Below are positions 1 to 64,000 of a stretch of 64,000 nucleotides of DNA, one piece after another. A program made the translations under genes and the position numbers. The notes below the pieces were generated by a model, which did not search any database, was not told the DNA's origin, and was given only the letters and a program-made list of their open reading frames with translations. Origin of the DNA: Candidatus Daviesbacteria bacterium RIFCSPHIGHO2_12_FULL_37_16. GTDB lineage: Bacteria > Patescibacteriota > Microgenomatia > Daviesbacterales > UBA10151. Every line of letters starts with the position of its first letter. Positions within the stretch are counted from its first letter, which is position 1. Location of the stretch: NCBI GenBank assembly GCA_001776785.1, contig MFDF01000023.1, positions 60,432-124,431 of the forward strand, written 5' to 3'.

Positions 1-598
1 TCTAAAGCACTTCCTCCCCCGTCAAATGTTATGTTTTTAAAGTAGATATTTTTTAGCCTGTTTGTTGTTGCACAAGATAAAGCATCAGGATCCCTGTTTG
101 TTACAGCTAAACTAAAATCATGATAGTTAAGCGCTGTATCACAACCTGCAATCCTGCTTGTCCCAGCAATAGTAGCTCCTGGATTACCAATAAAGTGAAC
201 ATTGTTTTTACCAACTAAAGTAAAATTGGAATAATCTCCTGCAGGAAAATAAAGAGTTCCTCCAGAGGATGGTAGGGAGTCTAATGCAGCCTGAGTATTA
301 CCACCAAACTGGGTAGCAACATTGACCTGGTTTGATGGAGAATTTATATCAGGTCTGTAATTTGGTGATGAGGGATTAAAAGGATGATTTGCCCAATAGG
401 TTTCTACATCCTGGTTATAATCTATATTAATTGATGGAACTCCATCCCAGGGTGCTGCAGCGTGAGATTTGGATTTAGGGTATAGAGAGTTTAAGAGCTG
501 GTCTCTTAAAGGAGCGTTTGAAGATATTACAAGAAAAGCTAAAACTCCAACAATGGCAACTAGCAGTACAGGAAGATAAATTATTCCTTTTTGGGACA
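1..598 (-). CDS. Partial CDS (runs off the window, N-terminus at 598): secreted/anchored right-handed beta-helix protein, pectate-lyase-superfamily-like
   Basis: Translated by hand from the ATG at 598 on the reverse strand. No stop codon before position 1. N-terminal hydrophobic anchor (MSQKGIIYLPVLLVAIVGVLAFLVI). The motif GGTLYFPAGDY followed by VGKNNVHFIGNPGATIAG is typical of Pectate_lyase_3 / beta-helix proteins. Not in the supplied ORF track because it is partial. Confidence 0.45.
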
Positions 599-619
599 TG
601 AATTGTTTGTACATATCAT

Positions 620-2299
620 TTACTTAATTACACCTTCTTGTTTTAGGATCAAGACTAAGGCTGAGAAGTCTACAGCGTTTATTAATGAATCATCATTTAT
701 ATCAATCTCTGTTGGTAATCCAGTTGTCTTAGCCCAATTAGTCATCATTACAGACAGGTCAATCCTATCAACCCTTCCATCTTTATTACCATCACCTTTT
801 CTAAATTCCCCAACTCCTGGTTTAGTAACCTCTAGTTTTGGATCTGAAGAGTTAAGTGTTAGACCAGACCCTACTAAGGAAGCTATATAGTAGTACTCAG
901 GAGGGTTATTAATTCCGCCAACTCCGTCATCCTGGAACTCAGAAACCCAAGCAGAATTTGCAGTTGTTCCCACAAATGTGGCAGTTACAGGATTATTTAG
1001 TACACTATTAAATCCTAATATGCCATCATCCTCTCTTACCTCAAATGTCACTTGTCTTCCATTACATGCACTAGAACCTGTTACCCTAATAGTTACCAGT
1101 GAGCCCTGCATAACTGGATTTGAAGGTGTAATCCAGGCTGCATTAGTTAAGGTGCAAGTTGGTACAGGTGTTGGACTTGGAGTTGGAGATGGGGTTGGTG
1201 TTGGACCAGCTGAGCCAGTTGGTGTTGGGCTTGGAGATGGGGTTGGGGTTGCTCCAGATTGCAGAGTTAAAGCTAAATCAGTTGTTGAACCTAAAATATC
1301 CTGGTTATCTGAATTTCTTAAAATACCTGAAGTTGGTAAAATAGAAATAGTTGTGGGTCCAGCAGTCTTTGCCTTGAATGTAAATGCCATCATTTTAACC
1401 CCACTCCCACTTGTTTGGATACCAGGACTTGGTACTCCTCCTAAAAGTGAAACCTCACCAGTAGCATTATCATAAAACTGCTCAGCCCATTGGGTAATAA
1501 ATGAACCTGTGGGCTCAAGCCTGACAACTTCAAGTTTAGCTGCATCAAAACTCAATTTTGCATCAAATAAATTAGCAGCATCCTGATCACTTTGGGCTTG
1601 CAAAGTTACCAGAAACTCCTGCCCAACAGTTACAGGATTAGTATTACTAATTAAAGTGAAGCTTGCACTGCCTGTCTGTGAACCGATATTAATTGTCCCA
1701 TCACCTCTATTCTGCAAAATATTACTATTAGAATTGCTTGATATTGCCTGAGAAGCAGCACTAAAACTTATTGCTGCAACTCCAGATGCAATAATTGGTT
1801 TAAAAGTTAAAGTTGCAATTAACCCATCACCATTTACAGGTGCAACAGTTCCTCTAGATATGGTCACACTTCCAGGAGAGGTTGTGGTAGGTACTTCCAA
1901 TCCAAAACTACTACCAGTCCCATCTATGCTGACATATTCCAAAGAGGCGATTGGGTAATTAACTACTGCCTCAACAGCATTAATAGGTTCCCCATTAGTA
2001 TTTACCCTAACCTGAACCTGAAAATTCTGATTTTGTGTAGCTTGGGTAGTAACAGGAGATACATACACACAAGCAGTCCCAGTTGTTGTATTTTGACAAA
2101 CTGTTCCTGTTACATCAGCTTGTGAGGATGGTTTTTGGTATAAAAAACTAAATAAATTGTCCTTGAAAGGAGCACTTGAAGAGATAAAAAGATATGCTAC
2201 CAGCCCTAAGGCTGCGAGCAGTATTAAAGGGATTAAATGTACAATCCCATTTTGGAGTTTTAGTGTATTCTTTGCAGAATTAAAAAGCCTGGACAACAT
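620..2299 (-). CDS. Surface protein with two cohesin-like domains, a Pro/Thr linker and a C-terminal dockerin (two Ca-binding repeats)
   Basis: N-terminal TM anchor. PT linker TPTPSPSPTPTGSAGPTPTPSPTPSPTPVPT. C-terminus GDGNKDGRVDRIDLSVM...DINDDSLINAVDFSALVLIL is a classic type-I dockerin duplicated segment. Internal beta-sandwich segments resemble cohesin. Confidence 0.55.
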   Translation of the reverse strand: MLSRLFNSAKNTLKLQNGIVHLIPLILLAALGLVAYLFISSSAPFKDNLFSFLYQKPSSQADVTGTVCQNTTTGTACVYVSPVTTQATQNQNFQVQVRVNTNGEPINAVEAVVNYPIASLEYVSIDGTGSSFGLEVPTTTSPGSVTISRGTVAPVNGDGLIATLTFKPIIASGVAAISFSAASQAISSNSNSNILQNRGDGTINIGSQTGSASFTLISNTNPVTVGQEFLVTLQAQSDQDAANLFDAKLSFDAAKLEVVRLEPTGSFITQWAEQFYDNATGEVSLLGGVPSPGIQTSGSGVKMMAFTFKAKTAGPTTISILPTSGILRNSDNQDILGSTTDLALTLQSGATPTPSPSPTPTGSAGPTPTPSPTPSPTPVPTCTLTNAAWITPSNPVMQGSLVTIRVTGSSACNGRQVTFEVREDDGILGFNSVLNNPVTATFVGTTANSAWVSEFQDDGVGGINNPPEYYYIASLVGSGLTLNSSDPKLEVTKPGVGEFRKGDGNKDGRVDRIDLSVMMTNWAKTTGLPTEIDINDDSLINAVDFSALVLILKQEGVIK

Positions 2300-2342
2300 A
2301 CCTTATATTAAGTAACTCATATTAAATATAAGCCTGTCAAGC

Positions 2343-3959
2343 TTACTTTGTGAAAGTTATAATAAAGATCGTTTGTTTTAGATTTGGATTGTGCTCAACT
2401 GTGATTGGGCTTTCAGTTTGTGAGGATATAAATTTCGCTATATAGCCTTCTAATCCGCTGGAAAGCTTTAAGTTAGATTTAAACAAAAGGTGATCATAAT
2501 ATGGTTTTAGTAAAACGTTATAATCTATCCCTAATTGTGGGGAAGATGAGGTAATTTTTATCTTTATAATATGACCAATTTTTAGTATTTCTACTAAAAT
2601 TTTTGGATCTTTTTGGTCTGAGGATAAAAGTATTGAAAGTTCAATCAGTTTTTGGATCATAACCTCTATCCATTTTGAATCCAAAGGTATGGCAAAATCA
2701 GGGATAACATCTCCTGCAAATGGGGATTTTTGCTCGGTCATATTTATAGCTGCTTGTTCAGAGACTTCGTTAGCAGATAGAGAAAATTCAAGTTTTACTC
2801 CTAAGCTTTTGGCAAACACAATTTTTTGATTAACTATTTTTTTAGATAAAAGCGCAAGGTCAGTTAAAGTTTTAAATTCTTTGATTGGATGGTCTTCTAA
2901 TTCCTGGGCAATATTTAAATCTTCCTCAGATTTAGCTAAAAGTTCGATTTGTAAATCAAGGCTGGGAATGTTTGCTCTTAAAAGAGAGTTTCTGATTTCT
3001 GAAAGCAGCTTTAGATTGGAATTTTTTAATGGAATTAAATCTTGGTGAAGGGATTGACCTATTTTGGTAAATGCTTTTTCAGAAACAATAAATACAAGCT
3101 GGGTAACTTTGCTAGCTGAATCAACAATAGGTCTTAGCTGGATACTAATATATATAGGTTGGGGTTTTGTTTTAGTAGAAAGGGAAAAACCCTCAATTAT
3201 CCTGGTAGACCTGTCTTTTAGAACTATATCAATGTAGAGGCTGTCTTTAGTAGCAGGGTTATTTGTACTATCTAAGAGTTTTAAAACTTCTAAAGCAGGT
3301 TTATTTTTGTAGTCAATTTCAGAAAGCTTTAAATTGTTTTCAAAAGCTGAGTTTGCTGAAAGGATAATTAAATTGGGATCTGTTATAAAAACAATTTCTG
3401 CCAGACTTCTTAAGATTGATGCTTCTTTAGATTCTTGGATAACCAGTATATTTTTTAATTTTTCATAGATGGCTGACTTTAGATGGTATGTTCTATTAAC
3501 AATGTGCGAGAGTGGAATAATAACTACAAATGAGACAATATATAGAATTAATGTGAAAGGGTCCTCTTTAAATTTTTCAAGTAAGATTGGATTGTAATAA
3601 GAGTTGAAAACAAGAAGGGCAGATGATGTTGTTAAGAAAATTATTGAAGAGGGGAGGTTAACCAAGAAGCTTAGAGCTAGTGAGTAAAGGTGAATAAGAA
3701 TTAGAAATGGGCTGTAAAAACCTCCTGAGGATAAAACAAAGATTTGAACAAAAAGAGAACATAAGCTTATCAAAAAAGTGGTATTAAGGTTTTTTAAGAT
3801 TGGATTTATACTTTGATTTAATCTATTAGCTGAAACAATAAGGAAAATAATTAACAGGACTAAAATAATATTTACTATATTTGTAGGGATTTTATAGTAA
3901 ATTAAAGCTAAACTTAAAAGTGATGAAATTACTAAAAGGGTAGGAGTCAAAAAGGACAT
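2343..3959 (-). CDS. Polytopic membrane protein with a degenerate histidine-kinase-like C-terminal ATPase region; hypothetical sensor
   Basis: About 6 N-terminal TM helices. C-terminal SSGLEGYIAKFISSQ...TIFIITF resembles the G2/G3 boxes of HATPase_c. No canonical H-box was seen. Confidence 0.35.
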   Translation of the reverse strand: MSFLTPTLLVISSLLSLALIYYKIPTNIVNIILVLLIIFLIVSANRLNQSINPILKNLNTTFLISLCSLFVQIFVLSSGGFYSPFLILIHLYSLALSFLVNLPSSIIFLTTSSALLVFNSYYNPILLEKFKEDPFTLILYIVSFVVIIPLSHIVNRTYHLKSAIYEKLKNILVIQESKEASILRSLAEIVFITDPNLIILSANSAFENNLKLSEIDYKNKPALEVLKLLDSTNNPATKDSLYIDIVLKDRSTRIIEGFSLSTKTKPQPIYISIQLRPIVDSASKVTQLVFIVSEKAFTKIGQSLHQDLIPLKNSNLKLLSEIRNSLLRANIPSLDLQIELLAKSEEDLNIAQELEDHPIKEFKTLTDLALLSKKIVNQKIVFAKSLGVKLEFSLSANEVSEQAAINMTEQKSPFAGDVIPDFAIPLDSKWIEVMIQKLIELSILLSSDQKDPKILVEILKIGHIIKIKITSSSPQLGIDYNVLLKPYYDHLLFKSNLKLSSGLEGYIAKFISSQTESPITVEHNPNLKQTIFIITFTK

Positions 3960-3975
3960 TAACTTAATTTTAGCA

Positions 3976-4836
3976 TCAGTGCTTAAGTTTTTCTTCCCAA
4001 AAAGTTAATAGGGCAGTAGCATTAAATATTGAGGAGTAAGTTCCTGAGATAATACCTATAAGTAGGGCAACCACAAACCACCTGATGGATTCCCCTCCGA
4101 ATAATAGAAGAGCGATCAACACAAATACAACAGTTAGGGAGGTATTAAGTGAGCGGGCAAGAGTTTGGGTAATAGAAATATCTGCAACTGCTTCAAATTT
4201 TTTCGATAAGTTTTTTGGGAGGTTTTCTCTGATCCTGTCAAAAACAACAATTGTGTCATGGACAGAGAACCCGATTATAGTTAGAAGTGCAGTTACAAAT
4301 AATACATCAATTTCAACATTAAAAAAATGTCCAAGGATGGCAAAAATTCCTACTACAACTAAGACATCATGAATTAGGGCCGCAATTGCGGCAATGCCAA
4401 ACCTGAATGATGACGTCGGTTTGGGAATATTTCTAAATGAATAAGTGATATATAAAACAATCATGATACAAGATATTAAAAGTGCTATAAGTGCTTTCTG
4501 TTTTAACTCTTCCCCAATGATAGGTCCTACATTTTCTTCACTTCTAACTTCAAAATTGCCAAATTTATTTTTTAAATCTTGCTTTAGAGTTTGTAGTTTT
4601 TCATGTTCTATTGGTTTAGTCCTGATGATAAAAGTATTTTCTCCGGCCGGAGTAACTACCCCAAATTGTTCAAGCTCACTTTTGCTTACATTTTGTTCAA
4701 ATCTGTATTCAAGCAGTGCTCCTCCCGTGAAGTCTATGCCAAGTTTTAGTCCAGATATAATTAGATAAAAAAGTCCAGGCAGAATTATGAGGGTGGAAAA
4801 GATAAAAAATAGAAGTTTGTGTTTCATTAAATGCAT
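3976..4836 (-). CDS. secF: Protein-export membrane protein SecF
   Basis: N-terminus GLKLGIDFTGGALLEYRF and the overall topology are typical of SecF. Same strand as secD, upstream of it in the transcription direction. Confidence 0.85.
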   Translation of the reverse strand: MHLMKHKLLFFIFSTLIILPGLFYLIISGLKLGIDFTGGALLEYRFEQNVSKSELEQFGVVTPAGENTFIIRTKPIEHEKLQTLKQDLKNKFGNFEVRSEENVGPIIGEELKQKALIALLISCIMIVLYITYSFRNIPKPTSSFRFGIAAIAALIHDVLVVVGIFAILGHFFNVEIDVLFVTALLTIIGFSVHDTIVVFDRIRENLPKNLSKKFEAVADISITQTLARSLNTSLTVVFVLIALLLFGGESIRWFVVALLIGIISGTYSSIFNATALLTFWEEKLKH

Positions 4837-4906
4837 ATTGTTAGTTTGTAAGCTATTTAGCTAGTTAGTTTTCCTAAATAGCTTACTTGCTATCTTGCTT
4901 CTTAGC

Positions 4907-5242
4907 TTATTTGCTTCCTCTCTTTGATTCCTTAATGTCTTCATGCATTTTATTTTTGATGTCCTCTGCTGCTGTTTTGATTTTTTCTTCAATGTTGTTA
5001 ACTTTAGAGTTTAGGTGTTCCCAGATTTTTTCTTTGTCATCATTTGAAAGATGCTCCATAAAAATTTTTTTATCTTGTTCTGAAAGTTCTGAAAGTATTA
5101 CATCTAGTATGGTGTGATGAAGATTTGAATCAACAAGTGCAGCTAAGTGATTTTTTTCAGTGTCGGATAGTTCCAACTTATCAAGCTCTACAACCAGTGA
5201 TTCAATCTCTATTAAATGTGAGTAAAAATGTGTTTTGATCAT
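4907..5242 (-). CDS. Hypothetical acidic coiled-coil protein (111 aa)
   Basis: Clean ORF overlapping the upstream gene by 4 nt (coupled). No recognisable domain. Confidence 0.45.
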   Translation of the reverse strand: MIKTHFYSHLIEIESLVVELDKLELSDTEKNHLAALVDSNLHHTILDVILSELSEQDKKIFMEHLSNDDKEKIWEHLNSKVNNIEEKIKTAAEDIKNKMHEDIKESKRGSK

Positions 5243-6117
5243 ACTTTTGCTAAACTGTGTTCTGTTTTATTGACAGGTCCTAAAGGGATCTGGTCCTGAG
5301 GGTCATCAAGGAAGAAGTATAGTACAGGTCCTTTTCTTGGTCCACCTGCTAATCCTACCTCATGCATTACTTCTGGAGAACCTCCTAAGTGTTTGCCTGT
5401 CCACTCAGCTGGTCCTGCGTCCCCTATTACTGCAACTACTGCCTGGCCTGTTTTAGGGTTAACTACCAGCATTTTTCTAAATTTATAAAAATCCCTATAT
5501 TCTGCAACCCTTTCTGAGAATCCAGGAGAGAGAAAAGTCTGGACAGCCAGATAATACCTTTCCTGGGCCTCATCTTTTGGGGTAAACTGGGCTTTTGATG
5601 GAGTAAAATATCCCCATGCTCCAAGTCCAGGAGCAATGCCTGAGGATCCATACATAGCCCAGTCCTGTGCAGTTTTAGCATGGGCTTCTAAAGTATCCCC
5701 TGGATATCTATAGAGGTGCTGCTCTCCACCAATTACTCCATAAGTCCTGTTTAACCTTTTTCCATCTATCTCTGCTTTAATATCCAGATCTAAGTCTTTT
5801 TTAACTAGTTCTTCTACAACTTTTTCTTCAGTTGGTGTAAGAGCCCTGGTTTCTTTAGGGATTTTATCTGTAAGTTCTGCTGCCAATAGAGCATTTTTAG
5901 AAGTTGAAGCCCCAATTTTAGACTGGTCTTGCTGCGCTGGATGAGTGATAGGGACTGAAAGCCCTGGGGTAGATAAAAGCATAAGTCCCCCAAGGGTAGA
6001 GGCTGCTGCATTTCTAAAGTGTTTTTCAAAAAGATTTTCTGTAATGTCTTTGTTTCTTGAAATCCACTTTTTCCTTAGGTGTTCATAATGAGGCCTTTTT
6101 GATTTGAATAGGTTCAT
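5239..6117 (-). CDS. Hypothetical secreted protein, possibly an RlpA/3D-like double-psi beta-barrel
   Basis: N-terminal hydrophobic segment. VVAVIGDAGPAEWTGKHLGGSPEV resembles the DPBB (RlpA/3D) core. Weak. Confidence 0.4.
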   Translation of the reverse strand: MNLFKSKRPHYEHLRKKWISRNKDITENLFEKHFRNAAASTLGGLMLLSTPGLSVPITHPAQQDQSKIGASTSKNALLAAELTDKIPKETRALTPTEEKVVEELVKKDLDLDIKAEIDGKRLNRTYGVIGGEQHLYRYPGDTLEAHAKTAQDWAMYGSSGIAPGLGAWGYFTPSKAQFTPKDEAQERYYLAVQTFLSPGFSERVAEYRDFYKFRKMLVVNPKTGQAVVAVIGDAGPAEWTGKHLGGSPEVMHEVGLAGGPRKGPVLYFFLDDPQDQIPLGPVNKTEHSLAKV

Positions 6118-6118
6118 T

Positions 6119-7426
6119 TTATTTAGTTATTAATTTCAAAAATGTTTTGGTGATTGTTATTGCTGTAAACATTGAGACTAAAACCCCAATTGCCAGCGTT
6201 ATAGCAAAACCCCTGACAGGACCTGTACCTAAAAAGTATAGAATAGCTGCAGTAATTAATGAAGAAATATTTGAATCCCTGATGGATGACCAGGCTCTCT
6301 TAAAACCCTCTTCCAGTGCAGTTTTATTTGATTTACCCCATCTTTTTTCTTCCTTCATCCTTTCAAAAATTAAGATATTGGCATCAACAGCCATACCAAT
6401 TGAGAGAATAAATCCTGCAATGCCTGCTAAAGTTAAGGTGACAGGGGGGAGGATAAATAGACCTGTTTTAAAGATTGCTAAAACCAGTAGTGAATAAATT
6501 ATTAAAGCAATGTCTGCAACAATTCCTAAAAAACCATAATAAAAGGCCATATAAATCATTATAGTTAGAAGGCCTATTGCTCCTGCAGCTAAACTTTTAT
6601 TAACAGATTCCTGGCCCAGCGTTGCACCAATAGAGCGTTGCTCAATGATTTGAATTGGGACAGGTAAAGCCCCTGCATTTAGCTGGACTGCTAACTGTTT
6701 AGCAGTTTCAGAGGTGAAATTTCCAGTTATGACTGCGCTGCCACCAATAATTTCCTGCTGGACAGTGGGAGCAGAAACAGGAAGCTCATCTAAAAAGATG
6801 GGTAAACTCTTGCCAATGTTTCTTTTGGTGATTTCAGCAAATTTTTGAGCACCAACTGGTGTGAATTCAATTGAGACTTGGGCACCTGCCTGGGAACCAC
6901 CCTGGCCAAAAACAACAGTAGATTTTTTAAGATCTGCTCCTGTTAAACCTGTGGGTTTTGTAGTATCCAGTGAAATGAGGAGTCCACTCATAGTAGCAGG
7001 AATGTTTGGGTCTTCAACTATTTCCCTAAATTCAAGCTGAGCTGTTTTTCCAACCAAACTGGCAGCCTCAGAGGCATTTTGGATTCCCGGGAGGTCAACT
7101 AAAATTCTTCTGGAGTCACCAACTTTTGAAGATTGGACAACAGATTCAGAAACACCAAATAAGTTAACTCTTCTTTCTATGACAACTCTGGCTGATTCTA
7201 AAGCATTGTCTCTATCTTCTGAGGCGATATTTTCCATTTTGGTTTCCAGCACAAGCTGTGTTCCACCCTGGAGGTCTAATCCAAGCTTGAGAGGAATTGT
7301 GCCAAGTATTTCATTTGAGTTTTTATTGACTGCTGGAATTTGAAAGTTGGGAAGATTAACCTTAGGAAGGTCCACAAAAAGTGCAGCAAGAATAAGAATG
7401 ATAATAAGCCAAAGTTTAGTCCGCAT
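6119..7426 (-). CDS. secD: Protein-export membrane protein SecD
   Basis: Signal/TM then a large periplasmic domain then 6 TM helices (GLDLQGGTQLVLE..., ...IFERMKEE). Typical SecD. Confidence 0.85.
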   Translation of the reverse strand: MRTKLWLIIILILAALFVDLPKVNLPNFQIPAVNKNSNEILGTIPLKLGLDLQGGTQLVLETKMENIASEDRDNALESARVVIERRVNLFGVSESVVQSSKVGDSRRILVDLPGIQNASEAASLVGKTAQLEFREIVEDPNIPATMSGLLISLDTTKPTGLTGADLKKSTVVFGQGGSQAGAQVSIEFTPVGAQKFAEITKRNIGKSLPIFLDELPVSAPTVQQEIIGGSAVITGNFTSETAKQLAVQLNAGALPVPIQIIEQRSIGATLGQESVNKSLAAGAIGLLTIMIYMAFYYGFLGIVADIALIIYSLLVLAIFKTGLFILPPVTLTLAGIAGFILSIGMAVDANILIFERMKEEKRWGKSNKTALEEGFKRAWSSIRDSNISSLITAAILYFLGTGPVRGFAITLAIGVLVSMFTAITITKTFLKLITK

Positions 7427-7427
7427 A

Positions 7428-8012
7428 TTAAACTAATACCCCTTCCATCATTTCCTGTTCATCCCCAATTAACATAATTTTGGGCTGGACCAGGACATGT
7501 AAAATGAATGGATCCCTTCTTTTAACCCTGAAATTAAACTCTGCCTCATCCATATATGAATAGTTAATCTCTCTTTCTCTTTTAGCTTGTTCATCTGCAA
7601 CCAGGGATTGAAGTTCTGGAGCTACAATTTGACCAACTATTAATAAGTCTACATCTTCAGTATCAGATGATTCATTTTTTGCAAAACGGGTTGCCATCAT
7701 AGCAAATTTCACTTTTCCTAGAGTATGCTTATTTTTTACAATTGCTCCTGCTAAACCTGTTGATTTAACCACCATTCCTAAAATTTCAGGATAAAATTTA
7801 TAATCTTTTTTGAATCTATAAAGTCTTCTATTAGCCCTCCATTCAGATGAAACTAAACCATACTTTTCCATTCTGGCAAGCTCCCGCCTGACTGCGTTTA
7901 TTTCTTCATCAACCCTTCTGACAATTTCCCTGACATGGAATAACCCTTCTGAAGAAGTTAAAAAAAGAGTTAGAATTTTAACCCGGACTTTTGATACGAA
8001 TAGTTCCTCCAT
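7428..8012 (-). CDS. Winged-helix DNA-binding domain fused to a minimal nucleotidyltransferase (MNT-like) domain
   Basis: N-terminus VRVKILTLFL...HVREIVRRV is a wHTH. SDTEDVDLLIVG matches the NTase hG[GS]...D.D motif. Confidence 0.45.
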   Translation of the reverse strand: MEELFVSKVRVKILTLFLTSSEGLFHVREIVRRVDEEINAVRRELARMEKYGLVSSEWRANRRLYRFKKDYKFYPEILGMVVKSTGLAGAIVKNKHTLGKVKFAMMATRFAKNESSDTEDVDLLIVGQIVAPELQSLVADEQAKREREINYSYMDEAEFNFRVKRRDPFILHVLVQPKIMLIGDEQEMMEGVLV

Positions 8013-8036
8013 TAGACCTCCTTTCTAGGCAGAGGA

Positions 8037-9206
8037 TTAATACTTGACTGTATTACCTTCCGGGACAGTTTGAATCCAAATTTGACCTTTAACAAAACTT
8101 ACTTCTTTGCCCTTATCGTCTAAATATTTAGTCCTTGCAAGCCTATTGGTTTTATCCCAGGTGCCAACTATTGCTTTTCCATTCTGGAAAATTAAAGCTT
8201 TTCCTTTGCCTGTTGTTCCATATAAAAGATGGGCATTGCCTTCATAACCATCATTAGCCCTTGACTCTTTCTGGAACTGGATAACAACATTTTTAGGAGA
8301 TAGCTGTTTATCATTATTCAAATCTTTATGGTCGCTGCCATTTTTTCTGTGGTAACAGTTGCAGGTTGAGTCATAGTTCCATTCCACAGTGTAATCACCC
8401 TGAGACTGCCAGAAAGGTACTTCTATTTTTTGAGGGGTGTCAGGTTTTGCATCTTCAATAAATTTCCAGGGGATAAATTTTGCATCCCATTTGACACCTG
8501 CAGCATCAACTGCAGCCCAGCCTTTTTTAGCCCCAATCTCCCAAAGTTTTTGAGTGGTAGAATACATAGTGTGTTCTGTGGCAACTGGCCTGCCTAGCCT
8601 TTGGTAATCTCTCCAGAATGTTGGGAAGCCAATACCAAATTGGTTTAAATCTTTAATTTTATAATCAATAATTTGACCTAAAGCATTAGCAGGTCCTGGG
8701 CTGTTTGCTCCTCCTACATGGGCATAAAGGGCATCATATTCTGAGAGCCAGTCTAAATAATAGGTTCTGGCAGAGCGGACTGGACCAACCTGGACATCTG
8801 AAAGATTACAATAAAACAGGGCCATGAATCTAGTGATACCGCCTTCTGCTACAGCTTCATAAACAATATTTGCAGAAGAAAGACCTGATTGAGGGCGGGC
8901 TTCTGTGTGGTTTTCAATCATGACAGCTAAAGGTCTTCTTAGCTCCCAGGCATCTTTTGCCTGTTTTGTGTGCATTGAACCATCAAGGGGACAGCTTTCT
9001 GTTTTGGGGACATTTGGGTCCTCATCTACTGCTTGAGATGGACCTGGAAGAGAAGTGGTAAGGGTGCCGCTTCCTGCCTTAAAAGCTAGGTTAGCAAACA
9101 GAGAATAAGAGGCAGTAGTGGAAACTAAATAAACCACTACTGCCATGATAGTTAGGACTAAAGTTTTTTGAGTCTGGTTTAAGTTTCCCAAATATTTATC
9201 AAACAT
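8037..9206 (-). CDS. DUF3048 (YerB-like) secreted protein
   Basis: PLAVMIENHTEARPQSGLSSANIVYEAVAEGGITRFMALF matches the DUF3048 N-domain signature. N-terminal TM/signal. Confidence 0.55.
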   Translation of the reverse strand: MFDKYLGNLNQTQKTLVLTIMAVVVYLVSTTASYSLFANLAFKAGSGTLTTSLPGPSQAVDEDPNVPKTESCPLDGSMHTKQAKDAWELRRPLAVMIENHTEARPQSGLSSANIVYEAVAEGGITRFMALFYCNLSDVQVGPVRSARTYYLDWLSEYDALYAHVGGANSPGPANALGQIIDYKIKDLNQFGIGFPTFWRDYQRLGRPVATEHTMYSTTQKLWEIGAKKGWAAVDAAGVKWDAKFIPWKFIEDAKPDTPQKIEVPFWQSQGDYTVEWNYDSTCNCYHRKNGSDHKDLNNDKQLSPKNVVIQFQKESRANDGYEGNAHLLYGTTGKGKALIFQNGKAIVGTWDKTNRLARTKYLDDKGKEVSFVKGQIWIQTVPEGNTVKY

Positions 9207-9663
9207 TTTGTATTGCTTTTTTTAGAACTTCTTTCTCTTCTTTAGACAAATCCAATTCACTCTCACCCTTTTTTATGACTTTGGCATAAATCCTGGTACC
9301 AGATCTTGAGTGTAAGCTAGTTAAAATTGTGCCATTTAGCTTACCATCCAGGAGTACCAAAGAAAAGCTTTGATCCCCTCCAGTATCATTATAAGGGTTA
9401 TATTTTATAATCTCTACTTTTTGTATATGACCCAAACCCTCTTTTGATACATCTCTGACATGTCTTTGAAGGACATGTCCATCTTTTACAACTTCATCAA
9501 TGATATCAACCAATTCTTTAAACTTATTTCTGATATCACGAGCGCCTGATTTAGGAAAAAGTGAGCGTAAATAGTTTTGTTCCCTCCAGTATAAAAAACT
9601 TAAGATCCCAAGCCAAATAAGGGCTATTAAGATTAGGACCTGCTCAATTCCTACCGGATACAT
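9199..9663 (-). CDS. DUF4446-like small membrane protein
   Basis: One N-terminal TM plus a soluble domain. Frequently partnered with DUF3048 genes. Overlaps the downstream gene by 8 nt. Confidence 0.45.
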   Translation of the reverse strand: MYPVGIEQVLILIALIWLGILSFLYWREQNYLRSLFPKSGARDIRNKFKELVDIIDEVVKDGHVLQRHVRDVSKEGLGHIQKVEIIKYNPYNDTGGDQSFSLVLLDGKLNGTILTSLHSRSGTRIYAKVIKKGESELDLSKEEKEVLKKAIQNV

Positions 9664-9751
9664 AAGTTACTCTATTAAGAATAGCTTAATAATATAAAAG
9701 TTGTCAAACCCCACAATTTGGATCTTAGAATCTATATATTAATAATGTAGG

Positions 9752-10030
9752 TTAAGAGCGGGGGGATTGGAGTTTTTCCATTAACCACATTCTAATTAAA
9801 GTGGATAAGTTTAAACCTTTGCTTCTGGCTATTTGATCTAATCTATCTCTTAACTCTGCCTGCATTCTGATAGGAACTATTTTTTCTCTGGGCTTTTTTA
9901 GATCAAATATAATTTCTACTTCCTCAGTCTCATCTTCATAATCAGTTATATCATGAGTGTCCCAGAAGTGAGCTTCCTCTTCATAGGTCATTTTATTAAA
10001 ATTTGGTAATTTATTTTTTTTCTTTGGCAT
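9752..10030 (-). CDS. brnA: BrnA-family antitoxin (RHH/CopG-like)
   Basis: EEEAHFWDTHDITDY then a C-terminal RHH (LRDRLDQIARSKGLNLSTLIRMWLMEKL). Overlaps brnT by 20 nt in the canonical brnT-brnA order. Confidence 0.6.
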   Translation of the reverse strand: MPKKKNKLPNFNKMTYEEEAHFWDTHDITDYEDETEEVEIIFDLKKPREKIVPIRMQAELRDRLDQIARSKGLNLSTLIRMWLMEKLQSPRS

Positions 10031-10289
10031 AAAGATCTTTCCTTTCCTTTTTACTTGCGTCTCTGGCAGTAACTGGATAATACTTTTTGGGAGCTTTTCT
10101 TCTAATAATTATTGTTATCAGTCTATTACCACTTCTCCCAACTGCCATGTACCTGCCAGTATGAGTTTTTCTGTGATAAATAAAGTTTTTACCAATGTTT
10201 TCAACTTCTTCTGTAGAGACACTATGCTTCTTGATATGTTCTTTATTTACCTCATCCCAGATTAACTCAAGGATTATAATTCTTGTCAT
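10011..10289 (-). CDS. brnT: BrnT-family toxin (DUF497 ribonuclease)
   Basis: WDEVNKEHIKKHSVSTEEVE ... LITIIIRRKA...PVTARDASKKERKDY matches the BrnT/DUF497 pattern. Confidence 0.6.
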   Translation of the reverse strand: MTRIIILELIWDEVNKEHIKKHSVSTEEVENIGKNFIYHRKTHTGRYMAVGRSGNRLITIIIRRKAPKKYYPVTARDASKKERKDLYAKEKK

Positions 10290-10396
10290 ATTGTATTACA
10301 CTGTAATATATTTGTCAATGAAAAGTCAATTAGGCCCATAATTTTAGGCTCGATTGGGGGTTGACAAGCTCAGCTCGTGCGTGTTAGGCTCATACC

Positions 10397-10672
10397 GTGC
10401 CTAAAATAAGTTTGGACGAGAAAAGACTTCAGATACTAAGGCAGCAGCTCTCCCAAAAGAGTATGAGCTTAAGTTCCAAAAAAACTAAGGAAGTGGAAAT
10501 GAGGGAGATCTCTACTCCTGTGGCTGCGACTACCGCTGCATTAAAGATTGAGGATACAAACTACCTATATAAAGATTTAAGAAAAATTATCATTTTGTCT
10601 GTTTTAGCTTTAGCTCTACAGGGAATTCTATATTACAGTCTGCAAATGAATTTAATTCGTTTGTGGTTTTAA
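10397..10672 (+). CDS. Possible small Lys-rich protein with a C-terminal TM helix (GTG start); uncertain
   Basis: ORF preceded by a TTGACA-like box. GC-rich leader. No homology recognised. Confidence 0.25.
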   Translation: MPKISLDEKRLQILRQQLSQKSMSLSSKKTKEVEMREISTPVAATTAALKIEDTNYLYKDLRKIIILSVLALALQGILYYSLQMNLIRLWF

Positions 10673-10700
10673 AATAGAATTTTGAGAGGGGGTGAATTTT

Positions 10701-10850
10701 ATGGCAGTACAAATGTATTGTGTTAAGTGTCGCCAAAAAAGAGATGCTGAGAATGCTGAAGCAGTTACCATGAAAAATGGTAAACCAGCAATGAAAGGAA
10801 AGTGTCCAGTTTGTGGTACAGGAATGTACAAAATTGGTGCAGCATCATAA
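10701..10850 (+). CDS. 49-aa zinc-ribbon mini-protein (two CxxC pairs)
   Basis: MAVQMYCVKCRQKRDAENAEAVTMKNGKPAMKGKCPVCGTGMYKIGAAS. Strong RBS (GAGAGGGGGTGA) 7 nt upstream. Followed by an intrinsic terminator. Below the ORF-track length cut-off. Confidence 0.5.
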   Translation: MAVQMYCVKCRQKRDAENAEAVTMKNGKPAMKGKCPVCGTGMYKIGAAS

Positions 10851-10879
10851 AGTTGGCATCAGTTAATTGATGAAAATTT

Positions 10880-10908
10880 AATCCCCCCAAGTTTGGGGGG
10901 ATTTTTTT
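10880..10908 (+). terminator. Rho-independent terminator (ATCCCCCC-loop-GGGGGGAT then T7)
   Basis: Perfect 8-bp GC stem then TTTTTTT. Also sits just downstream of the convergent comM. Confidence 0.6.
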
Positions 10909-10946
10909 AGAGATTGCCACGTCGCTTCGCTCCTCGCAATGACGGT
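10908..10946 (+). repeat. Family-1 repeat copy (AGAGATTGCCACGTCGCTTCGCTCCTCGCAATGACGG)
   Basis: See 44031-44068. Located immediately after the terminator T-run. Confidence 0.6.
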
Positions 10947-10964
10947 TTGGCTGGAGAGATGTAG

Positions 10965-12494
10965 TTAAGCATCTGATTTAGCCCTATATTGGAGGGCTTC
11001 TGCAATGTGGTGCTGTTCAATATGTTCTGAATCTGCTAGATCTGCAATGGTTCTGGATAATTTTAATATCCTGTGATAACTTCTGGCTGATAAATTCATC
11101 TGGACTATAGCTAATTTTAATAAATCCAAAGCTTCTTTTTTAATTGTGCAAAACTGTTTAATTTGGGAATTATTCATCTCTGAATTGGTTAGAATTCCTG
11201 TTCCTGCAAACCTTTTTGACTGGATTTTTCTTGTTTTCTCAACCCTTTTTTTAATCTCTTTTGAGGTTTCAGATTTTAGGTCTCCTGTTAATTTTTCAAC
11301 ATCAACAGCTGGTACATCTAAATGAATATCTATCCTGTCTAAAAGGGGGCCTGATAATTTTTTCTGGTACCTTGAGACCTGGCCCGGCATGCAGATACAG
11401 CTTTTTTTAATGTCCCCCAAAAACCCGCAGGGGCAGGGATTTTGGGCAGCCAGCAAAATAAACTGGGCTGGGAAGGATAAAGACCCGGAAGCCCTGGAGA
11501 TAACAACATGCCTATCCTCTAAAGGTTGCCTTAGGGATTCTAAAACCTGTCTTGGAAATTCAGGCAGTTCATCTAAAAATAGGACACCTCTGTGAGAGAG
11601 AGAAACCTCACCAGGTTTAATATTATTTCCTCCACCTATAATCCCAACATAAGAAGCTGTATGGTGAGGGGCCCTAAAGGGCCTTGTTTTTATAATTGCC
11701 TCATCTTTAGAAAGGTTTCCTGAGACTGAATAGATCTGGGTGATTTCTAATGCTTCATCTAAAGATAAAGAAGGGAGAATAGAAGGGAAAGTCCTGGCAA
11801 GCATGGTTTTACCTGCACCTGGAGGGCCTTTTAATAAAACATTGTGGGCACCTGCAGCTGCAATTTCTAAAGCCCTTTTTGATTGTTCCTGGCCTTTAAT
11901 CTGGGAAAAATCATACTCATAAAGCCCTTCTTTTTCTAAATTGATTTTAGTTTTGGGCTGGGGAGTAAAGGAGACAGATTTATTCAAAAAACTTACAACA
12001 TCTTTTAAATTTTCAAAGCCATAGATTTTTACTCCATCTATAATTGCTGCTTCAACTGCATTATCTTTTGGAATAATAATTTTTTTTAGACCTAATTTTT
12101 TTGCAAGAATAGTTAAGGGTAAAACTCCATGGGTATATCTTAAAGACCCATCAAGGGAGAGCTCACCTACATATAATATATCCTCTTCTACCTTTTCTAA
12201 CTGGCCTGAGCCAATTAAAATCCCTACTGCAATTCCTAAATCATATAAAGGTCCTTCTTTGGGTAGATCTGCAGGAGCTAAATTAACAGTGATCCTTTTT
12301 GGGGGAAAGTCTGCGCCTGAATTTCTTAAAGCTGAGCGGACCCTTTCTTTGGATTCATCGATTGCTTTGTCTCCTAAACCAACAATGGAAAAAGAGGGGA
12401 GGCCTTGGGAGGCTATGTCTACTTCAATAGTGACAGGGGTTGAGTTGAGCCCTAAATTTGCACCGGATAAAACCTTGGCAAGCATTAAAAACAT
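10965..12494 (-). CDS. comM: YifB/ComM family Mg-chelatase-like AAA+ ATPase
   Basis: N-terminal Lon-like domain. Walker A GPPGAGKT. C-terminal Mg-chelatase ChlI-like region. Confidence 0.85.
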   Translation of the reverse strand: MFLMLAKVLSGANLGLNSTPVTIEVDIASQGLPSFSIVGLGDKAIDESKERVRSALRNSGADFPPKRITVNLAPADLPKEGPLYDLGIAVGILIGSGQLEKVEEDILYVGELSLDGSLRYTHGVLPLTILAKKLGLKKIIIPKDNAVEAAIIDGVKIYGFENLKDVVSFLNKSVSFTPQPKTKINLEKEGLYEYDFSQIKGQEQSKRALEIAAAGAHNVLLKGPPGAGKTMLARTFPSILPSLSLDEALEITQIYSVSGNLSKDEAIIKTRPFRAPHHTASYVGIIGGGNNIKPGEVSLSHRGVLFLDELPEFPRQVLESLRQPLEDRHVVISRASGSLSFPAQFILLAAQNPCPCGFLGDIKKSCICMPGQVSRYQKKLSGPLLDRIDIHLDVPAVDVEKLTGDLKSETSKEIKKRVEKTRKIQSKRFAGTGILTNSEMNNSQIKQFCTIKKEALDLLKLAIVQMNLSARSYHRILKLSRTIADLADSEHIEQHHIAEALQYRAKSDA

Positions 12495-12543
12495 TAAAAC
12501 ACAAAGAGCTTATATTTTAAAATACTAAGATTAAAGTTATGTG

Positions 12544-12614
12544 CTGCGGGACTAGGGCTCGAACCTAGATTAGAGGATTCAGAGTCCTCTGTACTACCAT
12601 TATACGATCCCGCA
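12544..12614 (-). tRNA. tRNA-Gln (anticodon CTG)
   Basis: Hand-folded cloverleaf. Acceptor TGCGGGA/TCCCGCA. D-loop with GG. Anticodon stem GAGGA/TCCTC, loop CTCTGAA. T-arm CTAGG-TTCGAGC-CCTAG. Discriminator G. No encoded CCA. Confidence 0.75.
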
Positions 12615-12660
12615 ATGTTTCTAACCTGTTAATTTTACCAAAAGGGGGATTAATTTAAAA

Positions 12661-13164
12661 TTATCTACGCTGGAGCTGGTTAATTTTTTTAAAGTCCCTA
12701 TAAACCCTAATCAGGTGTGCAACATTCCATCCTAAGTCTCTTAACTGCTCCCTTTGTTTGTCATCCATTCTTACAGGTCCTCTATTTTCTGATGCAACCA
12801 AAAAAGCATCTCTAATCAATTCTCTTTCGATCCCTGTAACCTCTTTTCCATGACTATCTGCAAGGTCTGTAATACTCTCAAGCATTTTAGACGCTTTCCA
12901 AACACCATGCAGGTAATGACCCTGTGGTAAAAGTTGAAAATAACCTGTTCTAACAAAATGACCAGGATCTAGTATATGCTCATTCCAATCGAGTAAAGTA
13001 CATTTCAAATCGAAAGGAAGATAACTTGCACTTAAAACTGTTTGCCTAGTTTTCTGGTACCTTTCATTAGCATTTTGTTGCGCTTGGAATGCAACTTCCA
13101 TTCTTTTTCTTTCTCTTTCATCCATAATATAGCATATTATATCAACTACTATAAGATAATTCAA
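12661..13164 (-). CDS. Hypothetical protein (167 aa; the start may be the internal Met 13 codons downstream of the first ATG)
   Basis: Clean ORF. No domain recognised. Confidence 0.4.
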   Translation of the reverse strand: MNYLIVVDIICYIMDERERKRMEVAFQAQQNANERYQKTRQTVLSASYLPFDLKCTLLDWNEHILDPGHFVRTGYFQLLPQGHYLHGVWKASKMLESITDLADSHGKEVTGIERELIRDAFLVASENRGPVRMDDKQREQLRDLGWNVAHLIRVYRDFKKINQLQRR

Positions 13165-13213
13165 ACTTAATAATCATAATTTATTATTAATTAGTTTTTG
13201 ATATACTCCAATT

Positions 13214-13714
13214 ATGAATTCTTTTTCTATTTGGATTGTGCCTTCTGGAGATGTAAAAAAGAAGCTTGAAGGGGTTATTTTAGATTTAAGCCAGAAATAT
13301 AACTCGCCAGTTTTTGAGCCTCATATGACACTTTTGGGGGATATATCAGTTGATGAAAAATCTGTACTAGAAAAGGCAAAAATTTTAACTTCAAAAATTA
13401 AACCTTTCACAGTAGAACTTGGGGAAATATCTTTTAGCACAACATATTTTCAATCAGTTTTTGTGAGAATTAAATCTAATGCAGAACTTATGAATGCTAA
13501 TTTAGCTGCAAAAGAAATATTTGGAGTTGATAATAATGTTTTTATGCCCCATATCAGTCTTTTGTATGGTGATTATGACATGGAGTTAAGGGAAAAAGTT
13601 GCAAAAGAAATTAAATTACCTTCTAATTTATCTTTTAATGTAGATAAACTTGTTATAATACCAAGTTTTCCAGAACCTAAGGACTGGAAACACTTAGCTA
13701 AACTCCCACTTTAA
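13214..13714 (+). CDS. 2H phosphoesterase family (LigT/ThpR-like 2'-5' RNA ligase / cyclic phosphodiesterase)
   Basis: Two H-x-[TS]-x motifs, PHMTLLGD and PHISLLYGD, at the expected spacing. Confidence 0.7.
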   Translation: MNSFSIWIVPSGDVKKKLEGVILDLSQKYNSPVFEPHMTLLGDISVDEKSVLEKAKILTSKIKPFTVELGEISFSTTYFQSVFVRIKSNAELMNANLAAKEIFGVDNNVFMPHISLLYGDYDMELREKVAKEIKLPSNLSFNVDKLVIIPSFPEPKDWKHLAKLPL

Positions 13715-13755
13715 ATTCTCAGTAAAATTTTTTACAAATTTAGTAAGATATTGGG

Positions 13756-14721
13756 ATGGCTTATGAATTTACCTCCTTTTTAGAGAAGAGAAGACAACAA
13801 AGAAGAAATAAAAAGATTGTTAGAATTTTAGGTTTTTCCATAGTTATATTATTTGCAGTTTTTTTTATCCCAGGTTTTCTTAGAGATAGGCCTGCAATTT
13901 TGGGAGAACTGGTTAAACCAAATGTTAAATCCACCCAGGCTACACCCACTATTGAGTCAAGTAAAAATTTAGAACAGGCTGTATCAAAAGCTTTAATTGG
14001 GACCCAGGGAGAGTATGCAGTTTATATTAAGAATTTAAAAACTAATGAATCCTTTTTTTTGAACGAACACCAGGTATTTGAGTCAGGAAGTTTATACAAA
14101 CTTTGGGTAATGGGTGAGGCTTTTAAGCAGATTGAGGAAGGAATTATTCAAGAAGATGAAGTTTTATCCCAGGACATTGCCACATTAAATAGAAAGTTTT
14201 CTATTGATCCAGAGTTGGTTGAACAAACTGAAGGAGGGATTACACTAACTGTAGCCCAGGCTTTAAACCAGATGATAACTATATCCCACAACTATGCAGC
14301 ACTACTTTTGACTGAGAAGTTAAAACTTTCTCAGGTAAAAAAGTACCTTGAGGATAATGGTTTTAAGGAATCACAGGTAGGGTCTGAAACTGAGCCTCCA
14401 AAAACTACTGCTTTTGATACAGCTTTATTTTTGGAGAAGTTATATAGGGGAGAGCTTGGCAGCAGTGAGAGCAATGTAAAGATGATGGAGCTTTTAAAAA
14501 ACCAGAAATTAAATAAAAAGCTTCCAAAATATTTGCCAGAGGGTACAGTTTTAGCCCACAAAACTGGAGAGATTGGCTGGTTTTCTCATGATGGAGGAAT
14601 TGTTTTTCAAGAAAATGGGGATTATATAATTGTAGTTTTATCTGAAAGCAGTGTACCTGCAGGGGCAGAAGACAGGATTGCTAAAATTTCAGAAGCTGCT
14701 TATCAATATTTTTCTCAATAG
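13756..14721 (+). CDS. Class A beta-lactamase-like serine hydrolase with an N-terminal TM anchor
   Basis: S-x-x-K (SGSLYK), an SDN-like ISHN, and KTG (HKTGEIG). Confidence 0.65.
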   Translation: MAYEFTSFLEKRRQQRRNKKIVRILGFSIVILFAVFFIPGFLRDRPAILGELVKPNVKSTQATPTIESSKNLEQAVSKALIGTQGEYAVYIKNLKTNESFFLNEHQVFESGSLYKLWVMGEAFKQIEEGIIQEDEVLSQDIATLNRKFSIDPELVEQTEGGITLTVAQALNQMITISHNYAALLLTEKLKLSQVKKYLEDNGFKESQVGSETEPPKTTAFDTALFLEKLYRGELGSSESNVKMMELLKNQKLNKKLPKYLPEGTVLAHKTGEIGWFSHDGGIVFQENGDYIIVVLSESSVPAGAEDRIAKISEAAYQYFSQ

Positions 14722-14723
14722 TT

Positions 14724-15638
14724 TTACTTAAGAGTGCAGAAGAGTTGGGGGAAGGAAATCCTGAAGAATCCAAAGTTTAGGGTCCTAACCCTAATCTGAC
14801 AGGATATATTTAGTCCAAAGAAGGGATTAGGGGCTGAACTAGGTGTTGCAGATGGTGAAGAGGTTGGTGTAGCTGATGGAATTGAGGTAGGTGTGGCAGA
14901 AGGGGTAGCTGTAGGTGTAGGCTGCGCAGTTGGTGAAGCTGAAGGAGTAGCAGTGGGGGTTGCACTTGGAGTTGCTGTTGGAGAGGGAGTGGCCTCTGGT
15001 TCAATGTCAGACTGGGAGTTTTGGGGCTGGGGTACATCTCTTACTACAAAATCATCTCCATTGTTATTTGTATCTTCTGCATTGCCCATGTTTATATCAA
15101 CTCCTGAGGACATACTCTGCGGGGTTGAAGAAGAGTTTGCTTTTCTTTCCAGACTCTGGCCTGATGAAGGAGTGGCAGCTGCAGTTGTTTCTGTATCTAA
15201 AGCTGTTCCAAAGCCTACTTTATCAACTAGAGTTGTGCCTGAGTCAGAAAATAAAGAGAGAGTATTATCATCTGCAATTACTCCTGATGAGTAAACTAAG
15301 TCAGCAGAAGGAGAAGCAAATGATTCATCATGGGTTATTAAGAAAAATCCATTTGAAGGGATAGTCCCTGACAAAGATGCTACCAGGCTTGTTTCAGGAG
15401 ATCCATCCTGAGGTTTTTTTGTTAATCTCCAACCTGCAAGATCTACTGGAGAGGAGGTTGGGTTATAAAGCTCAATAAATTCATCATTTGCACTACTGCC
15501 TCTGACCATAATTTCTGAAATGACTATGTTTGTGGCTGCAGCAGATTTAACTGATGTTACCTGGTGTAAGTAGATTAGGGAGAGTGTTGTTAGGGCTGTA
15601 AGAGATAAAAAGATGGGAAGGGCAGTTTTTCTCATCAA
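14724..15638 (-). CDS. Secreted lamin-tail-domain (LTD) protein with a long Ala/Thr/Pro/Ser low-complexity tail
   Basis: Signal peptide. IVISEIMVRGSSANDEFIELYNPTSSPVDLAGWRL is the LTD signature. C-terminal (ATPS)n repeats generate the spurious ORFs on the opposite strand. Confidence 0.7.
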   Translation of the reverse strand: MMRKTALPIFLSLTALTTLSLIYLHQVTSVKSAAATNIVISEIMVRGSSANDEFIELYNPTSSPVDLAGWRLTKKPQDGSPETSLVASLSGTIPSNGFFLITHDESFASPSADLVYSSGVIADDNTLSLFSDSGTTLVDKVGFGTALDTETTAAATPSSGQSLERKANSSSTPQSMSSGVDINMGNAEDTNNNGDDFVVRDVPQPQNSQSDIEPEATPSPTATPSATPTATPSASPTAQPTPTATPSATPTSIPSATPTSSPSATPSSAPNPFFGLNISCQIRVRTLNFGFFRISFPQLFCTLK

Positions 15639-15811
15639 TTTTATTTTAGTGAAGATAGGATTTTAGTCAAGACAGCAAATTTATCGGCTATTTTGAGAAA
15701 AGTTAAATTTATGTAAATAAAAGTAATAAATGTGTAAGAATTTGGTATTTTTGGGCTTATTGGGGTTGTCAAAACTAGATTTTTTGGTAAGATTGGAAGA
15801 ATAAATTATCT

Positions 15812-16972
15812 ATGGATAATATTCTAGAAACTATTAATAAATCTGGACTGAGGCTCTTAGAACCACTAACACTTTCTGAAACTTATGAGATTATTGTAAA
15901 AGAAGCAATAAGATTGGTGGATGCGGCTTATGGTTCCCTAACTTTAATTTCAGGTGACAAATTTTCTCAGGTTTATTCAACTCTCCCTATAACTGTAAAA
16001 AGACGCAAAAAAGGCTTTACATATAAAGCTTTAAAATCAAGAAAAATTTTAATAGTTAACACAGAAAAGACTGATGGTTTTCTAAAACTCTATCCAGACT
16101 ATCAAAATTTAGGAATAAAATCGGTTGTGTTGATCCCTTTGTTTTACAAAAAAGAGGCTATTGGAGTACTAGCAATAAATTCTTTTAGAAGTGAACATTT
16201 TAACAAAAGAGAGCTTGATATTTTACAGCTGTTTGGATCTTTTGCCACTTTAGCAATAAGAAAAAATCAACTTTATGATGAGGTTAAAAAAGCTTTAGAG
16301 ATAAGAGATCTTTTTATATCTATGGCTGCTCATGAATTAAGAACTCCATTAACTTCTGTAAATGGATATATTCAGCTTTTGAGAAGCAAACAAACAAATT
16401 CTAATACCCCTGAATCTAGATGGATAGAGCAACTATATGGTGAGAGTTTGAGAATGACAAGTTTAGTAAATGAATTATTAGAGATAAACCGAATTAGATC
16501 GGGGAAGTTAAATTTTATTTTAAAGGAGTGCCACGTTGGTCAGTTAATTAGAAAGATAGAGAATGATTTGAAAGTTTCTTATCCTAACAGAAAATTTGTT
16601 ATTGAAGATCAGACAGGAGATAGATCCGATTTGGTGATTGGAGATTCAGATAAAATATCCCAAGCATTGTTTAATTTAGTAGAGAATGCTATTAAATTTT
16701 CGCCAGAGAGCACTCCAGTTGTCATGAATTTAAAGAATAAAAGTGGGAATTTGATTGTACAAGTAAAAGATAAAGGTGTAGGAATTCCTAAAAAGGATTT
16801 GGATTTAATTTTTAGAGCATTTCAGCAGGGAGAGCATAGTAGGGAGGGTTTAGGTTTGGGACTTTATCTTGTGAATAATATTGTTGAGAATCTGCGAGGA
16901 AATATAAAAATATCTTCTAAAATAAACAAAGGAACAACAGTAGAGGTTATTTTTCCACAAGCAAGAACATGA
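15812..16972 (+). CDS. Cytoplasmic sensor histidine kinase (GAF + HisKA + HATPase_c), no TM
   Basis: H-box AAHELRTPLTSV. N-box NLVENAIKFS. G-boxes DKGVGIP and GLGLGLYLV. Confidence 0.8.
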   Translation: MDNILETINKSGLRLLEPLTLSETYEIIVKEAIRLVDAAYGSLTLISGDKFSQVYSTLPITVKRRKKGFTYKALKSRKILIVNTEKTDGFLKLYPDYQNLGIKSVVLIPLFYKKEAIGVLAINSFRSEHFNKRELDILQLFGSFATLAIRKNQLYDEVKKALEIRDLFISMAAHELRTPLTSVNGYIQLLRSKQTNSNTPESRWIEQLYGESLRMTSLVNELLEINRIRSGKLNFILKECHVGQLIRKIENDLKVSYPNRKFVIEDQTGDRSDLVIGDSDKISQALFNLVENAIKFSPESTPVVMNLKNKSGNLIVQVKDKGVGIPKKDLDLIFRAFQQGEHSREGLGLGLYLVNNIVENLRGNIKISSKINKGTTVEVIFPQART

Positions 16973-18042
16973 CAGAATCTATTCCAGAAGTAAAAAAAAT
17001 TATAAGACGTAATTCTGCATTATGGTTTGAACCCATAATGAGAGTAGAAGGACTACCTTTAATTGAACATCTTCAGGATAGGAATCCCCAACATTTTAAT
17101 AAGTTAACTTATTTGAGCGCCAGTTCTTATGGAAGAGCGCAGAGGTTGAAAGAGCAGATAACAATAGAGATTGATATTTTAGGGTTAACGGGTTTAGCAA
17201 AATCTCTTCTTAGAGAAGAACTTTGTAATTTTTTTGAACCGATCGGACCAACTTTTACACATGATTATGAAGTGTCTATTGCTTTAGCTACGTTGCAAGG
17301 AAAAGTAAAAAATCCTAGTGGTCAGAGGACAGAGGAGGAGTTTCAAAGATCAAACGAAGAAGATAATAGGTTAATTAGTCTTTTTTTGGATCATATTGAG
17401 GTTAACAAGTTTTTTGTTCGAGAAAAACCTGGAATTACTCAGGATCCCTTTACGAAAGCTGGGTCTGTTAGAGGAGACTGGAGTTTTGATAAAAGGTTTA
17501 GGCATAGAAGGTCTCTTTTCGACATAATCATGGGAGGTGAAGAGGAGTTTAGAAGAGCCAATGTTTACAGGAGGGCAGTTTTAGCCAGTGAGACTAAAGA
17601 TGCAAATTGGAGTTCTGGTTATAATGCTTTCGTTCAGCATTCTAAGGCTGCAGCCCTACAGATTTATACTCTAGCAGGGCGCGAAGAAGGAATGCGCTAT
17701 GAAGAGCTTGATAAATACAAAGGAATGCCCCTGGAAGAAATTGGATCTTATTTATATAGAGAGGAAGGGGCGATGGTGGAATTTATAAGAGATGTACTTA
17801 GCAAGAGAGTCTCTCTTTTTCTTCACGGTGCCTACAATTCAGAGAGAGTGATATTTTTTTGCAATGAATTAAAAGAGGATTGGTCAACAGCTTTCAAAGG
17901 ATACTCAAAAGTTGCCCTGAATTCCAGGTTGGGCATACACAGAGCTTTGTGGAAACATTCTCAAAAAACAGGAGATAAAAGTTTAGGAGCTGAACTTAAA
18001 AGTATGAAGGTTCCAGAATTAATAGAGATAGAAGAGAGGTAA
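16969..18042 (+). CDS. Hypothetical protein (357 aa) translationally coupled to the histidine kinase (ATGA overlap)
   Basis: 4-nt start/stop overlap with the kinase gene. No domain recognised (a weak R-x4-H near the C-terminus). Confidence 0.55.
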   Translation: MTESIPEVKKIIRRNSALWFEPIMRVEGLPLIEHLQDRNPQHFNKLTYLSASSYGRAQRLKEQITIEIDILGLTGLAKSLLREELCNFFEPIGPTFTHDYEVSIALATLQGKVKNPSGQRTEEEFQRSNEEDNRLISLFLDHIEVNKFFVREKPGITQDPFTKAGSVRGDWSFDKRFRHRRSLFDIIMGGEEEFRRANVYRRAVLASETKDANWSSGYNAFVQHSKAAALQIYTLAGREEGMRYEELDKYKGMPLEEIGSYLYREEGAMVEFIRDVLSKRVSLFLHGAYNSERVIFFCNELKEDWSTAFKGYSKVALNSRLGIHRALWKHSQKTGDKSLGAELKSMKVPELIEIEER

Positions 18043-18047
18043 GGAAT

Positions 18048-18911
18048 ATGATAGAAAGTTGGCAAGGGTCTAAACCAGTTTTTTTGTTGGACAATCAAAA
18101 AACTTTAACCCAGCATGTAATACATGAAAGAAATAGAAATCACCAACAGCCACAAGATTATAGTTATGATGATTATTTATTAGTCGAAAAGATGGTTGAT
18201 TGTTTGCGAAGAGAACATTGGGGGGAAATTTCTAAGGATAGGATTAATAGAGAAGATGCTTTATTTTTTCAAATAAGTCTTTTAGATTTAGCTATTTCAA
18301 AAGAAATTGATATTAATGATCTTGGTAATGGTTTTAATTTGATGGAATACTTGTTAAAAGCACCAAAAAAAGATGGAATATCTTCTATACCTAGTATTAG
18401 TTCATCCTCAAATGATCAAATAACAGATTGGAAATTAACCGATGAAGCTAAAAGTTTAGTTAAAATGATTCATGATGATTTAAAATGCCCACAGTTTGTA
18501 GTTACAGGCATTGGTATCGATCAGAGGACAGAGCTATTTGAAAATTTTACTAAGCAAGGAGTTCTGGAATATTTAGATGATCCGCAATTTATATTACGAC
18601 TAGGTAGGATTGGTTCTACACATATTCACAAAGCATTTGTGAATGCCGCAGTGCGCAATCTAGGAGAGCCTACAATTCATGTGGATGACGATCCCAATAC
18701 AATAGGAACAGTACAAGCGCTTGTTGGTGGTGCGCATGTATTAGTTTCAACACCAGAAGAGGTTGAGTTCTATACTAGATCTAGAGGTTTAGACTCGATA
18801 AAAAATCAAAAATCAGGACCCATTTTTCAAAAAGGAGTAGATGGAGATACTATGCTGGAATTAGCTCATAAAGCCTATGATTGGTGGCGAGATCAACCAG
18901 CTAGTCTTTGA
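18048..18911 (+). CDS. Hypothetical protein (287 aa)
   Basis: 5-nt gap after the previous gene with RBS GAGGTAAGGAA. Its 3' end overlaps the convergent response regulator by 11 nt. Confidence 0.55.
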   Translation: MIESWQGSKPVFLLDNQKTLTQHVIHERNRNHQQPQDYSYDDYLLVEKMVDCLRREHWGEISKDRINREDALFFQISLLDLAISKEIDINDLGNGFNLMEYLLKAPKKDGISSIPSISSSSNDQITDWKLTDEAKSLVKMIHDDLKCPQFVVTGIGIDQRTELFENFTKQGVLEYLDDPQFILRLGRIGSTHIHKAFVNAAVRNLGEPTIHVDDDPNTIGTVQALVGGAHVLVSTPEEVEFYTRSRGLDSIKNQKSGPIFQKGVDGDTMLELAHKAYDWWRDQPASL

Positions 18912-19572
18912 TCATGTAACCGAAGCCGCGGACAGAGTGTAAGAGTTTTTGGTGGGCAGACTCATCAATCTTTTTTCTTAGGTAACCCATATAAACATCT
19001 ACCACCCTTGTTTCTATATCCGGGGAATATAACCAAACCCTGTTTAAAATCATTTCCCTGGTTAAGATCCTGCCCTTATTGCTCATTAAATACTGCAGGA
19101 GTTTAAATTCCTGAGGTGTCAGCTGTATATTTTTTTCTTTTCTTTTTACCTCTAAGGTCTTATTGTCTAATTCTAGATCTCCAACTTTGAGTTTAGTATC
19201 CTGGATGCCTTTGCTTCTAAGCCTGGCTTTTACCCTAGCCAAAAGTTCATCTGCCACAAAGGGTTTAGTCATATAATCATCAGCTCCTAAATTTAGACCC
19301 TGGACTATATCTGAAACTGCATCTTTGGCAGTTAGAATAATTACAGGTAGGTCAGGATATTTTTTTCTGATTTCCATACAGACTGCTTCACCGCTCATAT
19401 TGGGTAGGCCTAAATCCAGAATAACCAGGTCTGGTTCTGATTTAGAGATTGAGTTTAGTGCCTGAATACCATCTGAAGCTGATTGGGCTGAAAAGCCATT
19501 ATCCAAAAGAAGTTCCTTTAAGTATTTTTGTAAACCTGAGTCATCTTCAACAATGAGGATTGTGCTTGTCAT
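18901..19572 (-). CDS. OmpR/PhoB-family response regulator (REC + winged-helix Trans_reg_C)
   Basis: ILIVEDD...D53-like LVILDLGLPNMSG...K. C-terminus ...VWLYSP...RVVDVYMGYLRKKID. Confidence 0.8.
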   Translation of the reverse strand: MTSTILIVEDDSGLQKYLKELLLDNGFSAQSASDGIQALNSISKSEPDLVILDLGLPNMSGEAVCMEIRKKYPDLPVIILTAKDAVSDIVQGLNLGADDYMTKPFVADELLARVKARLRSKGIQDTKLKVGDLELDNKTLEVKRKEKNIQLTPQEFKLLQYLMSNKGRILTREMILNRVWLYSPDIETRVVDVYMGYLRKKIDESAHQKLLHSVRGFGYMIKD

Positions 19573-19823
19573 AGGTTTTCAAAAAAATTATATAGAGATA
19601 TCAATTTATTTTCAAGTATCCTCTTACTAATTTTGGAAGTTTTTTTGAGGCTACTGTGCATATCCTTACAATATTATTACAAAAAAATTAACTTTTTTAT
19701 TACTGATGCTCAGTATTATTGCTATGTGATTAAAGTAAATAAAGTATTAATAAGAATAGTTAAAAATACATTCCTATATGATTTTGTAGTACTTTTTTCT
19801 GCCCCTGTTAAGTAATATTTTAA

Positions 19824-21263
19824 TTAGAATGGGTTTGTAATTAAATTTGAGTTTAAATATTTAAGTTTTATATTTGGCGGGGATTCAATGTTGGTTAACT
19901 TTTTCTGAGAGTTTAAATAGCTACTAAGAATTTTATAGGTATCTAAATCAAAATTGATGTATTCTTCCTGCTCTAACCCATCCATTGTAACCTTTCCTAT
20001 TAAACACCAGTTATTTAATAGGAATCCCTCATCCCCTTCTTTGATAATAATTGGCCCGTTAAATGGCCAGGGTTTAAGTCTGCTGCGGGTGAAGGCTTCT
20101 ATAAACCTTAAATTATACTTTATGGTTTTTTCTTTACCTTTGCAGGCACCATGACAATTGCCAAGCCTGTAGCCAAAACATTCCCCCTTAGTATTTTCTA
20201 AAGATAATAATTTCTCACAAAGATTAAAGTTTTTACAGATAATTAATAAAGTATCTTTTGCCTGTTTTTTTGACCTGAAAACTCCAACTATAGAATCTAA
20301 GTCTGCAGGATTAATTCTATCCACAGACTCCAGTGCTATAGTTTTATACCCTTGGGGATTGTCTTTAACTTTTAATAGCAAAAGTTTTCTGGAGAGCCTA
20401 AGCTTTGAGTTATAAAGGGGCTGAAGTTTTTTTACCAGAGTGGATTCTAATAAAAGGGCTCCCAATTCTCCAAAGGTTTGAATAGTTTCTATGTTTGTGA
20501 TTAGCTGGGCAATTTTTAACTCTTTTGAAGAAAGATGGTCTGAGGAGAAGTGGGACATTACCCTATCTTTAATATTTATACTTTTTCCCACATAAAGGGG
20601 TGCCCTATTTTCTCCATAAAAAATATAGACTCCTGGGGATTTGGGGAGTGAATCTAAAATATCCTCAGAAATTTTTATAGGAATGGAGGGTCTTTTCATA
20701 GCTTTTTTAAGGTTTAATAAAAGTGTTTCTTTGGGCAGTTTTTTTGTTAAATGTGAGTAAAAATCCCACAAAACTTTAGCATCATCAAAAGCGCGGTGGC
20801 GGTTTTTAACTTTGAATTTAAACCTTTCTATTATGCTGTCTAAATTGTGGTGTCTGTGTTCAGGATATAAAGCCCTTGATAACTTTACTGTGCAAATTTG
20901 TTTTGGAGAAAAACTAATTTCCCATCTTTTAAATTCATTCTTTAAAAAACTTAAATCAAACCTGACATTGTGGGCTACAAAGATACAATCCTCTAGAAGA
21001 GAATAAATATCTTTTTTAACTTCATAAAAAGTTGGTGCAGCCTCAAGCTGTGAAGGGGTTATGCCTGTTAGTTCAACTATCTCTTCAGGGATATGACACT
21101 GAGGATTAAGTAAAGTCTGGTAGCTTTCAATTAATTTGTGGTTTTCAACTCTTAATATGCCTATTTCTATAATTCTATCTGAAATCCTACAGCCTGTAGT
21201 TTCTATATCAACAAAAGCTAGTTTTTTTGGCAGATCATCCATAGGAGAATTGAATATTATCAA
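19824..21263 (-). CDS. DnaQ-like 3'-5' exonuclease fused to a GIY-YIG nuclease domain
   Basis: Exo I FVDIETTG. Exo II/III (HNVRFD..., HRAFDDA). GIY-YIG (PGVYIFYGEN...LYVGKSINIKDR). Confidence 0.7.
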   Translation of the reverse strand: MIIFNSPMDDLPKKLAFVDIETTGCRISDRIIEIGILRVENHKLIESYQTLLNPQCHIPEEIVELTGITPSQLEAAPTFYEVKKDIYSLLEDCIFVAHNVRFDLSFLKNEFKRWEISFSPKQICTVKLSRALYPEHRHHNLDSIIERFKFKVKNRHRAFDDAKVLWDFYSHLTKKLPKETLLLNLKKAMKRPSIPIKISEDILDSLPKSPGVYIFYGENRAPLYVGKSINIKDRVMSHFSSDHLSSKELKIAQLITNIETIQTFGELGALLLESTLVKKLQPLYNSKLRLSRKLLLLKVKDNPQGYKTIALESVDRINPADLDSIVGVFRSKKQAKDTLLIICKNFNLCEKLLSLENTKGECFGYRLGNCHGACKGKEKTIKYNLRFIEAFTRSRLKPWPFNGPIIIKEGDEGFLLNNWCLIGKVTMDGLEQEEYINFDLDTYKILSSYLNSQKKLTNIESPPNIKLKYLNSNLITNPF

Positions 21264-21307
21264 AGGTATTATTAATAAGGCAATACTTATATGAGGAATG
21301 GTAAGAT

Positions 21308-21481
21308 ATGGATATGCTTAGGAATTTTTTCTTTGTATTAATAATTGGATTTTTTATCACTGGAATCTATGCAGCTTTTTACAATTCCCATAGAAAAATA
21401 AACCAACAAGTCCTACCAGCCTCTACAACTGCTCCAGAGTATCTGGAAAGTACTCCATCTGCGAGCCCCCTAAAAAAATGA
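21308..21481 (+). CDS. Possible 57-aa single-TM mini-protein
   Basis: MDMLRNFFFVLIIGFFITGIYAAF.... Followed by a GC hairpin (CCCCGC-ACGTA-GCGGGG) and a T-run. Below the track cut-off. Confidence 0.3.
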   Translation: MDMLRNFFFVLIIGFFITGIYAAFYNSHRKINQQVLPASTTAPEYLESTPSASPLKK

Positions 21482-21627
21482 GTCGAAAAACCCCGCACGT
21501 AGCGGGGATTCTCGAAAACTTATTTTTTAAGTAAGCTTATTATGTATAGCAGATAGGGCATTTTTCAGTCAACTAATGCAAAATATATCAATTTGCATGT
21601 TTTAAACAAATGCACTATAAATTTAGT

Positions 21628-22134
21628 ATGAAGATTTATATTGGTGCTGACCATACAGGATTTGAGTTAAAAGAGAAGATTAGGACTTATCTTTCAGAAC
21701 TTGGTCATGAAGTAGAGGATTGCGGGGCATTTGAGTATGACAAAAGTGATGATTATCCTGACTTTATAGCAAAGACTGCACAGTCTGTTTCAAAAGATCT
21801 GGAAAATAGTTTAGGAATAGTTATAGGAGGTTCTGGTCAGGGAGAGGCAATGGCTGCAAATAAAATTAAAGGGATTAGATGTGCCTTGTTTTATGGCCCG
21901 GCTTTAGCAGTTGAGGCAATTGATATAAATGGTAACAGCAGTGATGACCCATATGAGATTTTGAAACTGACAAGAATTCATAATGGTGCAAATGTCTTAT
22001 CTTTGGGAGTGAGGTTTTTAACAGAAGCGCAGGCAAAAGAGGCTGTAAAAGTTTGGCTGGATGCACCTTTTGCCACTGAAGACAGACATATAAAAAGAAT
22101 TGAAAAGATTAAAAAGATTGAAGAAAAAAGTTAA
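21628..22134 (+). CDS. rpiB: Ribose-5-phosphate isomerase B (RpiB/LacAB family); the ORF could extend to 21610
   Basis: MKIYIGADHTGFELKE..., GIVIGGSGQGEAMAANK, CALFYGP. Confidence 0.8.
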   Translation: MKIYIGADHTGFELKEKIRTYLSELGHEVEDCGAFEYDKSDDYPDFIAKTAQSVSKDLENSLGIVIGGSGQGEAMAANKIKGIRCALFYGPALAVEAIDINGNSSDDPYEILKLTRIHNGANVLSLGVRFLTEAQAKEAVKVWLDAPFATEDRHIKRIEKIKKIEEKS

Positions 22135-22781
22135 TGGTTCAAATTATTCCTACTTTATTTGCAACTTCTGAAGAGGATTATCAAAAAAGAATTGTACAGC
22201 TTAATTCTGTACCAAGCTTTGAAGATGGGTGGGTACAAATTGACCTCATGGATAATAAATTTGTTCAAAATTTGAGTGTCGATCTGGATATTGTAGAAAA
22301 ATACCCCCTAAAATTTAAAAAAGAAGGTCACTTAATGGTTGAAGACCCTGAAAGCTGGTTTGAAGGTTTACTTGAATTTGGTGTGGATAGAATAATTTTT
22401 CCTATAGAGATTGAAAAAGATATTGATGGGTTAATCAAAAAGGTAAAAAGTAATAACATAGAAGTAGGTTTGTCTTTAAATCCAGAGACTCCAGTTGAAA
22501 AACTAGAAAATTATTTAGATAAGGTTAATGTAGTTTTAGTCATGGGGGTGAATCCTGGTTTGGAAGGACAACAGCTTGATCCTAATACAGTAGGGAAAGT
22601 CAGACAGCTTAAAGAAAAAAGGAATGATTTAATAATTGGGGTGGATGGTGGAGTTAAAGATACAAATGTTAGAAGTTTAGTTGAAGCTGGAGTGGATTAT
22701 TTAGCAATAGGATCATTTTTGTTTGAAGGGGATGTAGAGGAAAACATAGAGAAGATTTGGGAAGCAATCAAGAAAATGTAA
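22134..22781 (+). CDS. rpe: Ribulose-phosphate 3-epimerase-like (TIM barrel)
   Basis: QIDLMDNKFVQN (cf. H-x-D-x-M-D-G-x-F-V-P-N). GVNPG. Start overlaps the rpiB stop (TAATG). Confidence 0.7.
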   Translation: MVQIIPTLFATSEEDYQKRIVQLNSVPSFEDGWVQIDLMDNKFVQNLSVDLDIVEKYPLKFKKEGHLMVEDPESWFEGLLEFGVDRIIFPIEIEKDIDGLIKKVKSNNIEVGLSLNPETPVEKLENYLDKVNVVLVMGVNPGLEGQQLDPNTVGKVRQLKEKRNDLIIGVDGGVKDTNVRSLVEAGVDYLAIGSFLFEGDVEENIEKIWEAIKKM

Positions 22782-22866
22782 GGACCTGCTTCGCACTTCA
22801 GTGAGAATGGTTTTACTTCGTGCTCGCAGAACCTTGCCTTTTTAAACTAATGATATTTGAAGAAAA

Positions 22867-23547
22867 ATGGAAAGTTTAAAAACGTTGAAAAAATTTGGGA
22901 AACTCTTAAGAGCTAAACAAAGATGTGAGCTTAAAGCTCACACTATAGAGAATGTAGCTATCTTTGGCTATGCAGATACTTCAAACAGGGAACATTTATT
23001 CAGGGATGTCTTTAAAGTTTGCAAGAGGCTGGCTGAGTCAGGCTACACTGTTGTGGATGGAGGAGGCCCTGGGGTGATGCTGGCTGCTTCTCTGGGAGCT
23101 AAAGAGGGTGGAGGGAAAGTGATTGGTGTGACTTTGTACCCAAAAGACATGAAAAATTTTGAAGGGAGGGATCCTGAAAATTTACTAGATAAGGAGATTA
23201 AGACTGATAACTATATTGAAAGGACATTAACATTAATGAGGCATGGGCAGGTTTATGTAATTTTTAATGGGGGGACTGGTACTATCTCTGAATTTGGGAT
23301 GGCTTGGGGTTTAGCTAGGCTTTATTTTGGACACCATAAGCCTTTAATTTTATATGGAAAATTCTGGAAAAATATTATGAAAGCTTTTAAAGAGAATATG
23401 CTTTTGAGGGAAGAGGAGTCCAAAGTTTATAAAATTGTTGATGACCCTGAGGAGGTTTTACAGGCTATTTATGATTTTGAGTGTGAGATAGTTGCAGGTG
23501 AACATAGGGATCATCTAAAAGCTTCCAAAAATGGATTCAGTATATAA
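22867..23547 (+). CDS. LOG-family / TIGR00730 Rossmann-fold nucleotide-binding protein
   Basis: GGGPGVMLAAS and NGGTGTISEF motifs. Confidence 0.65.
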   Translation: MESLKTLKKFGKLLRAKQRCELKAHTIENVAIFGYADTSNREHLFRDVFKVCKRLAESGYTVVDGGGPGVMLAASLGAKEGGGKVIGVTLYPKDMKNFEGRDPENLLDKEIKTDNYIERTLTLMRHGQVYVIFNGGTGTISEFGMAWGLARLYFGHHKPLILYGKFWKNIMKAFKENMLLREEESKVYKIVDDPEEVLQAIYDFECEIVAGEHRDHLKASKNGFSI

Positions 23548-23556
23548 TATATCTAT

Positions 23557-24441
23557 ATGCTTTCTGCCCATGAAGTTAAACAATTAGAATTAAAGGCAAA
23601 TGAGATCCGCATTGACCTTATAAAGATGCTTGAGGAAGCAGGCAGCGGGCATTCTGCAGGCCCTTTGGGGATGGCAGATATATTTACTGCACTTTATTTT
23701 AATATTCTAAATATTGATTCCAAAAATCCAAATTTAGCTGAAAGAGATAGGTTAGTTTTATCAAATGGGCATATCTGCCCTGTACTTTATACTACTATGG
23801 CCCACAGGGGATTTTTTCCTGTTGAAGAGCTTAAGACGTTGCGAAAGCTGGGGAGTAGGTTGCAAGGGCATCCACACAGAGAAGCTTTACCTGGTTTAGA
23901 AACAACCTCAGGGCCTTTGGGTTCTGGACTTTCGCAAGCCAGTGGGATGGCAGCTGTAGCTAAGATGGATAAGCTTCCCTGGAGGGTTTACTGCTTAATG
24001 AGTGATGGGGAGCAGGATGAGGGGAATACCTGGGAAGCTGTGATGTTTGCAGCAAAATATAAACTGGATAATTTAACTGCCATTATGGATAGAAATCACA
24101 TTCAAATTGATGGTTTTACAGAAGATATCATGCCTTTGGATTCCCTAAAAGCTAAGTATGAGGCATTTAATTGGTATGTAATAGAAATTGATGGGCATAA
24201 TATGCAGGAGATTATTGATGCCTGTCATGAAGCTGAGGCAATTCATGATAAGCCAGTTTTGATTTTGGCCCATACAATTCCCGGGAAGGGTGTGGATTTT
24301 ATGGAGAATGATTATAAATGGCATGGAGCTCCTCCAGGGGCTTCTGATATGGAAGGTGAACCTAAAAAAGAAGAGCAGGCAAAAATTGCACTTAAGGAAC
24401 TAAGAACTTTAAGAGGAAAGATACGATCGGAGCATGAATGA
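23557..24441 (+). CDS. tktA: Transketolase, N-terminal (TPP-binding) subunit
   Basis: GHSAGPLGMADI, SNGH, GPLGSGLSQASGMA. Split-gene arrangement. Confidence 0.85.
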   Translation: MLSAHEVKQLELKANEIRIDLIKMLEEAGSGHSAGPLGMADIFTALYFNILNIDSKNPNLAERDRLVLSNGHICPVLYTTMAHRGFFPVEELKTLRKLGSRLQGHPHREALPGLETTSGPLGSGLSQASGMAAVAKMDKLPWRVYCLMSDGEQDEGNTWEAVMFAAKYKLDNLTAIMDRNHIQIDGFTEDIMPLDSLKAKYEAFNWYVIEIDGHNMQEIIDACHEAEAIHDKPVLILAHTIPGKGVDFMENDYKWHGAPPGASDMEGEPKKEEQAKIALKELRTLRGKIRSEHE

Positions 24442-25424
24442 TTAATCAAAACTTAAAATTAAATCCTAAACTTTTTGATGAGGATATTGAGGAGGCTCCT
24501 ACCAGGAAGGGGTTTGGGGAGGGGTTGGTAATTGCAGGCGATGAAAATCCTAATGTGGTGGCTCTTTGTGCAGATTTAACAGAGTCTACTAGGATGGAGG
24601 AGTTTAAAAAGAAAAATCCTTCTAGGTTTTTTGAGGTTGGGGTGGCTGAGCAGAATTTGGTTACTGTTGGATCAGGTATGGCAGCAGCTGGAAAGATTCC
24701 CTTTGTTGCAAGTTATGCTACTTTTTCTCCAGGCAGGAATTGGGAGCAGATTAGGACTACTATTTGTTATAACAATGTGCCTGTAAAGATTGTTGGATCC
24801 CATGCAGGGATTTCTGTAGGACCTGATGGAGCAACACATCAGGCTTTAGAAGATATAGCTTTAATGAGGGCTTTACCAAATATGGTGGTAATTGTTCCGG
24901 TGGATGCAATTGAGGCCAAAAAAGCCACTATTGCAATGAGTAAAGATAAGATGCCTGATTATTTAAGACTTTCCAGATCTAATGTTCCAACTGTTACAAC
25001 TGAGGAAACACCTTTTGAAATTGGGAAGGCTGAAGTTTTTTTTGAGGGTAAAGATGTAACAGTCATTGCCTGCGGGCAGATGGTCCATAGAGCACTTTTG
25101 GCTGCAGAGGATTTGAAAAAGAGTAATATAAGTGTCCGGGTAATAAATTGTTCCACTATTAAACCTTTAGACTCAAAAACAATATTAAAAGCGGCAGAAG
25201 AAACAGGAGCAATTGTTACTGTTGAAGAGCACCAGGTAAATGGAGGGTTAGGCGGGGCAGTTTCAGAGCTTGTAAGTGCCCATTTTCCTGTACCTATAAA
25301 AATAATAGGGATTGAGGACCATTTTGGAGAGAGTGGGGAACCTGAAGAGCTATTAGAAAAGTTTGGGTTGACTGTAGAAAATATTATAAAGGCTGTAACG
25401 CAGGTTTTAAGAATGAAACATTAA
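24438..25424 (+). CDS. tktB: Transketolase, C-terminal (Pyr + C-terminal domain) subunit
   Basis: 4-nt overlap with the N-terminal subunit. FEVGVAEQNLV, GPDGATHQALEDIALMRALPNM. Confidence 0.85.
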   Translation: MINQNLKLNPKLFDEDIEEAPTRKGFGEGLVIAGDENPNVVALCADLTESTRMEEFKKKNPSRFFEVGVAEQNLVTVGSGMAAAGKIPFVASYATFSPGRNWEQIRTTICYNNVPVKIVGSHAGISVGPDGATHQALEDIALMRALPNMVVIVPVDAIEAKKATIAMSKDKMPDYLRLSRSNVPTVTTEETPFEIGKAEVFFEGKDVTVIACGQMVHRALLAAEDLKKSNISVRVINCSTIKPLDSKTILKAAEETGAIVTVEEHQVNGGLGGAVSELVSAHFPVPIKIIGIEDHFGESGEPEELLEKFGLTVENIIKAVTQVLRMKH

Positions 25425-25444
25425 AAAGTAGGAGGTGAGTTTAT

Positions 25445-25576
25445 ATGATGGGTTTTGGGAGTTATGGAATGATGAATTCAGGTTTTGGTTTTTTGGCCAG
25501 TTTATTTTGGCTGGTAATATTTATTGATTTTATACTACTAGGTGTTTGGCTCTGGAAACAAATTAATAAAAAATAG
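25445..25576 (+). CDS. Possible 43-aa Met/Gly-rich single-TM peptide
   Basis: Strong RBS AAGTAGGAGGTGAG 6 nt upstream. MMGFGSYGMMNSGFGFLASLFWLVIFIDFILLGVWLWKQINKK. Immediately upstream of the CsoR operator. Confidence 0.3.
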   Translation: MMGFGSYGMMNSGFGFLASLFWLVIFIDFILLGVWLWKQINKK

Positions 25577-25615
25577 AGTGAATAAATAATATCTTGCCAG
25601 AATACTACTTATAAA

Positions 25616-25648
25616 TTAATATATCCCCATAGGGGGGATATATTAATG
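25616..25648 (+). promoter_or_regulatory. CsoR-type operator: GC-cored inverted repeat TTAATATATCCCC-ATA-GGGGGGATATATTAA overlapping the csoR start
   Basis: A 13-bp perfect inverted repeat with a C/G-tract core, as in characterised CsoR operators. It abuts the csoR ATG (25646). Confidence 0.5.
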
Positions 25649-25915
25649 GCTTACAGACCTAAAGATCTACAGGAAAGAATCCTTCACAGGTTAAAAATTT
25701 CAAGAGGACATCTAAATAAAGTAATTAACATGATTGAGAGTGATGAGTATTGTATAGATGTACTTACGCAATCCCAAGCCGTTCAAAAAGCAATTAAAGA
25801 AACTGATGCTCTGATTTTGGAAAACCATTTAAAAGGGTGTGTTGTTGATCACATACAAAGAGGAGAGACAAAAGCTACTATCGATGAAATAATGAAAATT
25901 TTTAGAAAACAATAA
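25646..25915 (+). CDS. csoR: CsoR/RcnR-family metal-sensing transcriptional repressor
   Basis: 89 aa. Conserved Cys...His...Cys (YCIDV, CVVDH). DUF156 fold. Confidence 0.75.
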   Translation: MAYRPKDLQERILHRLKISRGHLNKVINMIESDEYCIDVLTQSQAVQKAIKETDALILENHLKGCVVDHIQRGETKATIDEIMKIFRKQ

Positions 25916-25930
25916 AAAGGAGGTGAATAT

Positions 25931-26572
25931 ATGAAACAAAGAGACCCTTTAATTTACGGAATAATAGGTGTGCTCATTGGTGGTGCATTTGTATGGTTTT
26001 CGGCTACAAATGCAGTTAATAACAATAACTATGGCATGATGCAGATGATGGGTATGCGTGGAGGAAACCAGGGTATGATGATCAGTTCAACCACGATAGA
26101 TGCTCATTTTATCGAGCAAATGATTCCCCACCACGAAGATGCTATTACGATGGCAAAACTTGCTCAAGAAAAAGCTAGGCGTCCTGAGATTAAAACGCTT
26201 GCCCAAAACATTATCAATTCCCAAAGCCGGGAAATTGATCAGATGAAAGGTTGGTATAAAAATTGGTTTGGCAGAGAATTACCTGTAGGTACCCAAGTAA
26301 TGAGCCAACATGGAATGATAGGAGGAAGTGGTATGCATATGGGTATGATGGGTGACGAGACGGATATGGCAAGACTTGAACAAACTGCTGATTTTGATAA
26401 AGCGTTTATTGAGGAGATGATCCCTCACCACCAGATGGCTGTAATGATGGCAAGTATGCTTAAAAGTAGTACAAATAGAGATGAGATGAGAAAACTTGCA
26501 GATGATATTATCACTGCTCAAACTAGTGAAATAGATCAGATGAGGCAGTGGTATATAAACTGGGGGTACTAA
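25931..26572 (+). CDS. DUF305 copper-resistance-associated protein with Met-rich inserts
   Basis: Duplicated F(I)EQMIPHHEDAI / FIEEMIPHHQMAV motifs. Met-rich MMQMMGM and MHMGMM. N-terminal TM. Confidence 0.7.
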   Translation: MKQRDPLIYGIIGVLIGGAFVWFSATNAVNNNNYGMMQMMGMRGGNQGMMISSTTIDAHFIEQMIPHHEDAITMAKLAQEKARRPEIKTLAQNIINSQSREIDQMKGWYKNWFGRELPVGTQVMSQHGMIGGSGMHMGMMGDETDMARLEQTADFDKAFIEEMIPHHQMAVMMASMLKSSTNRDEMRKLADDIITAQTSEIDQMRQWYINWGY

Positions 26573-26603
26573 GGAGGTGAGTACCATAAAAAAGTATTTA
26601 ACA

Positions 26604-26753
26604 ATGTGGCAGGTGTGGGCTGGAATTACAGTTGTACTTGCTATATTAGTGATTAGTGGGGTAACTAATTTTGCTGGTTTTTTGCCTTTCATATTGCTGT
26701 TAGCGTGTCCTATCATAATGATGTTTATGATGCGAGGGCACAAGCACAAATAA
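26604..26753 (+). CDS. DUF2933-like 49-aa membrane mini-protein (LLLACPIIMMFMMRGHKHK tail)
   Basis: Small TM protein with a Cys-Pro, Met-rich, His tail typical of DUF2933 found in metal-resistance loci. The start could instead be the in-frame GTG at 26577. Confidence 0.4.
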   Translation: MWQVWAGITVVLAILVISGVTNFAGFLPFILLLACPIIMMFMMRGHKHK

Positions 26754-26763
26754 AATAAAGGGG

Positions 26764-27036
26764 GTGATTAAATTGTTAAAAGAAAAAGAATTTGCCAATG
26801 CTTTTACTGTTGTCAGTTTGGGGGTTTATGTAGTTTGCAGGGTATTATCACTTATTGCACCTGACTTTCTTTTTAGTGTAGGGAAAAGCTGGTTTCATAC
26901 CTTTAGCTTAGACAGTATGAGGGCTGTTTCACCAATGGATTTAGGTACATTTATATTTGGGGCAGTTAGCTTAGCTTTTTTAGTATGGATAACTACATAC
27001 TCAGGGGCAGCCTTATATAATAAGTGGGCAAAATAA
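26764..27036 (+). CDS. Small two-TM membrane protein (DUF5676-like?)
   Basis: 90 aa. GTG start with RBS AAAGGGG. Confidence 0.4.
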   Translation: MIKLLKEKEFANAFTVVSLGVYVVCRVLSLIAPDFLFSVGKSWFHTFSLDSMRAVSPMDLGTFIFGAVSLAFLVWITTYSGAALYNKWAK

Positions 27037-27165
27037 GTTTAGTGAATAGAATAATTAAAAACACATTTACGATTACGCCTGTCTGCCGACAGGCAGGCCT
27101 TTAAGGTTTTCGACTCTGAGGGACGAGCCCTCAGGCTCAGACTCGAATGAGTGGAAAGCTAAATT

Positions 27166-27606
27166 TTGCAAAATATGAAAATGAGTAATAAAAATTTTGT
27201 GATTTCAAATAGGTTAAAAACCCTCCTAATGCTTTCGATAGTTGTGGTCTATCTACACTTTTTTGAAGAAGTTATTACGGGTTTTTATAACAATGATTGG
27301 ATAATGAAGTATATTAGCAGTCTCTTCCAAAATATTAATCAAGCGCAATATTACGCGTCGCATATTGTTTGGATTCTCATGATTGGTCCAGCTGCCCTAC
27401 TGGTTTTAGGAGGAAAATGGACTCTAAGAGTGTTAACACTTTATGGTATCTTCTTTATTTTTGAACTACATCATTTGATTGATGCTATTAGAACACTTTC
27501 CTACTATCCAGGAGTAATTACAAATATTGTGTTTGAAATAATTGGATTATTTTATTGGAAAGAGTTAGTAAATAACTGGAGGAGTGCTGAAGCATATGAA
27601 AACTAA
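27166..27606 (+). CDS. HXXEE-domain membrane protein
   Basis: LHFFEEV is the eponymous H-x-x-E-E motif. 4 TM helices. Confidence 0.6.
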   Translation: MQNMKMSNKNFVISNRLKTLLMLSIVVVYLHFFEEVITGFYNNDWIMKYISSLFQNINQAQYYASHIVWILMIGPAALLVLGGKWTLRVLTLYGIFFIFELHHLIDAIRTLSYYPGVITNIVFEIIGLFYWKELVNNWRSAEAYEN

Positions 27607-29857
27607 AGAAATAATTAAAACTTATATTTGTCCAATGCATCCTGAAGTAACATCAGACAATCCTGGTAGATGTCCTAAGTGTGGAATGAAGCTTGTTGAG
27701 ACAGAGATAAAAATGCCTGTCCGCCGAAGCCTGAGTGAAGGTGGAGAACATAAAGATATGGATCATGGAGGTCATGTAATGAAGCCTGTTTCTGAGATGT
27801 CTTTTTGGGAAAAGTTTAAGATGAGTATGGGGATGACTATGGGGATGGAGCACACCGGGCTTGCAGGCAGGGAGATGGCTAAAATGATGGAGGAGGATAT
27901 CAGGAATAAGTTTTTTGTTTCTTTAATTCTCACAATACCCATTGTTTTATATTCCCCTCTGGGAATGAATCTTTTAGGGTTGAGACTTCCTGAGCCAATC
28001 CCAGGAGTTTGGATAATGTTTTTGCTTACAACCCCTGTTTATTTTTACTGCGGGTGGATCTTCCTTTACTCAAGCTACATTGCTTTAAAGCAAAAAACTT
28101 TAAACATGGCAGTTTTAATTGCTGTTGGGATTACTGCTGCCTACATATTTTCAATTGTTTTAACACTTTTGGGATCTGTGGAGTCTTTTTATGAAGCTGC
28201 TGCTATGCTTACAACTTTTGTTTTATTTGGGCACTGGATGGAGATGAAGAGTAGAAGAGGCACAACAGATGCGCTGCAGGCTCTTTTTAATTTAGTTCCC
28301 CCGCAAGCCAGGGTTTTACGGGATGGCAAAGAGCTGCTAGTACCAACTTCTGAGGTTAAAATTGGGGATGTTTTAATTTTAAAGCCCGGAGATAAAGTAC
28401 CAGTTGATGGTGTTATTTTAGATGGAGAAACAGCTATTGATGAGTCTTTGGTTACAGGTGAGTCTCTGCCTGTTTCTAAAAAAAGAGGTGATCTGGTAAT
28501 AGGAGGGTCAATAAATACTTCAGGATCAGTTAGGTTTAAAGCCACTAAGGTTGGGGAGGATACAGCTTTAGCCCAAATTGTAAAAATGGTTGAAACTGCT
28601 CAAAACTCCAAGGCCCCCGGGCAAAAACTAGCCGATAAATTTGCTAAGTACCTTGTAATAGTTGCAGTTGGTGGAGGTTTACTTACCTTTTTAGTCTGGT
28701 TTTTTATACTTGGACAGCCCTTACTTTTTGCATTAACTTTTGCAATATCCACAGTAGTGATTGCCTGTCCTGATGCTTTAGGGCTTGCTACCCCTACTGC
28801 AGTAGCAGTTGGTACAGGACTTGGGGCAAAACATAATATTTTAATAAAAGATGCACCTACTTTAGAGCAGGTTTCTAAGATCCAGGCTGTGGTTTTAGAT
28901 AAAACAGGAACACTGACAGAGGGTAAACCAAAAATTACAGATATTGCTGTTATAGCAGGTTACTCTAAAGAAGAGGCATTAATCTTGGTTGCAGCTGCTG
29001 AGGCAAAATCTTCGCACCCCCTAGCAAATGCAGTGCTTGAGGAATTAAAAAATAGAAAATTGGAATTATCAGGGAATGTTGAAAAGTTTGAGAATTTATC
29101 AGGTTTAGGGGTTAGGGCAGTGGTGGATAATAAAAAAATCCTTGTAGGGACAATTAAATTAATGAAAGATGAAGGAGTTGAGATTAATAAAAATTTGCAG
29201 GATAAGATTGATGAGTTTTTGAAAGATGGTGAAACTATTATGGTTTTAGCAGTGAATAAAGCTGGAGTAGCAGCAATAGGAGCACAAGACCCCATAAAAC
29301 CTAATGCCAAAAAAGCTATTGAGAGGTTAAAAGAGTTGGGGATAGAGACTGCCATGATTACAGGGGATAACAAAGCAACAGCTGATGTAGTTGCAAAAAA
29401 ACTGGGGATAGAGAGGGTTTTTGCAGAGGTGCTGCCAAAAGAAAAGTCTGAGTATGTTAAAAAATTACAGAGAGAGGGAAAGTTTACTGCTATGGTTGGG
29501 GATGGGGTGAATGATGCACCAGCTTTGGCCCAGGCAGATATAGGGATAGCTATTGGGGCAGGTACAGATGTTGCAATAGAGACTGCAAAGGTAGTGCTGA
29601 TGAAATCAGACCCTGCAGATGTTTTGAGGGCTATAAAACTTTCTAAAGCAACAGTTTTGAAGATGAAGCAAAACCTTTTTTGGGCTTCTATTTATAATTT
29701 ACTGGCAATCCCTATTGCAGCAGGGGTTTTATATCCTAACTTTGGGATAATGCTGCGGCCTGAATTTTCAGCGCTTTTAATGAGTATTTCTTCTGTTATT
29801 GTTGCAACTAATGCAGTTTTATTAAACAGGGCAGAAAAAGATTTAATTGCCCTTTGA
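27596..29857 (+). CDS. copA: Copper-translocating P1B-type ATPase (CopA/CopB-like) with an N-terminal Zn-ribbon heavy-metal-binding domain and a Met/His-rich region. TM6 motif is CPD rather than CPC/CPH.
   Basis: CPMHPEV...PGRCPKCGM (HMBD). MGMTMGMEH. DKTGTLT, TGDN, GDGVNDAP. TM7 YN, TM8 MSISS. Start taken at the ATG at 27596 (RBS GGAGGAG), overlapping the HXXEE stop. Confidence 0.85.
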   Translation: MKTKEIIKTYICPMHPEVTSDNPGRCPKCGMKLVETEIKMPVRRSLSEGGEHKDMDHGGHVMKPVSEMSFWEKFKMSMGMTMGMEHTGLAGREMAKMMEEDIRNKFFVSLILTIPIVLYSPLGMNLLGLRLPEPIPGVWIMFLLTTPVYFYCGWIFLYSSYIALKQKTLNMAVLIAVGITAAYIFSIVLTLLGSVESFYEAAAMLTTFVLFGHWMEMKSRRGTTDALQALFNLVPPQARVLRDGKELLVPTSEVKIGDVLILKPGDKVPVDGVILDGETAIDESLVTGESLPVSKKRGDLVIGGSINTSGSVRFKATKVGEDTALAQIVKMVETAQNSKAPGQKLADKFAKYLVIVAVGGGLLTFLVWFFILGQPLLFALTFAISTVVIACPDALGLATPTAVAVGTGLGAKHNILIKDAPTLEQVSKIQAVVLDKTGTLTEGKPKITDIAVIAGYSKEEALILVAAAEAKSSHPLANAVLEELKNRKLELSGNVEKFENLSGLGVRAVVDNKKILVGTIKLMKDEGVEINKNLQDKIDEFLKDGETIMVLAVNKAGVAAIGAQDPIKPNAKKAIERLKELGIETAMITGDNKATADVVAKKLGIERVFAEVLPKEKSEYVKKLQREGKFTAMVGDGVNDAPALAQADIGIAIGAGTDVAIETAKVVLMKSDPADVLRAIKLSKATVLKMKQNLFWASIYNLLAIPIAAGVLYPNFGIMLRPEFSALLMSISSVIVATNAVLLNRAEKDLIAL

Positions 29858-29900
29858 ATGTTTACAAGCGGGTTTTAGTATACTAAAATCATAAAACCTT

Positions 29901-30665
29901 ATGGATTCTGATAATAATTCTACCTTTATATCTACTCCCCTGGCAATTGTTTTAGGTTCTTTTGTAATAGCTGTTGCTATTTTAATCAGCGGCGGGGTAA
30001 TACAGCTTCAGGGAGTGAAAACACTGGGAGCCCAGGCTAGTCCACTGCCTCAGGTTGGGGCATCTCCACTTCCTCAAGCAGAGGAGCCCGCTGGTCCTAT
30101 GGAGGTTTCTCTGGATGATGATCCTGTTATGGGTGATAAAAATGCTCCCTTAACTATGGTTGAATTTTCTGATTATGAGTGTCCATTTTGTAAAAGGTAT
30201 TTTGATCAGACATTGCCTGAAATTAAAAAGGACTATGTAGACAGCGGCAAGCTAAAGATAGTGTTTAGGGATTTGCCTTTATCTTTCCATGACCCAATGG
30301 CTACAACTGAGGCAATTGCAGCAAATTGTGCCAGGGAACAGGGAGGAGATAGTAAATATTTCCAGTTTCATGATGAGATGTTTAAAAGGACTACCTCTAA
30401 TGGGGATGGGTTAGATAGGGCAGAGATTGATAAAATTGCTGCAGATGTAGGATTAAATGCTTCTAATTTTAAAACTTGTTTAGATACTGAGAAGTATAAA
30501 GATGAGGTTTCTAAAGATTTAGCTGATGCTTCAAATGTAGGGGCAGATGGGACACCAACATTTTTTATAGGTAAAAGTGAGGCAGGAAATAAAATTACAG
30601 GAACTAAACTTGTGGGTGCACAGCCTTACTCTGCATTCAAAACTATACTTGATGGTATAAAATGA
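29901..30665 (+). CDS. DsbA-family thiol:disulfide oxidoreductase with an N-terminal TM anchor
   Basis: YECPFCKRY active site, thioredoxin fold. Confidence 0.7.
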   Translation: MDSDNNSTFISTPLAIVLGSFVIAVAILISGGVIQLQGVKTLGAQASPLPQVGASPLPQAEEPAGPMEVSLDDDPVMGDKNAPLTMVEFSDYECPFCKRYFDQTLPEIKKDYVDSGKLKIVFRDLPLSFHDPMATTEAIAANCAREQGGDSKYFQFHDEMFKRTTSNGDGLDRAEIDKIAADVGLNASNFKTCLDTEKYKDEVSKDLADASNVGADGTPTFFIGKSEAGNKITGTKLVGAQPYSAFKTILDGIK

Positions 30666-30671
30666 GTATAG

Positions 30672-31148
30672 ATGAAATTTTTACTGACTGCCCTATCAGT
30701 TTCATTATTTTACATCCTGTTAAATGTTTATATTTCAAACTATCAGGTAATAAACCAGGCTTTTTTGGGGGATTTTACATTTGAATATAGGTCAGCATTA
30801 ATGTTTTCTTTAATCCAGGGACTTACAACTGCATTATCTGCAACAAGCTTAATCTTTTTAATGATAATTTCTGTTTTAACTGGTTTAAATTCTGCCATGC
30901 TTATAAAAAAAGTTAATAAAGGAGGTGGGGTGCACTTAATGTTTGGAGGGTCAATGCTGGGGACATTAGGTAGTGGATGTGTATCCTGTGGATTGCCACT
31001 TTTAGGGGTTTTAGGAATGAGCGGGAGTATAGCTTACTTACCGTTTAAGGGATTAGAATTTTCAGTTTTATCAGCAGGATTACTTTTAATATCTTTTTAT
31101 CTTCTTTTGAGAAATTCAAAGAAAGAGTGTGTAATTAAATCTTCTTAG
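30672..31148 (+). CDS. Polytopic membrane protein with an intramembrane CVSC motif (possible DsbB/VKOR-analogous partner of DsbA)
   Basis: 4-5 TM helices. GSGCVSCGLP. 6 nt downstream of dsbA. Confidence 0.45.
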   Translation: MKFLLTALSVSLFYILLNVYISNYQVINQAFLGDFTFEYRSALMFSLIQGLTTALSATSLIFLMIISVLTGLNSAMLIKKVNKGGGVHLMFGGSMLGTLGSGCVSCGLPLLGVLGMSGSIAYLPFKGLEFSVLSAGLLLISFYLLLRNSKKECVIKSS

Positions 31149-32124
31149 CAACAATTTTGGGGTTTTTATTTAAACTTTCTTTTAATTTATTTAAAGTTAA
31201 TAGTCCTTCCTGGGGACCCATGGCTGAGATTACTGATGCAGAGTTTGATGTACCCCACCTGATGGCTTCTGAGAGGGGATTTCCATAAAAGAGTCCTGCT
31301 AGAGTGGCAGTAGCAAAAGCATCACCTGCCCCTGTTTTTTGGACTAGTTCAGCTGGGAAAACATCTAATTTATAATAATTTTCTCCATCAAAACAAAAAG
31401 AACCATTTTTTCCATCTGTAATTACCACATTTTTTGGACCTAAATCAGCAAGTTTTTTTAGGAGTTTTTTTATTTCTATTTTTTCATCATCTTTATAACC
31501 TAGAAACTTTTTAGCTTCTTCCAAATTCATTATCAAAAATTGGGTTCTAGATAAAAGTTGGCCATTTTTTTTAGCCCCCAAACTTATTTGGAAAGTCCCT
31601 GGCTGGTAAGCAAGTTTGGCTTTGGTCCTTTCTAAGTAATTTAAAATCTGGTCAATTAAGTTAGTGTCTACGAAGTTGGGAGCAAGAGAAGTTAGATAGA
31701 CCCATTTTGTTAAATCCAGATCTGGTAAATTAAATTTCCAATGGTGGTGGTGGACTAAAATAGTCCTCTCCCCTTTGTAATTTAAAATAATATTGTGGTT
31801 AGTTGGTAAATCTGGATCATGGATAACAAACCTTGTATTTACCCCTTCTTTTTTGAGCTTTGCAATTATTCTTTCATCTGAGGCATCTATATCTTTTTTC
31901 CCTACATTTGTATAAATTGCAGTTTTTAATCCAAGTCTTGAAGCACCAACTGCATTATTTGAAGCATTTCCACCAACAAAAGAGATGGGATCATCAACAG
32001 GAATTTTGTAGCCAAAGGGTAAACTTAAATGAGGAGTACCAGAGATATCTGTTACTTGCGCATCTTTTAAGGGGACAAAAGTATCAATTACAGTATCACC
32101 TATGGTGATAAGATCAAAAGCCAT
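31135..32124 (-). CDS. PfkB-family carbohydrate kinase (ribokinase-like)
   Basis: GGNASNNAVGASRLG and C-terminal TGAGDAFATATLAGL motifs. Confidence 0.75.
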   Translation of the reverse strand: MAFDLITIGDTVIDTFVPLKDAQVTDISGTPHLSLPFGYKIPVDDPISFVGGNASNNAVGASRLGLKTAIYTNVGKKDIDASDERIIAKLKKEGVNTRFVIHDPDLPTNHNIILNYKGERTILVHHHHWKFNLPDLDLTKWVYLTSLAPNFVDTNLIDQILNYLERTKAKLAYQPGTFQISLGAKKNGQLLSRTQFLIMNLEEAKKFLGYKDDEKIEIKKLLKKLADLGPKNVVITDGKNGSFCFDGENYYKLDVFPAELVQKTGAGDAFATATLAGLFYGNPLSEAIRWGTSNSASVISAMGPQEGLLTLNKLKESLNKNPKIVAKKI

Positions 32125-32138
32125 GTTAATTTAGTTTA

Positions 32139-33059
32139 TCATGGATATTTTTGTTTTACCTGATCTGGAGTGAGAACTTCTTTTATTGAGTGGTTATCAT
32201 TTATTATTACAACCTGGTCTGCATTATTTTGGGCTAAGTTTTTAATGTGGATTGCAGGGTGGACTGACCTCCAGAAATAATGGACAAACTCCACAATTTG
32301 GTCATGGGTCATGCCTTCCCCTTTTGCCCTTAAAGCTTCCTCTGCCTGGTCTCTCCATTTAAGGGACATTTCATAATTTGGGACATATAAGACATTCATA
32401 AAATCTATTAAATCCCAAAGAGGATAATATTCATCCAGTTTAGAATTTATATCTTTAGCAAGTTGGATGTGTTCCGGGGTATCTAAAGCAGGTAAACCTG
32501 AATTAAAGATTGATTCATCCTCAACTTTTCTAGCACCCAGCATCCAGCCATCATAGAAAATAAAATGTGGTTTTTTAGTAACAGTATTCCAGCCAGTCCT
32601 GTCCCCGTCCCCATTAAAAGCTCCCTTATCATAAATAGGTATTTTAACTTCAGTTCCATCTTTCATGGTCTGAAGATCTTTTAGATTTTGGATTGCAAGT
32701 GGGATATCATGGGTTACCCCCCTTCTTATGTACCTTGGGTCTGATTCTCTTAGTTTGTTTAACTCATCATGGGTAAGATAGTGGTTATCAATAGATAGAT
32801 GAAAAGATTCATAGCCAAAATGGTCAAGTAAGGTTTCTAGTATTTCACCTTGAGTGGTTTTGCCTGCCCCCTGAATTGCAGAGACACCCACAATTATTCC
32901 TTCCTCTGAAGTTTTATTTTTGGATAGATTAATTAGCTTTTCAATAAAAGGTAAGTAATATTTTTGGAGTTCAATTTTTAGGGATTCTTTTGAAATTTCA
33001 GGACGTTTTTTTAGGGGTTCATCAAATAGGGTTAAGTCATTATCTAAGTGAAAGTTCAT
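32139..33059 (-). CDS. P-loop kinase of the PRK/uridine-kinase superfamily (glycerate 3-kinase-like)
   Basis: GVSAIQGAGKTT Walker A in a context resembling plant-type glycerate kinase. Confidence 0.45.
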   Translation of the reverse strand: MNFHLDNDLTLFDEPLKKRPEISKESLKIELQKYYLPFIEKLINLSKNKTSEEGIIVGVSAIQGAGKTTQGEILETLLDHFGYESFHLSIDNHYLTHDELNKLRESDPRYIRRGVTHDIPLAIQNLKDLQTMKDGTEVKIPIYDKGAFNGDGDRTGWNTVTKKPHFIFYDGWMLGARKVEDESIFNSGLPALDTPEHIQLAKDINSKLDEYYPLWDLIDFMNVLYVPNYEMSLKWRDQAEEALRAKGEGMTHDQIVEFVHYFWRSVHPAIHIKNLAQNNADQVVIINDNHSIKEVLTPDQVKQKYP

Positions 33060-33103
33060 ACATAATATGGTAACATCTTTTTAGCAAAAAGGAGGTGATT
33101 TTA

Positions 33104-33325
33104 ATGGCGTTAACAGATTTAGGATTAACAGGTAAATGGTTGGTGGCTAACTGTGGAAAATATCCAAGTGAGAAAAACTGTAAGTTAGTAATGTTGGCTC
33201 CGGAAGACCAAAAAGAAGATTTAGTAGAGGCAGGAGTAGCTCATGCAGTAAAGTCTCATGGACATACAGATACACCAGAGATGAGGGCTGAACTGGAAAA
33301 AATGATTGAAACAGTTGAGGCTTAA
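33104..33325 (+). CDS. DUF1059 small protein
   Basis: RBS AAGGAGG 8 nt upstream. LVANCGKYPSEKNCKLVMLAP...AHAVKSHGHT matches the DUF1059 pattern. Confidence 0.55.
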   Translation: MALTDLGLTGKWLVANCGKYPSEKNCKLVMLAPEDQKEDLVEAGVAHAVKSHGHTDTPEMRAELEKMIETVEA

Positions 33326-34190
33326 ATTTGCTATACTGAATTTAATGCCCAATTTGGATAAATTTTTAAAAAATGGAAAGTTTTTGATGCTGGCTTTTGA
33401 CCATCGGGGAAGCTTTAAGAAGATGATGAACCCTTCTGATCCAGAAGTGGTATCTGATGCAGAGGCGATAGAACTTAAGAAAAAAATTATTGATAGTTTG
33501 AGGGAAAAATTTAGTGCAGTTTTAATAGATCAGGATATTGGGTTTAAAGCTTATGAGCCAAAGGATAAACCTTTTTTACTTCCTGTTGAAAAGTCTGGGT
33601 ATGAAAAACAAGGTAAGGAGAGGATTACAGATCTTGAGTATTCTTTAGATTCATTAATTAATAATGGGGCAAGCGGAGCAAAAATATTAATTTGGTTTAA
33701 CCCTTATGCAGAATCTGCCCAAATCCAGATTGAAACCTGTAAAAAACTAATAGAGGAATGTAAGCAAAAAGATTTTCCATTTTTTTTAGAGATTAGGACT
33801 TATGATGGGGAGAATGAGGCAGATAAGATGAGTGAGCCAGAAAGAGAAAAGATAAATATAGATTCCCTAAAGATGTTTTTAAGACACAAGGTCTATCCAG
33901 ATGTTTATAAATTAGAATACCCAGGTTCTGCTATAGCTTGTCAGACATTTACTGCAGCACTAGCATTAGAGGAAAAACAGATTCCCTGGATTATGCTGAC
34001 TATGGGGGCAAGCTTTGATGAATTTTGCAAAGAGCTAGAGATTGCTTCTGTAAGAGGATGTCAGGGGTTTTTAGCAGGAAGGGCTTTGTGGCAGGAAGCA
34101 TGCAGTTTAAAGGATGAGGAGTTAGAAAAGTTTTTAAGTGAGACTTTGCCTGAAAGATTTCAAAAAATCTCAGAGATTGTATCTAAGTAG
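33306..34190 (+). CDS. Class I aldolase of the LacD (tagatose-1,6-bisphosphate aldolase) / DeoC-FbaB family
   Basis: LMLAFDHRGSFKKMM matches LacD ALAFDQRGALKRMM. The start may be 33345. Confidence 0.6.
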   Translation: MKQLRLKFAILNLMPNLDKFLKNGKFLMLAFDHRGSFKKMMNPSDPEVVSDAEAIELKKKIIDSLREKFSAVLIDQDIGFKAYEPKDKPFLLPVEKSGYEKQGKERITDLEYSLDSLINNGASGAKILIWFNPYAESAQIQIETCKKLIEECKQKDFPFFLEIRTYDGENEADKMSEPEREKINIDSLKMFLRHKVYPDVYKLEYPGSAIACQTFTAALALEEKQIPWIMLTMGASFDEFCKELEIASVRGCQGFLAGRALWQEACSLKDEELEKFLSETLPERFQKISEIVSK

Positions 34191-35868
34191 GTTTAGGGGT
34201 TGCAGCATAATCTTCAACTTCTTTTAGTTTTACTCCATGGTCTAAGTGGTCCATTGAATATTTTATAGTTGCATCTGTTTTTTTGTGAGGGTTAAAGATT
34301 TTTTTTGGATCAAAAATCTCTTTTACTTCTTTAAATAACTGGTACATCTGCTCTCCATACATTTTGGGTAAATAGGGCCCTCTGACTAGTCCATCATTGT
34401 GCTCTGCAGCCATGGAACCTTTAAATTCAAAAACTAAATTAAAAACTTTTTCTGAAATTTCAGGAATTAAGCTTCTTATATTTTCATCTGAAAAGTTCAT
34501 AAGTGGGATAATATGAAAGTTTCCATTACCAATGTGTCCTGCAATTGTATATATAATTTTCCCTTCATACTGTTTTAGAAGCTCCTGGAGCCTGGGTAAA
34601 AATTGAGGAAGGTCTTTTGGAGAGATAATTATGTCATCTATAAATGGGGCAGTCCTCATATTTTCCCCTGAATGATGCCTTAGGATATTAAAACTATCCC
34701 TTCTTATAATCCAGTATTTTTCCTCATCATTTGAGTGGATCACCCTTAAATGAATATTAAACTTTGTTAGAGCTTCTTTTGCTTTTTGTGCTAGGTCAAT
34801 CTCTTCACCTTCATTTTCTCCAGTGAACTCAGCTATCAATATAAGTTTAGGGAGTTGTCCAGCCAGAGACATTAAATACTCAGGTAAAATTTTTAAATAA
34901 ACTTCAAAGCCATGGGTTTTTTTAAAGTCTTTAGCTATTTCTCCAATATATTTAGTGGCTGCTTTTAGGGTAGCATCATCAAAACACTCAAAACTTTCAG
35001 GTTTAAATTCTAAAACAGTATTTACAATTTGATCTAATTTTTCCAAGTTTTGAAGTTCTATCTCAAGCATGGCTGTTTGAGGCTTTGGTTTAATAAGCTG
35101 AAACTCTATCTCTGTAACTATTCCCAAAGTTCCCTGTGACCCAACTATTAGTTTAGTTAAGTCAAATGTTTGCTCATCAGAAACTTTCCAAAGATAGTAG
35201 CCTGTGGAATTTTTAGAAGTATGGGGCTGCGAAGATTTTATTAACTCTAAATTTTCATTTATTAGTTCACTTATCTTTTTATAAATTTCTCCCTCTAAAT
35301 TATTTTGAGAAACTTTATTACTCAATACATTTTTATCAATTGGATATATTTCATACTCATTTCCATCTGAGAGAATAACTTTTAATTTCCTAACCCATTT
35401 TTCAGTTTGGCCAAAACTTAAGGATTTTTCCCCCGCAGCATTATTTCCTACCATTCCTCCGACAGTGCAGATCTCTCTTGAGGAGGTGTAACAGGGTAAG
35501 ATTAAACCTTTTTCTAAAGTTTTTTTCTCAAAATCTCTGTAAAAAACTCCAGGTTGGGTCCTGGCAAAATTATCCCCTACCTCTAAAACAGAATTAAAAT
35601 ATTTGGTCATATCTAAAATTATTGAGTCATTTAAAGGACCTCCTGACATGCAGGTGGCAGCTGCCCTGGGGGTTAGAGAGAGGTTTTGTTCTGGGTTTTC
35701 ATTTATATATTTAACTAAAGCTTTTATGTCTTCTGAATCTTTAGGGAAAACTACTAATTGGGGTTTAATGATAAAGATTGATGCATCTTTTGAATAGGTA
35801 TTTAGGGTTTGTTGATCATCCAATACTTCTCCTTTAATAATAGATTGAATTTGATCTTTTAGAGCCAT
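34183..35868 (-). CDS. FAD-linked oxidase (GlcD / D-lactate dehydrogenase family)
   Basis: PCMH-type FAD-binding motif (CTVGGMVGNNAAGEKSLSFG). C-terminal FAD-oxidase_C. Confidence 0.75.
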   Translation of the reverse strand: MALKDQIQSIIKGEVLDDQQTLNTYSKDASIFIIKPQLVVFPKDSEDIKALVKYINENPEQNLSLTPRAAATCMSGGPLNDSIILDMTKYFNSVLEVGDNFARTQPGVFYRDFEKKTLEKGLILPCYTSSREICTVGGMVGNNAAGEKSLSFGQTEKWVRKLKVILSDGNEYEIYPIDKNVLSNKVSQNNLEGEIYKKISELINENLELIKSSQPHTSKNSTGYYLWKVSDEQTFDLTKLIVGSQGTLGIVTEIEFQLIKPKPQTAMLEIELQNLEKLDQIVNTVLEFKPESFECFDDATLKAATKYIGEIAKDFKKTHGFEVYLKILPEYLMSLAGQLPKLILIAEFTGENEGEEIDLAQKAKEALTKFNIHLRVIHSNDEEKYWIIRRDSFNILRHHSGENMRTAPFIDDIIISPKDLPQFLPRLQELLKQYEGKIIYTIAGHIGNGNFHIIPLMNFSDENIRSLIPEISEKVFNLVFEFKGSMAAEHNDGLVRGPYLPKMYGEQMYQLFKEVKEIFDPKKIFNPHKKTDATIKYSMDHLDHGVKLKEVEDYAATPKPT

Positions 35869-35880
35869 ATTTTATAGTTT

Positions 35881-35918
35881 TCTCTGGGTTCTGCCAGCTC
35901 GCTGTCACCCCTCGAAAA
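35881..35918 (+). repeat. Family-2 GC-rich intergenic repeat, short form (CTGCCAGCTCGC|TGTCACCCCTCGAAAA)
   Basis: Matches the two ends of the 105-nt copies at 37279 and 40441 with the internal ~70 nt missing. Confidence 0.5.
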
Positions 35919-35937
35919 CTCTTTACTAATCGTAACA

Positions 35938-37266
35938 GTGTCCTTCTGGCTTGTCCAGAATCTTAAGCTATTGTATGTTAAATACATGGATGAAAATCTG
36001 CCCAAGAGTCTTAATGCAATCTCAACCCCAATACCTTCTGAGAATGCAGGTAAAAAAATTATTGTTTTTGGGACTCCTACCTGTCCTGATTGCGGGAGGG
36101 TTAAAAAATTCTTAACTGAAAATGCCATTGAGTATGAATTTCATGATGTATCTTCTGAAAAAGAGGCAAATAATTGGCTTACAAGTTTTGTAACTTTTGT
36201 TCCAGTTTTAGTAATGCCTGATAAAACTCTTTTATATTCCCCTTCAAACCAGGAACTTTTGGAAAAAATTAATGGGGGAAGTGTGAATGAAGCTGTAAAG
36301 ATGGTTGAACCTGAAGTTTTTGACACAATAATTATTGGGGCAGGTCCTGCAGGATTATCTGCTGCAATTTATGCAGTCAGGAAATCTTTAAAGGTTTTAA
36401 TTATTACAAAAGATATTGGAGGGCAGGCAGCACTTTCAGGGGATATTGAAAATTATTTAGGGTTTACTATGATTGCGGGGGCAGATTTGGTAGCTAAGTT
36501 TAAAGAGAGTGTAGAACAATTTAAAGGGGATGGTATTTGGATTAAGGATGGGGTGGAGGTTACTGATTTAGTAAGTGAAAATGGGCAGTTTGTTGTAAAA
36601 ACTTTAAGTGGGGAATACAAAAGTAAAAGTGTAATTGTTGCATCAGGAAGAATTCCAAGGCATTTAAATATACCTGGAGAGAAGGAGTTTATAGGGAAGG
36701 GTGTGGCAACCTGTGCCACTTGTGATGCACCTTTATTTAAGGGTAAAGATGTGGCAGTTGTTGGGGGTGGAAATTCTGCTTTGGATGCTGCATTTTCTTT
36801 AATGAAGCTTGCAAAAAGTGTAACTATTATTAATTTAACTGAACAAATTAGCGGGGATAGTATTTTGGTGGAGAATGTAACCCATGCTAACAATGTAAAG
36901 ATTTTAAATAACACAGAGAGTTTAGAGATAATAGGTAAACAGTTTGTGGAGGCAGTGAAGGTGAAAGAAAAGATAACAGGAAAGGAGGAAGCAATACCTG
37001 TTGCAGGTGTGTTTGTAGAGATTGGGTATACTCCATCAACTGGTTTTGATAAGTTAACTGATAAAGATGAGCAGGGCTGCATTATTGTTGATGAGATGGG
37101 GCATTCATCTGTAGATGGGATTTGGGCTGCAGGGGATGTTAATAATTTATGGGGTGAACAGATTGTTATAGCTGCTGGAGAGGGAGCAAAAGTTGCTTTA
37201 TCTGTGGCAGAGCATATCTCTAAACAGCCTCACCAGGCTACTTCAAATCCGCATGAACAGGTTTAA
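35938..37266 (+). CDS. Glutaredoxin-like domain (CPDC) fused to a thioredoxin-reductase-like FAD/NAD(P) oxidoreductase (CATC)
   Basis: TPTCPDCGRVKKF. GAGPAGLSAAIYA. CATCDAPLF. GDV...AAGEG. The start is possibly the Met 15 codons downstream of the first ATG. Confidence 0.7.
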   Translation: MSFWLVQNLKLLYVKYMDENLPKSLNAISTPIPSENAGKKIIVFGTPTCPDCGRVKKFLTENAIEYEFHDVSSEKEANNWLTSFVTFVPVLVMPDKTLLYSPSNQELLEKINGGSVNEAVKMVEPEVFDTIIIGAGPAGLSAAIYAVRKSLKVLIITKDIGGQAALSGDIENYLGFTMIAGADLVAKFKESVEQFKGDGIWIKDGVEVTDLVSENGQFVVKTLSGEYKSKSVIVASGRIPRHLNIPGEKEFIGKGVATCATCDAPLFKGKDVAVVGGGNSALDAAFSLMKLAKSVTIINLTEQISGDSILVENVTHANNVKILNNTESLEIIGKQFVEAVKVKEKITGKEEAIPVAGVFVEIGYTPSTGFDKLTDKDEQGCIIVDEMGHSSVDGIWAAGDVNNLWGEQIVIAAGEGAKVALSVAEHISKQPHQATSNPHEQV

Positions 37267-37278
37267 GATAATGTATTT

Positions 37279-37383
37279 GCTCGGGGTCCTGCCAGCTCGC
37301 AGCCCCAGTTAGAAAAAATTTAAGGGACGGGGTCTATTAAATTTTTTCATTGGGGCGCCCCGCTCGCTGTCACCCCTCGCAAT
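37279..37383 (+). repeat. Family-2 GC-rich intergenic repeat, long form
   Basis: Aligns over ~105 nt with 40441-40543: GGGTCCTGCCAG...AGCCCCA...GAAAAA...TTT..GGGGCGCCCCGC...CTGTCACCC.TCG.AA. Confidence 0.6.
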
Positions 37384-37389
37384 TTTTCA

Positions 37390-38094
37390 TTAATGCACAT
37401 AGACTCTGGTGCCTGGGTTGTCGGCAGAAGCACGCAGGGCATTAGTTTTCTCTGGTAAAACAGGGCCTGCCCATTCAAATAACTGGGCAACCTGGGCTAG
37501 TGGGGCATTGACACATCCATGTGACATGGGTTGGCCAAAGTTGTTGTGCCAGTAAGCGCCATGGACTGCATATCCTTTATAGAAAAACATATTGTTGGGG
37601 ACATTGGGTAAATTGTAGTAAGTACCTAACTCTTTTGAACCTCCAATCATGGATTGGTTTCTGGTCTTATACCAGATAGAAAAATCCCCTTTTGGTGTAG
37701 GTGCCCATTTACCAGAGGAGATAGGAAATTCCATTACTACCCTGTTTCCCTCCATAGCCCTTAATTTTTGCTCATCTAAGGAAATATCAATCCATTTTTC
37801 CTCTCCTGCTGCATTTGTTGTACCCAAGACATCTTTTAAAGCGTTAGCTGATGCTAACCTAACTGTTGAGGCAAGAGAAGTTTTTGGGTAATCAATTACT
37901 TCATTATTAAAAATTGCTACTGATGATGTTTCATCAAATTCTCCATTTTGAGATAATTTATTTTCATCACAGCAGGATAATGTTGTATCTCCTGAAATAC
38001 CTAACCTGTAAGCAAGTTCTCTTTTTAAAGGAAGATAGTTTAATATAGTTGCCAGCAGGGCGAGTATGACTATAACGGGCAGAAGTTTACTCAT
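37390..38094 (-). CDS. L,D-transpeptidase (YkuD) domain protein, membrane-anchored
   Basis: Catalytic H...SHGCV(N) motif near the C-terminus. Confidence 0.7.
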   Translation of the reverse strand: MSKLLPVIVILALLATILNYLPLKRELAYRLGISGDTTLSCCDENKLSQNGEFDETSSVAIFNNEVIDYPKTSLASTVRLASANALKDVLGTTNAAGEEKWIDISLDEQKLRAMEGNRVVMEFPISSGKWAPTPKGDFSIWYKTRNQSMIGGSKELGTYYNLPNVPNNMFFYKGYAVHGAYWHNNFGQPMSHGCVNAPLAQVAQLFEWAGPVLPEKTNALRASADNPGTRVYVH

Positions 38095-38161
38095 AATCTT
38101 ATTTTTGCATCCTAAAAATTTTTAATCAAGAATCAGATTTTAATATGTTAGAATTTTTGTC

Positions 38162-39115
38162 ATGAGAAAAGCTTTTTTATTATACTTTCTGGTAATTTTA
38201 CTTTCAGTAGTTTCCCTTACTTTTTACTTTATTACTGCCAGTAAGAAAGCATTAATTTCTCCTGTACTTGGAATTTCAAAGCAAAGACTAGCTGAAAATG
38301 TCTGGTTTCCTAAAGAAGCTGGGAAAAGTTCTGCGGAGGATACAAAAGTTTCAGAACAGATTACAGCAAATGCTGCATTTTTTGTAGAGACTCAAAGCGG
38401 ACAGGTTTTATTTTCAAAAAACCAATATGAAAAATATTCTGTAGCATCTCTTATAAAAATTATGACTGTGATTGTTGCTTTAGAGCATAAATCGGTGGAG
38501 GATATTTATAGTGTCAGCCAAAAAGCTGCAGATATGGAACCAGACAAAATGCTTTTGATTGCAGGAGAGAGGTTAAGTTTAAAAAAATTACTTGAGGGAA
38601 TATTTTTAGTTTCTGCAAATGACGCTGCAGAAGTTTTGGCTGAGGGAACAACAGGAAGAAGAGAGGAATTCATAAATTTAATGAATTCAAAAGCACTGCA
38701 ACTGGGGATGAATAATACATATTTTGTAAATCCCACAGGCCTTGAGGAAGATCCCTGGACTTGTTTTAATAAAAGCCCCTGTCAGTATTCCAGTGCTTTT
38801 GATGTTTTGTTAATGTCTCATTATGCTATAAAAAAGTGGCCTGAGATTATATCCATAACATCAGAGTCCCATATATTTATAGAAGCTACTTCTGACCACC
38901 AGGATTATGATTTATATTCAGGGATTAACCTTTTAACTACATATCCTGGAGTCATAGGGTTTAAGACAGGATTTACTCCTGAGGCAGGGTTAACATTAGT
39001 TACACTGGCAAGAAGGGGTGATAAAGAAGTTATGGGAGTACTTTTGGGAGCAACTGACAGAAGGGATGATGCTAAGCTGCTTTTGGACTATTCATTTAAA
39101 AAGTTAGGAGTTTAA
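38162..39115 (+). CDS. dacA: D-alanyl-D-alanine carboxypeptidase (peptidase S11, PBP5-like)
   Basis: SxxK (SVASLIK), SxN (SAND), KTG (KTGFT). Confidence 0.75.
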   Translation: MRKAFLLYFLVILLSVVSLTFYFITASKKALISPVLGISKQRLAENVWFPKEAGKSSAEDTKVSEQITANAAFFVETQSGQVLFSKNQYEKYSVASLIKIMTVIVALEHKSVEDIYSVSQKAADMEPDKMLLIAGERLSLKKLLEGIFLVSANDAAEVLAEGTTGRREEFINLMNSKALQLGMNNTYFVNPTGLEEDPWTCFNKSPCQYSSAFDVLLMSHYAIKKWPEIISITSESHIFIEATSDHQDYDLYSGINLLTTYPGVIGFKTGFTPEAGLTLVTLARRGDKEVMGVLLGATDRRDDAKLLLDYSFKKLGV

Positions 39116-39657
39116 TGGTTTTATTGGGCTATATTATTGCAGCAGTTCTACTAATTTTTGCAATTTTGATAATAATTTATTTGTTTTTGGACTTTATTGC
39201 CCATTTTTTGGGGGCACCTTTTGTACCAACTTCTCAAAAAGATATTGATGAAATTTTAAAGGAGGCAAAATTAAAAAAGGGTCAGGTGTTTATTGAACCA
39301 GGCAGTGGTGATGGCAGAGTTGTAATAAGTGCAGTTAAAAATTATGGGGTTTTTGGAGTGGGAATTGAAGTCCACCCCTTTTTACTGCTTTATTCAAAGC
39401 TTTCAGCCAGGTTTAAGAAAGTTAGTGTGCAGCTTAAAGCTGAGAATTTTTTTCAGACAAATTACAAAAAAGCTGATGTGATTTTTCTATTTTTGTTTCC
39501 AAGAACTTTAAAAAAATTAAAAGAAAAATTTTTAAAAGAATGCAAAAAAAATACTTTAATAATTTCCCATGGGTTTAGGATAGAAGGAATGGAGAAATAT
39601 TTAATAAAAACATTAGAAAGAAAAGTTTATAATACTTACTTTTATAAAATAAGGTAA
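39115..39657 (+). CDS. Class I SAM-dependent methyltransferase with an N-terminal TM
   Basis: Motif I VFIEPGSGDGRVV. Start overlaps the dacA stop (TAATG). Confidence 0.6.
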   Translation: MVLLGYIIAAVLLIFAILIIIYLFLDFIAHFLGAPFVPTSQKDIDEILKEAKLKKGQVFIEPGSGDGRVVISAVKNYGVFGVGIEVHPFLLLYSKLSARFKKVSVQLKAENFFQTNYKKADVIFLFLFPRTLKKLKEKFLKECKKNTLIISHGFRIEGMEKYLIKTLERKVYNTYFYKIR

Positions 39658-39722
39658 CTTCTCCACTCACTACGTTCGGTCGAAGAGTAAATTTTTTGTT
39701 CGAGCGTAGTCGAGAACATACA
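39658..39722 (+). repeat. Family-3 GC-rich 3'-flanking repeat/hairpin
   Basis: Homologous to 55619-55684 (TTCTCCAC...TCGAA...AATTTTT...TTCGAGCG...AGTCGAGAA.ATAC). Forms a ~10-bp stem ACTACGTTCG/CGAGCGTAGT. Confidence 0.5.
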
Positions 39723-39776
39723 CACAGTTAATAGCTTGATTAATTGTACACGGGGTGGTAAAAGTGAGAATTAGAA

Positions 39777-40436
39777 ATGAGTGAAAGGGTTTTTGTAGTT
39801 ATATTTTTAGTAGTAGTTGCGCTGGTTTCTGTTGGGCTTTTGGTCTCCAGGTCTATGCAGAATAACCAGGTTAACCAATCTGCCCAGAGTGCAAATACTA
39901 TTTCTCCTCCACCAAGTGCTGCGGGACAAGTAAGCCAGACACCAGTCCCAACTCCACTAAGGAAAACCTATACTGCTTACACTGGAGATGTTACTTTAAA
40001 GGAAAGACAAAATAAAAAAGCTGTAATTCAGACAAAAAAAGGGACAATTGAGTTTGAGATTTATCCAGAGGCTACTAAAGCTGCATCTAATTTTATTAAA
40101 TTAACTAATGATGGGTTTTATGATGGGATTACATTCCACAGGGTAGAGCCAGGTTTTGTAATTCAGGGAGGGGATCCTGAAGGGACTGGTAGAGGTGGAC
40201 CAGGATACAAGTTTGAGGATGAACCAGTGACTAAAAAGTATATTAAAGGGATTGTTGCAATGGCTAATGCAGGTCCAGATACCAATGGATCACAGTTTTT
40301 TATCATGCTTGAGGATAAACTGGATTTACCTCCAAAATATACAATTTTTGGGAAGGTTATAAAGGGACAAGAGGTTGTATCTGCAATTAGGGTTGGGGAT
40401 GTAATGGAAAAAGTGACGATAGAAAATTTAAGGTAG
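39777..40436 (+). CDS. ppiB: Cyclophilin-type peptidyl-prolyl cis-trans isomerase, membrane-anchored
   Basis: FHRVEPGFVIQGGDP, GIVAMANAGPDTNGSQFFI. Confidence 0.85.
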   Translation: MSERVFVVIFLVVVALVSVGLLVSRSMQNNQVNQSAQSANTISPPPSAAGQVSQTPVPTPLRKTYTAYTGDVTLKERQNKKAVIQTKKGTIEFEIYPEATKAASNFIKLTNDGFYDGITFHRVEPGFVIQGGDPEGTGRGGPGYKFEDEPVTKKYIKGIVAMANAGPDTNGSQFFIMLEDKLDLPPKYTIFGKVIKGQEVVSAIRVGDVMEKVTIENLR

Positions 40437-40440
40437 TTTT

Positions 40441-40543
40441 CTCCGGGTCCTGCCAGAGGACAGCCCCAAATGGAAAAATTTGTGGAACAGGTTCTAACAA
40501 ATTTTTCTCTCGGGGCGCCCCGCCCTCTGTCACCCGTCGAAAA
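40441..40543 (+). repeat. Family-2 GC-rich intergenic repeat, long form (second copy)
   Basis: See 37279-37383. Confidence 0.6.
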
Positions 40544-40601
40544 CAAATTTCACACTTCACTCCCTTTTAGCAAAAACTTCTCTTTAAAAATCTATGATTT
40601 G

Positions 40602-40646
40602 CACAATATATTGTATGTTGACAGGGATTACTTGTAGTGTGATAAG
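40602..40646 (+). promoter_or_regulatory. Putative nrdR promoter with an NrdR-box-like palindrome (CACAATATATTGTATG) overlapping a TTGACA -35
   Basis: 12-bp perfect palindrome ACAATATATTGT resembling the NrdR box consensus. TTGACA at 40618 with TGTGATAAG ~17 nt downstream. Confidence 0.4.
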
Positions 40647-40701
40647 TTAGTAGATGTTGGGTATGTTGAGTGTAGGTTAGGGTGAGTATACAAGATGTTG
40701 T

Positions 40702-41145
40702 ATGAAGTGTCCTTTTTGTTACAGTGAGCTTTCAAACGTTATAGATAAAAGAGCAGTAAAATCCAGCGGAGAGATAAGACGTAGAAGAGAGTGTTTAAAG
40801 TGCCGCAGAAGATATACCACTTATGAGCGGGTTTCTGCAGTAGAGCTTGCAGTAATTAAAAAGGATGGGAGAAGGGAGCCTTTTGACATTTTAAAGCTAA
40901 AGGGTGGTCTGATAAGAGCATTGGAAAAAAGACCAGCTTTTTTAGAGATTGACAGTATTGTTTCAAAAATTGAAGCAAAGCTTAAAGCAAAAGGGAATTT
41001 TGAGATAGAGAGTAGAATAATAGGACAGGTTAGCTTATCTGAACTCAAAAAGATAGATAAAGTGGCTTATTTAAGGTTTGCATCAGTCTACAGGAAATTT
41101 GAGGAACCAGGAGATTTTACAAAAGAGTTACAAAAGATTCATTGA
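40702..41145 (+). CDS. nrdR: Transcriptional repressor NrdR (Zn-ribbon + ATP-cone)
   Basis: MKCPFCYSE...CLKCRRRYTTYE...ATP-cone. Confidence 0.85.
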   Translation: MKCPFCYSELSNVIDKRAVKSSGEIRRRRECLKCRRRYTTYERVSAVELAVIKKDGRREPFDILKLKGGLIRALEKRPAFLEIDSIVSKIEAKLKAKGNFEIESRIIGQVSLSELKKIDKVAYLRFASVYRKFEEPGDFTKELQKIH

Positions 41146-41179
41146 ATTTTTTTAAAAAATAGATATATTTAATTAAGAT

Positions 41180-43828
41180 ATGAAAAAAACAAAGATTCAA
41201 ACAACAGCAATGCAGGTAGCAATAGTGGCCCCAAAGCCAAACAAAACTAATGGCCATGCAAATGGATTGACTCCTAAGAATAGAGGTTTTGAGGATAGGT
41301 TTATCTCAAGGTATGACAAAATGCCTAAAGTTCCAGAGGGTTTAGAGACTCCAACTTTTTCTGAATCTTCACAAAAAATATTAAAGGAAAGGTATCTTCT
41401 AAAGGGTGGAAATTTGGAGGTTGCTGAGACTATTGCTGAGAGGTTTTGGCACATTGCTTATGATATAGCTTCAGCGGATTTTGATTTTGGGGCTTCTGAA
41501 AAAGAGGTAATGGAACTTGCCAAAAGATTTTATGGAACTATGGTCAGGCAGGAGTTTTTACCTAATTCTCCTACTATTATGAATGCTGGGAAACAGAATC
41601 AGCTTCAATATTCAGCCTGTTTTGTATTACCTGTTGATGATTCAATCCCTGATATTTTTGACACAATGAAGTATGCAGCTATGATCCACCAAACTGGGGG
41701 GGGAACTGGTTTTGCTTTTTCCAGGATCAGACCACAGGGATCAATTGTTAAAAGGTCAGGAGGGGTTGCATCAGGTCCTGTTTCATTTTTAAGGGTTTTT
41801 GATGCTGCAACCCAATCTATTAAGCAGGGTGGGACAAGAAGAGGGGCAAATATGGGGATTTTAAGGGTAGACCACCCTGATGTTTTGGAATTTATAAGGT
41901 GCAAAGCTTTATTGGATGAACAAAACCAGCCTATTTATGATGGGATTGCCCCATTTTTGCCAGATGATAATGTTAGAGCTTACTTCAGGACTCTGCTTTT
42001 AGACAGGCAGATCTCCAATTTTAATATTTCTGTGGCTATAACTGATAAGTTTATGGAGGCTTACAAAAATGACCAGGAGTATGACCTGATTGACCCTAAA
42101 ACTAAAGAATCTGTAGGGAAAATGCGGGCCAGGGATGTGTTTGAGGAGATGGTAGAGAGAGCCTGGGCAACTGGGGACCCTGGAATGGTGTTTATAGACA
42201 GGATTAATAATTCTCCTGCTAATCCTGTACCTGATTTGGAAGAAATTGAGGCTACAAATCCTTGCGGTGAGCAGCCTTTAGGGCCTTGGGATGCATGTAA
42301 TTTGGGTTCTATAAATTTAGGAAAATTTGTTTTAGCAGATGGGTCAGATGTTGATTGGGAGGGATTAAGAAGGGCAGTAAGGGAAGCTGTACACTTTTTA
42401 GATAATGTTGTTCAGACAAACCCTTATACTTTAGAGTCTATTTATAAAGAGGTACACAATAACAGAAGGATTGGGCTTGGGGTGATGGGCTGGGCAGATA
42501 TGCTTTTTAGGTTAAAGACTGCTTATGACAGTGAAGAGGGAATAGCTTTGGGTGAAAAAGTAATGAAGTTTATAAATGATGAGGGGGTTAAGATGAGTGA
42601 GGATTTGGCAAAACTTAAGGGCCCATTCCCTAACTTTTATAAATCCAGATATAAAAATGGAACCCCCAGAAGAAATGGGACTGTGACTACAATTGCACCA
42701 ACAGGGACAATCTCTATAATTGGTGACTGTTCCTCAGGAATTGAGCCTGTATTTGCTCTTGCTTATATCCACAGGGCAAAGGGTGATGGTGGGAAGACAG
42801 GCAATGAGATGAGGCTTTTGACTATTGCTAATAAAACCTTTAGAGAGATTGGCGAGAAGCAAGGCTTTTATAATGATGCTATAGCCCAAAAAGTGATGGA
42901 TAGGGGGAGTGTAAGCGGAGTTGATGATATTCCTCTTGAGTGGCAGAGAGTGTTTGTGACTGCACCTGAGATTGAGCCTAATTGGCATGTGAAGATGCAG
43001 GCTGCATTCCAGAAAAATACAGAAAATGGGGTTTCAAAGACAATTAACCTTCCAAACTCTGCAACTTTGGATGATATCAGGACTTCATACCTTTTAGCCT
43101 GGGAAACAGGCTGCAATGGAATAACAGTTTATAGAGATGGGTCAAAAACTACCCAGGTTTTGAATGTAGGTTCAACTATAAATACTAAAGGTGAAATAGC
43201 TTCAGGGCTTGGTATAAAAGAAGAAGAGGTAGACCACAGCTTAAGTGTGTCACAGGACTCATTTGTTTCAAGGCCAATGATTTTGCGGGGCAGGACTTAC
43301 AGGATCCAGACTCCAATTGGGGAAGGATTTATAACTATTAACAGGGATGAATCTGACCAGCCATTTGAAGTATTTATAACTGTGGGTAAGGGTGGAACTC
43401 ACACTTTAGCTGATGCTGAGGCTATGGGGAGGTTGGTTTCACTTTCCTTGAGGCTTGGGAGAAGTGGGGGGACTATAAAACCTAAAGATGTAGCCCAAAA
43501 GATTGTGGCACAACTTAGGGGCATTGGGGGGGCATCCCATGTAGGATTTGGGAAAAATAGGGTGATGAGTTTAGCTGATGCTATAGCTAAGGCTTTAGCT
43601 GAGGATTTAGCAATTGGGGCAACAACTGGGGAACAGCCTGAACCTTTGCCTTTAAATCTAACTGAAGATCCAGTTTCTGCCTCACAAACATCACTGGTTG
43701 ATGATGTGATGACTCATGCAAGTATGGCTTCAAAAGGAGCAGATCTTTGCCCAGAGTGTGGACAAGCTACTTTTGTAATGGAAGAAGGCTGCCAAAAATG
43801 CTATAGCTGCGGCTACTCTAAGTGCTAA
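41180..43828 (+). CDS. nrdJ: Class II (adenosylcobalamin-dependent) ribonucleotide reductase
   Basis: 882 aa. NrdJ-type catalytic core (NPCGEQ, active-site Cys/Glu context). C-terminal Zn-ribbon CPECG...CQKCYSCG. Confidence 0.9.
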   Translation: MKKTKIQTTAMQVAIVAPKPNKTNGHANGLTPKNRGFEDRFISRYDKMPKVPEGLETPTFSESSQKILKERYLLKGGNLEVAETIAERFWHIAYDIASADFDFGASEKEVMELAKRFYGTMVRQEFLPNSPTIMNAGKQNQLQYSACFVLPVDDSIPDIFDTMKYAAMIHQTGGGTGFAFSRIRPQGSIVKRSGGVASGPVSFLRVFDAATQSIKQGGTRRGANMGILRVDHPDVLEFIRCKALLDEQNQPIYDGIAPFLPDDNVRAYFRTLLLDRQISNFNISVAITDKFMEAYKNDQEYDLIDPKTKESVGKMRARDVFEEMVERAWATGDPGMVFIDRINNSPANPVPDLEEIEATNPCGEQPLGPWDACNLGSINLGKFVLADGSDVDWEGLRRAVREAVHFLDNVVQTNPYTLESIYKEVHNNRRIGLGVMGWADMLFRLKTAYDSEEGIALGEKVMKFINDEGVKMSEDLAKLKGPFPNFYKSRYKNGTPRRNGTVTTIAPTGTISIIGDCSSGIEPVFALAYIHRAKGDGGKTGNEMRLLTIANKTFREIGEKQGFYNDAIAQKVMDRGSVSGVDDIPLEWQRVFVTAPEIEPNWHVKMQAAFQKNTENGVSKTINLPNSATLDDIRTSYLLAWETGCNGITVYRDGSKTTQVLNVGSTINTKGEIASGLGIKEEEVDHSLSVSQDSFVSRPMILRGRTYRIQTPIGEGFITINRDESDQPFEVFITVGKGGTHTLADAEAMGRLVSLSLRLGRSGGTIKPKDVAQKIVAQLRGIGGASHVGFGKNRVMSLADAIAKALAEDLAIGATTGEQPEPLPLNLTEDPVSASQTSLVDDVMTHASMASKGADLCPECGQATFVMEEGCQKCYSCGYSKC

Positions 43829-44030
43829 GAGGTGGTTTCCAAAGTTAAACTTATACCAAGAGAGGGAATTTTTACCTCATGACCTTTTGCTAAATCTTCA
43901 GCCACTGCCATAGCTGCTAAAGCACCAGCAGGATTTTTAGTATGAACTTTAAACTTGTTTTCTGGTGTCTTAGTTATGGGTTTTTCTATTTCCAAAGTTA
44001 GGATTATCAGTATTTTTGCTTGTGATGTCA

Positions 44031-44068
44031 ATCGTCATTGCGAGGAGCGAAGCGACGAAGCAATCTAG
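44031..44068 (-). repeat. Family-1 repeat copy (reverse orientation) containing the exact 25-mer CGTCGCTTCGCTCCTCGCAATGACG
   Basis: 25/25 identity to 10919-10943 on the opposite strand, with further flank similarity (AGATTGC...). Confidence 0.6.
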
Positions 44069-44070
44069 TA

Positions 44071-44104
44071 TTGAGATTAATCGTTTTTTTCGTATAATTC
44101 CATC
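44071..44104 (+). promoter_or_regulatory. Putative sigma70-like promoter (TTGAGA-16-TATAAT) giving a near-leaderless cobA transcript
   Basis: The -10 hexamer ends 6 nt before the ATG at 44105. No RBS. Confidence 0.35.
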
Positions 44105-44683
44105 ATGTCTGATAAAAAAAAGGCTGAGCAAAAAAAGAGAGTTAAGTTTAAAGAGACTACTAAGGGGCTGGTGATTTTATATACTGGTGAGGGGAAGGGG
44201 AAGACTACTGCTGCTTTGGGACTTGCACTGAGGGCTGCAGGGTATAAAAGGAAGGTTTTAATAGTCCAATTTGGGAAGGTTTGGTTTACAGGGGAACTTG
44301 AGGGTATAAAGATGCTTGAACCCTTTGTAAAGATTGTGCAGGGTGGGATTGGGTTTGTGAATATTTTTAATGATAAATCCAGTTTGGAAGATCATAGGAA
44401 GGTTGCTTTAAAGACCCTGGAGTACTTAAAAAAAGAGATAATTTCCGGGAAGTGGGATGTTGTGATTGCAGATGAAATTATAGGAGCATTAGCTGGGAAT
44501 GTTTTAAAATTTGAAGAAGTCAGGGATTTTATAAAATCAAAGCCTGAGAGAGTGGATTTGGTGATTACAGGTCACCATGCAAAAAAGAATTTAATTGCTT
44601 TGGCAGATTTAGCTACTGAGATGAAACCCATTAAACACCCTTATGAAAAAGGTTTTCTTGCAAAACCTGGAGTTGATTATTAA
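44105..44683 (+). CDS. cobA: Cob(I)alamin adenosyltransferase (CobA/CobO/BtuR type)
   Basis: P-loop GEGKGKTTAALG. The family is ~190 aa. Adjacent to the B12-dependent nrdJ. Confidence 0.75.
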   Translation: MSDKKKAEQKKRVKFKETTKGLVILYTGEGKGKTTAALGLALRAAGYKRKVLIVQFGKVWFTGELEGIKMLEPFVKIVQGGIGFVNIFNDKSSLEDHRKVALKTLEYLKKEIISGKWDVVIADEIIGALAGNVLKFEEVRDFIKSKPERVDLVITGHHAKKNLIALADLATEMKPIKHPYEKGFLAKPGVDY

Positions 44684-44812
44684 CTATTTATTACAGTTTG
44701 GATTTAAGATAAACTAAGAACAGTCTAAGTTTTTGGAGGGTTGACCCCGATAAAGTTCGGGGTTGACAGATTTTAGCACTCATGTTAGGATACTGCTAAT
44801 TGATTTGAAAAT

Positions 44813-47224
44813 ATGGCAACTTTAGATCCTATTACACATCCATTAAAACTTTCAAAGAATATGCCTGTTGCTCCCCTTAGGGGCACAGTTATATTCCCCC
44901 AAAACACAGTCCCTATTGTTTCAGGCAGACCAAAGTCCAGATCAGCTATTGACAGCGCCTGGGCAACCAACAGATTAATTGTTTTTGTAGCCCAAAAAAA
45001 TGACAGGATTGATGACCCATCTCCTGAGCAGCTTTACCAGGTTGGCACAGTCTGTTTAGTCAAAAGAGTATTAAAAGTTGATAATGAATACCAGCTTTCT
45101 GCAGAAGGACTTGTCAGAGTCTATTTAAAAAATTTCACCCAAACAGACCCTTATTTAGAGGCAGAAATAGAAGAGATTCCTGAACTTTATGAAAAAAATG
45201 AAGAAACAGAAGCACTTTTGAGGACAGTTAAAGAGCAGTTAAGAAGGTATCTGGAGCTTAATGGTAATCCCCTTTTTGATGTTTCAGCTGTAGCTAACTG
45301 GCCTCTTTTATCCCAAAGTGAAGATCCAAACCAGATTGTAAATTCTGTTTGTCAGATGATTGAGTTTAAGACTATTGATAAGCAGCAAATTTTAGAGATG
45401 GTTTCTGCAGCAGACAGACTGCAAAGAGTATCTGAGCTTTTGGCAAAAGAGATAAGGATTTTGGAGATTTCCCAAAAGATTTCATCCCACACCCAGGAAA
45501 GGGTATCCAGAATGACTAAAGAAGCAATCTTGAGAGAGCAGATGAGGTCAATTGAGGAAGAGTTGGGTGAGTCTGGAGAGAATGTAGAGATTAGGGAGTT
45601 TGAGTTAAAGATAAGAAAGGCTAATATGCCAAAAGAAGTCAGGGAAAAAGCTATGAAAGAACTCTCAAGGCTTTCTAAGATGAGTTCCTATAACCCGGAG
45701 GCTGCATATATTAGGAATTATTTGGAATGGTTGACTGACCTTCCCTGGAAATCTGCAGGAAAGACTAAGTTAAATATGAAGAAATCCCAGGAAATTTTAG
45801 ATGATGAACATTATGGACTGAAAAAAGTTAAAGAAAGGGTGATGGAGTATTTAGCTGTCTATAAACTGGCAGGAAAACTGCATGGTCCAATCCTTTGTTT
45901 TGTGGGACCTCCCGGAACCGGAAAGACCTCTATTGGGAAATCTATTGCTAAAGCTTTAGGCAGAAAGTTTGTGAAAGTATCCCTTGGTGGAATCAGGGAT
46001 GAGGCTGAGATAAGAGGCCACAGAAGGACTTATGTTGGGTCAATGCCTGGAAGGGTTATCCAGTCTATAAAACAGGCTGGTACTTCAAACCCTGTGTTTA
46101 TGCTGGATGAGATAGATAAAATTGGGGCAGATTATAGGGGTGACCCATCCGCTGCGCTTTTGGAAGCTTTAGACCCTGAGCAAAATAATTCTTTTTCTGA
46201 CCATTATTTAGAAGTTCCATATGATTTGTCTAATGTCATGTTTATAACTACAGCAAATATGCTTGATACTATTCCCCCAGCCCTTAGGGATAGATTAGAG
46301 GTTATTCCATATCCTGGTTATACAAGAGAAGAAAAGTTTAATATTGCAAAGAGGCACTTAGTACCAAAAGTTTTAGGCTCCCATGGTTTGCCTGAAAAAT
46401 TAAAGATTGGGTTTGATGATGATGCAATCCATCAGGTAATTGATGGATATACCAGGGAAGCAGGGGTAAGAGGTTTAGAAAGAGAACTGTCTGCAGTTGT
46501 TAGGAAAATTGCCAGAAAATATGCAGAGGGTGAGATTAAAAAAGAATATGAGATTACTGAGCAGGAAATAAGAAAACTTCTAGGGCCTGTTAAATTTATC
46601 CCTGAGCTTGCAGAGATTGAAGATATGGTTGGTGCTTCAACAGGGCTTGCCTGGAGTGAGGTTGGAGGATCTGTGATGTTTATTGAGGTTACCCTAATGC
46701 CTGGTAAAGGTGCAGTGCAGCTGACTGGTCAGCTGGGTGAGGTGATGAAAGAGTCAGCCCAGGCTGCAATGAGTTATGTCAGGACAAACTGGTTTAGAAT
46801 GGGATTGCCAGAGAAATTTTTCCACAAAGTAGATGTACATGTACATGTACCAGAAGGTGCTGTACCAAAGGATGGTCCATCTGCAGGTATTGCACTAACT
46901 ACTGCAATAGTTTCTGCTTTTACTAAGATTCCTGTCAGGAAAGATGTGGCTATGACTGGTGAGGTAACTTTAAGGGGTAGGGTTTTAGAGATTGGGGGGT
47001 TTAAAGAAAAAGTTTTGGCAGCACACAGAGCAGGGGTTAAAGTGGTTATTGCACCAGAGCATAATAAAAAAGACTTAGAGGATATTCCAGAGAATGTGGT
47101 AACTGATTTAGAGTTTCATTTTGTAAAACACATGGATGAAGTATTAGACTTAGCTTTAGTTAGATCTCCAAAACCAGGTTCTTTAAAAAGATCACCTGTA
47201 GTCCCAAGACCAGCTGTAGCATAG
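44813..47224 (+). CDS. lon: ATP-dependent Lon protease
   Basis: Lon N-domain, AAA+ (GPPGTGKTS), protease domain with DGPSAG and K dyad. Confidence 0.9.
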
Positions 47225-47252
47225 TAATTATCCTCAGGGTATAATTCCCAAC

Positions 47253-47810
47253 ATGAGTGAAAGAAAATTGACCTTTGATGAGAGGCTTGATTTGCTGAGG
47301 AGATACAGAAAGCGTAAGGTTCAGTATTTAGAAGAATTGGATCCGAGGAAAGAAGGTTTACTTAGAAACGCAGAAGCTGGATTTATTGGATTGTCTGCAC
47401 TTTGCGGGGCATTAGTTTTTGCTTCAATCTTTGGGGTAGCTGCAGCTGATTACTTAAAAACCAGGCCTGAATTTTCCTTTTTAAAAAGTGAACCAAGTAT
47501 AATTGCCTATTGTACTAATGAAAATGGTGAAGCAGGAACGCATGTTGCTATTAAGATAAGTTTTAGGCCATTTAATGATTTAAGTGAAGGTGTAACCGTT
47601 GTTACAACAGCCAGTTCATCCAACAAAGCAGAGGTTATTTCGCACAGTCAATTTTACTCTGAAGTGCCTATAGAAGATACGATCCATGTTAAGAGGAGTT
47701 TTAGAGGAAGAGTTATGCTATTTAGAAGTGAAAATATTTATGATTCAACAAAGAGATATACAGATGATTCAAAGAAGTTATATGAAAAAGATGTGGATAT
47801 TAAATGCTAA
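47253..47810 (+). CDS. Hypothetical membrane-anchored protein (185 aa)
   Basis: Single TM. No domain recognised. Confidence 0.45.
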   Translation: MSERKLTFDERLDLLRRYRKRKVQYLEELDPRKEGLLRNAEAGFIGLSALCGALVFASIFGVAAADYLKTRPEFSFLKSEPSIIAYCTNENGEAGTHVAIKISFRPFNDLSEGVTVVTTASSSNKAEVISHSQFYSEVPIEDTIHVKRSFRGRVMLFRSENIYDSTKRYTDDSKKLYEKDVDIKC

Positions 47811-47857
47811 CTCCCCCTTGACTAAACTTAGTCTTATAGTGTAGATTTACCGCCAGT

Positions 47858-47898
47858 AGAGATTACTTCGGGTCAAAGTTGACCCTCGCAATGACAGG
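47858..47898 (+). repeat. Family-1 repeat copy (AGAGATTAC...GGGTCAAAGTTGACCCTCGCAATGACAGG) followed by T8
   Basis: Shares AGAGATT.C and CCTCGCAATGAC.G with 10908-10946 and 44031-44068. Contains the hairpin GGGTCA-AAGT-TGACCC. Confidence 0.5.
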
Positions 47899-47924
47899 AT
47901 TTTTTTTGTATATTATCTAAAGAC

Positions 47925-49919
47925 ATGAATTTACAAAGCTTTGTAGATATATTTATTTGGGGGGCTGCAGGAGCTGCCACACTTTATGGACTTATTTTAT
48001 CCTACCTTATTTTAAGACTTCCTGATGGAAATGAAAAAATGAAAGAGATTGCTTCTGCAATTCAGGAGGGGGCAGCAGCTTATTTATCCAGGCAATACAT
48101 GGTGGTTTCTTTGGTGGCTGTTGTTTTAGCTGCACTGATTTATCAGTTTTTGGGTTTAAATAGCGCTCTGGGATTCTTGGTTGGAGCAGTTTGCAGTGGA
48201 ATTGCAGGCCTTATCGGAATGCTTATTGCTGTGAGGGCAAATGTCAGGTGTGCAGAAGCTGCAAAAGATGGATTATCCCAGGCTTTTAATGTGGCTTTCA
48301 GAGGTGGGACTGTAACCGGGTTTTTGGTTGTTGGTTTAGCGCTTTTTGCAACTTATGGGTTTTATAAATACACAGGTGATCTAACAGCTTTGGTGCCACT
48401 TGGCTTTGGTGCATCTTTAATTTCTGTTTTTGCCAGGCTTGGTGGAGGGATATTTACTAAAGGAGCAGATGTAGGTACAGATATGGTTGGGAAAGTAGAA
48501 GCTGGGATTCCTGAGGATGATCCAAGAAATCCTGGTGTGATTGCAGATTTAGTGGGTGATAATGTTGGTGATGATGCAGGAATGGCTGCAGATGTATTTG
48601 AGACTTATGTAGTAACTGCTGTAGCTGCAATAATTTTAGGGGAATTAACTTTGTCAGGTTTGGGGGAAAATATAGTCAATTATCCACTTGCTCTAATGGC
48701 AGGGGCAACTTATGCTTCAATAATAGGAACTCTTTTTGTCAGATTATCTGGTAACAAAATCATGGGGGCTTTGTATCAGGGTCTGATAATCTCAGCTGTT
48801 TTGGCAGCAGGAGCTTTTTACTTTATAACCAATAGTTTAATTGGAGAAAGTGGACCTTTTTCAAGCTTTAATTTATTTTTATCTGCAGTAGTAGGGCTTT
48901 TAGTTACAGGTGGGATGGTGATTATTACTGAATACTACACAGGTACAAAGTATTCTCCTGTGAAGCATATAGCAGAAGCTTCAAAGACAGGACATGGAAC
49001 AAATGTGATTGCAGGTTTGGCTGTGTCTATGAAATCCACATTTGCACCAATTATTTTAATCTGCACTGCTATACTTTTTGCATACTCTTTAGCAGGGCTT
49101 TATGGAATAGCATTAGCTGCTGTAGCAATGCTTTCACTTGCTGGAATAGTTGTAGCAATTGATGCATTTGGGCCTATTACTGATAATGCTGGGGGAATTG
49201 CAGAGATGAGTGGGCTTCCTGCGAAAGTAAGAGGGGTGACTGATCCTTTGGATGCAGTTGGGAATACCACAAAAGCTGTAACTAAAGGTTATGCAATTGC
49301 ATCTGCAGGACTGGCTGCATTGGTTCTATTTGCAGCATACCAGCAGGAACTTGGGAGTGCAGTGGTTTTTGATCTGGCAAACCCAATGGTATTAGTGGGA
49401 CTTTTCATTGGGGGTGCACTGCCATATGTATTTGCAAGTTTAGCTATGGAGGCTGTAGGAAAAGCTGGAGCCAAAGTGGTAGAAGAAGTCAGAAGACAGT
49501 TTAGGACTATGAAGGGGATAATGACTTATGAGGAAAAGCCTGACTACGGCGCTTGTGTATCTATTGTGACAGCAACTGCACAAAAAGAGATGATTCTTCC
49601 AACTTTAATTCCAATTCTAGCTCCAATTTTAGTTGGACTGTTTTTGGGGCAGCAGGCTTTGGGGGGAATGCTGATGGGAGTTATAGTAACAGGGTTATTT
49701 GTAGCTTTATCTATGACAACTGGTGGAGCTGCCTGGGATAATGCTAAAAAATATATTGAGTCAGGAAAATTTGGGGGAAAAGGTTCATTTGCTCACCAGT
49801 CTGCAGTAACAGGAGATACAGTAGGAGATCCATATAAGGATACTGCCGGGCCTGCTATAAACCCCATGATCAAAGTAGCAAACATTGTAGCTCTTCTTCT
49901 GGTAAGTTTAATGAAATAA
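47925..49919 (+). CDS. hppA: Membrane-bound proton/sodium-translocating pyrophosphatase
   Basis: ~16 TM helices. GGG(I)FTKAADVGADLVGKVE, DNVGDNVGD motifs. Confidence 0.9.
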
Positions 49920-50165
49920 ATGGAAAGTAAGATCAAGAATTCTTTTCCCTTTGAAAGTAAACCAATCCTTTGTAGAAATTTAAGTCAGGAAGTAGATGTT
50001 AGTATTGATGCTTTAGTTGCAGCAAAAATTTATAGAAGTAGGGATCGCGCTTTAGCTGGACTTGTTGAGGAAGGTCTTGAAGCTTTTATAGAGAAAAATC
50101 CTAAAATGTTGGGAGTTATAGAGACTTATAAGGAATTTCAAGAAGCAGCTTCAAAAATGAAATAA
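49920..50165 (+). CDS. Small hypothetical protein, possibly ribbon-helix-helix-like
   Basis: The ATG overlaps the hppA stop (TAAATG). ...[22 protein letters not shown]. Confidence 0.4.
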
Positions 50166-50168
50166 CTT

Positions 50169-51947
50169 TTATCTAGTTCCGTTTAGGTCTATTTTTCTGA
50201 GTCTGACATTTTTTGGGGTGACTTCTACTAATTCTGAGTCATTAATGTATTCCAGGGCATCTTCCAGGTCCATGAGTTTTGGGGTATTAAAGTGTTCAGA
50301 AACTCCCTCTCCAGAGGATCTGTGATTAGTTTGTTGTTTTTCTTTAACTACATTTACAGAGATATCTCCAGGCCTTGAGCTTTGCCCAACTACCTGACCT
50401 TTGTAAACTGTAACACCTGGACCCAGAAAAAGTGTTCCTCTGGACTGGATACCAGTAAGGGCATAAAGTTTGGTTGCACCATTTTCATGGACAACTAGTG
50501 AACCATTATCCCTTTGGAAAGACTGACCTGGATCTTGGGCAAATTCATAAAAGTTTGTATTAATAATTCCCAGGCCTTTGGTGTCAGTAATAAATTCTGA
50601 CCTATATCCAAAAAGTTCTTTGGTTGAGATTATAAATTCCATAGTGGCTGTGCCATTATCATTTGTCATGTTTTGTAAATTTCCATGCCTTAAACCCATC
50701 TTTTGCATAACTACTCCAGAATATGTTTCTGGTACTTCTATATAAACTTTTTCAAATGGGGTAAGGGTTTGACCATTTTCCTGCTTTTCTATTACCTGAG
50801 GCCTTGAGACCTGGAATTCATAACCTTCCCTTCTTAACCTTTCAATTAAAATTGCCAGATGCAGTTCTCCTCTTCCTGAAACTTCCCATCCGCCACTTGT
50901 TTCCTTAACCTTTAGAGCAACATCATCTTCAGCTGCTTTAAACAACCTTTCTGCAATTTGACGGGATGTTTTAAACTCCCCTTCTTTTCCTGCAAATGGT
51001 GAAGTGTTTACACCAAAGGTCATTTTAACTGTGGGTTCTTCTATGGATAAAAGAGGAAGAGCTTGGGTATCTAAATTATCTGCAATGGTTTCACCAATTG
51101 TGATCTCAGGGATTCCTGAAAGGGCAATAATATCTCCGGCAAACGCTTCTTTGGCATCAATCCTATCCAATCCTTCAAAAGTCATAAGGGAGGTTAACCT
51201 GAATTTTGCTTTTTGCCCATCCCTGTTGATATGGATTACATCCTGGTTTGCATTGACTTTACCATTCATTATTCTACCTGTAGCAATTCTGCCTTTGAAA
51301 TTATCATATGAGGTGGAGGTGATTAAAATTTGAAGTGGTTTCTCCGGATCTCCAGATGGTTGAGGGATTTCTTTTAAAATTGTTTCAAAAATTGGGGTAA
51401 TATCTGTCATTGAATCTAAGTTTGGTTCTAAACCTGCCAGGCCATTTTTAGCTGAGGCATAAACAATTGGGAAATATGCAGAGTCTTCATCTGCACCAAG
51501 TTCTATAAAAAGATCAAAGGTTTTGTTTATAACATATTCAATTCTGGCATCTGCTTTATCAATTTTATTTATAACTACAATAATTTTTAATCCTAAACTT
51601 AAAGCCTGTTTTAAAACAAACCTGGTTTGAGGCATAGGGCCTTCTTTTGCATCAACCAGGAGTAAACAGCCGTCAACAAGTTTTAGGACTCTTTCTACTT
51701 CTCCTCCAAAATCTGCATGGCCAGGGGTGTCAACAATATTAATTTTGGTGCCAAGATAATTTACTAAAGCATTTTTGGAGAAAATTGTAATGCCTCTTTC
51801 TTTTTCAAGCTCATTAGAATCCATTATCAGATTTGTGTCTTTTAAGTCCTTGGAGAGTTTGGTTTCAGTTTGGCGCAGCAAAGAGTCAACAAGAGTAGTC
51901 TTGCCGTGGTCTACATGGGCGATGATTGCAACATTACGAATATTCAT
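50169..51947 (-). CDS. typA: Translational GTPase TypA/BipA
   Basis: G1 [11 protein letters not shown]3 DTPGHADF, G4 NKID. EF-G-like domains. Confidence 0.9.
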
Positions 51948-52080
51948 AAATTTTACCCAGAATAGATATTATACCTGATTTGAGAGAATAAAGAAACTAT
52001 AGGATCACATTAATTTTTTGAAAAAGACTATTTATTCTTTAAACGCGTAGTGATATCTTATACTGAATGCCCAGAGATAA

Positions 52081-53142
52081 ATGATGGAGCATTTAGACAG
52101 AAAAGAGGCAATTAGGAGAATGGCTGCAATTAGTGTGGCCCCTTTTATAGCCCCAAAACTCATTCTTCCTGGAATCTCTGAGGCTAATAATAAGTATCAG
52201 GTTCCCAATGTTATTGTTAAGAAGTCTCCTTCTTTTGATCCTTCTTCAAATCTGGGAATTAATGTAAATCCAGCATTAGTTGACTGCAATGCAAAATTTA
52301 TAAAAGATTTGGGAGCTTCTTGGGTTAGGCTAGTCCTAAATCCCCATACTGACTTTGGACCTTATTTAAGAGAATTAGAGAGTGTTGGTTTAGAGGCTGT
52401 TTGTGTAATAGGGCAGGAAAGCATAAAAGTTGGTGATTGGAATGATGAAAACCTTCTTAGCAGTAATCAATTTAAGTTATCAGCTGAATACTATGCTGAA
52501 AAATATAGTGGTTACCGTTTTGCACTTCAAATTGGAAATGAGCCAGATAATATCCCAACTGAAGATAGAGTAGAAAGCGAAGCGAGCTGGTGGCTGTATC
52601 AGGAAGTATTTAATAATTTGCTTGAATCCTACAGGGAAGTCTTTACAGATAGATTTTTAATAGCCGGGGGTGTATGTACTGGTGATTCTTATTATTTAGA
52701 TAGGGTTAATTTATCTCATGTAAATGCCTTTGCAGTGCAGCTGTATGGAGTGGATACACCTGAGGTTTCTTCTAATGAGGGTTTTACTGACGCTGCTTCT
52801 GCTTTAGGAAGGTATAAAATAAACCTTCCAGTTTTTATTACAGAAACAGGGGTAAATCACCTTAATTATACTGATGATGAAGCAGTTAAGTACTCTTTTG
52901 CTCTTTTGAATTACTATATAAAAAGGGGTATTCCTATTGCTTATTATTGTCTTTCAGATCTGATGCATGATGATCATGGGATTTTTGACAAAAATGGAAA
53001 TCCAAAACCTATCCTTAAGTCATTTTTGAAGGTTGCCTGGGGAGAGGATGTGCCCATAGATTCATTTCATCTAAACCCTGTTAAGGAAGAAGTTGTAGAA
53101 AAAGAGCCTGTTGTACAATTTACAGATTTTTCTTCTCGTTAA
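52081..53142 (+). CDS. Glycoside hydrolase, clan GH-A TIM barrel (GH5/GH113-like)
   Basis: Catalytic acid/base in QIGNEP and nucleophile in FITETG at the canonical spacing. N-terminal anchor. Confidence 0.55.
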   Translation: MMEHLDRKEAIRRMAAISVAPFIAPKLILPGISEANNKYQVPNVIVKKSPSFDPSSNLGINVNPALVDCNAKFIKDLGASWVRLVLNPHTDFGPYLRELESVGLEAVCVIGQESIKVGDWNDENLLSSNQFKLSAEYYAEKYSGYRFALQIGNEPDNIPTEDRVESEASWWLYQEVFNNLLESYREVFTDRFLIAGGVCTGDSYYLDRVNLSHVNAFAVQLYGVDTPEVSSNEGFTDAASALGRYKINLPVFITETGVNHLNYTDDEAVKYSFALLNYYIKRGIPIAYYCLSDLMHDDHGIFDKNGNPKPILKSFLKVAWGEDVPIDSFHLNPVKEEVVEKEPVVQFTDFSSR

Positions 53143-53285
53143 ATTTTGGAATAAGTACCGCGTACGGAAGATATCCTAGTCCTTCGACTTCGCTCAGGAC
53201 TAACGAACCAGATCAAAGATCTTTGTTCTCTCTTAACACAGTTATTACAAAATTAATGGTCACAAGGACCAATAAATTTTGTAAG

Positions 53286-53359
53286 TACCGCGTACGGGAG
53301 TCGAACCCGTGATCTTAACATTGAGAATGTTATGTCCTGGACCACTAGACGAACGCGGC
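53286..53359 (-). tRNA. tRNA-Glu (anticodon CTC)
   Basis: Hand-folded. GCCGCGT acceptor. D-arm GTCT-AGTGGTCCA-GGAC (very similar to E. coli tRNA-Glu). Anticodon stem TAACA/TGTTA, loop TTCTCAA. T-arm ACGGG-TTCGACT-CCCGT. Confidence 0.7.
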
Positions 53360-53500
53360 TCGCTTTGCTCGCCTTGTCCGTCTGCGAGTATTCCGTTTAC
53401 TCTTTTGATTGCTGTCAAAGAGTAAACTCCAAACTCTAATGACGAACGCGGCGCAGGTCAATTATAGCAATTTAGCCTCAAAAAAGATATACTTTTAGGC

Positions 53501-54955
53501 ATGGCATTAGATCAGTTGAAAAAAGAGAGAATTAAGAAGCTCAATAATATTAAAAAGCTGGGAGTTAATCCTTACCCTGCAAAAGCTAAGAGGACTTTTG
53601 AGATACACAAAGCCAGGGGAATTTTGGGCAGAAAAGTTGTAGTTGCAGGAAGGATAAGATCCCTACGTCCTCATGGAAAGATTACTTTTGCAGATTTAGA
53701 GGATGCCAGTGGTAGAATGCAGCTTTTTTTCTCTTTGAATGATCTTCCAGGGGAAAAATATGATTTTTTAGTAAATTTAGATTTAGGGGATTTTATAGAA
53801 GTTTCTGGTGAGGTTTTTAAAACCCAGGCTGGTGAAGTAACTGTTAAGGTAAAAGACTATAAAATTTTAACTAAATCTTTACTTCCCCTTCCTTCTTCCT
53901 GGTATGGACTTAAAGACATTGAAGAAAGAAACAGGAAAAGATATCTGGATCTACTTATGAATCCAGAAGTTAGGACAACTTTTGAAACAAGGTCAAAAAT
54001 AGTTCATGCAATAAGAAAATTTTTAGTAGAAGAAAAGGGATATTTTGAAGTGGAAAATCCAGTACTCCAACCTTTATATGGTGGAACAAGAGCCAGGCCT
54101 TTTAAAACACATCACAACAGCTTAGATGCAACATTATACTTAAGGATTTCCAATGAACTTTATTTAAAAAGATTAATTGTTGGTGGGTTTGAGAAAGTTT
54201 TTGAGATTGGACACACCTTTAGAAATGAAGGGATGGATAGAAACCATAACCCTGAATTTACCATGCTTGAGACAATGGAGGCTTATGCAGATTATATAGA
54301 TAATATGAATTTGGTGGAAGAGATGTTTGAGTATGTTGCAAAATCTGTTTTTGGTAGTACTAAACTTGAGTACCAGGGCCAGGTTTTAGAATTTAAAAGA
54401 CCCTGGATAAGAGTAAAACTTGAGGAATTATTTAAGAAGCACACAGGGGTTAAATTTTCAAGCATTGATACTTTAGAAAAAGCTACAACTCTTGCTAAAA
54501 AACTTGGGGTAGAGATTAAAGATTATATGACTGATGGGGAAATTTTACTTGAGATTTTTGAGAAAAAATGTACTTCGCAGTTAATCCAGCCAACTTTTGT
54601 TTATGATTATCCTGCAGATTTTTACCCTTTAGCTAAGAAGAAAGCTGATGATCTAAGGTTTGTTGAGAGTTTTGATATTTATGTTGTAGGGATGGAGATG
54701 GGGACAAATTATTCAGAGGCAAATGATCCATCCCAGGTAAGAGAGGCCTGGGTTAAAGAAAAGAAAAAAGAACAAAAGGGAAATCCAGAAGCCCAAAAAA
54801 TGGATGAGGATTTTTTGGAAGCGCTGGAGTATGGAATGCCTCCAACTTCTGGGATTGGTCCTGGGATAGACAGGTGGATAATGGTGATGACAAACTCCCC
54901 ATCAATTTCTGATGTGATAGCATTTCCAACTTTAAAACCTGAAAGGAAAAAATGA
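53501..54955 (+). CDS. lysS: Lysyl-tRNA synthetase, class II
   Basis: OB anticodon-binding N-domain. Class II motifs (FRNEGMDRNHNPEFTMLE, GIGPGIDR). Confidence 0.9.
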   Translation: MALDQLKKERIKKLNNIKKLGVNPYPAKAKRTFEIHKARGILGRKVVVAGRIRSLRPHGKITFADLEDASGRMQLFFSLNDLPGEKYDFLVNLDLGDFIEVSGEVFKTQAGEVTVKVKDYKILTKSLLPLPSSWYGLKDIEERNRKRYLDLLMNPEVRTTFETRSKIVHAIRKFLVEEKGYFEVENPVLQPLYGGTRARPFKTHHNSLDATLYLRISNELYLKRLIVGGFEKVFEIGHTFRNEGMDRNHNPEFTMLETMEAYADYIDNMNLVEEMFEYVAKSVFGSTKLEYQGQVLEFKRPWIRVKLEELFKKHTGVKFSSIDTLEKATTLAKKLGVEIKDYMTDGEILLEIFEKKCTSQLIQPTFVYDYPADFYPLAKKKADDLRFVESFDIYVVGMEMGTNYSEANDPSQVREAWVKEKKKEQKGNPEAQKMDEDFLEALEYGMPPTSGIGPGIDRWIMVMTNSPSISDVIAFPTLKPERKK

Positions 54956-54972
54956 TTAAAGATTAATGATTT

Positions 54973-55611
54973 ATGAATAGAGAACAGGCGTACAACTTAA
55001 TGACTGAGATGATAAAGAATCCTAATTTGAGGAAACATGGAGTAGCTGTGGAGGCTATTATGAGGGCTTTGTGCAAATATTTAAAAGAGCGGGTCCGTGT
55101 CCACCCCGGGGGTGGAAGCAAGGTTACTGCTGGCCCGCACCCCCGGGGTGATGCCAAAGTGGATGAATTTGATGAAGAGGAATGGGCAATAGTTGGGCTT
55201 TTACATGATGCAGATTATGAGTTGATAGAAAAAGACCCAACCAGACATACTTTGGTGACTGAGGAAAAGTTAAGAGAAAAAGGGGTTAACAATGAGAGGA
55301 TGATTTCTGCAATAAAAGCTCACCACGATGGAATAAAAGAGGGAAGGGATAATTTGCTTGAGAGTTCAGTTTATGCAGCTGATGAGCTGTCAGGGTTAAT
55401 TACAGCTTGTGCTTTGGTACAGCCAGATAAAAAACTTGCACCTGTTAGTGTGGAGTCTGTAATGAAGAAATTTAAACAAGCTAATTTTGCAGCAGGTGCA
55501 AGAAGAGACCAAATTTTGGCTTGTGAGAAAGAATTAGAGATTCCTTTAAGAGAATTTGTTAAGATAGCTTTAGATGCAATGAAAGGAATTTCATCTGAGC
55601 TGGGTTTGTAA
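54973..55611 (+). CDS. HD-domain phosphohydrolase carrying an in-frame GC-rich insert
   Basis: H...LLHDADYE HD motif. Residues VHPGGGSKVTAGPHPRGD are encoded by a 50-nt palindromic GC-rich segment (55101-55150). Confidence 0.6.
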   Translation: MNREQAYNLMTEMIKNPNLRKHGVAVEAIMRALCKYLKERVRVHPGGGSKVTAGPHPRGDAKVDEFDEEEWAIVGLLHDADYELIEKDPTRHTLVTEEKLREKGVNNERMISAIKAHHDGIKEGRDNLLESSVYAADELSGLITACALVQPDKKLAPVSVESVMKKFKQANFAAGARRDQILACEKELEIPLREFVKIALDAMKGISSELGL

Positions 55612-55618
55612 TATTGTA

Positions 55619-55684
55619 GTTCTCCACAAGGTCGAACAAAAAAGAATTTTTCTTCGAGCGAGCGGAGCGAGTCGAGAAGTACAA
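55619..55684 (+). repeat. Family-3 GC-rich 3'-flanking repeat (second copy)
   Basis: See 39658-39722. Confidence 0.5.
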
Positions 55685-55686
55685 AT

Positions 55687-56961
55687 ATGTTAGATATAAA
55701 TTTTATTAGAGAAAACACAGATTTAGTTAAAAAAGCAGTCCTCGATAAAGAGATTAAGCTTGATGTGAATGAATTACTAAAACTTGATGATAGAAGGAGA
55801 GAATTGCTTGGTAAAGTTGAGGATTTAAGGGCACAAAGAAACCAGGCTGCAAAGGAGAGGAATATAGAACTTGGGAAAAAGGTAAAAGGTGAATTAGATG
55901 GGTTGGAAGATGAATTGAGAAAGGTTGAGGAAAAATTTAGAGAACTTATGCTTTTAGCCCCAAATATTCCTGCCCCTGATGCACCAGTTGGAAAAGATGC
56001 CCAGAATAATGAGGTAATCTATAAGTGGGGAAATAAACCTGACTTTGATTTTGAAGTTAAAGACCACATAGAACTTGGGAAGAATTTAGATATTTTGGAT
56101 TTGGAACAGGGTGCAAAGGTCTCTGGATTTAGGGGATATTATCTAAAAAATGAGGGTGCAGTTTTGCACTGGGCAATTTTAAGGCTGGCTATGGATAGGA
56201 TTTTATCCCATGGATTTAGTTTAATGGTCCCCCCCACTTTAGTACATGAGGAAGTTTTAGAAGGGTCAGGCCATTTCCCTTTTGGGAAAGAGAATATTTA
56301 CCAGATTGCCAATCCTGGGAAATTAGATAGTGGTGAGGATATTAAAAAACCTGTGTTTTTAACAGGTACTTCTGAACCATCTTTGCTTGCATACTTTATG
56401 GGTAAGACTTTAAGTGAGGAAGACCTGCCTGTTAAAGTTGCTGCAATGACCCAATGCTATAGATCAGAGGTTGGTGATTATGGTAAAGATACAAGGGGCC
56501 TTTATAGGATTCATGAGTTTACTAAAGTTGAGCAAGTTGTTATTTGTTCAGCTGATTTGGATGAATCTGAAAAATTATTTAAAGAGATGCAGGAAATTTC
56601 CCAAAAGATTTTAGAGGATTTAGGGATTCCCTACCAGGTTATTGCAACTTCTACAGGAGATATGGGGGCAGGCAAATACAGGATGAATGATATAGAGGCT
56701 TGGATGCCTGGCAGAAATAAATATGGGGAGACTCATTCTAATTCTAATTTGACTGACTGGCAGGCAAGAAGACTTAATATAAAAGTGAGATATAAGAATG
56801 AAGATATAAAATATGTATACACACTTAATAATACTGTTATTGCATCCCCTAGAATTTTAATTGCAATTTTGGAAAATTTTCAGCAAAAAGATGGGTCTAT
56901 AAAAATTCCTGATATTTTAATCCCTTATACTGGTTTTTCAGAAATTTCATCCAAACATTAG
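55687..56961 (+). CDS. serS: Seryl-tRNA synthetase
   Basis: N-terminal coiled coil. Class II motifs 2 and 3 (FRSEVGDYGKDTRGLYRIHEF, GSALAV-like ...IASPRILIAILEN). Confidence 0.9.
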   Translation: MLDINFIRENTDLVKKAVLDKEIKLDVNELLKLDDRRRELLGKVEDLRAQRNQAAKERNIELGKKVKGELDGLEDELRKVEEKFRELMLLAPNIPAPDAPVGKDAQNNEVIYKWGNKPDFDFEVKDHIELGKNLDILDLEQGAKVSGFRGYYLKNEGAVLHWAILRLAMDRILSHGFSLMVPPTLVHEEVLEGSGHFPFGKENIYQIANPGKLDSGEDIKKPVFLTGTSEPSLLAYFMGKTLSEEDLPVKVAAMTQCYRSEVGDYGKDTRGLYRIHEFTKVEQVVICSADLDESEKLFKEMQEISQKILEDLGIPYQVIATSTGDMGAGKYRMNDIEAWMPGRNKYGETHSNSNLTDWQARRLNIKVRYKNEDIKYVYTLNNTVIASPRILIAILENFQQKDGSIKIPDILIPYTGFSEISSKH

Positions 56962-58058
56962 TTAGGTGGGGGAACTGAAGGTAGTGGAGGACCAGGAGGG
57001 ATTGTGGGACTGGCTGAAGAGCTTTGTCTTTGTTTTAAAAGATCAACTGCTGAAGTACCAGAAGGTGTAGGGGTTGGTGTTACCAGGCTTGAGGAAGTTG
57101 TGGCTGGAGGAACTGAAGGGAGAGGAAGCGGTGGCGGAGTGGGAACTTGAGCTGGAGGGTTAGTTAGTGTAGATTCTTCTTGAGCTGGTATTGAAGCTGG
57201 AGATGGGGCTCCAGGTTTGCCTATTCCTAAGATAAAGTATGCAGATAATCCAGAGACTATTAAAATTACAATAATCCCAACAATTATCAATATTTTTGAA
57301 ATATTGAAGTGATTTCCTGATGTAGTAATAGATTCAGGAGTATTATTTGAGGGGACTACTAAATTTTCTGGTTGAGCAATGGGTGGAGTGTAAACTTCAT
57401 TGTGATTATTTGCGGGAGGCGTTTCTGATATTAAGTGGGAAAGGTCTGTGGGTGCAGTTTCAGTTGGAGTCTGAGGTGATGGAGGTGTAGATCCAGGTTG
57501 TTCAGCTCCCCCTAATCCTAAGCTCTGACTAAGATTTGGAGGCATATTTGGAGTTTGGGAATTATCTGGTGCAAAAACTTCTGGAGCTATTGGCTGGGTT
57601 GGTGCTGGAGGTTCTTGAAGTGTTGTTTCAGGAGGAGTTAGAGGGTTGACAGAAGGGGTAGCTCCATCAATTGTACCTGAAAATGCTGGTTGAGAGGGAA
57701 TGCTTGGAGTTAAGTTATCAAGAGGTGGTGCTGCAGGTGGGGTGGTTGAGTCCAGTGGTGTAGATCCAAAACTTTGGGGAGGATTAGATGGAGGAGCTGG
57801 ATCAATGGTAGAAGATGGGGGTGCAGAAAAACCTGTTGAAGCAGGTAAATCTGGTGAAGAAGATGAGGGTATATCAAGCGAGATTGGCTGGATAGGTGTT
57901 TGTGGAGATGCAGTTATATTTTGGGTTGGGTCAGAGGCAGGAGTGGCTGGGGGTTGTGCCTGTGATAACCCTCCACCTGGGGTAGAAGGCCAGCTAAATC
58001 CAGAGGGTGGGTTATTGGGATCGTTTGGGTTGTTAGAATTAGGATTATTAGGGTCCAT
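56958..58058 (-). CDS. Proline/Thr/Ser-rich low-complexity single-TM protein
   Basis: 366 aa, ~35% Pro. One TM (ILIIVGIIVILIVSGLSAYFILGI). Confidence 0.5.
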   Translation of the reverse strand: MDPNNPNSNNPNDPNNPPSGFSWPSTPGGGLSQAQPPATPASDPTQNITASPQTPIQPISLDIPSSSSPDLPASTGFSAPPSSTIDPAPPSNPPQSFGSTPLDSTTPPAAPPLDNLTPSIPSQPAFSGTIDGATPSVNPLTPPETTLQEPPAPTQPIAPEVFAPDNSQTPNMPPNLSQSLGLGGAEQPGSTPPSPQTPTETAPTDLSHLISETPPANNHNEVYTPPIAQPENLVVPSNNTPESITTSGNHFNISKILIIVGIIVILIVSGLSAYFILGIGKPGAPSPASIPAQEESTLTNPPAQVPTPPPLPLPSVPPATTSSSLVTPTPTPSGTSAVDLLKQRQSSSASPTIPPGPPLPSVPPPN

Positions 58059-58184
58059 GGGCAGTTCCTTAGCCTTTAGTGTAGCTAATTTGTATGTCTG
58101 TTATCAAGAGTTAAATTACGTAGTCTGTTGTGAAGGTCGCTCGTCAGATCATAAAGTACCGTTCGGGCCGGATCCCTCACTGTT

Positions 58185-58223
58185 GGTGAGCAAGTCACCG
58201 AACTACTGCATGACTTGCTCACC
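58185..58223 (+). promoter_or_regulatory. Perfect 13-bp stem-loop (GGTGAGCAAGTCA-N13-TGACTTGCTCACC) in the secA leader / divergent intergenic region
   Basis: Seen directly. No upstream gene ends here, so it is not a simple terminator. Confidence 0.4.
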
Positions 58224-58301
58224 GACTACTTTATTGATTCTGACTTCGCTACCTTATGCCAGCTCTGTGAAATTGATGGATTTTTAGGTATAATTGCATC
58301 C

Positions 58302-61181
58302 ATGTTAAATATATTTAGCAAACTTATTGATGCTAATCAGAGAGAAGTGAAAAGGCTTGCAAATACAGTCAGGGAAGTTAATTCCCTAGAGCCTAAAATT
58401 AAAAAACTCACAGATTCTCAAATTAAGTCAAAATCAGAGGAGTTGAGGAAAAAAGCTCAAAGTGGTGAGGATTTAAATAAGTTATTGCCTGAGGCTTTTG
58501 CACTTATTAGGGAAGCAGCTTTTAGAAGTTTAGGCCAGAGGCACTTTGATGTCCAGCTTATTTCTGCAGCTGCATTGCATGAAGGGAAGATTGCTGAACA
58601 AAGAACTGGTGAGGGTAAGACTTTGTCTGCCACTCCTGCTGTATTTTTGAATGCATTAACAGGTAAAGGGGTACATGTTATTACTGTAAATGATTATTTG
58701 GCCAGAAGAGATGCTGGATGGATGGGGCCAATTTACCACATGCTTGGGGTGAGTGTAGCTGTTATAGTTCATGATGCAGCTTACCTTTATGATCCAAAAT
58801 ATTCTGCAAAGGATGTAAGTGATAAAAGACTTAAGCATTTAAAACCTGTTTTCAGAAAAGAAGCTTATTATGCAGATATAACTTATGGGACTAACAATGA
58901 GTTTGGATTTGATTATTTGCGGGATAACATGGCCCTTTCTTTGGAAAACCAAAACCAGAGAGGCCACTTTTATGCAATTGTTGATGAGGTTGACTCAATT
59001 TTAATTGATGAGGCAAGAACCCCTTTAATTATTTCTGCACCTGCCCAGGAAGCTACTGACAAATATATCCAGTTTACAAAGATAATAGATAAGTTATCTG
59101 CAGATACAGATTATGTAATTGATGAAAAACTAAGGACTGCCCATTTAACAGAGCATGGGACTTTAAAAATTGAAAAAATTTTGGGGGTAGATAACCTATA
59201 TGAGAAAGATTTTTCTTCTTTACATCATATGGAGGAAGCTTTAAAAGCCAAAACACTTTTTCAGATAGATAAAGATTATGTGGTTAAAGATGGGGAGGTA
59301 ATTATTGTTGATGAGTTTACCGGAAGGCTGATGCCTGGGAGAAGATATTCAGAGGGGCTTCATCAGGCAATTGAAGCAAAAGAGGGTGTGCAAATTCAGC
59401 AGGAGTCCCAAACTTTGGCAACCATTTCTTTCCAGAATTACTTTAGGATGTATGAAAAACTTGCAGGTATGACTGGTACAGCTGCAACAGAGGCAGAAGA
59501 GTTTCATAAAATCTATAAACTGGATGTTATTATTGTGCCTACTAATATGGACATGATAAGAATTGATGATGCTGATGCAATTTATAAAACTATTGGTGCA
59601 AAATATTCAGCTGTAGCAGCAGAGATAGAAAAAATTCATGCTACTGGACAGCCAGTTTTAGTTGGTACTACATCAATTGAAAAAAATGAATTTTTATCTG
59701 ACCTTTTAAAGAAAAAGAAGATCTCCCATGCTCTTTTAAATGCTAAAAATCATGAAAAAGAAGCTGAGATTATTGCAGATGCAGGAGCCAAGGGTGCTGT
59801 GACAGTTGCTACAAACATGGCAGGAAGAGGAGTGGATATCCAGTTGGCTAAGGGGGTAGCAGAGCTTGGGGGGCTTTATGTAATTGGTACTGAAAGGCAT
59901 GAGTCCAGAAGGATTGATAATCAGCTTAGGGGTAGGTCTGGAAGGCAGGGGGATCCAGGTGTCTCTAAGTTTTTTGTTTCATTGGAGGATGATTTAATGA
60001 GGATTTTTGGAGGGGACCAAGTGGCAAAAGTGATGAACTTTTTAAAGATGCCTGAGGATGTACCAATTGAGAATCCTCTTGTTTCTAAAGCAATTGAAGG
60101 GGCCCAGAAAAAAGTTGAGGGTCACAACTTTGATATCAGAAAACACACTGTTGAATATGATGATGTGATGAATCAGCAAAGACAGATTATTTATGGGGTA
60201 AGAAAGCAAATTTTAGAAGCAACAAGTCAGTCGTCAGTCGTCAGTCGTCAGTCGTCAGACTCCTTGAAAGAGCAGATACTTGAGAAGGTTGATAAAGAGA
60301 TTGAAGGAGTAGTTTTGGCAAATTCCCAGGATGGAGTAGATTTTGAAAAAATTGTTGAGGATATGTCTACCATAGTTCCTTTTGATGATAAATCTAAAAT
60401 AGATTTGCAAAAACAGGTAGAACAATTAAATTCTGAGCATATAACTGAATTTTTAATTAAGCTTGCAAGAGATTTATATGGGCAAAGGGAAAAACAGGTG
60501 GGAGAAGATATATCAAGACAGATGGAGACATTTGTTTATTTAAATACTATAGATACACTTTGGATTGAGCATTTAGATACTATGGATGATCTAAGGGCAG
60601 GGATTGGGCTCAGGGGTTATGCCCAAAGGGATCCTTTGGTTGAATATAAAAAAGAAGGGTTTGATTTATTTGAGAGATTACTTATAAATGTAGATTCAGA
60701 GGTAGTCCATAGGATTTTTAAAGTTTCAGTAGAGCACAGGCATCCAATTGCTCCCCAGCCTGTGGTGGATCTGGATAAAGCTCTGGAAGAGCATGAAGAA
60801 GCATTAGATGAGAAAACTTTGATGGAAGAAGTAGGACAATTAATGCCGCAAGTAGAAGAGACAAGAGACAAGATACAAGATACAAATAATGGGGAAACTA
60901 AGGTTGTGGTAGAAGGGTCAAGTAATGATGCTGCATATTCAACACCTGAACCCTCCCGTCATTCTGAACAAGTTTTGGAATCTGTACCAGATGTAGTAGT
61001 TGAACAGCCATCACCAACTACAAAAGTAACTGTTGAAAGAGGGGGGCAAGTTGTTGCCCAGCAAGTTTATAGAGAAGATGGAGGTTTGCAACAAAATAAA
61101 ATTGGCAGGAATGATCCTTGTCCCTGTGGATCAGGGCTTAAGTGGAAGAAGTGCCATCTAAATAGGGAACCGCAAGGATAG
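58302..61181 (+). CDS. secA: Preprotein translocase ATPase SecA (ORF open from 58215; likely start is the ATG at 58302, MLNIFSKLID...)
   Basis: DEAD motor (TGEGKTL, DEVDSILIDEARTPLIIS). C-terminal Zn-binding CPCGSGLKWKKCH. Confidence 0.9.
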   Translation: MLNIFSKLIDANQREVKRLANTVREVNSLEPKIKKLTDSQIKSKSEELRKKAQSGEDLNKLLPEAFALIREAAFRSLGQRHFDVQLISAAALHEGKIAEQRTGEGKTLSATPAVFLNALTGKGVHVITVNDYLARRDAGWMGPIYHMLGVSVAVIVHDAAYLYDPKYSAKDVSDKRLKHLKPVFRKEAYYADITYGTNNEFGFDYLRDNMALSLENQNQRGHFYAIVDEVDSILIDEARTPLIISAPAQEATDKYIQFTKIIDKLSADTDYVIDEKLRTAHLTEHGTLKIEKILGVDNLYEKDFSSLHHMEEALKAKTLFQIDKDYVVKDGEVIIVDEFTGRLMPGRRYSEGLHQAIEAKEGVQIQQESQTLATISFQNYFRMYEKLAGMTGTAATEAEEFHKIYKLDVIIVPTNMDMIRIDDADAIYKTIGAKYSAVAAEIEKIHATGQPVLVGTTSIEKNEFLSDLLKKKKISHALLNAKNHEKEAEIIADAGAKGAVTVATNMAGRGVDIQLAKGVAELGGLYVIGTERHESRRIDNQLRGRSGRQGDPGVSKFFVSLEDDLMRIFGGDQVAKVMNFLKMPEDVPIENPLVSKAIEGAQKKVEGHNFDIRKHTVEYDDVMNQQRQIIYGVRKQILEATSQSSVVSRQSSDSLKEQILEKVDKEIEGVVLANSQDGVDFEKIVEDMSTIVPFDDKSKIDLQKQVEQLNSEHITEFLIKLARDLYGQREKQVGEDISRQMETFVYLNTIDTLWIEHLDTMDDLRAGIGLRGYAQRDPLVEYKKEGFDLFERLLINVDSEVVHRIFKVSVEHRHPIAPQPVVDLDKALEEHEEALDEKTLMEEVGQLMPQVEETRDKIQDTNNGETKVVVEGSSNDAAYSTPEPSRHSEQVLESVPDVVVEQPSPTTKVTVERGGQVVAQQVYREDGGLQQNKIGRNDPCPCGSGLKWKKCHLNREPQG
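60228..60258 (+). repeat. Tandem heptanucleotide repeat (CAGTCGT)x4.4 inside secA, encoding SQSSVVSRQSS
   Basis: Seen directly. The 7-nt unit is not a multiple of 3. Confidence 0.7.
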
Positions 61182-61201
61182 GTTGTTCTACAATCCTATA
61201 A

Positions 61202-62770
61202 CTAGAATCGAAAATCTATTTCAATTTTTCCATTTCCTGCTCTGATCTCTTTGACTATCATACGTAGTACATGTTTTCTCTCTTCAAGTTCCGAACTATC
61301 CCATAAAGTATTGAAGTCATCTAGGGATTTAGTAAATTTCTCTAGCTCTTTGCGACGCTCATTAAGTTGTTGAACCTTAAATTGATAATCATCGGTTACC
61401 ACATGGTATTTAGTTACCTCTTCCTCCAGACGCTTCATATTGCCCGCATACACATCTATAGAGTCAATACCCGCCTCGTATGCCTCTTTGACTCTCTCAC
61501 GTCTTCTATCGATATCTGCGAGGTGCTTAGCTGCTAATTTGTAATCTGATTCAAGGTTATCTGTAATAGCAATATTTCTGTCAAATATAAGCCTTTCTCT
61601 GGCAGTAGGATTGTTTACGAGATTGCGTATCTGATTCAAGACAAAATCTTCAAGCCTTGTTGCACTCATAATCCTTCGTTGGCATATTCCACTGTACTTG
61701 TAGCCTCCGCACAAGTACTCATAAGTAGTGGTATCATTCCATTTCGGATTTTTCTTCTTTCTGTTGTGGTGGCGGGTAAGATAAGTTACACCTGATCCGC
61801 AACGAATACATTTTGCTATGCCTGTAAGTAAACCTCTGCTTTGTTTTGCTCGTCCTTTTTGCGAGTTTCCCCTAATCCTTTTCTCCTTTTGAGCGAGCTT
61901 AAATATTTCTTCAGGTATAATGGCTTTGTGTATTCCGTCTTCAACAATGCCTTTATGATCTCGTAACTTTCGTTGTTTGTTTTTTGCATAGTCTGCATGT
62001 CTCCAACCCCAAAGTACCTTTCCAGTATAAGTTTGGTTTTGAAGCATATATTTGATCGCTTGGGCTCTCCAATATTTACCTCTTGGAGGTTTTATGCCTT
62101 TTTCTGTGAGTGCAAAGGCAATACTTAAAGCCCCTCTTCCTTTAGTGTATTCTTCAAATATCCAGCGAATAGTTTTAGCGTTTTCTTCATCAACCTCAAC
62201 TTTTCTTTGAACTTTATTTTTATCATCAATCCAACGAATAATTTTATAACCATAGGGCACGTTGTTTGGTATCTTTCCAGCTTTTGCTACAGCTACCTTA
62301 CCCATCGTCATTCTACGCCTGATCTTATTCCTTTCGATTTCGTTCATGGTGTCACTGAAGCCTTCTACCATTATGCCTAAGTCGTCATCTGTAGGATCGT
62401 AAAGTTTTGGATCTCTCGGCTCAACAGGGGTTGCAAGCGAATACGTTTGTATAAATATCTTCTTTAGCTCATCTCTAGATTTAGTAGCCAGTGATTTATT
62501 TCGTGCAAATCTATCAAAATCTTTTACTATTACAAGATCGAATTTGTAGGCAAGGGCATCCTGCATGAGTTTTTGGAAACCTAGTCTTTCTTCCATTAAA
62601 TGGCCACTTTCTGCGTCGATATAGGGTTCTTCAACCAGTTCCCAGCCGTGATCGGCTATGGCTTTTTTGCACACTCTTATTTGATCGGGGATAGATTCCT
62701 TGCCGTCTGCTTGTTCTTTTGTTGAGACTCTTCCGTAAATAACAGCTCTAATTTTAAATTTATTTTCCAT
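61202..62770 (-). CDS. Large serine recombinase (resolvase N-domain + recombinase domain + Zn-ribbon + coiled coil)
   Basis: AVIYGRVSTKEQ (catalytic Ser). C-terminal CxxC...C Zn-ribbon (CIRCGS...CGGYKYSGIC). Confidence 0.8.
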   Translation of the reverse strand: MENKFKIRAVIYGRVSTKEQADGKESIPDQIRVCKKAIADHGWELVEEPYIDAESGHLMEERLGFQKLMQDALAYKFDLVIVKDFDRFARNKSLATKSRDELKKIFIQTYSLATPVEPRDPKLYDPTDDDLGIMVEGFSDTMNEIERNKIRRRMTMGKVAVAKAGKIPNNVPYGYKIIRWIDDKNKVQRKVEVDEENAKTIRWIFEEYTKGRGALSIAFALTEKGIKPPRGKYWRAQAIKYMLQNQTYTGKVLWGWRHADYAKNKQRKLRDHKGIVEDGIHKAIIPEEIFKLAQKEKRIRGNSQKGRAKQSRGLLTGIAKCIRCGSGVTYLTRHHNRKKKNPKWNDTTTYEYLCGGYKYSGICQRRIMSATRLEDFVLNQIRNLVNNPTARERLIFDRNIAITDNLESDYKLAAKHLADIDRRRERVKEAYEAGIDSIDVYAGNMKRLEEEVTKYHVVTDDYQFKVQQLNERRKELEKFTKSLDDFNTLWDSSELEERKHVLRMIVKEIRAGNGKIEIDFRF

Positions 62771-62790
62771 ATTACATTTAATCGAACAAT

Positions 62791-63027
62791 TTATTTCTTC
62801 AACTTAATTTCTACTGAATTCAAATAAGCCAAGACATCTTCTTTTCTATAGCGTCTATCATTTCTGGAACCTACACGAATAGCTACAAGCTTTCCTTTTT
62901 TGTCCCATTCCCTTAAAGTCCAATTGCTAACCCCTAGAATTCTTGCTGTTTGCTCAAGTGTTAAGAGATATCCCCAAGTATTTGGATCTGAAGGAGAAAA
63001 TAAACTAGTTGATTTACTATTTACCAT
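62791..63027 (-). CDS. Excisionase-family helix-turn-helix DNA-binding protein
   Basis: LTLEQTARILGVSNWTLREWDKKGKL...R..YRKEDV matches HTH_17/excisionase (MerR-like). Confidence 0.6.
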   Translation of the reverse strand: MVNSKSTSLFSPSDPNTWGYLLTLEQTARILGVSNWTLREWDKKGKLVAIRVGSRNDRRYRKEDVLAYLNSVEIKLKK

Positions 63028-63068
63028 AACTTATACTAAGTTAACCATAGTTAAATGTAAAATGCAAT

Positions 63069-63887
63069 ATGAATAATGATGTAATCTTAGATTCTCTGAG
63101 ACTAGTAAAAAATATTCTTAATTCGCTACTGCCAGAAGAAAAAGGAGCAATAGTAAATATTGCTAGAGATAAAAGAGATTCTTTCCAACTTAAAGGAATA
63201 GCAACAATATATGGCTACAAACAAGACAAGACGCCTGTATTTTTAGAAAAACATGGAGTAATAGAGGCTATAAACACTAGAAAATGGCACGTCGATAATG
63301 TTGATGAAAATGATGATTGGGTAAAGCAAGTCTTGCCAGAAATAAATTTCGTAGATCCTATTTTTACAAAAGCTCTCGCTAAAGATTACTTAGAAGATAA
63401 TCAAATACCTAAATATTATTACGAGGCTACTTATTGGGGTGGAGTTCCTACTGTTTACTCATGGGGGCCTAAGAAAGATAGACATGCAGCAATTTTAGTT
63501 AGCGTTGACGGCCTCAATAAGTTTATAGAAATGTTTGATGTTCAAAATAGTAAATTTGCTCAGAAAGAAAAAATCGTGACATTTGATGATGCGACTGGTG
63601 AGGTTAAAGTAAGTGGTAATACTTTAGGTAAGATAAGAAAAAATACAGATCAGTTTGAATTATGCAATGTAGTTCTTAAGAATGGAGCCTCTAAAAAGAA
63701 AACATGGGAATGGGATGAGATATTAAATAAGTGGCATATGGATAATCTAGATAATCTAAAGGCTAAGAAAATGAAGGTTTATCGTGCAGCTCGGGAGATA
63801 AATAAAAAAATTGCTCAAGTTAGTGAATATAAAGAATTCTATATTTTTACTACTAACACCTTACAGCTAAATCCTATCTTCAAATAA
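63069..63887 (+). CDS. Hypothetical protein, element cargo (272 aa)
   Basis: Clean ORF divergent from the recombinase operon. No domain recognised. Confidence 0.45.
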   Translation: MNNDVILDSLRLVKNILNSLLPEEKGAIVNIARDKRDSFQLKGIATIYGYKQDKTPVFLEKHGVIEAINTRKWHVDNVDENDDWVKQVLPEINFVDPIFTKALAKDYLEDNQIPKYYYEATYWGGVPTVYSWGPKKDRHAAILVSVDGLNKFIEMFDVQNSKFAQKEKIVTFDDATGEVKVSGNTLGKIRKNTDQFELCNVVLKNGASKKKTWEWDEILNKWHMDNLDNLKAKKMKVYRAAREINKKIAQVSEYKEFYIFTTNTLQLNPIFK

Positions 63888-64000
63888 TTGTTTGTCTAAC
63901 ATTATATAAATTTAGACAAATCCTCTTTTTGTAAACTTTGGTTGACATGCAAAGTCAGCCATTTTCAAAACTCACACCAGAACAACAAGAGAAGGTAATA

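Follow-up and report, generated by a model that had tools for sequence, protein, structure and literature searches.

Three intergenic repeats in Candidatus Daviesbacteria DNA are probable orphan copies of a CGTC-tagged element family with Ssn nucleases as its probable partners

The stretch of Candidatus Daviesbacteria DNA analysed here, 64 kb at full length and called the window below, contains three copies of a short repeat, all of them intergenic. Copy 1 lies where two genes converge, a small zinc-ribbon (DUF5679) gene with its terminator hairpin ending on its left and a ComM/YifB-like gene (10965-12494, minus strand) ending on its right. Copy 2 lies between a class II ribonucleotide reductase (RNR) gene ending at 43828, a small minus-strand ORF, and cobO, which starts at 44105. 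Copy 3 is located between an orphan 185-aa gene ending at 47810 and a H+-pyrophosphatase (H+-PPase) gene starting at 47925, 28 nt 5' of the H+-PPase start codon. The orientation of the copies relative to their flanking genes is not consistent among the three. The features are as follows, the promoter-like sites being called by consensus match only.

10880..10903, no strand assigned: bidirectional terminator-like hairpin, CCCCCCAAGTTTGGGGGG plus a T-run, abutting copy 1
10911..10944, minus strand: copy 1, a singleton, minus-strand reading CGTCATTGCGAGGAGCGAAGCGACGTGGCAATCT, nhmmer E 1.9e-14
44031-44003, minus strand: divergent promoter-like site
44033..44066, plus strand: copy 2, CGTCATTGCGAGGAGCGAAGCGACGAAGCAATCT, then AG, nhmmer E 8.5e-15
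44071..44098, plus strand: promoter-like site TTGAGA-16-TATAAT, 11 of 12 consensus positions, 5 nt 3' of copy 2 and upstream of cobO
47860..47896, minus strand: copy 3, minus-strand reading TGTCATTGCGAGGGTCAACTTTGACCCGAAGTAATCT, E 0.021, 5' half only

The repetition itself, noticed in the initial annotation of this DNA, was confirmed. The 25-mer CGTCGCTTCGCTCCTCGCAATGACG is exact at 10920-10944 (+) and 44033-44057 (-), the first coordinate having earlier been given one nucleotide too low, at 10919, and dinucleotide shuffles of the sequence never matched it. The similarity noted in the flanks also holds, with 37 nt aligning at 92% identity (10911-10947 versus 44030-44066); over the 34 nt of each element, copies 1 and 2 differ at two positions, both in a variable NR dinucleotide. 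Copy 3 has AGATTAC...CCTCGCAATGAC in common with copies 1 and 2. The window contains exactly three instances of CTCGCAATGAC, against 0.23 expected at up to one mismatch, which bears out the proposed third, diverged copy around an internal hairpin. A profile HMM built on 180 distinct copies, all from other genomes, matched copies 1-3 and no fourth copy in the window; these are three singletons, with no doublets or dimers. The contrast of a GC-rich intergenic repeat with AT-rich surroundings is likewise sound (about 60% GC for the element versus 34-40% for the window). T-runs do occur near the copies, as had been remarked, but they belong to the neighbouring terminator hairpin at 10880-10903 or to AT-rich spacer and lie outside the element.

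The repeat unit reads YGTC-ATTGC-GAGGAGCGAAGCGACGNR-GCAAT-CY. It is an oriented element of 33-37 nt, composed of an unpaired 5' tag YGTC (CGTC in copies 1 and 2, TGTC in copy 3), a 5-bp outer stem ATTGC/GCAAT, an interior of 23-26 nt and a 3' tail C(C/T). Two kinds of interior occur, a conserved G.A-rich segment (GAG GAG C GAA G CGA CGN) and a perfect hairpin that can be replaced. Stem positions 1-2 are a complementary A-T in ATTGC...GCAAT of copies 1 and 2 and in ATTGC...GTAAT of copy 3. The three tails read CTC, CTA and CTC, with an invariant first C, and elsewhere CC(A/G) or CT(C/A/G). Copy 3 keeps the tag, the outer arms (with one G-T position) and the tail of copies 1 and 2, while its interior is swapped for the perfect hairpin GGGTCAAAGTTGACCC (GGGTCAA-CTT-TGACCC); inner hairpins are exchanged between elements of other genomes within the same architecture. 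GTC 5' of the palindrome and C 3' of it are present in all three window copies, as well as in every listed GIY-YIG-flanking element of other genomes.

Folding predictions gave no stable single-stranded hairpin for either canonical copy: the two reach -3.6 and -4.4 kcal/mol as ssDNA, with z near 0 against shuffles, compared with the Neisseria NTS repeat at -8.9 kcal/mol (z -3.9). We propose that the interior may be paired through its G.A mismatches, to which nearest-neighbour energy models give no credit. Within the canonical family, 17 copies carry single unpaired changes versus two with compensatory changes, so that support for pairing comes from the comparison between families, in which the outer arms vary in concert (ATTGC/GCAAT, ATTCC/GGAAT, ATCGC/GCGAT, ATGCC/GGCAT); this between-family evidence is partly circular because complementary arms were a search requirement for those elements.

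Two described groups of repeats resemble the element. Ssn-related motifs (SRMs) flank genes of Ssn GIY-YIG ssDNA endonucleases (Chenal et al., Nat Commun 2025, PMC11893778). Ssn binds and cuts the NTS only as ssDNA, the GTC tag being necessary for cutting and the C after the palindrome for binding, and the characterised enzyme does not bind RNA (PMC11893778). Like SRM and NTS repeats, the present element is oriented, has YGTC directly 5' of a stem starting with AT and C directly 3' of it, falls within 20-50 nt and is dispersed in multiple copies. It differs in its 5-bp outer stem (ATTGC), compared with 8-9 bp in the NTS, and in its 23-26 nt interior (G.A-rich segment or second hairpin), compared with an NTS loop of 3-5 nt. 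The published SRM pattern, HGTCWYN(0-2)YYVSBRHN(0-5)WNVSBRGN(0-2)RNCYNB, which is a search heuristic and not a biochemical definition, has no match in the window and matches none of the three copies. The host differs as well, being a CPR bacterium; the main text of PMC11893778 is silent on CPR.

The second group is the CGTC-tagged REP superfamily with its families CGTC-1 to CGTC-4 (Di Nocera, De Gregorio and Rocco, BMC Genomics 2013, PMC3733652). In common with these repeats, the element has the CGTC tag (TGTC in copy 3; TGTC or CCTC are tolerated), the complementary A-T at stem positions 1-2, a short unpaired 3' tail from C, an intergenic location, no transposase and, in other genomes, head-to-head dimers as the prevailing arrangement. 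Such dimers and a high copy number in the genome mark the described repeats, against three singletons in the window. The described families, however, have an 8-9 bp stem with a 4-5 nt loop, and because of its 5-bp stem and 23-26 nt interior the element belongs to the superfamily only, outside CGTC-1 to CGTC-4. Its tail is CTC or CTA instead of the consensus CCA, and its occurrence in CPR, Bacillota and viral contigs lies outside the five phyla reported for CGTC repeats (PMC3733652). The failure of the SRM pattern, together with the absence of a predicted stable hairpin, makes the element a new member of the known SRM/CGTC-REP grouping. The REP/MITE-like option of the initial annotation is right.

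In other genomes, inverted copies of the element form the terminal repeats of a cassette of about 400 bp around a 92-102 aa single-domain GIY-YIG gene (Pfam PF01541, E 1e-14 to 1e-16). This is the same arrangement as NTS-ssnA-NTS, in which the gene product is of about 95 aa (cd10448 family). GIY-YIG genes are bracketed by elements at loci L202, L107, L166 (a pseudogene) and L151, around Chryseobacterium and Ruminococcaceae homologues picked from the protein side, and in the CPR relatives L245 and L246; inverted copies on both sides of a single-domain gene are found at L202, L107, L166, L232, L224, L245 and L246. Genes of this kind that are homologous to SsnA lie between inverted elements in Bacteroidota, Bacillota and CPR. 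A 94-aa N. gonorrhoeae ORF with 9 exact NTS repeats around it is matched by an element-flanked protein at E 4e-15 (43% identity, 92% of the query aligned), within the homology threshold used in PMC11893778 (tblastn E < 1e-10 to Neisseria SsnA), and a CPR protein reaches 49% identity to this ORF.

The reverse search started from 80 metagenomic loci of Ssn homologues, with a YGTC-hairpin-C element sought within 150 nt. Upstream of the gene, 52 of 72 loci had such an element, as did 54 of 67 on the downstream side, and correctly oriented copies stood on both sides in 32 of 59 assessable loci, compared with a chance level of about 1.2% per 165-nt window; the published SRM pattern matched near only 23 of the 80. 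Ssn proteins with ATTGC-type flanks are 62.9% identical among themselves versus 54.6% across types, a difference as large being reached in none of 2000 permutations. By these associations Ssn appears to be the partner of the element, and the proteins and element types appear to be paired as cognates.

A 21-nt core of the element is exact in at least 120 genome stretches of many phyla and in 94 viral contigs (IMG/VR). Hosts among the matches listed are Alphaproteobacteria, Bacillota, Bacteroidota, Nitrospirota, Planctomycetota, Spirochaetota, Chloroflexota, Omnitrophica, Atribacterota, Marinimicrobia, Desulfobacterota and Ca. Daviesbacteria, and the 21-mer is also found on plasmids of Methylosinus, Novosphingobium, Calothrix and Legionella. 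Boundaries of the copies are sharp and their flanks unrelated. Adjacent copies are mostly inverted doublets; of 148 pairs with facing ATCC ends, 126 are no more than 60 nt apart. Because copies occur across bacteria, a duplicated terminator drifting with no further copies, the counter-reading named in the initial annotation, clearly does not apply. Across more than 10 phyla, and in CPR bacteria and phage contigs as well, the ATTGC-GAGGAG family is almost invariant, and it escapes the published SRM pattern.

The RNR-cobO site was compared among Daviesbacteria relatives. Relatives about 80% identical in nucleotide sequence carry an element-ssn-element cassette exactly at the position of the solo copy 2, and in a relative further removed the site is empty. 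Homology of the window with L338/L245 runs up to 44070 and resumes from 44146. Copy 2 and the cassette's left terminal repeat are orthologous, while the ssn gene and the right repeat are absent from the window. It is identical to the relative's copy at 33 of 34 positions, compared with about 80% in the flanking DNA. A tblastn search (E up to 10) of the window plus 10 kb upstream, 74 kb in total, revealed no ssn homologue, and copies 1-3 are orphans in this sense, in which they differ from the described SRMs.

We consider it probable that the three sites are orphan copies of one CGTC-tagged REP/SRM family, whose elements Ssn nucleases would recognise. By analogy with the published Neisseria and Wolbachia enzymes, Ssn would bind the folded element when the YGTC strand becomes single-stranded during replication, repair or DNA uptake, and would cut a few nucleotides 5' of the tag, while the other strand, dsDNA and RNA would not be substrates. 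In a Daviesbacteria ancestor the cassette may have stood between the RNR gene and cobO; of this cassette the strain in the window would have retained just the left-hand repeat as copy 2, and the other two copies, 1 and 3, would be dispersed singletons, analogous to solo REPs. The window copies would now be cut only if ssn is encoded in another part of the genome, which is quite possible since only about 74 kb of it was examined. The protein-binding site suggested earlier is right in substance, with a single-strand-specific GIY-YIG nuclease acting on one strand, and not a dsDNA regulator, as the probable partner.

The recognition-site reading has to be weighed against several others. The copies may belong to the Ssn/CGTC-REP family by descent and yet be inert relics, unbound, uncut and decaying in a strain wholly devoid of ssn. 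The deletion at the orthologous locus, the lack of ssn in 74 kb, the presence of just three singletons and the G-T position in the outer stem of copy 3 all fit such decay; however, the conservation of copy 2 above its flanks and the near-identity of copies 1 and 2, whose differences are confined to the variable dinucleotide, favour constraint or recent origin, and ssn may reside in the rest of the genome. We regard relics as possible but doubtful. Another reading has the element act through RNA, whether as a terminator, an attenuator, a 3' hairpin stabilising mRNA or a small RNA. REPs have classically been explained in this way, and in other bacteria they are mostly downstream of genes and in many cases thought to be transcribed (PMC3733652). 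All three copies are indeed close to gene ends or starts, and shuffles fold less well than the inner hairpin of copy 3 (z about -2). In contrast, RNA folding of copy 2 is at shuffle level on both strands (z -1.45 and +0.08), terminator-like calls overlap none of the three copies, the call at 10880-10903 being a separate hairpin, and the copies lack a consistent orientation relative to genes. An Rfam scan of the window at the gathering threshold returned two tRNAs only, and the weak matches of a permissive scan were all to that adjacent hairpin. The known partner protein does not bind RNA, and the canonical copies fold like shuffles. A role at the RNA level, including the small structured RNA considered in the initial annotation, is improbable.

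Even less credible is a dsDNA operator through which a transcription factor coordinates the neighbouring genes, for instance cobO and that of the H+-PPase: although divergent promoter-like sites stand on both sides of copy 2 and copy 3 is close to the H+-PPase start codon, copy 1 separates convergent 3' ends, the element is oriented and asymmetric with no dyad, the same 33-mer recurs in unrelated contexts in more than 10 phyla and phage contigs, and ssn is the only recurring neighbour gene. We give similarly little credence to a REP/REPIN moved by a RAYT (an IS200-like Y1 transposase) or a MITE of a classical insertion sequence. Here the likeness is considerable, in size, inverted doublets, numerous solo or doublet copies scattered in intergenic DNA, a single-copy nuclease gene between inverted hairpin repeats and recognition of ssDNA hairpins, and a relative about 72% identical (L247) has a Y1_Tnp gene in the same RNR-cobO intergenic site. 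That gene has no elements around it, however, and neither Y1 nor any other transposase recurs beside the element in 218 loci, just as CGTC REPs have no associated transposase (PMC3733652). The tag is YGTC instead of GTAG, and the associated fold is GIY-YIG instead of HUH/Y1. REPINs, moreover, are lineage-specific and vertically inherited, whereas the 33-mer is near-identical across phyla, its partner proteins having diverged to about 50% identity.

Beyond the recognition-site reading, we put forward tentatively, as a possibility we would not count on, that Ssn targets of the ATTGC-GAGGAG family form a structural class of their own, with a short clamp stem and a G.A-mismatch-rich interior, and that a GIY-YIG ssDNA nuclease drives the cassette as an active mobile element of IS-like kind that spreads horizontally, with solo copies as its MITE-like offspring. 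The match to a terminal repeat of a known IS, named in the initial annotation as a result that would speak against it, holds in spirit, the repeats being inverted terminal repeats of an IS-like element-ssn-element cassette; the earlier interpretation as a whole is partly supported. If the cassette is mobile, the filled, solo-repeat and empty RNR-cobO sites of Daviesbacteria would be snapshots of its insertion and loss.

The GC-rich repeat occupies three places in the window, whose GC content is 34-40%. We number the copies as follows, with strand given for the YGTC-starting sequence.

Copy 1: 10911-10944, minus strand; canonical type, with a conserved G.A-rich interior
Copy 2: 44033-44066, plus strand; canonical type
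Copy 3: 47860-47896, minus strand; inner hairpin replaced

The initial annotation had described an exact 25-mer at two distant loci, and CGTCGCTTCGCTCCTCGCAATGACG is indeed found at 10920-10944 (+) and 44033-44057 (-), with 0 matches in dinucleotide shuffles. The second locus had been placed correctly, while the first had been placed one nucleotide off, at 10919-10943. The similarity said to extend into the flanks is also present, over 37 nt at 92% identity, as is the diverged third copy, which shares the ends AGATTAC... and ...CCTCGCAATGAC and has a different, perfectly paired inner hairpin. All three copies are intergenic, as had been proposed. An HMM of the element, built from 180 distinct copies in other genomes, recovers only these three sites in the 64-kb window, and the window plus 10 kb upstream contains neither a further copy nor a homologue of ssn, the small GIY-YIG single-stranded DNA (ssDNA) nuclease gene discussed below. 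Copy 2 is flanked by two divergent promoter-like sites. The 185-aa protein beside copy 3 is an orphan with 0 homologues in a protein search, and a BrnT/CopG-type toxin-antitoxin pair lies at 9752-10289 (-), ~0.6 kb from copy 1.

The element is not confined to its source genome. Its 21-nt core, CGCTTCGCTCCTCGCAATGAC, matches exactly in 94 IMG/VR viral contigs and in at least 120 stretches of a species-representative genome collection; hosts among the matches listed include Bradyrhizobium, sphingomonads, Oscillospiraceae, Bacteroidales, Nitrospiraceae, Planctomycetota, Treponema, Anaerolineales, Omnitrophica, Atribacterota, Marinimicrobia, Desulfobacterota and Ca. Daviesbacteria. Plasmids of Methylosinus, Methylocystis, Novosphingobium, Calothrix, Trichormus and Legionella carry the element at full length and unannotated. 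Alignment of the flanks defines a sharp-edged unit, (A/G)GATTGC-YN-CGTCGCTTCGCTCCTC-GCAATGAC-(A/G), in surroundings that are unrelated and very different in GC content. A literature search with short substrings of the element returned only unrelated animal, plant or pathogen matches. Some of the 94 core-bearing viral contigs have two or three copies (e.g. L040, 3314-4050; L002, 5466-5907).

What kind of element this is could be read in several ways. A small structured RNA, as the initial annotation had suggested, is not borne out: Rfam scans at gathering and permissive thresholds gave no match on the element, and the weak matches near copy 1 all fall on a separate terminator hairpin at 10880-10903. 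That neighbouring hairpin also accounts for the stronger RNA-fold scores around copy 1, and for copy 2 neither strand folds as RNA better than shuffled sequence (z -1.45 and +0.08). Nor does a terminator-like call fall on any of the three copies. As for a mobile repeat with a protein partner, all-against-all clustering of flanking ORFs in 218 element-seeded loci revealed no recurrent neighbour, transposase or other protein family, in an output in which spurious high-GC ORFs and related phage contigs predominated.

Two published systems offer a closer match. 'CGTC-tagged REPs' are defined by a CGTC/TGTC tag, a stem starting with A-T and a short tail; they occur mostly as head-to-head dimers and have no associated transposase (Di Nocera et al. 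2013, PMC3733652). In Neisseria, the repeat NTS (CGTCATTCCCGCGMAVGCGGGAATCYRG), a subset of dRS3 repeats, flanks ssnA together with Ssn-related motifs (SRMs); ssnA encodes a 94-aa single-domain GIY-YIG protein (cd10448) that binds NTS only as ssDNA and only on a single strand, with cleavage a few nucleotides upstream of it (Chenal et al. 2025, PMC11893778). Cutting depends critically on the three nucleotides that precede the NTS palindrome, and binding on the C that follows it; in N. meningitidis, SsnA limits transformation by DNA that carries NTS, and the arrangement NTS-ssnA-NTS is similar to an insertion sequence (PMC11893778). All three window copies have the YGTC tag and the 3' C. In contrast, none of them fits the published degenerate SRM pattern, and the stem and loop dimensions of the window element lie outside the range of the four described CGTC families.

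A GIY-YIG gene is the immediate neighbour at only 4 of the 218 element-seeded loci, and the link became clear only after we examined genes between inverted pairs and ran a reverse test from the protein side. Among four inverted pairs 300-550 nt apart, three enclose a small GIY-YIG ORF, which is present at L202 and L107 and survives as a frameshifted remnant at L166; at L151 such an ORF directly adjoins an element, and the Pfam GIY-YIG domain is detected in these ORFs at E 1e-14 to 1e-16. Homologues of the element-flanked protein number more than 8000, every one of them annotated simply as 'GIY-YIG nuclease family protein'. Two of them, picked regardless of DNA context, are both bracketed by elements: in Chryseobacterium a copy lies 23 nt before the ATG and a second overlaps the stop codon, and the Ruminococcaceae gene, located between gyrB and gyrA, is preceded by eight copies and followed by one. 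For the reverse test, we searched for a YGTC-hairpin-C within 150 nt of relatives encoded at 80 metagenomic loci. The element was found upstream at 52 of 72 assessable loci, downstream at 54 of 67, and on both sides in the correct orientation at 32 of 59, compared with a chance expectation of ~1.2% per 165-nt window. Elements bracket these genes in several phyla. The published SRM pattern matches near only 23 of the 80 loci, whereas the structural search matches at about three-quarters, and pattern-based SRM surveys probably undercount such elements.

The element-flanked protein aligns with a 94-aa N. gonorrhoeae ORF (tblastn E 4e-15, 43% identity) that has nine exact NTS copies around it, and the candidate phyla radiation (CPR) protein is 49% identical to the same ORF. 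The element-flanked proteins are homologues of Neisseria SsnA. NCBIfam gave no informative match for the GIY-YIG partner, the sole match among solved structures was the uncharacterised UPF0213 protein 1zg2 (E 4.6e-6), and a nuclease search of viral contigs yielded only three weak loci. We conclude that the three window repeats belong, as orphans, to the Ssn/CGTC-REP system; they are real and are explained by a known system. By analogy with the published enzymes, the YGTC strand would be recognized as ssDNA and cleaved just 5' of the tag. An anonymous 'GC-rich repeat' thereby gains a specific candidate identity, an Ssn-type ssDNA nuclease recognition site, which is biochemically testable. Where putative phage genomes carry such sites for a host ssDNA nuclease, this could be relevant to phage replication or defence. 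An Ssn homologue with its own TGTCAT...ATCT hairpins is found on a Planktothrix agardhii plasmid (NZ_LR882964.1, L243, 801-1085), inside a defence island where its neighbours are a type IIL MmeI-like restriction-modification gene on one side and DISARM drmA on the other.

To examine the anatomy of the element, we read it on the GTC-starting strand and screened the fetched loci (1.78 Mb) for hairpins of the form GTC-stem-interior-stem'-C, which brought out a superfamily. Across this superfamily the outer arms co-change (ATTGC/GCAAT, ATTCC/GGAAT, ATCGC/GCGAT, ATGCC/GGCAT, ATGGC/GCCAT), and the interior is of two types: a conserved GAGGAGCGAAGCGACGNR, or a swappable perfect hairpin bracketed by GAG...CGNR (e.g. 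GGCC-GAA-GGCC, CCAGTG-CGCA-CACTGG, GGGCAC-GAA-GTGCCC). Copy 3 (TGTCATTGCGAGGGTCAACTTTGACCCGAAGTAATCT) is a regular member of the swapped-hairpin type. Among canonical copies the variable N may be A, T or C but is not G in any of them. From these features we infer a canonical interior in which a GCGAAGC mini-hairpin is closed by two GAG/CGN modules (G-C plus tandem G.A). In nearest-neighbour folding as ssDNA, the canonical copies reach -3.6 and -4.4 kcal/mol, no better than shuffles, compared with -8.9 kcal/mol (z -3.9) for Neisseria NTS; these energies do not favour a stable hairpin in the canonical copies. Covariation, which the initial annotation had proposed as a check, is uninformative within the canonical family, because the arms are identical in 247 of 268 core-anchored copies. 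Of the listed variants, ~112 copies have AA before the 3' arm, ~46 have TG and ~33 have CG, and in none is G the first base; this bias would fit pairing with G across the helix, or CpG-to-TpG decay.

Neighbouring copies elsewhere are mostly inverted doublets, and of the 148 pairs whose ATCC ends face each other, 126 lie within 60 nt. The eight-element array upstream of the Ruminococcaceae ssn (L224/L222, 968-1474) has a period of ~144 nt and alternates ATTGC-type and ATTCC-type units in opposite orientation, resembling a BIME-like mosaic of two Ssn-motif families beside one nuclease gene.

The origin of copy 2 can be traced at the site between the ribonucleotide reductase (RNR) gene and cobO. 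The window CobO is identical to Ca. Daviesbacteria EKD91482.1, KKQ08718.1 and OGE16668.1, and the same region is also present in GCA_001777025.1. Three relatives of ~80% nucleotide identity (L245, L338, L339) share the order NrdR, RNR, small minus-strand ORF, cobO, and carry between the small ORF and cobO a cassette of element, 95-aa ssn gene and inverted element. Aligned to the window, they match it past the left element as far as 44070 and then again from 44146, within cobO; ssn and the right-hand repeat have no counterpart in the window. Copy 2 thus represents the cassette's left terminal repeat. It is identical to the relative's repeat at 33 of 34 positions, while the flanks are ~80% identical.

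RNR-cobO site in other relatives
L246, ~75% identical: cassette present, inserted 11 nt past the RNR stop codon
L333, 73-77% identical: empty site, 70 nt from RNR stop to cobO start
More distant relatives: other genes at the site, including a Y1 transposase; none of these elements

This series of cassette, solo repeat and empty site at one orthologous locus bears on whether NTS-ssn-NTS units are mobile. In a relative of ~72% identity (L247, Ca. Daviesbacteria GCA_016176465.1), the site holds an IS200-like Y1 transposase gene (5260-5904), and the RNR gene (946-4596) has an intein containing a LAGLIDADG domain. The locus appears to be a hot spot for selfish elements.

Relative to the published accounts, these data extend the Ssn/SRM system to CPR bacteria (Ca. 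Daviesbacteria) and many viral contigs, as well as to a sequence family missed by the published search pattern; novelty is limited to an apparently new sequence/structure family, a new host group and a useful presence/absence series.

The element very often lies less than 100 nt from a contig end, at many core-bearing loci (e.g. L101, L105, L111, L138, L141, L158) and at L338, and many Ssn homologues are on contigs of 0.5-2 kb; the repeat evidently breaks metagenome assemblies. It explains contig breaks and spurious 'hypothetical proteins' (e.g. the translation VIARSEATKQS) in many genomes.

The window also contains a second, unrelated GC-rich intergenic repeat family, with five units in three intergenic regions (35878-35922, 37276-37382, 40437-40542). 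Examples are TTTGCTCGGGGTCCTGCCAGCTCGCAGCCCC and GGGGCGCCCCGCTCGCTGTCACCCCTCGCAA, units are often bracketed by TTTTC...GAAAA, and a search of IMG/VR viral contigs with an 18-mer common to two of the units gave no exact match. Finally, tandem GTTGG(N)GTTGG-type repeats occur inside long ORFs at 1158-1257 and 14833-14998; the first of these ORFs (620-2299, -) and two ORFs beyond the window start show faint or weak dockerin-like Pfam matches.

What the first reader, a model, noticed from the sequence alone, without database searches (positions are those of the whole stretch)
15812..19572. Four-gene signalling module: a GAF histidine kinase coupled to two unknown proteins, with a convergent OmpR-type regulator
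The soluble GAF-HisKA-HATPase kinase overlaps by ATGA with a 357-aa protein of no recognisable fold. A 287-aa unknown follows after 5 nt. The 3' end of the 287-aa gene overlaps the convergent response regulator by 11 nt. Such packing implies co-function, but it is not a standard two-component operon, and the two unknowns may be novel accessory signalling or effector proteins. The 357-aa protein has only a weak C-terminal R-x4-H (HEPN-like).
Basis: partly seen in the sequence, partly recalled or inferred. Interest (0 to 1): 0.6.

Follow-up and report, generated by a model that had tools for sequence, protein, structure and literature searches.

The report
Self-regulated signalling cassette with two orphan proteins
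A groundwater bacterium carries a sensor kinase and its DNA-binding regulator that always travel with two fast-evolving proteins found almost nowhere else, and all four genes appear to share one control site, so the module is real and co-functional, but what the two orphan proteins do is still unknown.

Summary
A soluble GAF-HisKA-HATPase kinase overlaps a 357-aa protein (U1) by ATGA. A 287-aa protein (U2) follows after 5 nt, and a convergent OmpR-type regulator overlaps U2 by 11 nt.

U1 and U2 match no family library. An exhaustive search of 1.84 billion representative proteins finds three full-length U1 relatives. Every one lies in the same kinase-U1-U2-regulator cassette, one of them with different flanking genes. 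No relatives occur on phages, plasmids or viral contigs.

New here: a WalR-type direct repeat (WGTAAD-N5-WGTAAD) lies upstream of both transcription units in every cassette where the promoter is visible, and nowhere else in the 64-kb window. This points to common feedback control by the regulator.

U1 and U2 evolve far faster than the kinase. Against the closest relative the kinase is 91% identical, U1 64% and the U2 N-terminal half 36%.

Fold assignment failed (AlphaFold pLDDT 36-39). U1 shows weak but above-chance P-loop, Ras/Era-like similarity. A HAD-like reading of U2 rests on motifs and Foldseek ranks only and fails the profile tests. The HEPN-like motif is not conserved.

Verdict: a real, narrowly distributed variant of an autoregulated two-component system with two novel partner proteins. 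Moderate interest.

The parts
15722..15738 (+). Operator-like direct repeat AGTAAT-AAATG-TGTAAG, 74 nt upstream of the kinase ATG
   Evidence: GTAATN5TGTAAG occurs exactly twice in 64 kb (expected 0.03; 0 of 100 shuffles reach 2). The equivalent site lies upstream of the kinase in L001, L002 and L010. [quoted passage not shown]
15766..15793 (+). Sigma-70-like promoter candidate (TTGTCA-16-TAAGAT with an upstream TG) for the kinase-U1-U2 transcript
   Evidence: Consensus scan, 9 of 12 matches, not enriched over shuffles. The TGGTAAGAT element is conserved in window, L001 and L002. Weak evidence.
15812..16972 (+). Soluble sensor histidine kinase, GAF-HisKA-HATPase_c, 386 aa
   Evidence: Pfam GAF 1.4e-12, HisKA 2.8e-15, HATPase_c 1.7e-25. 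H-box AAHELRTPL is visible in the translation. No transmembrane segment. Identity to L001, L002 and L010 orthologues is 91%, 70% and 61%.
16969..18042 (+). U1, 357-aa orphan protein. The conserved polar core lies at about residues 64-200 and includes G72-L-T-x-x-A-K78-S, P94-x-x-T97-x-D-Y-E, S117-G118 and R151-E-x-P-G155-x-T-Q-D-P. The C-terminal half is more variable and is predicted helical in a low-confidence model.
   Evidence: No family hit. Three full-length relatives plus one fragment in 1.84 billion representatives. Invariant columns. Weak P-loop/G-domain similarity. dN/dS 0.14-0.28.
18048..18911 (+). U2, 287-aa orphan protein. It has an invariant N-terminal KPxFL(L/I)DNQKTLT, a hypervariable stretch at about residues 25-125, and a conserved C-terminal half (CPQxV(V/L)(T/S)GI, STHIxKA, DDDPNTI, STPE, WW).
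   Evidence: No family hit. Relatives occur only in the same slot of L001, L002 and L010. Residues 40-120 are about 20% identical between window and L001, where the kinase is 91% identical.
18901..19572 (-). OmpR-family response regulator, 223 aa, convergent with U2 and overlapping it by 11 nt
   Evidence: Response_reg 1.3e-30 and Trans_reg_C 1.9e-26. Receiver residues D10, D53, T81 and K103 are invariant in an alignment with CheY and Spo0F. Identity to L002 and L010 is 88% and 80%.
18949..18968 (+). Terminator-like hairpin plus T-run, 38 nt past the U2 stop and inside the regulator's 3' coding end
   Evidence: Consensus scan, number of sites not above chance. Weak evidence.
19587..19615 (-). 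Sigma-70-like promoter candidate for the regulator (TTGAAA-17-TATAAT)
   Evidence: Best match in the region, 11 of 12.
19665..19681 (-). Operator-like direct repeat TGTAAT-AATAT-TGTAAG, 93 nt upstream of the regulator ATG
   Evidence: The second of the only two exact matches in the window. Equivalent sites lie upstream of the regulator in L002 and L010. A further GTAAGA half-site downstream of it is invariant in all three regulator promoters.

Best explanation
This is a self-contained, feedback-regulated two-component cassette restricted to a narrow lineage of groundwater bacteria. SHOWN: a soluble GAF-sensor histidine kinase is encoded immediately upstream of two soluble orphan proteins, U1 and U2. 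The kinase and U1 overlap by ATGA in three of four lineages. A convergent OmpR-type regulator closes the cassette. All four genes recur together in every lineage that has U1 or U2. A WalR-type direct repeat (WGTAAD-N5-WGTAAD) sits upstream of both transcription units. INFERRED: the phosphorylated regulator binds that repeat, so its own gene and the kinase-U1-U2 operon are controlled together. U1 has a degenerate P-loop, Ras/Era-like NTPase core. U2 has conserved ends around a hypervariable insert. The two act as a nucleotide-dependent accessory pair that tunes or feeds the kinase-regulator phosphorelay. That would make them analogous in logic, not in ancestry, to WalH/WalI next to WalK or to the GTPase partners of actinobacterial conservons. 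The variable part of U2 would supply lineage-specific input or partner specificity.
For: Gene layout and domains. Cassette conservation: L002 has all four genes, L001 has kinase-U1-U2 up to the contig end, and L010 has all four with unrelated flanks. The proteins are orthologous. The exhaustive profile search finds U1 relatives only in these cassettes. There are none in GTDB genomes, JGI metagenomes, IMG/VR, phages or plasmids. The ATGA overlap is conserved in window, L001 and L002. Operator: 2 exact sites in 64 kb against 0.03 expected, one in each promoter and each oriented toward its gene. The degenerate motif is present in 7 of 7 visible cassette promoters and absent from 7 unrelated loci. 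The consensus matches the published WalR/VicR site. Both unknowns are under purifying selection, with frames intact at 30-64% identity and dN/dS 0.14-0.28. U1 P-loop evidence: P0004 hits Pfam MMR_HSR1 positions 1-50 at E=0.018. A G-domain HMM scores P0004 at 11.8 bits and P0001 at 5.4 bits, reached by 0 of 1000 shuffles each. The reciprocal U1-core HMM ranks Ras, Der2, Der1 and EngB 1st, 2nd, 3rd and 6th among 358 sequences, p about 3e-7. The Ras alignment is in register over GxxxxGKS, and the K-to-T spacing of 19 equals that of Ras.
Against: Neither unknown has a significant fold or family assignment. AlphaFold pLDDT was 39 and 36, and PDB profile searches were empty. The U1 motifs deviate from canonical ones: GxxxxAKS, no DxxG, no NKxD. 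Two of four U1 members score no better than shuffles. Non-GTPase P-loop kinases also rank fairly high, Tmk 8th and AroK 12th. U1 and U2 diverge 4 to 12 times faster in dN than the kinase, which is unexpected for tight partners of a 91%-conserved kinase. Window, L001 and L002 are related genomes, so part of the synteny is shared ancestry, and only L010 is an independent context. Binding of this regulator to the repeat, co-transcription, and any U1/U2-kinase contact are all untested. Only 64 kb of the genome could be scanned for further operators.
Confidence: 0.4

Rival explanations
1. U1 and U2 are the regulated output of the system rather than part of the signalling path. They would be an enzyme pair, for example a P-loop NTPase or kinase with a HAD-like phosphatase, induced by the regulator together with its kinase when the GAF domain senses its ligand.
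For: The only operator-type sites in 64 kb are the cassette's own two promoters, as in dedicated sensor-effector cassettes. U1 has about 40 invariant polar or charged residues concentrated in residues 65-200, which looks enzyme-like. U2 has a by-eye pattern resembling the four HAD motifs. About two thirds of its top 50 Foldseek-PDB matches are HAD-superfamily structures, from roughly 12 distinct proteins, with the best at E=0.066. The predicted strand and helix order fits a capped Rossmannoid core. Fast evolution is easier to accept for an output than for a kinase partner.
Confidence: 0.3
2. U1-U2 is a selfish or defence-type two-gene insert, such as a toxin-antitoxin or anti-phage pair, that landed between the kinase and the regulator in an ancestor and is functionally unrelated to them.
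For: Very narrow distribution and very fast divergence, with a hypervariable segment in U2. Synonymous divergence at fourfold sites between window and L001 is higher in U1+U2 (48 of 84) than in kinase+beta-lactamase (87 of 220), Fisher p=0.007, which hints at allele exchange. In the same set of assemblies, mobile-element genes vary a few kb upstream of the cassette in one strain (L013).
Against: No PADLOC or PHROG hit. No relatives on phages, plasmids or IMG/VR contigs. Neither protein is ever found away from the kinase and regulator. No flanking repeats or integrase at the cassette. The ATGA coupling to the kinase is conserved. The operator lies upstream of the kinase-U1-U2 unit.
Confidence: 0.1
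3. U1 and U2 are decaying or spurious ORFs with no function.
For: No detectable homology to anything known, and low AlphaFold confidence.
Against: The reading frames are intact and of similar length in four lineages at 30-64% identity. There are 72 invariant columns in U1 and an invariant 7-residue DNQKTLT block in U2. dN/dS is 0.14-0.28.
Confidence: 0.03

Closest known systems
WalRK (YycFG) operon with the accessory genes walH/walI (yycH/yycI) in Firmicutes
   Same: An OmpR-family regulator with a HisKA kinase. Two poorly conserved accessory genes lie directly downstream of the kinase in the same operon. The operator is a direct repeat of hexamers with 11-bp periodicity, and the cassette sites fit TGTWAH-N5-TGTWAH with 0 to 2 mismatches.
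   Different: The kinase here is soluble with one GAF domain, where WalK has transmembrane, extracellular, HAMP and PAS parts. The regulator is convergent rather than first in the operon. NCBIfam WalK and YycF scores are far below cutoff (152.6 against 725, and 186.8 against 340). U1/U2 are cytoplasmic and unrelated in sequence to WalH/WalI.
Actinobacterial G-protein systems (conservons: CvnA kinase, CvnB Roadblock, CvnC, CvnD Ras-like GTPase)
   Same: An operon in which a sensor histidine kinase is encoded with a small-GTPase-like protein and further partner proteins (abstracts listed). U1 shows weak Ras/Era-like P-loop similarity.
   Different: No Roadblock/LC7, DUF742 or recognised GTPase domain is detected in U1 or U2, even at E up to 10. 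U1 is 357 aa with deviant G motifs. This cassette includes a classical DNA-binding response regulator. The host lineage is different.
Generic autoregulated OmpR/PhoB-type two-component systems (for example PhoBR, MtrAB-LpqB)
   Same: Domain architecture of the regulator, with best NCBIfam similarities to MtrA (213.7 bits) and PhoB (211.7 bits). Direct-repeat sites upstream of the system's own genes imply autoregulation.
   Different: All equivalog cutoffs are missed. Kinase and regulator are in separate, convergent, overlapping transcription units with two orphan genes between them.
HAD-superfamily phosphatases with a C1 cap (for example YfnB, beta-phosphoglucomutase, T4 PNKP phosphatase domain), as a lead for U2 only
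   Same: A by-eye motif pattern and order: strand ending in D15, a helical insert, (T/S)153-G, K195, then D213-D-D. HAD structures dominate the Foldseek ranks.
   Different: No profile similarity. The second Asp of DxDxT is Gln. No significant structural match.

Membership tests
Two-component system (HisKA kinase + OmpR-type regulator) | Kinase with HisKA and HATPase_c domains above Pfam thresholds, and an H-box histidine | tested here: met
   HisKA 56.6 bits (cutoff 26.9) and HATPase_c 90 bits (cutoff 26.4). AAHELRTPL is present in the translation.
Two-component system (HisKA kinase + OmpR-type regulator) | Regulator with a receiver domain carrying the phospho-acceptor Asp, Thr and Lys, plus a winged-helix Trans_reg_C output | tested here: met
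   Response_reg 106.3 bits and Trans_reg_C 92.4 bits. D10, D53, T81 and K103 are invariant with CheY and Spo0F.
Two-component system (HisKA kinase + OmpR-type regulator) | Phosphotransfer between this kinase and this regulator | not testable with these tools
   Needs biochemistry. Pairing is inferred from linkage in four lineages.
WalRK / YycFG | NCBIfam equivalog scores for WalK and YycF | tested here: not met
   HK_WalK 152.6 against 725. resp_reg_YycF 186.8 against 340.
WalRK / YycFG | Membrane-anchored kinase with extracellular, HAMP and PAS domains | tested here: not met
   Only GAF + HisKA + HATPase_c are detected, and there is no hydrophobic segment.
WalRK / YycFG | Operator TGTWAH-N5-TGTWAH | tested here: inconclusive
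   The sites are WGTAAD-N5-WGTAAD. Most deviate from the published consensus at one position per half-site, and one L010 site is a perfect match. Binding was not tested.
Conservon / actinobacterial G-protein system | Ras-like GTPase (CvnD) with canonical G1-G5 motifs | tested here: not met
   No GTPase family reaches threshold in U1. G1 is GxxxxAKS, and no DxxG or NKxD is conserved. Only weak profile similarity.
Conservon / actinobacterial G-protein system | Roadblock/LC7 (MglB-type) protein and a CvnC (DUF742) protein | tested here: not met
   No Pfam hit at E up to 10 in any U1 or U2 family member.
HAD superfamily (for U2) | Sequence-profile similarity, including motif I DxDx(T/V) | tested here: not met
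   hhalign probability 0.3% against a PDB-verified HAD profile. HMMER bits are negative and within the shuffle range. Motif I reads D-N-Q-K-T.
HAD superfamily (for U2) | Rossmannoid HAD fold with a cap | tested here: inconclusive
HEPN (for U1) | Conserved R-x4-6-H catalytic motif | tested here: not met
   R325..H330 occurs only in the window's protein and is substituted in P0001, P0002 and P0004.
P-loop NTPase, TRAFAC GTPase class (for U1) | Walker A/G1, switch-I Thr and G3 in canonical order and spacing, with profile similarity | tested here: inconclusive
   G72xxxxA77-K78-S and T97 are invariant, and the K-to-T spacing of 19 equals that of Ras. Similarity is above shuffles in 2 of 4 members and in a rank test, but the scores are at most 12 bits, and P-loop kinases also rank 8th and 12th.
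Receiver (REC) domain (for U2) | Profile similarity to CheY-like receivers | tested here: not met
   The best PDB sequence hit is a REC segment at E=0.28. hhalign against a REC profile gives 0.1% probability.
Known anti-phage defence systems | Match to PADLOC models for U1 or U2 | tested here: not met
   No hit at E up to 1.

The most novel reading that the evidence does not exclude
The cassette is a non-homologous analogue of the actinobacterial G-protein systems in an uncultivated groundwater lineage. A histidine kinase would be coupled to a highly degenerate Ras/Era-like nucleotide switch (U1) and to a hypervariable partner (U2) that sets input specificity, all under a WalR-like autoregulatory operator. 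That would be a new class of kinase-coupled NTPase switch built from two previously unseen protein families.
Probability: 0.15. Interest if true: 0.7.

Novelty: new variant of a known kind. Interest (0 to 1): 0.42.

Why it matters
Two-component systems are usually treated as two-protein circuits. Cases where extra dedicated proteins are wired into the kinase operon, such as WalHI, LpqB and the conservons, have each revealed new control logic. Here two protein families with only a handful of members in about 15 billion predicted proteins are locked to a conserved kinase and regulator and share its operator. That gives a compact, testable entry point into signalling in small-genome uncultivated groundwater bacteria. 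The contrast between a 91%-identical kinase and a 36%-identical U2 in close relatives also marks U2 as a candidate for diversifying selection or allele exchange. The narrow distribution limits general importance unless the folds turn out to be new.

Tried and rejected
1. Family libraries (Pfam at E up to 10, NCBIfam, PADLOC, PHROGs) gave nothing for U1 or U2, apart from one sub-threshold MMR_HSR1 hit in P0004.
2. PDB sequence and profile searches with 1-, 3- and 4-sequence queries gave nothing significant.
3. AlphaFold2 on U1 (3-sequence alignment) and U2 (2-sequence alignment) gave pLDDT 39 and 36, which is unusable. AFDB50 was unavailable.
5. The HAD hypothesis for U2 was rejected at the sequence level by hhalign and HMMER with shuffle controls.
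6. The receiver-domain hypothesis for U2 was rejected.
7. U1 and U2 are not paralogues of each other.
8. The HEPN motif is not conserved.
9. Scans of GTDB genomes, JGI metagenomes, IMG/VR, phages and plasmids found no U1 or U2 relatives. A genome scan with the kinase returned only generic kinases.
10. A population SNP analysis failed because all strain contigs are identical. L011's few differences cluster at the contig end and are uninformative.
11. Repeats, terminators and Rfam in the region gave nothing beyond chance.


Full report
**Observation.** The four ORFs are exactly as described: kinase 15812-16972 (+), U1 16969-18042 (+), U2 18048-18911 (+) and regulator 18901-19572 (-). The kinase stop and the U1 start share ATGA, U2 starts 5 nt after U1, and U2 and the regulator overlap tail-to-tail by 11 nt. 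Pfam finds GAF, HisKA and HATPase_c in the kinase and Response_reg plus Trans_reg_C in the regulator, all above threshold, and nothing in U1 or U2. None of the proteins has a membrane-like segment. The stretch 13200-21300 is 100% identical in at least ten independent metagenome assemblies, mostly aquifer or groundwater samples. The sequence is therefore solid. The organism's phylum was not tested.

**How rare the two unknowns are.** U1 and U2 have no match in NCBIfam, PADLOC, PHROGs or PDB sequences.
- A word-indexed search of 5.8 billion proteins found two U1 relatives, P0001 at 64% and P0002 at 45% identity.
- An exhaustive HMMER profile search of 1.84 billion representatives added only P0004 (E=3e-43, 30% identity) and a fragment identical to the window.
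- U2 relatives were found only by looking in the same slot next to the U1 relatives: 47% identity in L002, 35% in L010 and 34% over the partial copy in L001.
- Scans of 185,579 species genomes, JGI metagenomes, IMG/VR, phages and plasmids found nothing.
- U1 and U2 are not paralogues of each other.

**Do the four genes travel together? Yes.** L002 has kinase, U1, U2 and a convergent regulator. L001 has kinase, U1 and U2 up to the contig end. L010 comes from a different sample and has unrelated flanking genes (a pyridine-nucleotide oxidoreductase upstream, glycogen-debranching and glycosyltransferase genes downstream). It has the same four genes in the same order, again with an 11-nt tail-to-tail overlap. 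Identities to the window in L010 are kinase 61%, U1 30%, U2 35% and regulator 80%. The ATGA overlap is conserved in window, L001 and L002. In L001 the gene caller had chosen a later start.

**A shared control element (new).** Aligning the promoter regions exposed a direct repeat of hexamers spaced 11 bp start to start.
- The pattern GTAATN5TGTAAG occurs exactly twice in the 64-kb window, against 0.03 expected, and none of 100 shuffles reached two.
- One site lies 74 nt upstream of the kinase ATG on the + strand and the other 93 nt upstream of the regulator ATG on the - strand. Each points toward its gene.
- The degenerate form WGTAAD-N5-WGTAAD is present upstream of the kinase in all four cassettes and upstream of the regulator in all three where that region is available. 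It is absent from the rest of the window and from seven unrelated loci.
- L010 has one extra perfect site (TGTAAT-AAACC-TGTAAT) on the minus strand in its 84-nt U1-U2 spacer.
- The motif matches the published WalR/VicR consensus TGTWAH-N5-TGTWAH with 0 to 2 mismatches (PMC4168254).

The simplest reading, which is inferred and not shown, is that the cassette's own OmpR-family regulator binds both promoters. All four genes would then be under common feedback control.

**Evolutionary behaviour.** Both unknowns are real genes. Their frames and lengths are preserved at 30-64% identity, many columns are invariant, and dN/dS is 0.14-0.28. The kinase is at about 0.07 and the regulator at about 0.03, with dS largely saturated. 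They nevertheless evolve much faster than their neighbours. Amino-acid identity between the window and L001, and divergence at fourfold-degenerate sites for the same pair (Fisher tests), are:

| Gene | Amino-acid identity | Fourfold-site divergence |
|---|---|---|
| Beta-lactamase | 85% | 0.39 |
| Kinase | 91% | 0.40 |
| U1 | 64% | 0.55 |
| U2 (N-terminal half) | 36% (about 20% over residues 40-120) | 0.65 |
| LTD protein | 64% | 0.60 |

Fisher's test for U1+U2 against kinase+beta-lactamase gives p=0.007. This hints at older or exchanged alleles, though the site counts are small.

**What U1 and U2 might be.** AlphaFold2 failed for both, with pLDDT 39 and 36, as expected for families of 3-4 sequences.

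For U1, one relative gives a sub-threshold hit to the P-loop start of the GTPase family MMR_HSR1 (E=0.018).
- A local G-domain HMM scores P0004 at 11.8 bits and P0001 at 5.4 bits, and none of 1000 shuffles reaches either score. The other two members are within the shuffle range.
- A reciprocal U1-core HMM ranks Ras, Der2, Der1 and EngB 1st, 2nd, 3rd and 6th among 358 sequences.
- The Ras alignment is in register over the P-loop, and the K78-T97 spacing equals Ras K16-T35.
- The motifs are deviant (GxxxxAKS, no DxxG, no NKxD), and P-loop kinases also rank 8th and 12th.
- "P-loop NTPase-like, possibly GTPase-like" is therefore a lead, not an assignment.

For U2, I noticed a pattern resembling the four HAD motifs, and HAD structures dominate the top of the Foldseek-PDB list, with the best at E=0.066.
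- A HAD profile that I verified against the PDB shows no similarity to the U2 family by hhalign or HMMER, no better than shuffles.
- A receiver-domain reading also fails.
- U2's fold remains unassigned.

The HEPN-like R-x4-H of U1 occurs only in the window's copy and is rejected.

**Mechanism.** Best supported, at about 0.4: a feedback-regulated cassette in which U1 and U2 are dedicated partners of the kinase-regulator pair. U1 would act as a degenerate nucleotide switch and U2 as a partner with a variable specificity region.

Main rival, at about 0.3: U1 and U2 are the induced output enzymes.

A selfish or defence insert, at about 0.1, is disfavoured. U1 and U2 are absent from mobile-element collections and defence models, they never occur away from the kinase and regulator, and the operator lies upstream of the kinase-U1-U2 unit.

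Spurious ORFs, at about 0.03, are excluded by the conservation.

**Comparison and verdict.** In logic the cassette resembles WalRK with its accessory WalH and WalI, and it resembles conservon G-protein systems. It fails the defining features of both. NCBIfam cutoffs are missed, the kinase has no membrane sensor, and no Roadblock, DUF742 or canonical GTPase is detected. It is a new variant of a known kind, an autoregulated two-component system, that carries two novel protein families. Interest is moderate. The module is real, tightly conserved and now has a testable operator, but its distribution is very narrow and the biochemical roles of U1 and U2 are unresolved.

Noticed in passing
L010:4020-4036 (minus strand), in the 84-nt spacer between the U1 and U2 homologues: A third, perfect WalR-type site (TGTAAT-AAACC-TGTAAT) lies inside the operon of the most distant cassette and faces antisense to U1. 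It could mark an internal or antisense promoter.
   Followed up: partly
window 18901-18911, and L010:5095-5105: The 11-nt tail-to-tail overlap of U2 and the regulator is kept in the most distant cassette, while L002 has a 24-nt gap. There is no room for an intergenic terminator, so convergent transcripts should overlap and could interfere with each other.
   Followed up: no
window 14724-15638 (-), LTD-domain protein: A lamin-tail-domain protein with a Pro/Thr/Ser/Ala-rich low-complexity stretch sits directly upstream of the cassette in window, L001 and L002. It is also fast-evolving (64% identity against L001, fourfold-site divergence 0.60 against 0.40 for the kinase). Several assemblies annotate a 133-aa ORF on the opposite strand instead.
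   Followed up: partly
L011:1-662, joined to window position 17838: A 1,979-nt scaffold is 99.1% identical to window 17838-19119, but its first 662 nt are unrelated. They encode a 212-aa ORF with a C-terminal hydrophobic tail, and the junction falls inside U1. This is either a chimeric assembly or a strain in which U1 is truncated.
   Followed up: partly
L013:1-2821, compared with window about 10900-12500: One strain contig that is otherwise identical carries a resolvase and a TrwB/DUF87-like gene about 3 kb upstream of the cassette. The window and other strains have the Mg-chelatase-like ATPase there, and the other strain contigs also show a BrnT/BrnA toxin-antitoxin pair further upstream. 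This is a strain-level mobile-element polymorphism nearby.
   Followed up: no
window 19824-21263 (-): A 479-aa fusion of a DnaQ-like 3'-5' exonuclease (RNase_T) with a GIY-YIG/Cho-type nuclease lies next to the regulator. It is conserved at that position in L002 but not in L010.
   Followed up: no
window 13214-13714 (+): A 2H-phosphoesterase (CPDase / 2'-5' RNA ligase-like) gene lies about 2 kb upstream of the cassette. It is not conserved next to the cassette in L001, L002 or L010, so it is probably unrelated.
   Followed up: partly
window 23557-25424 (+): Transketolase is split into separate N-terminal (294 aa) and C-terminal (328 aa) genes that overlap by 4 nt. They lie downstream of the RpiB and ribulose-phosphate epimerase genes, forming a compact pentose-phosphate cluster.
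   Followed up: no

What the first reader, a model, noticed from the sequence alone, without database searches (positions are those of the whole stretch)
25445..31148. CsoR-regulated copper island built from a chain of tiny membrane proteins feeding into a CPD-motif P1B-ATPase
Order: 43-aa Met/Gly peptide, operator palindrome, csoR, Met-rich DUF305, DUF2933-like 49-aa, 90-aa two-TM protein, nested GC hairpins, HXXEE protein overlapping copA, DsbA, CxxC membrane protein. The ATPase has CPD in TM6 where Cu+ pumps have CPC and CopB has CPH, plus an HMBD Zn-ribbon and Met/His tract. The roles of HXXEE, DUF2933 and DUF5676 in metal handling are undescribed, and their tight linkage suggests a coherent periplasmic/membrane Cu-handling system.
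Basis: partly seen in the sequence, partly recalled or inferred. Interest (0 to 1): 0.55.

Follow-up and report, generated by a model that had tools for sequence, protein, structure and literature searches.

The report
CsoR-controlled copper efflux operon, CPD-type pump
This is a real copper-detoxification gene cluster in an uncultured groundwater bacterium, built around an untested 'CPD' variant of a known copper pump and a changeable set of tiny membrane proteins; it is an interesting variant of a familiar system, not a new kind of system.

Summary
The window comes from a Candidate Phyla Radiation bacterium (ACD_30, Daviesbacteria-like). The island is identical in three independent assemblies.

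**The pump.**
- The CPD motif (TGT CCT GAT) is genuine. All 120 closest homologues and all clade members in 115 related loci carry it.
- In my tree the CPD pumps form one clade, sister to CopB (CPH) pumps.
- The CPD subtype was already named 'P1B-3b' in Rhizobiales in 2017. I found no report that it has been tested biochemically.

**Regulation.** CsoR has the full Cu(I)-sensor residue set. It sits behind the only perfect 14-nt-arm palindrome in the 64 kb window, which overlaps a promoter-like -10 element.

**Accessory genes.**
- They recur around the pump, but each is optional: CsoR in 38 of 80 loci, DUF2933 in 27, DUF5676 in 27, HXXEE in 6.
- In the reverse test, 16 of 18 long DUF5676-seeded loci carry a P1B pump. 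That pump can be CPD, CPC or CPH type.
- They therefore form a modular copper toolkit, not a fixed relay tied to CPD.

Two components have no Pfam family: the 43-aa Met/Gly peptide and the CxxC membrane protein paired with DsbA.

Verdict: a new variant of a known kind, of moderate interest.

The parts
25445..25576 (+). 43-aa single-pass membrane peptide ('pep43'). It has a Met/Gly/aromatic-rich N-terminal tail (predicted outside), one TM helix, and a WLWKQINKK tail (predicted inside).
   Evidence: The ORF has an AGGAGGTGAG ribosome-binding site 6 nt upstream. It has no Pfam or NCBIfam match. Homologues occur in 14 of 80 CPD-pump loci, usually just upstream of the pump, and in 13 of 35 DUF5676-seeded loci.
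25594..25622 (+). Promoter-like site: TTGCCA, 17-nt spacer, TAATAT.
   Evidence: This is a consensus scan match of 9 out of 12 positions. The -10 hexamer lies inside the left arm of the palindrome. It is a pattern match only, not evidence of function.
25615..25647 (.). CsoR-type operator: a perfect 14-5-14 palindrome, ATTAATATATCCCC ATAGG GGGGATATATTAAT. It ends on the csoR start codon.
   Evidence: See (unique in the window; 0.01 expected by chance). Similar ATAxCCC-N-GGGxTAT boxes lie 35-60 nt upstream of csoR in about 29 of 43 related csoR genes.
25646..25915 (+). csoR, a Cu(I)-sensing repressor of 89 aa.
   Evidence: PF02583 at 84.8 bits. Y35, C36, H61, C65 and E81 are all present.
25931..26572 (+). 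Membrane-anchored CopM/DUF305 copper-binding protein of 213 aa, containing 25 Met and 7 His.
   Evidence: PF03713 at 156.7 bits. NCBIfam CopM NF049983 at 115.5 bits, above its cut-off of 90. There is an N-terminal TM helix, two Met-rich tracts and two MIPHH motifs.
26577..26753 (+). DUF2933 two-TM protein (58 aa from GTG, or 49 aa from the ATG at 26604). Its C-terminal motif is LLLACPIIMMFMMRGHKHK.
   Evidence: PF11666 at 35.6 bits. The family motif CP(L/I)xHxxMMxxGGHKH is conserved in 30 ORFs from related loci. Public gene callers missed this gene.
26764..27036 (+). DUF5676 two-TM protein of 90 aa.
   Evidence: PF18926 at 58.6 bits. Invariant residues are C25 (TM1), H45 in the SWFH loop, G66, W75 and N86. 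Of 18 long loci seeded with this family, 16 contain a P1B pump.
27077..27147 (+). Two GC-rich hairpins (27077-27098 and 27109-27147) in the 129-nt spacer.
   Evidence: See (z = -3.6). No Rfam hit, no tRNA, unique in the window and not conserved in related loci. No proper T-tract follows them.
27166..27606 (+). HXXEE-family four-helix membrane protein. The likely start is the ATG at 27175 (143 aa). HFFEE is at residues 28-32 and ELHH at 97-100.
   Evidence: PF13787 at 34 bits. The AlphaFold2 model has mean pLDDT 90. Invariant residues are H28, E31, E32, E97, H99 and H100. It overlaps the pump gene by 11 nt.
27596..29857 (+). P1B-type copper ATPase of 753 aa, with these features: HMBD zinc ribbon (residues 12-31), Met/His tract, TGES 287-290, CPD 391-393 (nt 28766-28774), DKTGT 435-439, NLFWASIYNLLAIP 693-706, and MSISSVIVATN 729-739.
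29861..29889 (+). Promoter-like site (TTTACA, 17-nt spacer, TAAAAT) between the pump gene and dsbA.
   Evidence: One of the three best promoter-like matches in the region, at 10 out of 12 positions. It is a pattern match only. It leaves open separate expression of dsbA and the CxxC gene.
29901..30665 (+). Membrane-anchored DsbA-like thiol:disulfide oxidoreductase. The CPFC active site is at residues 94-97.
   Evidence: PF13462 at 107 bits and PF01323 at 70.8 bits. CPFC position.
30672..31148 (+). 158-aa polytopic membrane protein with an invariant GxGCxxCG motif (C103 and C106). It is the conserved partner of the DsbA gene.
   Evidence: No Pfam or NCBIfam family matches. Only nine homologues were found. 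It lies next to a DsbA-like gene in 11 of the 13 loci where it occurs; in the other two (L028, L080) no DsbA-like gene was detected. The AlphaFold2 model has pLDDT 70 and no structural match in the PDB.

Best explanation
This is a chromosomal copper-detoxification operon of a CPR (Microgenomates/Daviesbacteria-like) bacterium.

**Shown**
- The repressor gene has the complete Cu(I)-type CsoR residue set.
- It lies directly behind a perfect CCCC-N5-GGGG palindrome that overlaps a promoter-like -10 element.
- The pump is a P1B ATPase. Its transmembrane copper-site residues match Cu(I) pumps (YN in TM5, MxxSS in TM6), except that the second position after CP is Asp.
- The pump belongs to a CPD clade that is sister to CopB (CPH) pumps.

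**Inferred**
- *Regulation.* Without copper, CsoR occupies the palindrome. Cu(I) binding releases it, and csoR, the CopM-like gene, DUF2933 and DUF5676 are transcribed. By read-through past the hairpins, so are HXXEE, the pump, and perhaps dsbA and the CxxC gene.
- *The pump.* It expels cytoplasmic Cu(I) by the ordinary P-type cycle. Cys391, Asp393 and Tyr700 replace the Cys/Cys/Tyr site of CopA.
- *CopM-like protein.* This Met/His-rich protein is anchored on the outer face and buffers exported copper.
- *DsbA and its CxxC partner.* They keep exported protein thiols correctly oxidised under copper stress.
- *The small membrane proteins.* They are interchangeable accessories, not obligate subunits. 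Each carries a plausible copper ligand set:
  - pep43: an outer Met-rich tail;
  - DUF2933: CP..MM..MM.GHKH at the inner end of TM2;
  - DUF5676: a TM Cys plus an outer-loop His;
  - HXXEE: a His/Glu cluster at the predicted outer ends of TM1 and TM3.
For: **CsoR and operator**
- PF02583 match with Y35, C36, H61, C65 and E81 present.
- The palindrome is unique in the window.
- Similar boxes lie upstream of csoR in about 29 of 43 related loci.
- Published S. aureus CsoR boxes have the same form (PMC10233261).

**Pump**
- The Cu-subfamily model TIGR01511 scores 594 bits.
- The best solved relatives are AfCopA and LpCopA at about 558 bits. In those alignments only the second Cys of CPC is replaced.
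- CPD is conserved in 120 of 120 close homologues.
- CPD is conserved in all 11 clade members found through DUF5676.
- The NJ tree places CPD as a monophyletic sister group of CPH.

**Copper context in relatives**
- Counts in 80 CPD-pump loci: CsoR 38, DUF305 20, DUF2933 27, DUF5676 27, DsbA 21.
- Other close neighbours include cupredoxin (10), multicopper oxidase (4), HMA (4) and YHS (4).

**Modularity**
- Gene order and content vary between loci.
- DUF5676, pep43 and DUF2933 also flank CPC and CPH pumps that are only 43-46% identical to this one.

**Sequence integrity**
- The island is identical in three independent assemblies.
Against: - There is no experimental datum for any component.
- Asp is a hard ligand and is atypical for Cu(I).
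- The hairpins between DUF5676 and HXXEE could terminate transcription. No second CsoR box precedes the pump, so CsoR control of the pump in this genome rests on assumed read-through.
- The 43-aa gene lies upstream of the operator.
- Topologies come from the positive-inside rule only.
- The census uses contigs that are often cut short, so the frequencies are lower bounds.
- Iterated HMMs on very short hydrophobic proteins may include a few false members.
Confidence: 0.75

Rival explanations
1. One reading: the small membrane proteins (pep43, DUF2933, DUF5676, HXXEE) physically associate with the pump and pass copper to or from it, forming one multi-subunit export machine.
For: - Genomic linkage is tight in both directions. 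At least one accessory gene is present in 64 of 80 pump loci. A P1B pump is present in 16 of 18 long DUF5676-seeded loci.
- HXXEE overlaps or abuts the pump gene here. One search shows the same in L009, L031 and L071, and in a Chloroflexota contig.
- Every small protein has invariant Cys, His, Met or Glu residues placed near a membrane face.
Against: - No single accessory gene occurs in more than 48% of loci, and HXXEE occurs in only 6 of 80.
- Accessory genes sit on either side of the pump and in varying order.
- They accompany three different pump types.
- 16 of 80 loci have none of them, although some of those contigs are short.
Confidence: 0.2
2. The Cys-to-Asp change alters specificity: the CPD pump exports Cu(II) or another divalent metal, not Cu(I).
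For: - Asp is a hard ligand.
- In ZntA-type pumps a transmembrane Asp is needed for Zn/Pb binding (background knowledge).
- CDF (Cation_efflux) genes lie near the pump in two relatives.
Against: - The neighbours are overwhelmingly copper-specific: Cu(I)-type CsoR, CopM, cupredoxin, multicopper oxidase, HMA and YHS.
- The TM5 YN and TM6 MxxSS residues of the Cu(I) sites are intact.
- The sister CPH pumps, once called Cu(II) pumps, were re-assigned to Cu(I). This is background knowledge (Purohit et al. 2018) and I did not re-read the paper here.
Confidence: 0.12
3. The pump supplies copper to extracytoplasmic cuproproteins, as FixI/CcoI-type pumps do, and is not a detoxification pump.
For: Cupredoxins and multicopper oxidases neighbour the pump in some relatives. 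DsbA could assist folding of such proteins.
Against: - No cuproenzyme is encoded in or beside this island.
- The CsoR logic switches genes on when copper is in excess.
- A CopM-type copper-buffering protein is a resistance trait (PMC4335983, listed).
Confidence: 0.06
4. CPD is a sequencing or assembly error for CPC, or the gene is a decaying pseudogene.
For: None found.
Against: - GAT differs from TGT or TGC at two bases.
- The sequence is identical in three independent assemblies.
- CPD is present in 120 of 120 homologues at 75-100% identity.
- All catalytic motifs are intact.
Confidence: 0.01

Closest known systems
CPD-motif 'P1B-3b' Cu-ATPases of Rhizobiales (Xanthobacter autotrophicus, Nitrobacter hamburgensis, Bradyrhizobium sp.; Cubillas et al. 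2017, PMC5552934)
   Same: CPD in the CPx position, YN(x)4P in TM7, an MSxSS-type TM8 motif, and grouping with CopB/P1B-3.
   Different: - The window pump belongs to a tight CPR sub-clade, 66-100% identical within itself and 63% or less to other CPD representatives.
- It has an HMBD zinc ribbon in place of HMA-like N-termini.
- It has IYN where most CPD and CPH pumps have GYN.
- No functional data were found for either group.
CsoR-regulated copB-mco and copXL loci of Staphylococcus aureus (PMC10233261)
   Same: A CsoR repressor with a GC-cored palindromic box controls a CopB-lineage pump. The pump travels with an extracytoplasmic copper-binding accessory protein, often on mobile DNA.
   Different: - The S. 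aureus pumps are CPH with a poly-His N-terminus.
- Their accessories are CopL or a multicopper oxidase, not CopM/DUF305, DUF2933, DUF5676, HXXEE or DsbA.
- csoR is encoded elsewhere in S. aureus.
CopA of Legionella pneumophila and Archaeoglobus fulgidus (PDB 3RFU, 3J08, 7R0G)
   Same: - They are the best solved relatives, at about 556-558 bits.
- All P-type motifs and the TM5 and TM6 copper ligands are the same.
- The LpCopA N-terminus aligns to the HMBD ribbon.
   Different: They have CPC, not CPD, and are only about 45% identical. They belong to the P1B-1 branch.
CopM of Synechocystis sp. PCC 6803 (DUF305; PMC4335983)
   Same: The DUF305 protein passes the NCBIfam CopM cut-off. It is Met/His rich and predicted to be extracytoplasmic.
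   Different: Here it is membrane-anchored, duplicated internally, and under CsoR. In Synechocystis it is under the CopRS two-component system.
MerR-copA-cupredoxin-DUF2933-ICMT clusters of Alteromonas, Vibrio and Pseudoalteromonas (PMC8478169)
   Same: A DUF2933 gene is linked to a copper P-type ATPase.
   Different: The regulator is different (MerR/CueR), the pump is CPC type, and the companions are different. The function of DUF2933 is unknown there too.
Single-span or small regulatory subunits of other P-type ATPases (KdpF, FXYD proteins, sarcolipin/phospholamban); comparison from background knowledge
   Same: Tiny membrane proteins encoded with, or acting on, a P-type pump. This is a 'works like' analogy for pep43 and DUF2933 only.
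   Different: There is no sequence relationship and no evidence here of binding. I know of no such subunit established for P1B pumps.

Membership tests
CsoR (Cu(I)-sensing CsoR/RcnR family) | Pfam PF02583 fold match | tested here: met
   84.8 bits against a cut-off of 22.8.
CsoR (Cu(I)-sensing CsoR/RcnR family) | x-C-H-C ligand fingerprint plus second-shell Tyr35 and Glu81 (M. tuberculosis numbering, from background knowledge) | tested here: met
   Y35, C36, H61, C65 and E81 are all present.
CsoR (Cu(I)-sensing CsoR/RcnR family) | GC-cored palindromic operator at its own promoter | tested here: met
   A perfect 14-5-14 palindrome with a CCCC-N5-GGGG core overlaps a promoter-like -10 element. 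Analogous boxes occur in relatives.
CsoR (Cu(I)-sensing CsoR/RcnR family) | Cu(I)-dependent release from DNA | not testable with these tools
   Needs EMSA or footprinting.
P1B-1 (CopA-type Cu(I) ATPase) | CPC in TM4 (TM6 in 8-helix numbering) | tested here: not met
   The motif is CPD, at residues 391-393.
P1B-1 (CopA-type Cu(I) ATPase) | N(x)6YN(x)4P and M(x)2SS(x)5[N/S] | tested here: met
   NLFWASIYNLLAIP and MSISSVIVATN.
P1B-1 (CopA-type Cu(I) ATPase) | N-terminal HMA (CxxC ferredoxin-fold) domain | tested here: not met
   No HMA hit. The N-terminus is an HMBD zinc ribbon plus a Met/His tract.
P1B-3 (CopB-type) | CPH in TM4 | tested here: not met
   The motif is CPD. GAT is one base away from the His codon CAT.
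P1B-3 (CopB-type) | GYN(x)4P in TM5 and MSxST in TM6 | tested here: not met
   The window pump has IYN and MSISS. Other CPD and CPH representatives mostly have GYN.
P1B-3 (CopB-type) | Phylogenetic grouping with CPH pumps | tested here: met
   In the NJ tree of 155 sequences the CPD clade is sister to the seven CPH representatives. This is a distance tree without support values.
P1B-3 (CopB-type) | His-rich N-terminus | tested here: inconclusive
   Residues 37-100 contain 4 His and 12 Met, so the tract is Met-rich more than His-rich.
'P1B-3b' CPD subtype (Cubillas 2017) | CPD, YN(x)4P, an MSxSS-type TM8 motif and few N-terminal His | tested here: met
   The Rhizobiales sequences themselves were not retrieved for direct alignment.
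CopM / DUF305 | Score above the NCBIfam CopM and Pfam DUF305 cut-offs | tested here: met
   115.5 bits against 90, and 156.7 bits against 27.
DsbA-like oxidoreductase | Thioredoxin fold with a CxxC active site, exported or membrane-anchored | tested here: met
   PF13462 and PF01323 are above their cut-offs. CPFC is at residues 94-97, and there is an N-terminal TM helix.
DsbB / VKOR / DsbD / MerC (candidate identity of the CxxC membrane protein) | Sequence or fold match to any of these | tested here: not met
   - No Pfam hit, even at E up to 1, for nine family members.
- No PDB fold match.
- No similarity to a MerC-like neighbour of a relative.
- The model has only moderate confidence (pLDDT 70), so the fold test is weak.
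DUF2933, DUF5676 and HXXEE (Pfam) | Score above the Pfam gathering cut-off | tested here: met
   35.6 against 21, 58.6 against 27.6, and 34 against 25.

The most novel reading that the evidence does not exclude
One or more of the tiny membrane proteins (pep43, DUF2933, DUF5676, HXXEE) are dedicated small subunits of P1B copper pumps. They would dock on the pump inside the membrane and hand Cu(I) to its entry site or take it from its exit site. That would make them the first micropeptide partners described for heavy-metal P-type ATPases. In the same reading, the Cys-to-Asp change adapts the pump's release step to such partners.
Probability: 0.12. Interest if true: 0.65.

Novelty: new variant of a known kind. 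Interest (0 to 1): 0.35.

Why it matters
- **Untested pump variant.** CPD pumps form a coherent clade that is widespread in CPR bacteria and has no biochemical characterisation that I could find. The CPx residue is central to metal selection. A natural Cys/His-to-Asp series (CPC, CPH, CPD) gives a clean test of how the second ligand tunes Cu(I) binding and release.
- **Likely horizontal spread.** The pump is 66-79% identical across many CPR phyla and also in bins labelled Bathyarchaeota, Micrarchaeota and Bacteroidota. In relatives it sits beside recombinase, relaxase and defence genes. This points to horizontal spread of copper resistance among ultra-small groundwater organisms.
- **Candidate copper-handling proteins.** Six small or uncharacterised membrane protein families now have a statistically recurrent copper-pump context and defined invariant residues. 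They are three Pfam families of unknown function (DUF2933, DUF5676, HXXEE), the DUF305/CopM family, and two families with no Pfam entry (pep43 and the DsbA-linked CxxC protein). This makes them concrete candidates for study.

Tried and rejected
**The hairpins**
- Rfam scan of 24000-32500 at E up to 1 found nothing.
- The tRNA/tmRNA scan found none near the island.
- Treating them as a repeated element or conserved RNA failed. They are unique in the window. Related loci give only chance 12-21-nt matches, one of which is coding sequence of another ATPase.

**The CxxC membrane protein**
- No Pfam match.
- Foldseek against the PDB gave no match below E = 3.
- hhalign against a MerC-like neighbour gave probability 0.6%.
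- The afdb50 fold library was unavailable.

**HXXEE**

**Reciprocal DUF5676 scan**
- The 20-sequence DUF5676 alignment was too diverse for the scan. A five-sequence alignment worked, so the reciprocal test covers only the window's DUF5676 sub-branch.

**Literature and composition**
- Searches for a characterised CPD pump returned only the 2017 Rhizobiales phylogeny. One other hit used 'CPD' to mean critical point drying.
- A Chem Rev review gave no usable statement on P1B-3.
- A compositional signature of recent insertion was rejected: island GC is 0.35-0.40, within the window's range.

Full report

Yes. Nine + strand ORFs lie at the stated coordinates.

| Gene | Match |
|---|---|
| CsoR | PF02583 |
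| DUF305 | also above the NCBIfam CopM cut-off |
| DUF2933, DUF5676, HXXEE | above the Pfam cut-offs |
| P1B ATPase | N-terminal HMBD zinc ribbon |
| DsbA-like thioredoxin | above the Pfam cut-offs |
| 43-aa peptide and 158-aa CxxC protein | no family |

- The palindrome ATTAATATATCCCC-N5-GGGGATATATTAAT (25615-25647) has perfect 14-nt arms. It is the only perfect inverted repeat of this size in the 64 kb window, against 0.01 expected.
- The two GC-rich hairpins (27077-27147) fold better than all 200 shuffles.
- HXXEE overlaps the pump's ATG by 11 nt.
- CPD is encoded by TGT CCT GAT at 28766-28774.

**2. Where does the window come from?**

- The pump is 100% identical to 'ACD_30C00005G0034 [uncultured bacterium]'.
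- The HXXEE protein is 100% identical to a Candidatus Daviesbacteria protein.
- The window is therefore from a Candidate Phyla Radiation (Microgenomates-type) bacterium.
- The 6-kb island is 100% identical in three independently assembled contigs from different samples.
- It lies in ordinary chromosomal context. Pentose-phosphate genes (rpiB, rpe, split transketolase) lie upstream, and a pfkB kinase and a DeoC aldolase lie downstream.
- Its GC content is unremarkable.

**3. The CPD pump**

- All 120 closest homologues (75-100% identity) have CPD together with N(x)6YN(x)4P and M(x)2SS(x)5N.
- Alignment to solved AfCopA and LpCopA shows that only the second Cys of CPC is replaced. It also shows that the LpCopA N-terminus matches the HMBD ribbon.
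- An exhaustive search of 1.84 billion 50%-identity cluster representatives returned the best 150 hits. By my motif scan they were 135 CPC, 7 CPH, 5 CPD and 3 unclassified. On inspecting the alignment, the three were CPD (P0132), SPD and CIC.
- The six top-scoring hits are the six CPD sequences, at 49-63% identity. Identity then falls to 48% or less for CPC pumps.
- A neighbour-joining tree puts all CPD sequences, plus the one SPD variant, in a single clade sister to the CPH (CopB) representatives.
- This agrees with Cubillas et al. 2017. They saw CPD in three Rhizobiales pumps, grouped them with P1B-3, and named them a new subtype.
- I found no paper reporting biochemistry on a CPD pump.
- GAT is one base from the His codon CAT and two bases from a Cys codon. 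That fits descent from, or exchange with, CPH, and rules out a single-base error.

**4. The regulator**

- CsoR carries Y35, C36, H61, C65 and E81. This is the Cu(I) ligand set and second-shell pair of M. tuberculosis CsoR (background knowledge).
- A promoter-like TTGCCA-17-TAATAT lies at 25594-25622, with its -10 hexamer inside the left arm of the palindrome. The right arm ends on the csoR ATG.
- A loose search found ATAxCCC-N-GGGxTAT boxes 35-60 nt upstream of csoR in about 29 of 43 csoR genes at related loci.
- Published S. aureus CsoR boxes have the same form.
- No second box exists in the window. CsoR control of HXXEE and the pump therefore depends on read-through of the hairpins.
- The hairpins lack a proper T-tract.
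- They are absent from every related locus.
- They have no Rfam or tRNA match.
- A promoter-like site with 10 of 12 matches lies just before dsbA.

**5. Do the neighbours travel with the pump?**

*Pump-seeded scan.* A scan of one genome per GTDB species found at least 550 relatives, and the best 80 loci were kept. Iterated HMMs built from the window proteins gave these counts per 80 loci:

| Family | Loci (of 80) |
|---|---|
| CsoR | 38 |
| DUF2933 | 27 |
| DUF5676 | 27 |
| DsbA | 21 |
| DUF305 | 20 |
| pep43 | 14 |
| CxxC protein | 13 |
| HXXEE | 6 |

- 64 of 80 loci have at least one of these genes. Many contigs are cut short, so these are lower bounds.
- The CxxC protein lies next to a DsbA-like gene in 11 of its 13 loci. 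In L028 and L080 no DsbA-like gene was detected.
- The commonest order is CsoR, then optionally DUF305, then DUF5676, DUF2933 or pep43, then the pump, then optionally DsbA and the CxxC protein. Genes also occur on the other side of the pump.
- Only L020 approaches the window's full set.
- Among the 150 nearest unassigned neighbouring ORFs, the most frequent families include cupredoxin (10), multicopper oxidase (4), YHS (4) and HMA (4).

*Reverse test.* I seeded a metagenome scan with the window's DUF5676 sub-branch and recovered 35 loci.
- 23 of them contain a P1B pump, including 16 of the 18 loci of 5 kb or more.
- The partner pump is CPD in 11 loci (69-79% identical to the window pump), ordinary CPC CopA in 4 (43-46% identical) and CPH in 2 (45% identical).

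The small proteins are therefore real, recurrent companions of copper pumps in these organisms. They are optional and are not specific to CPD.

*HXXEE.* A sub-branch at least 60% identical to the window protein lies in CsoR-DUF305 operons directly before a pump. This occurs in another metagenome contig (L087, JGI) and in a Chloroflexota (Limnocylindrales) contig, where the pump is HMA-type. More distant HXXEE members at 41-47% identity are not pump-linked.

**6. What the small proteins look like**

Topologies below follow the positive-inside rule and are inferences.

- **pep43.** A Met/Gly/aromatic tail, then one TM helix, then WLWKQINKK. Similar peptides are conserved at protein level in many loci.
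- **DUF2933.** Two TM helices, with CP(L/I)xHxxMMxxGGHKH at the predicted cytoplasmic end of TM2.
- **DUF5676.** Two TM helices. Invariant residues are Cys25 in TM1 and His45 in an outer SWFH loop.
- **HXXEE.**
  - The AlphaFold2 model is confident (pLDDT 90) and shows a four-helix membrane bundle.
  - The invariant residues H28, E31, E32, E97, H99 and H100 fall at the predicted outer ends of TM1 and TM3.
- **CxxC protein.**
  - It has an invariant GxGCxxCG motif.
  - The model is moderate (pLDDT 70), with the CxxC region poorly defined.
  - It has no fold or family match.
- **DUF305 protein.** An N-terminal anchor, two Met-rich tracts and two MIPHH motifs.

**7. Mechanism**

The best-supported reading is a CsoR-derepressed copper detoxification operon:
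- the CPD pump expels Cu(I);
- the anchored CopM-like protein buffers copper outside the cell;
- DsbA and its CxxC partner protect exported thiols;
- the small membrane proteins are optional helpers.

The sequence features, family memberships, phylogeny and co-occurrence are shown. Copper specificity, CsoR control of the distal genes, topologies and every role assigned to the small proteins are inferred.

The census does not require it.

**8. Mobility**

- The pump is 66-79% identical across many CPR lineages. It is also this similar in bins labelled Bathyarchaeota (four MAGs), Micrarchaeota, Bacteroidota and Ignavibacteriaceae.
- In relatives it sits beside a serine recombinase, a relaxase plus a TraG-like coupling protein, and a CBASS defence cluster.
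- This pattern suggests horizontal transfer. It is an inference. Some bin labels are unreliable, and no species-tree comparison was made.

**9. Verdict**

- The system is a new variant of a known kind, a CopB-lineage copper efflux operon under CsoR.
- Three aspects remain unexplored: the biochemistry of CPD, the pump-linked small membrane families, and an unclassified membrane partner for DsbA.
CPD and the DUF2933 linkage were already in the literature, and the 'coherent chain' idea is weakened by the modular census.

Noticed in passing
window 26979-27065 (compare L095:3409-3411): One public contig (Logan SRR29904085) is 100% identical to the island except for an 87-nt deletion. The deletion removes the 3' end of the DUF5676 gene and the spacer up to just before the first hairpin. 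It may be a natural population variant that lacks intact DUF5676, or an assembly artefact.
   Followed up: partly
L008:10214-11094, L013:6559-7430, L014:10226-11091, L037:7336-8180, L057:2826-3697; also L005:4527-5402: In several relatives a conserved pair of unannotated proteins of about 140 and 150 aa directly abuts the CPD pump gene, with DUF5676 further downstream in L008, L013 and L014. The one sequence whose Pfam result was shown individually (L008:10214-10636) has no match. This is another pump-linked module that is absent from the window.
   Followed up: no
L091:1883-2059 and L091:5759-9334: A free-standing 58-aa HMBD zinc-ribbon protein and a pep43 homologue lie upstream of an 82%-identical pump. 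A relaxase (Replic_Relax) and a TraG/VirD4-like coupling protein lie downstream. The pump therefore sits on a putative conjugative element in that organism.
   Followed up: no
L090:8596-12544: An 82%-identical pump lies next to a LexA-like gene and a CBASS anti-phage cluster (SMODS, bacHORMA, Cap8, AAA). This indicates a variable or defence-island context.
   Followed up: no
window 26577-26753: In the four public contigs shown that carry this island, no DUF2933 gene was called; a gap is left between DUF305 and the next gene. L020, which has a DUF2933 homologue, conserves the residues before the internal ATG. This suggests a non-ATG start (GTG at 26577, or nearby).
   Followed up: partly
window 61202-62770 (- strand): A large serine recombinase (Resolvase, Recombinase and Zn_ribbon_recom domains) is encoded about 30 kb downstream of the island. 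It belongs to the same family as the recombinase that directly follows the pump in L001. No link to the island was established.
   Followed up: no
window 620-3959 (- strand): Two large ORFs of 559 and 538 aa have no Pfam match at E up to 1e-5.
   Followed up: no
L102, L104 and L107: Some CPR contigs carry both a CPD pump and a separate CPC CopA within 8 kb. The DUF5676 and DUF2933 genes are duplicated between them. Pump types therefore coexist and do not replace each other.
   Followed up: partly
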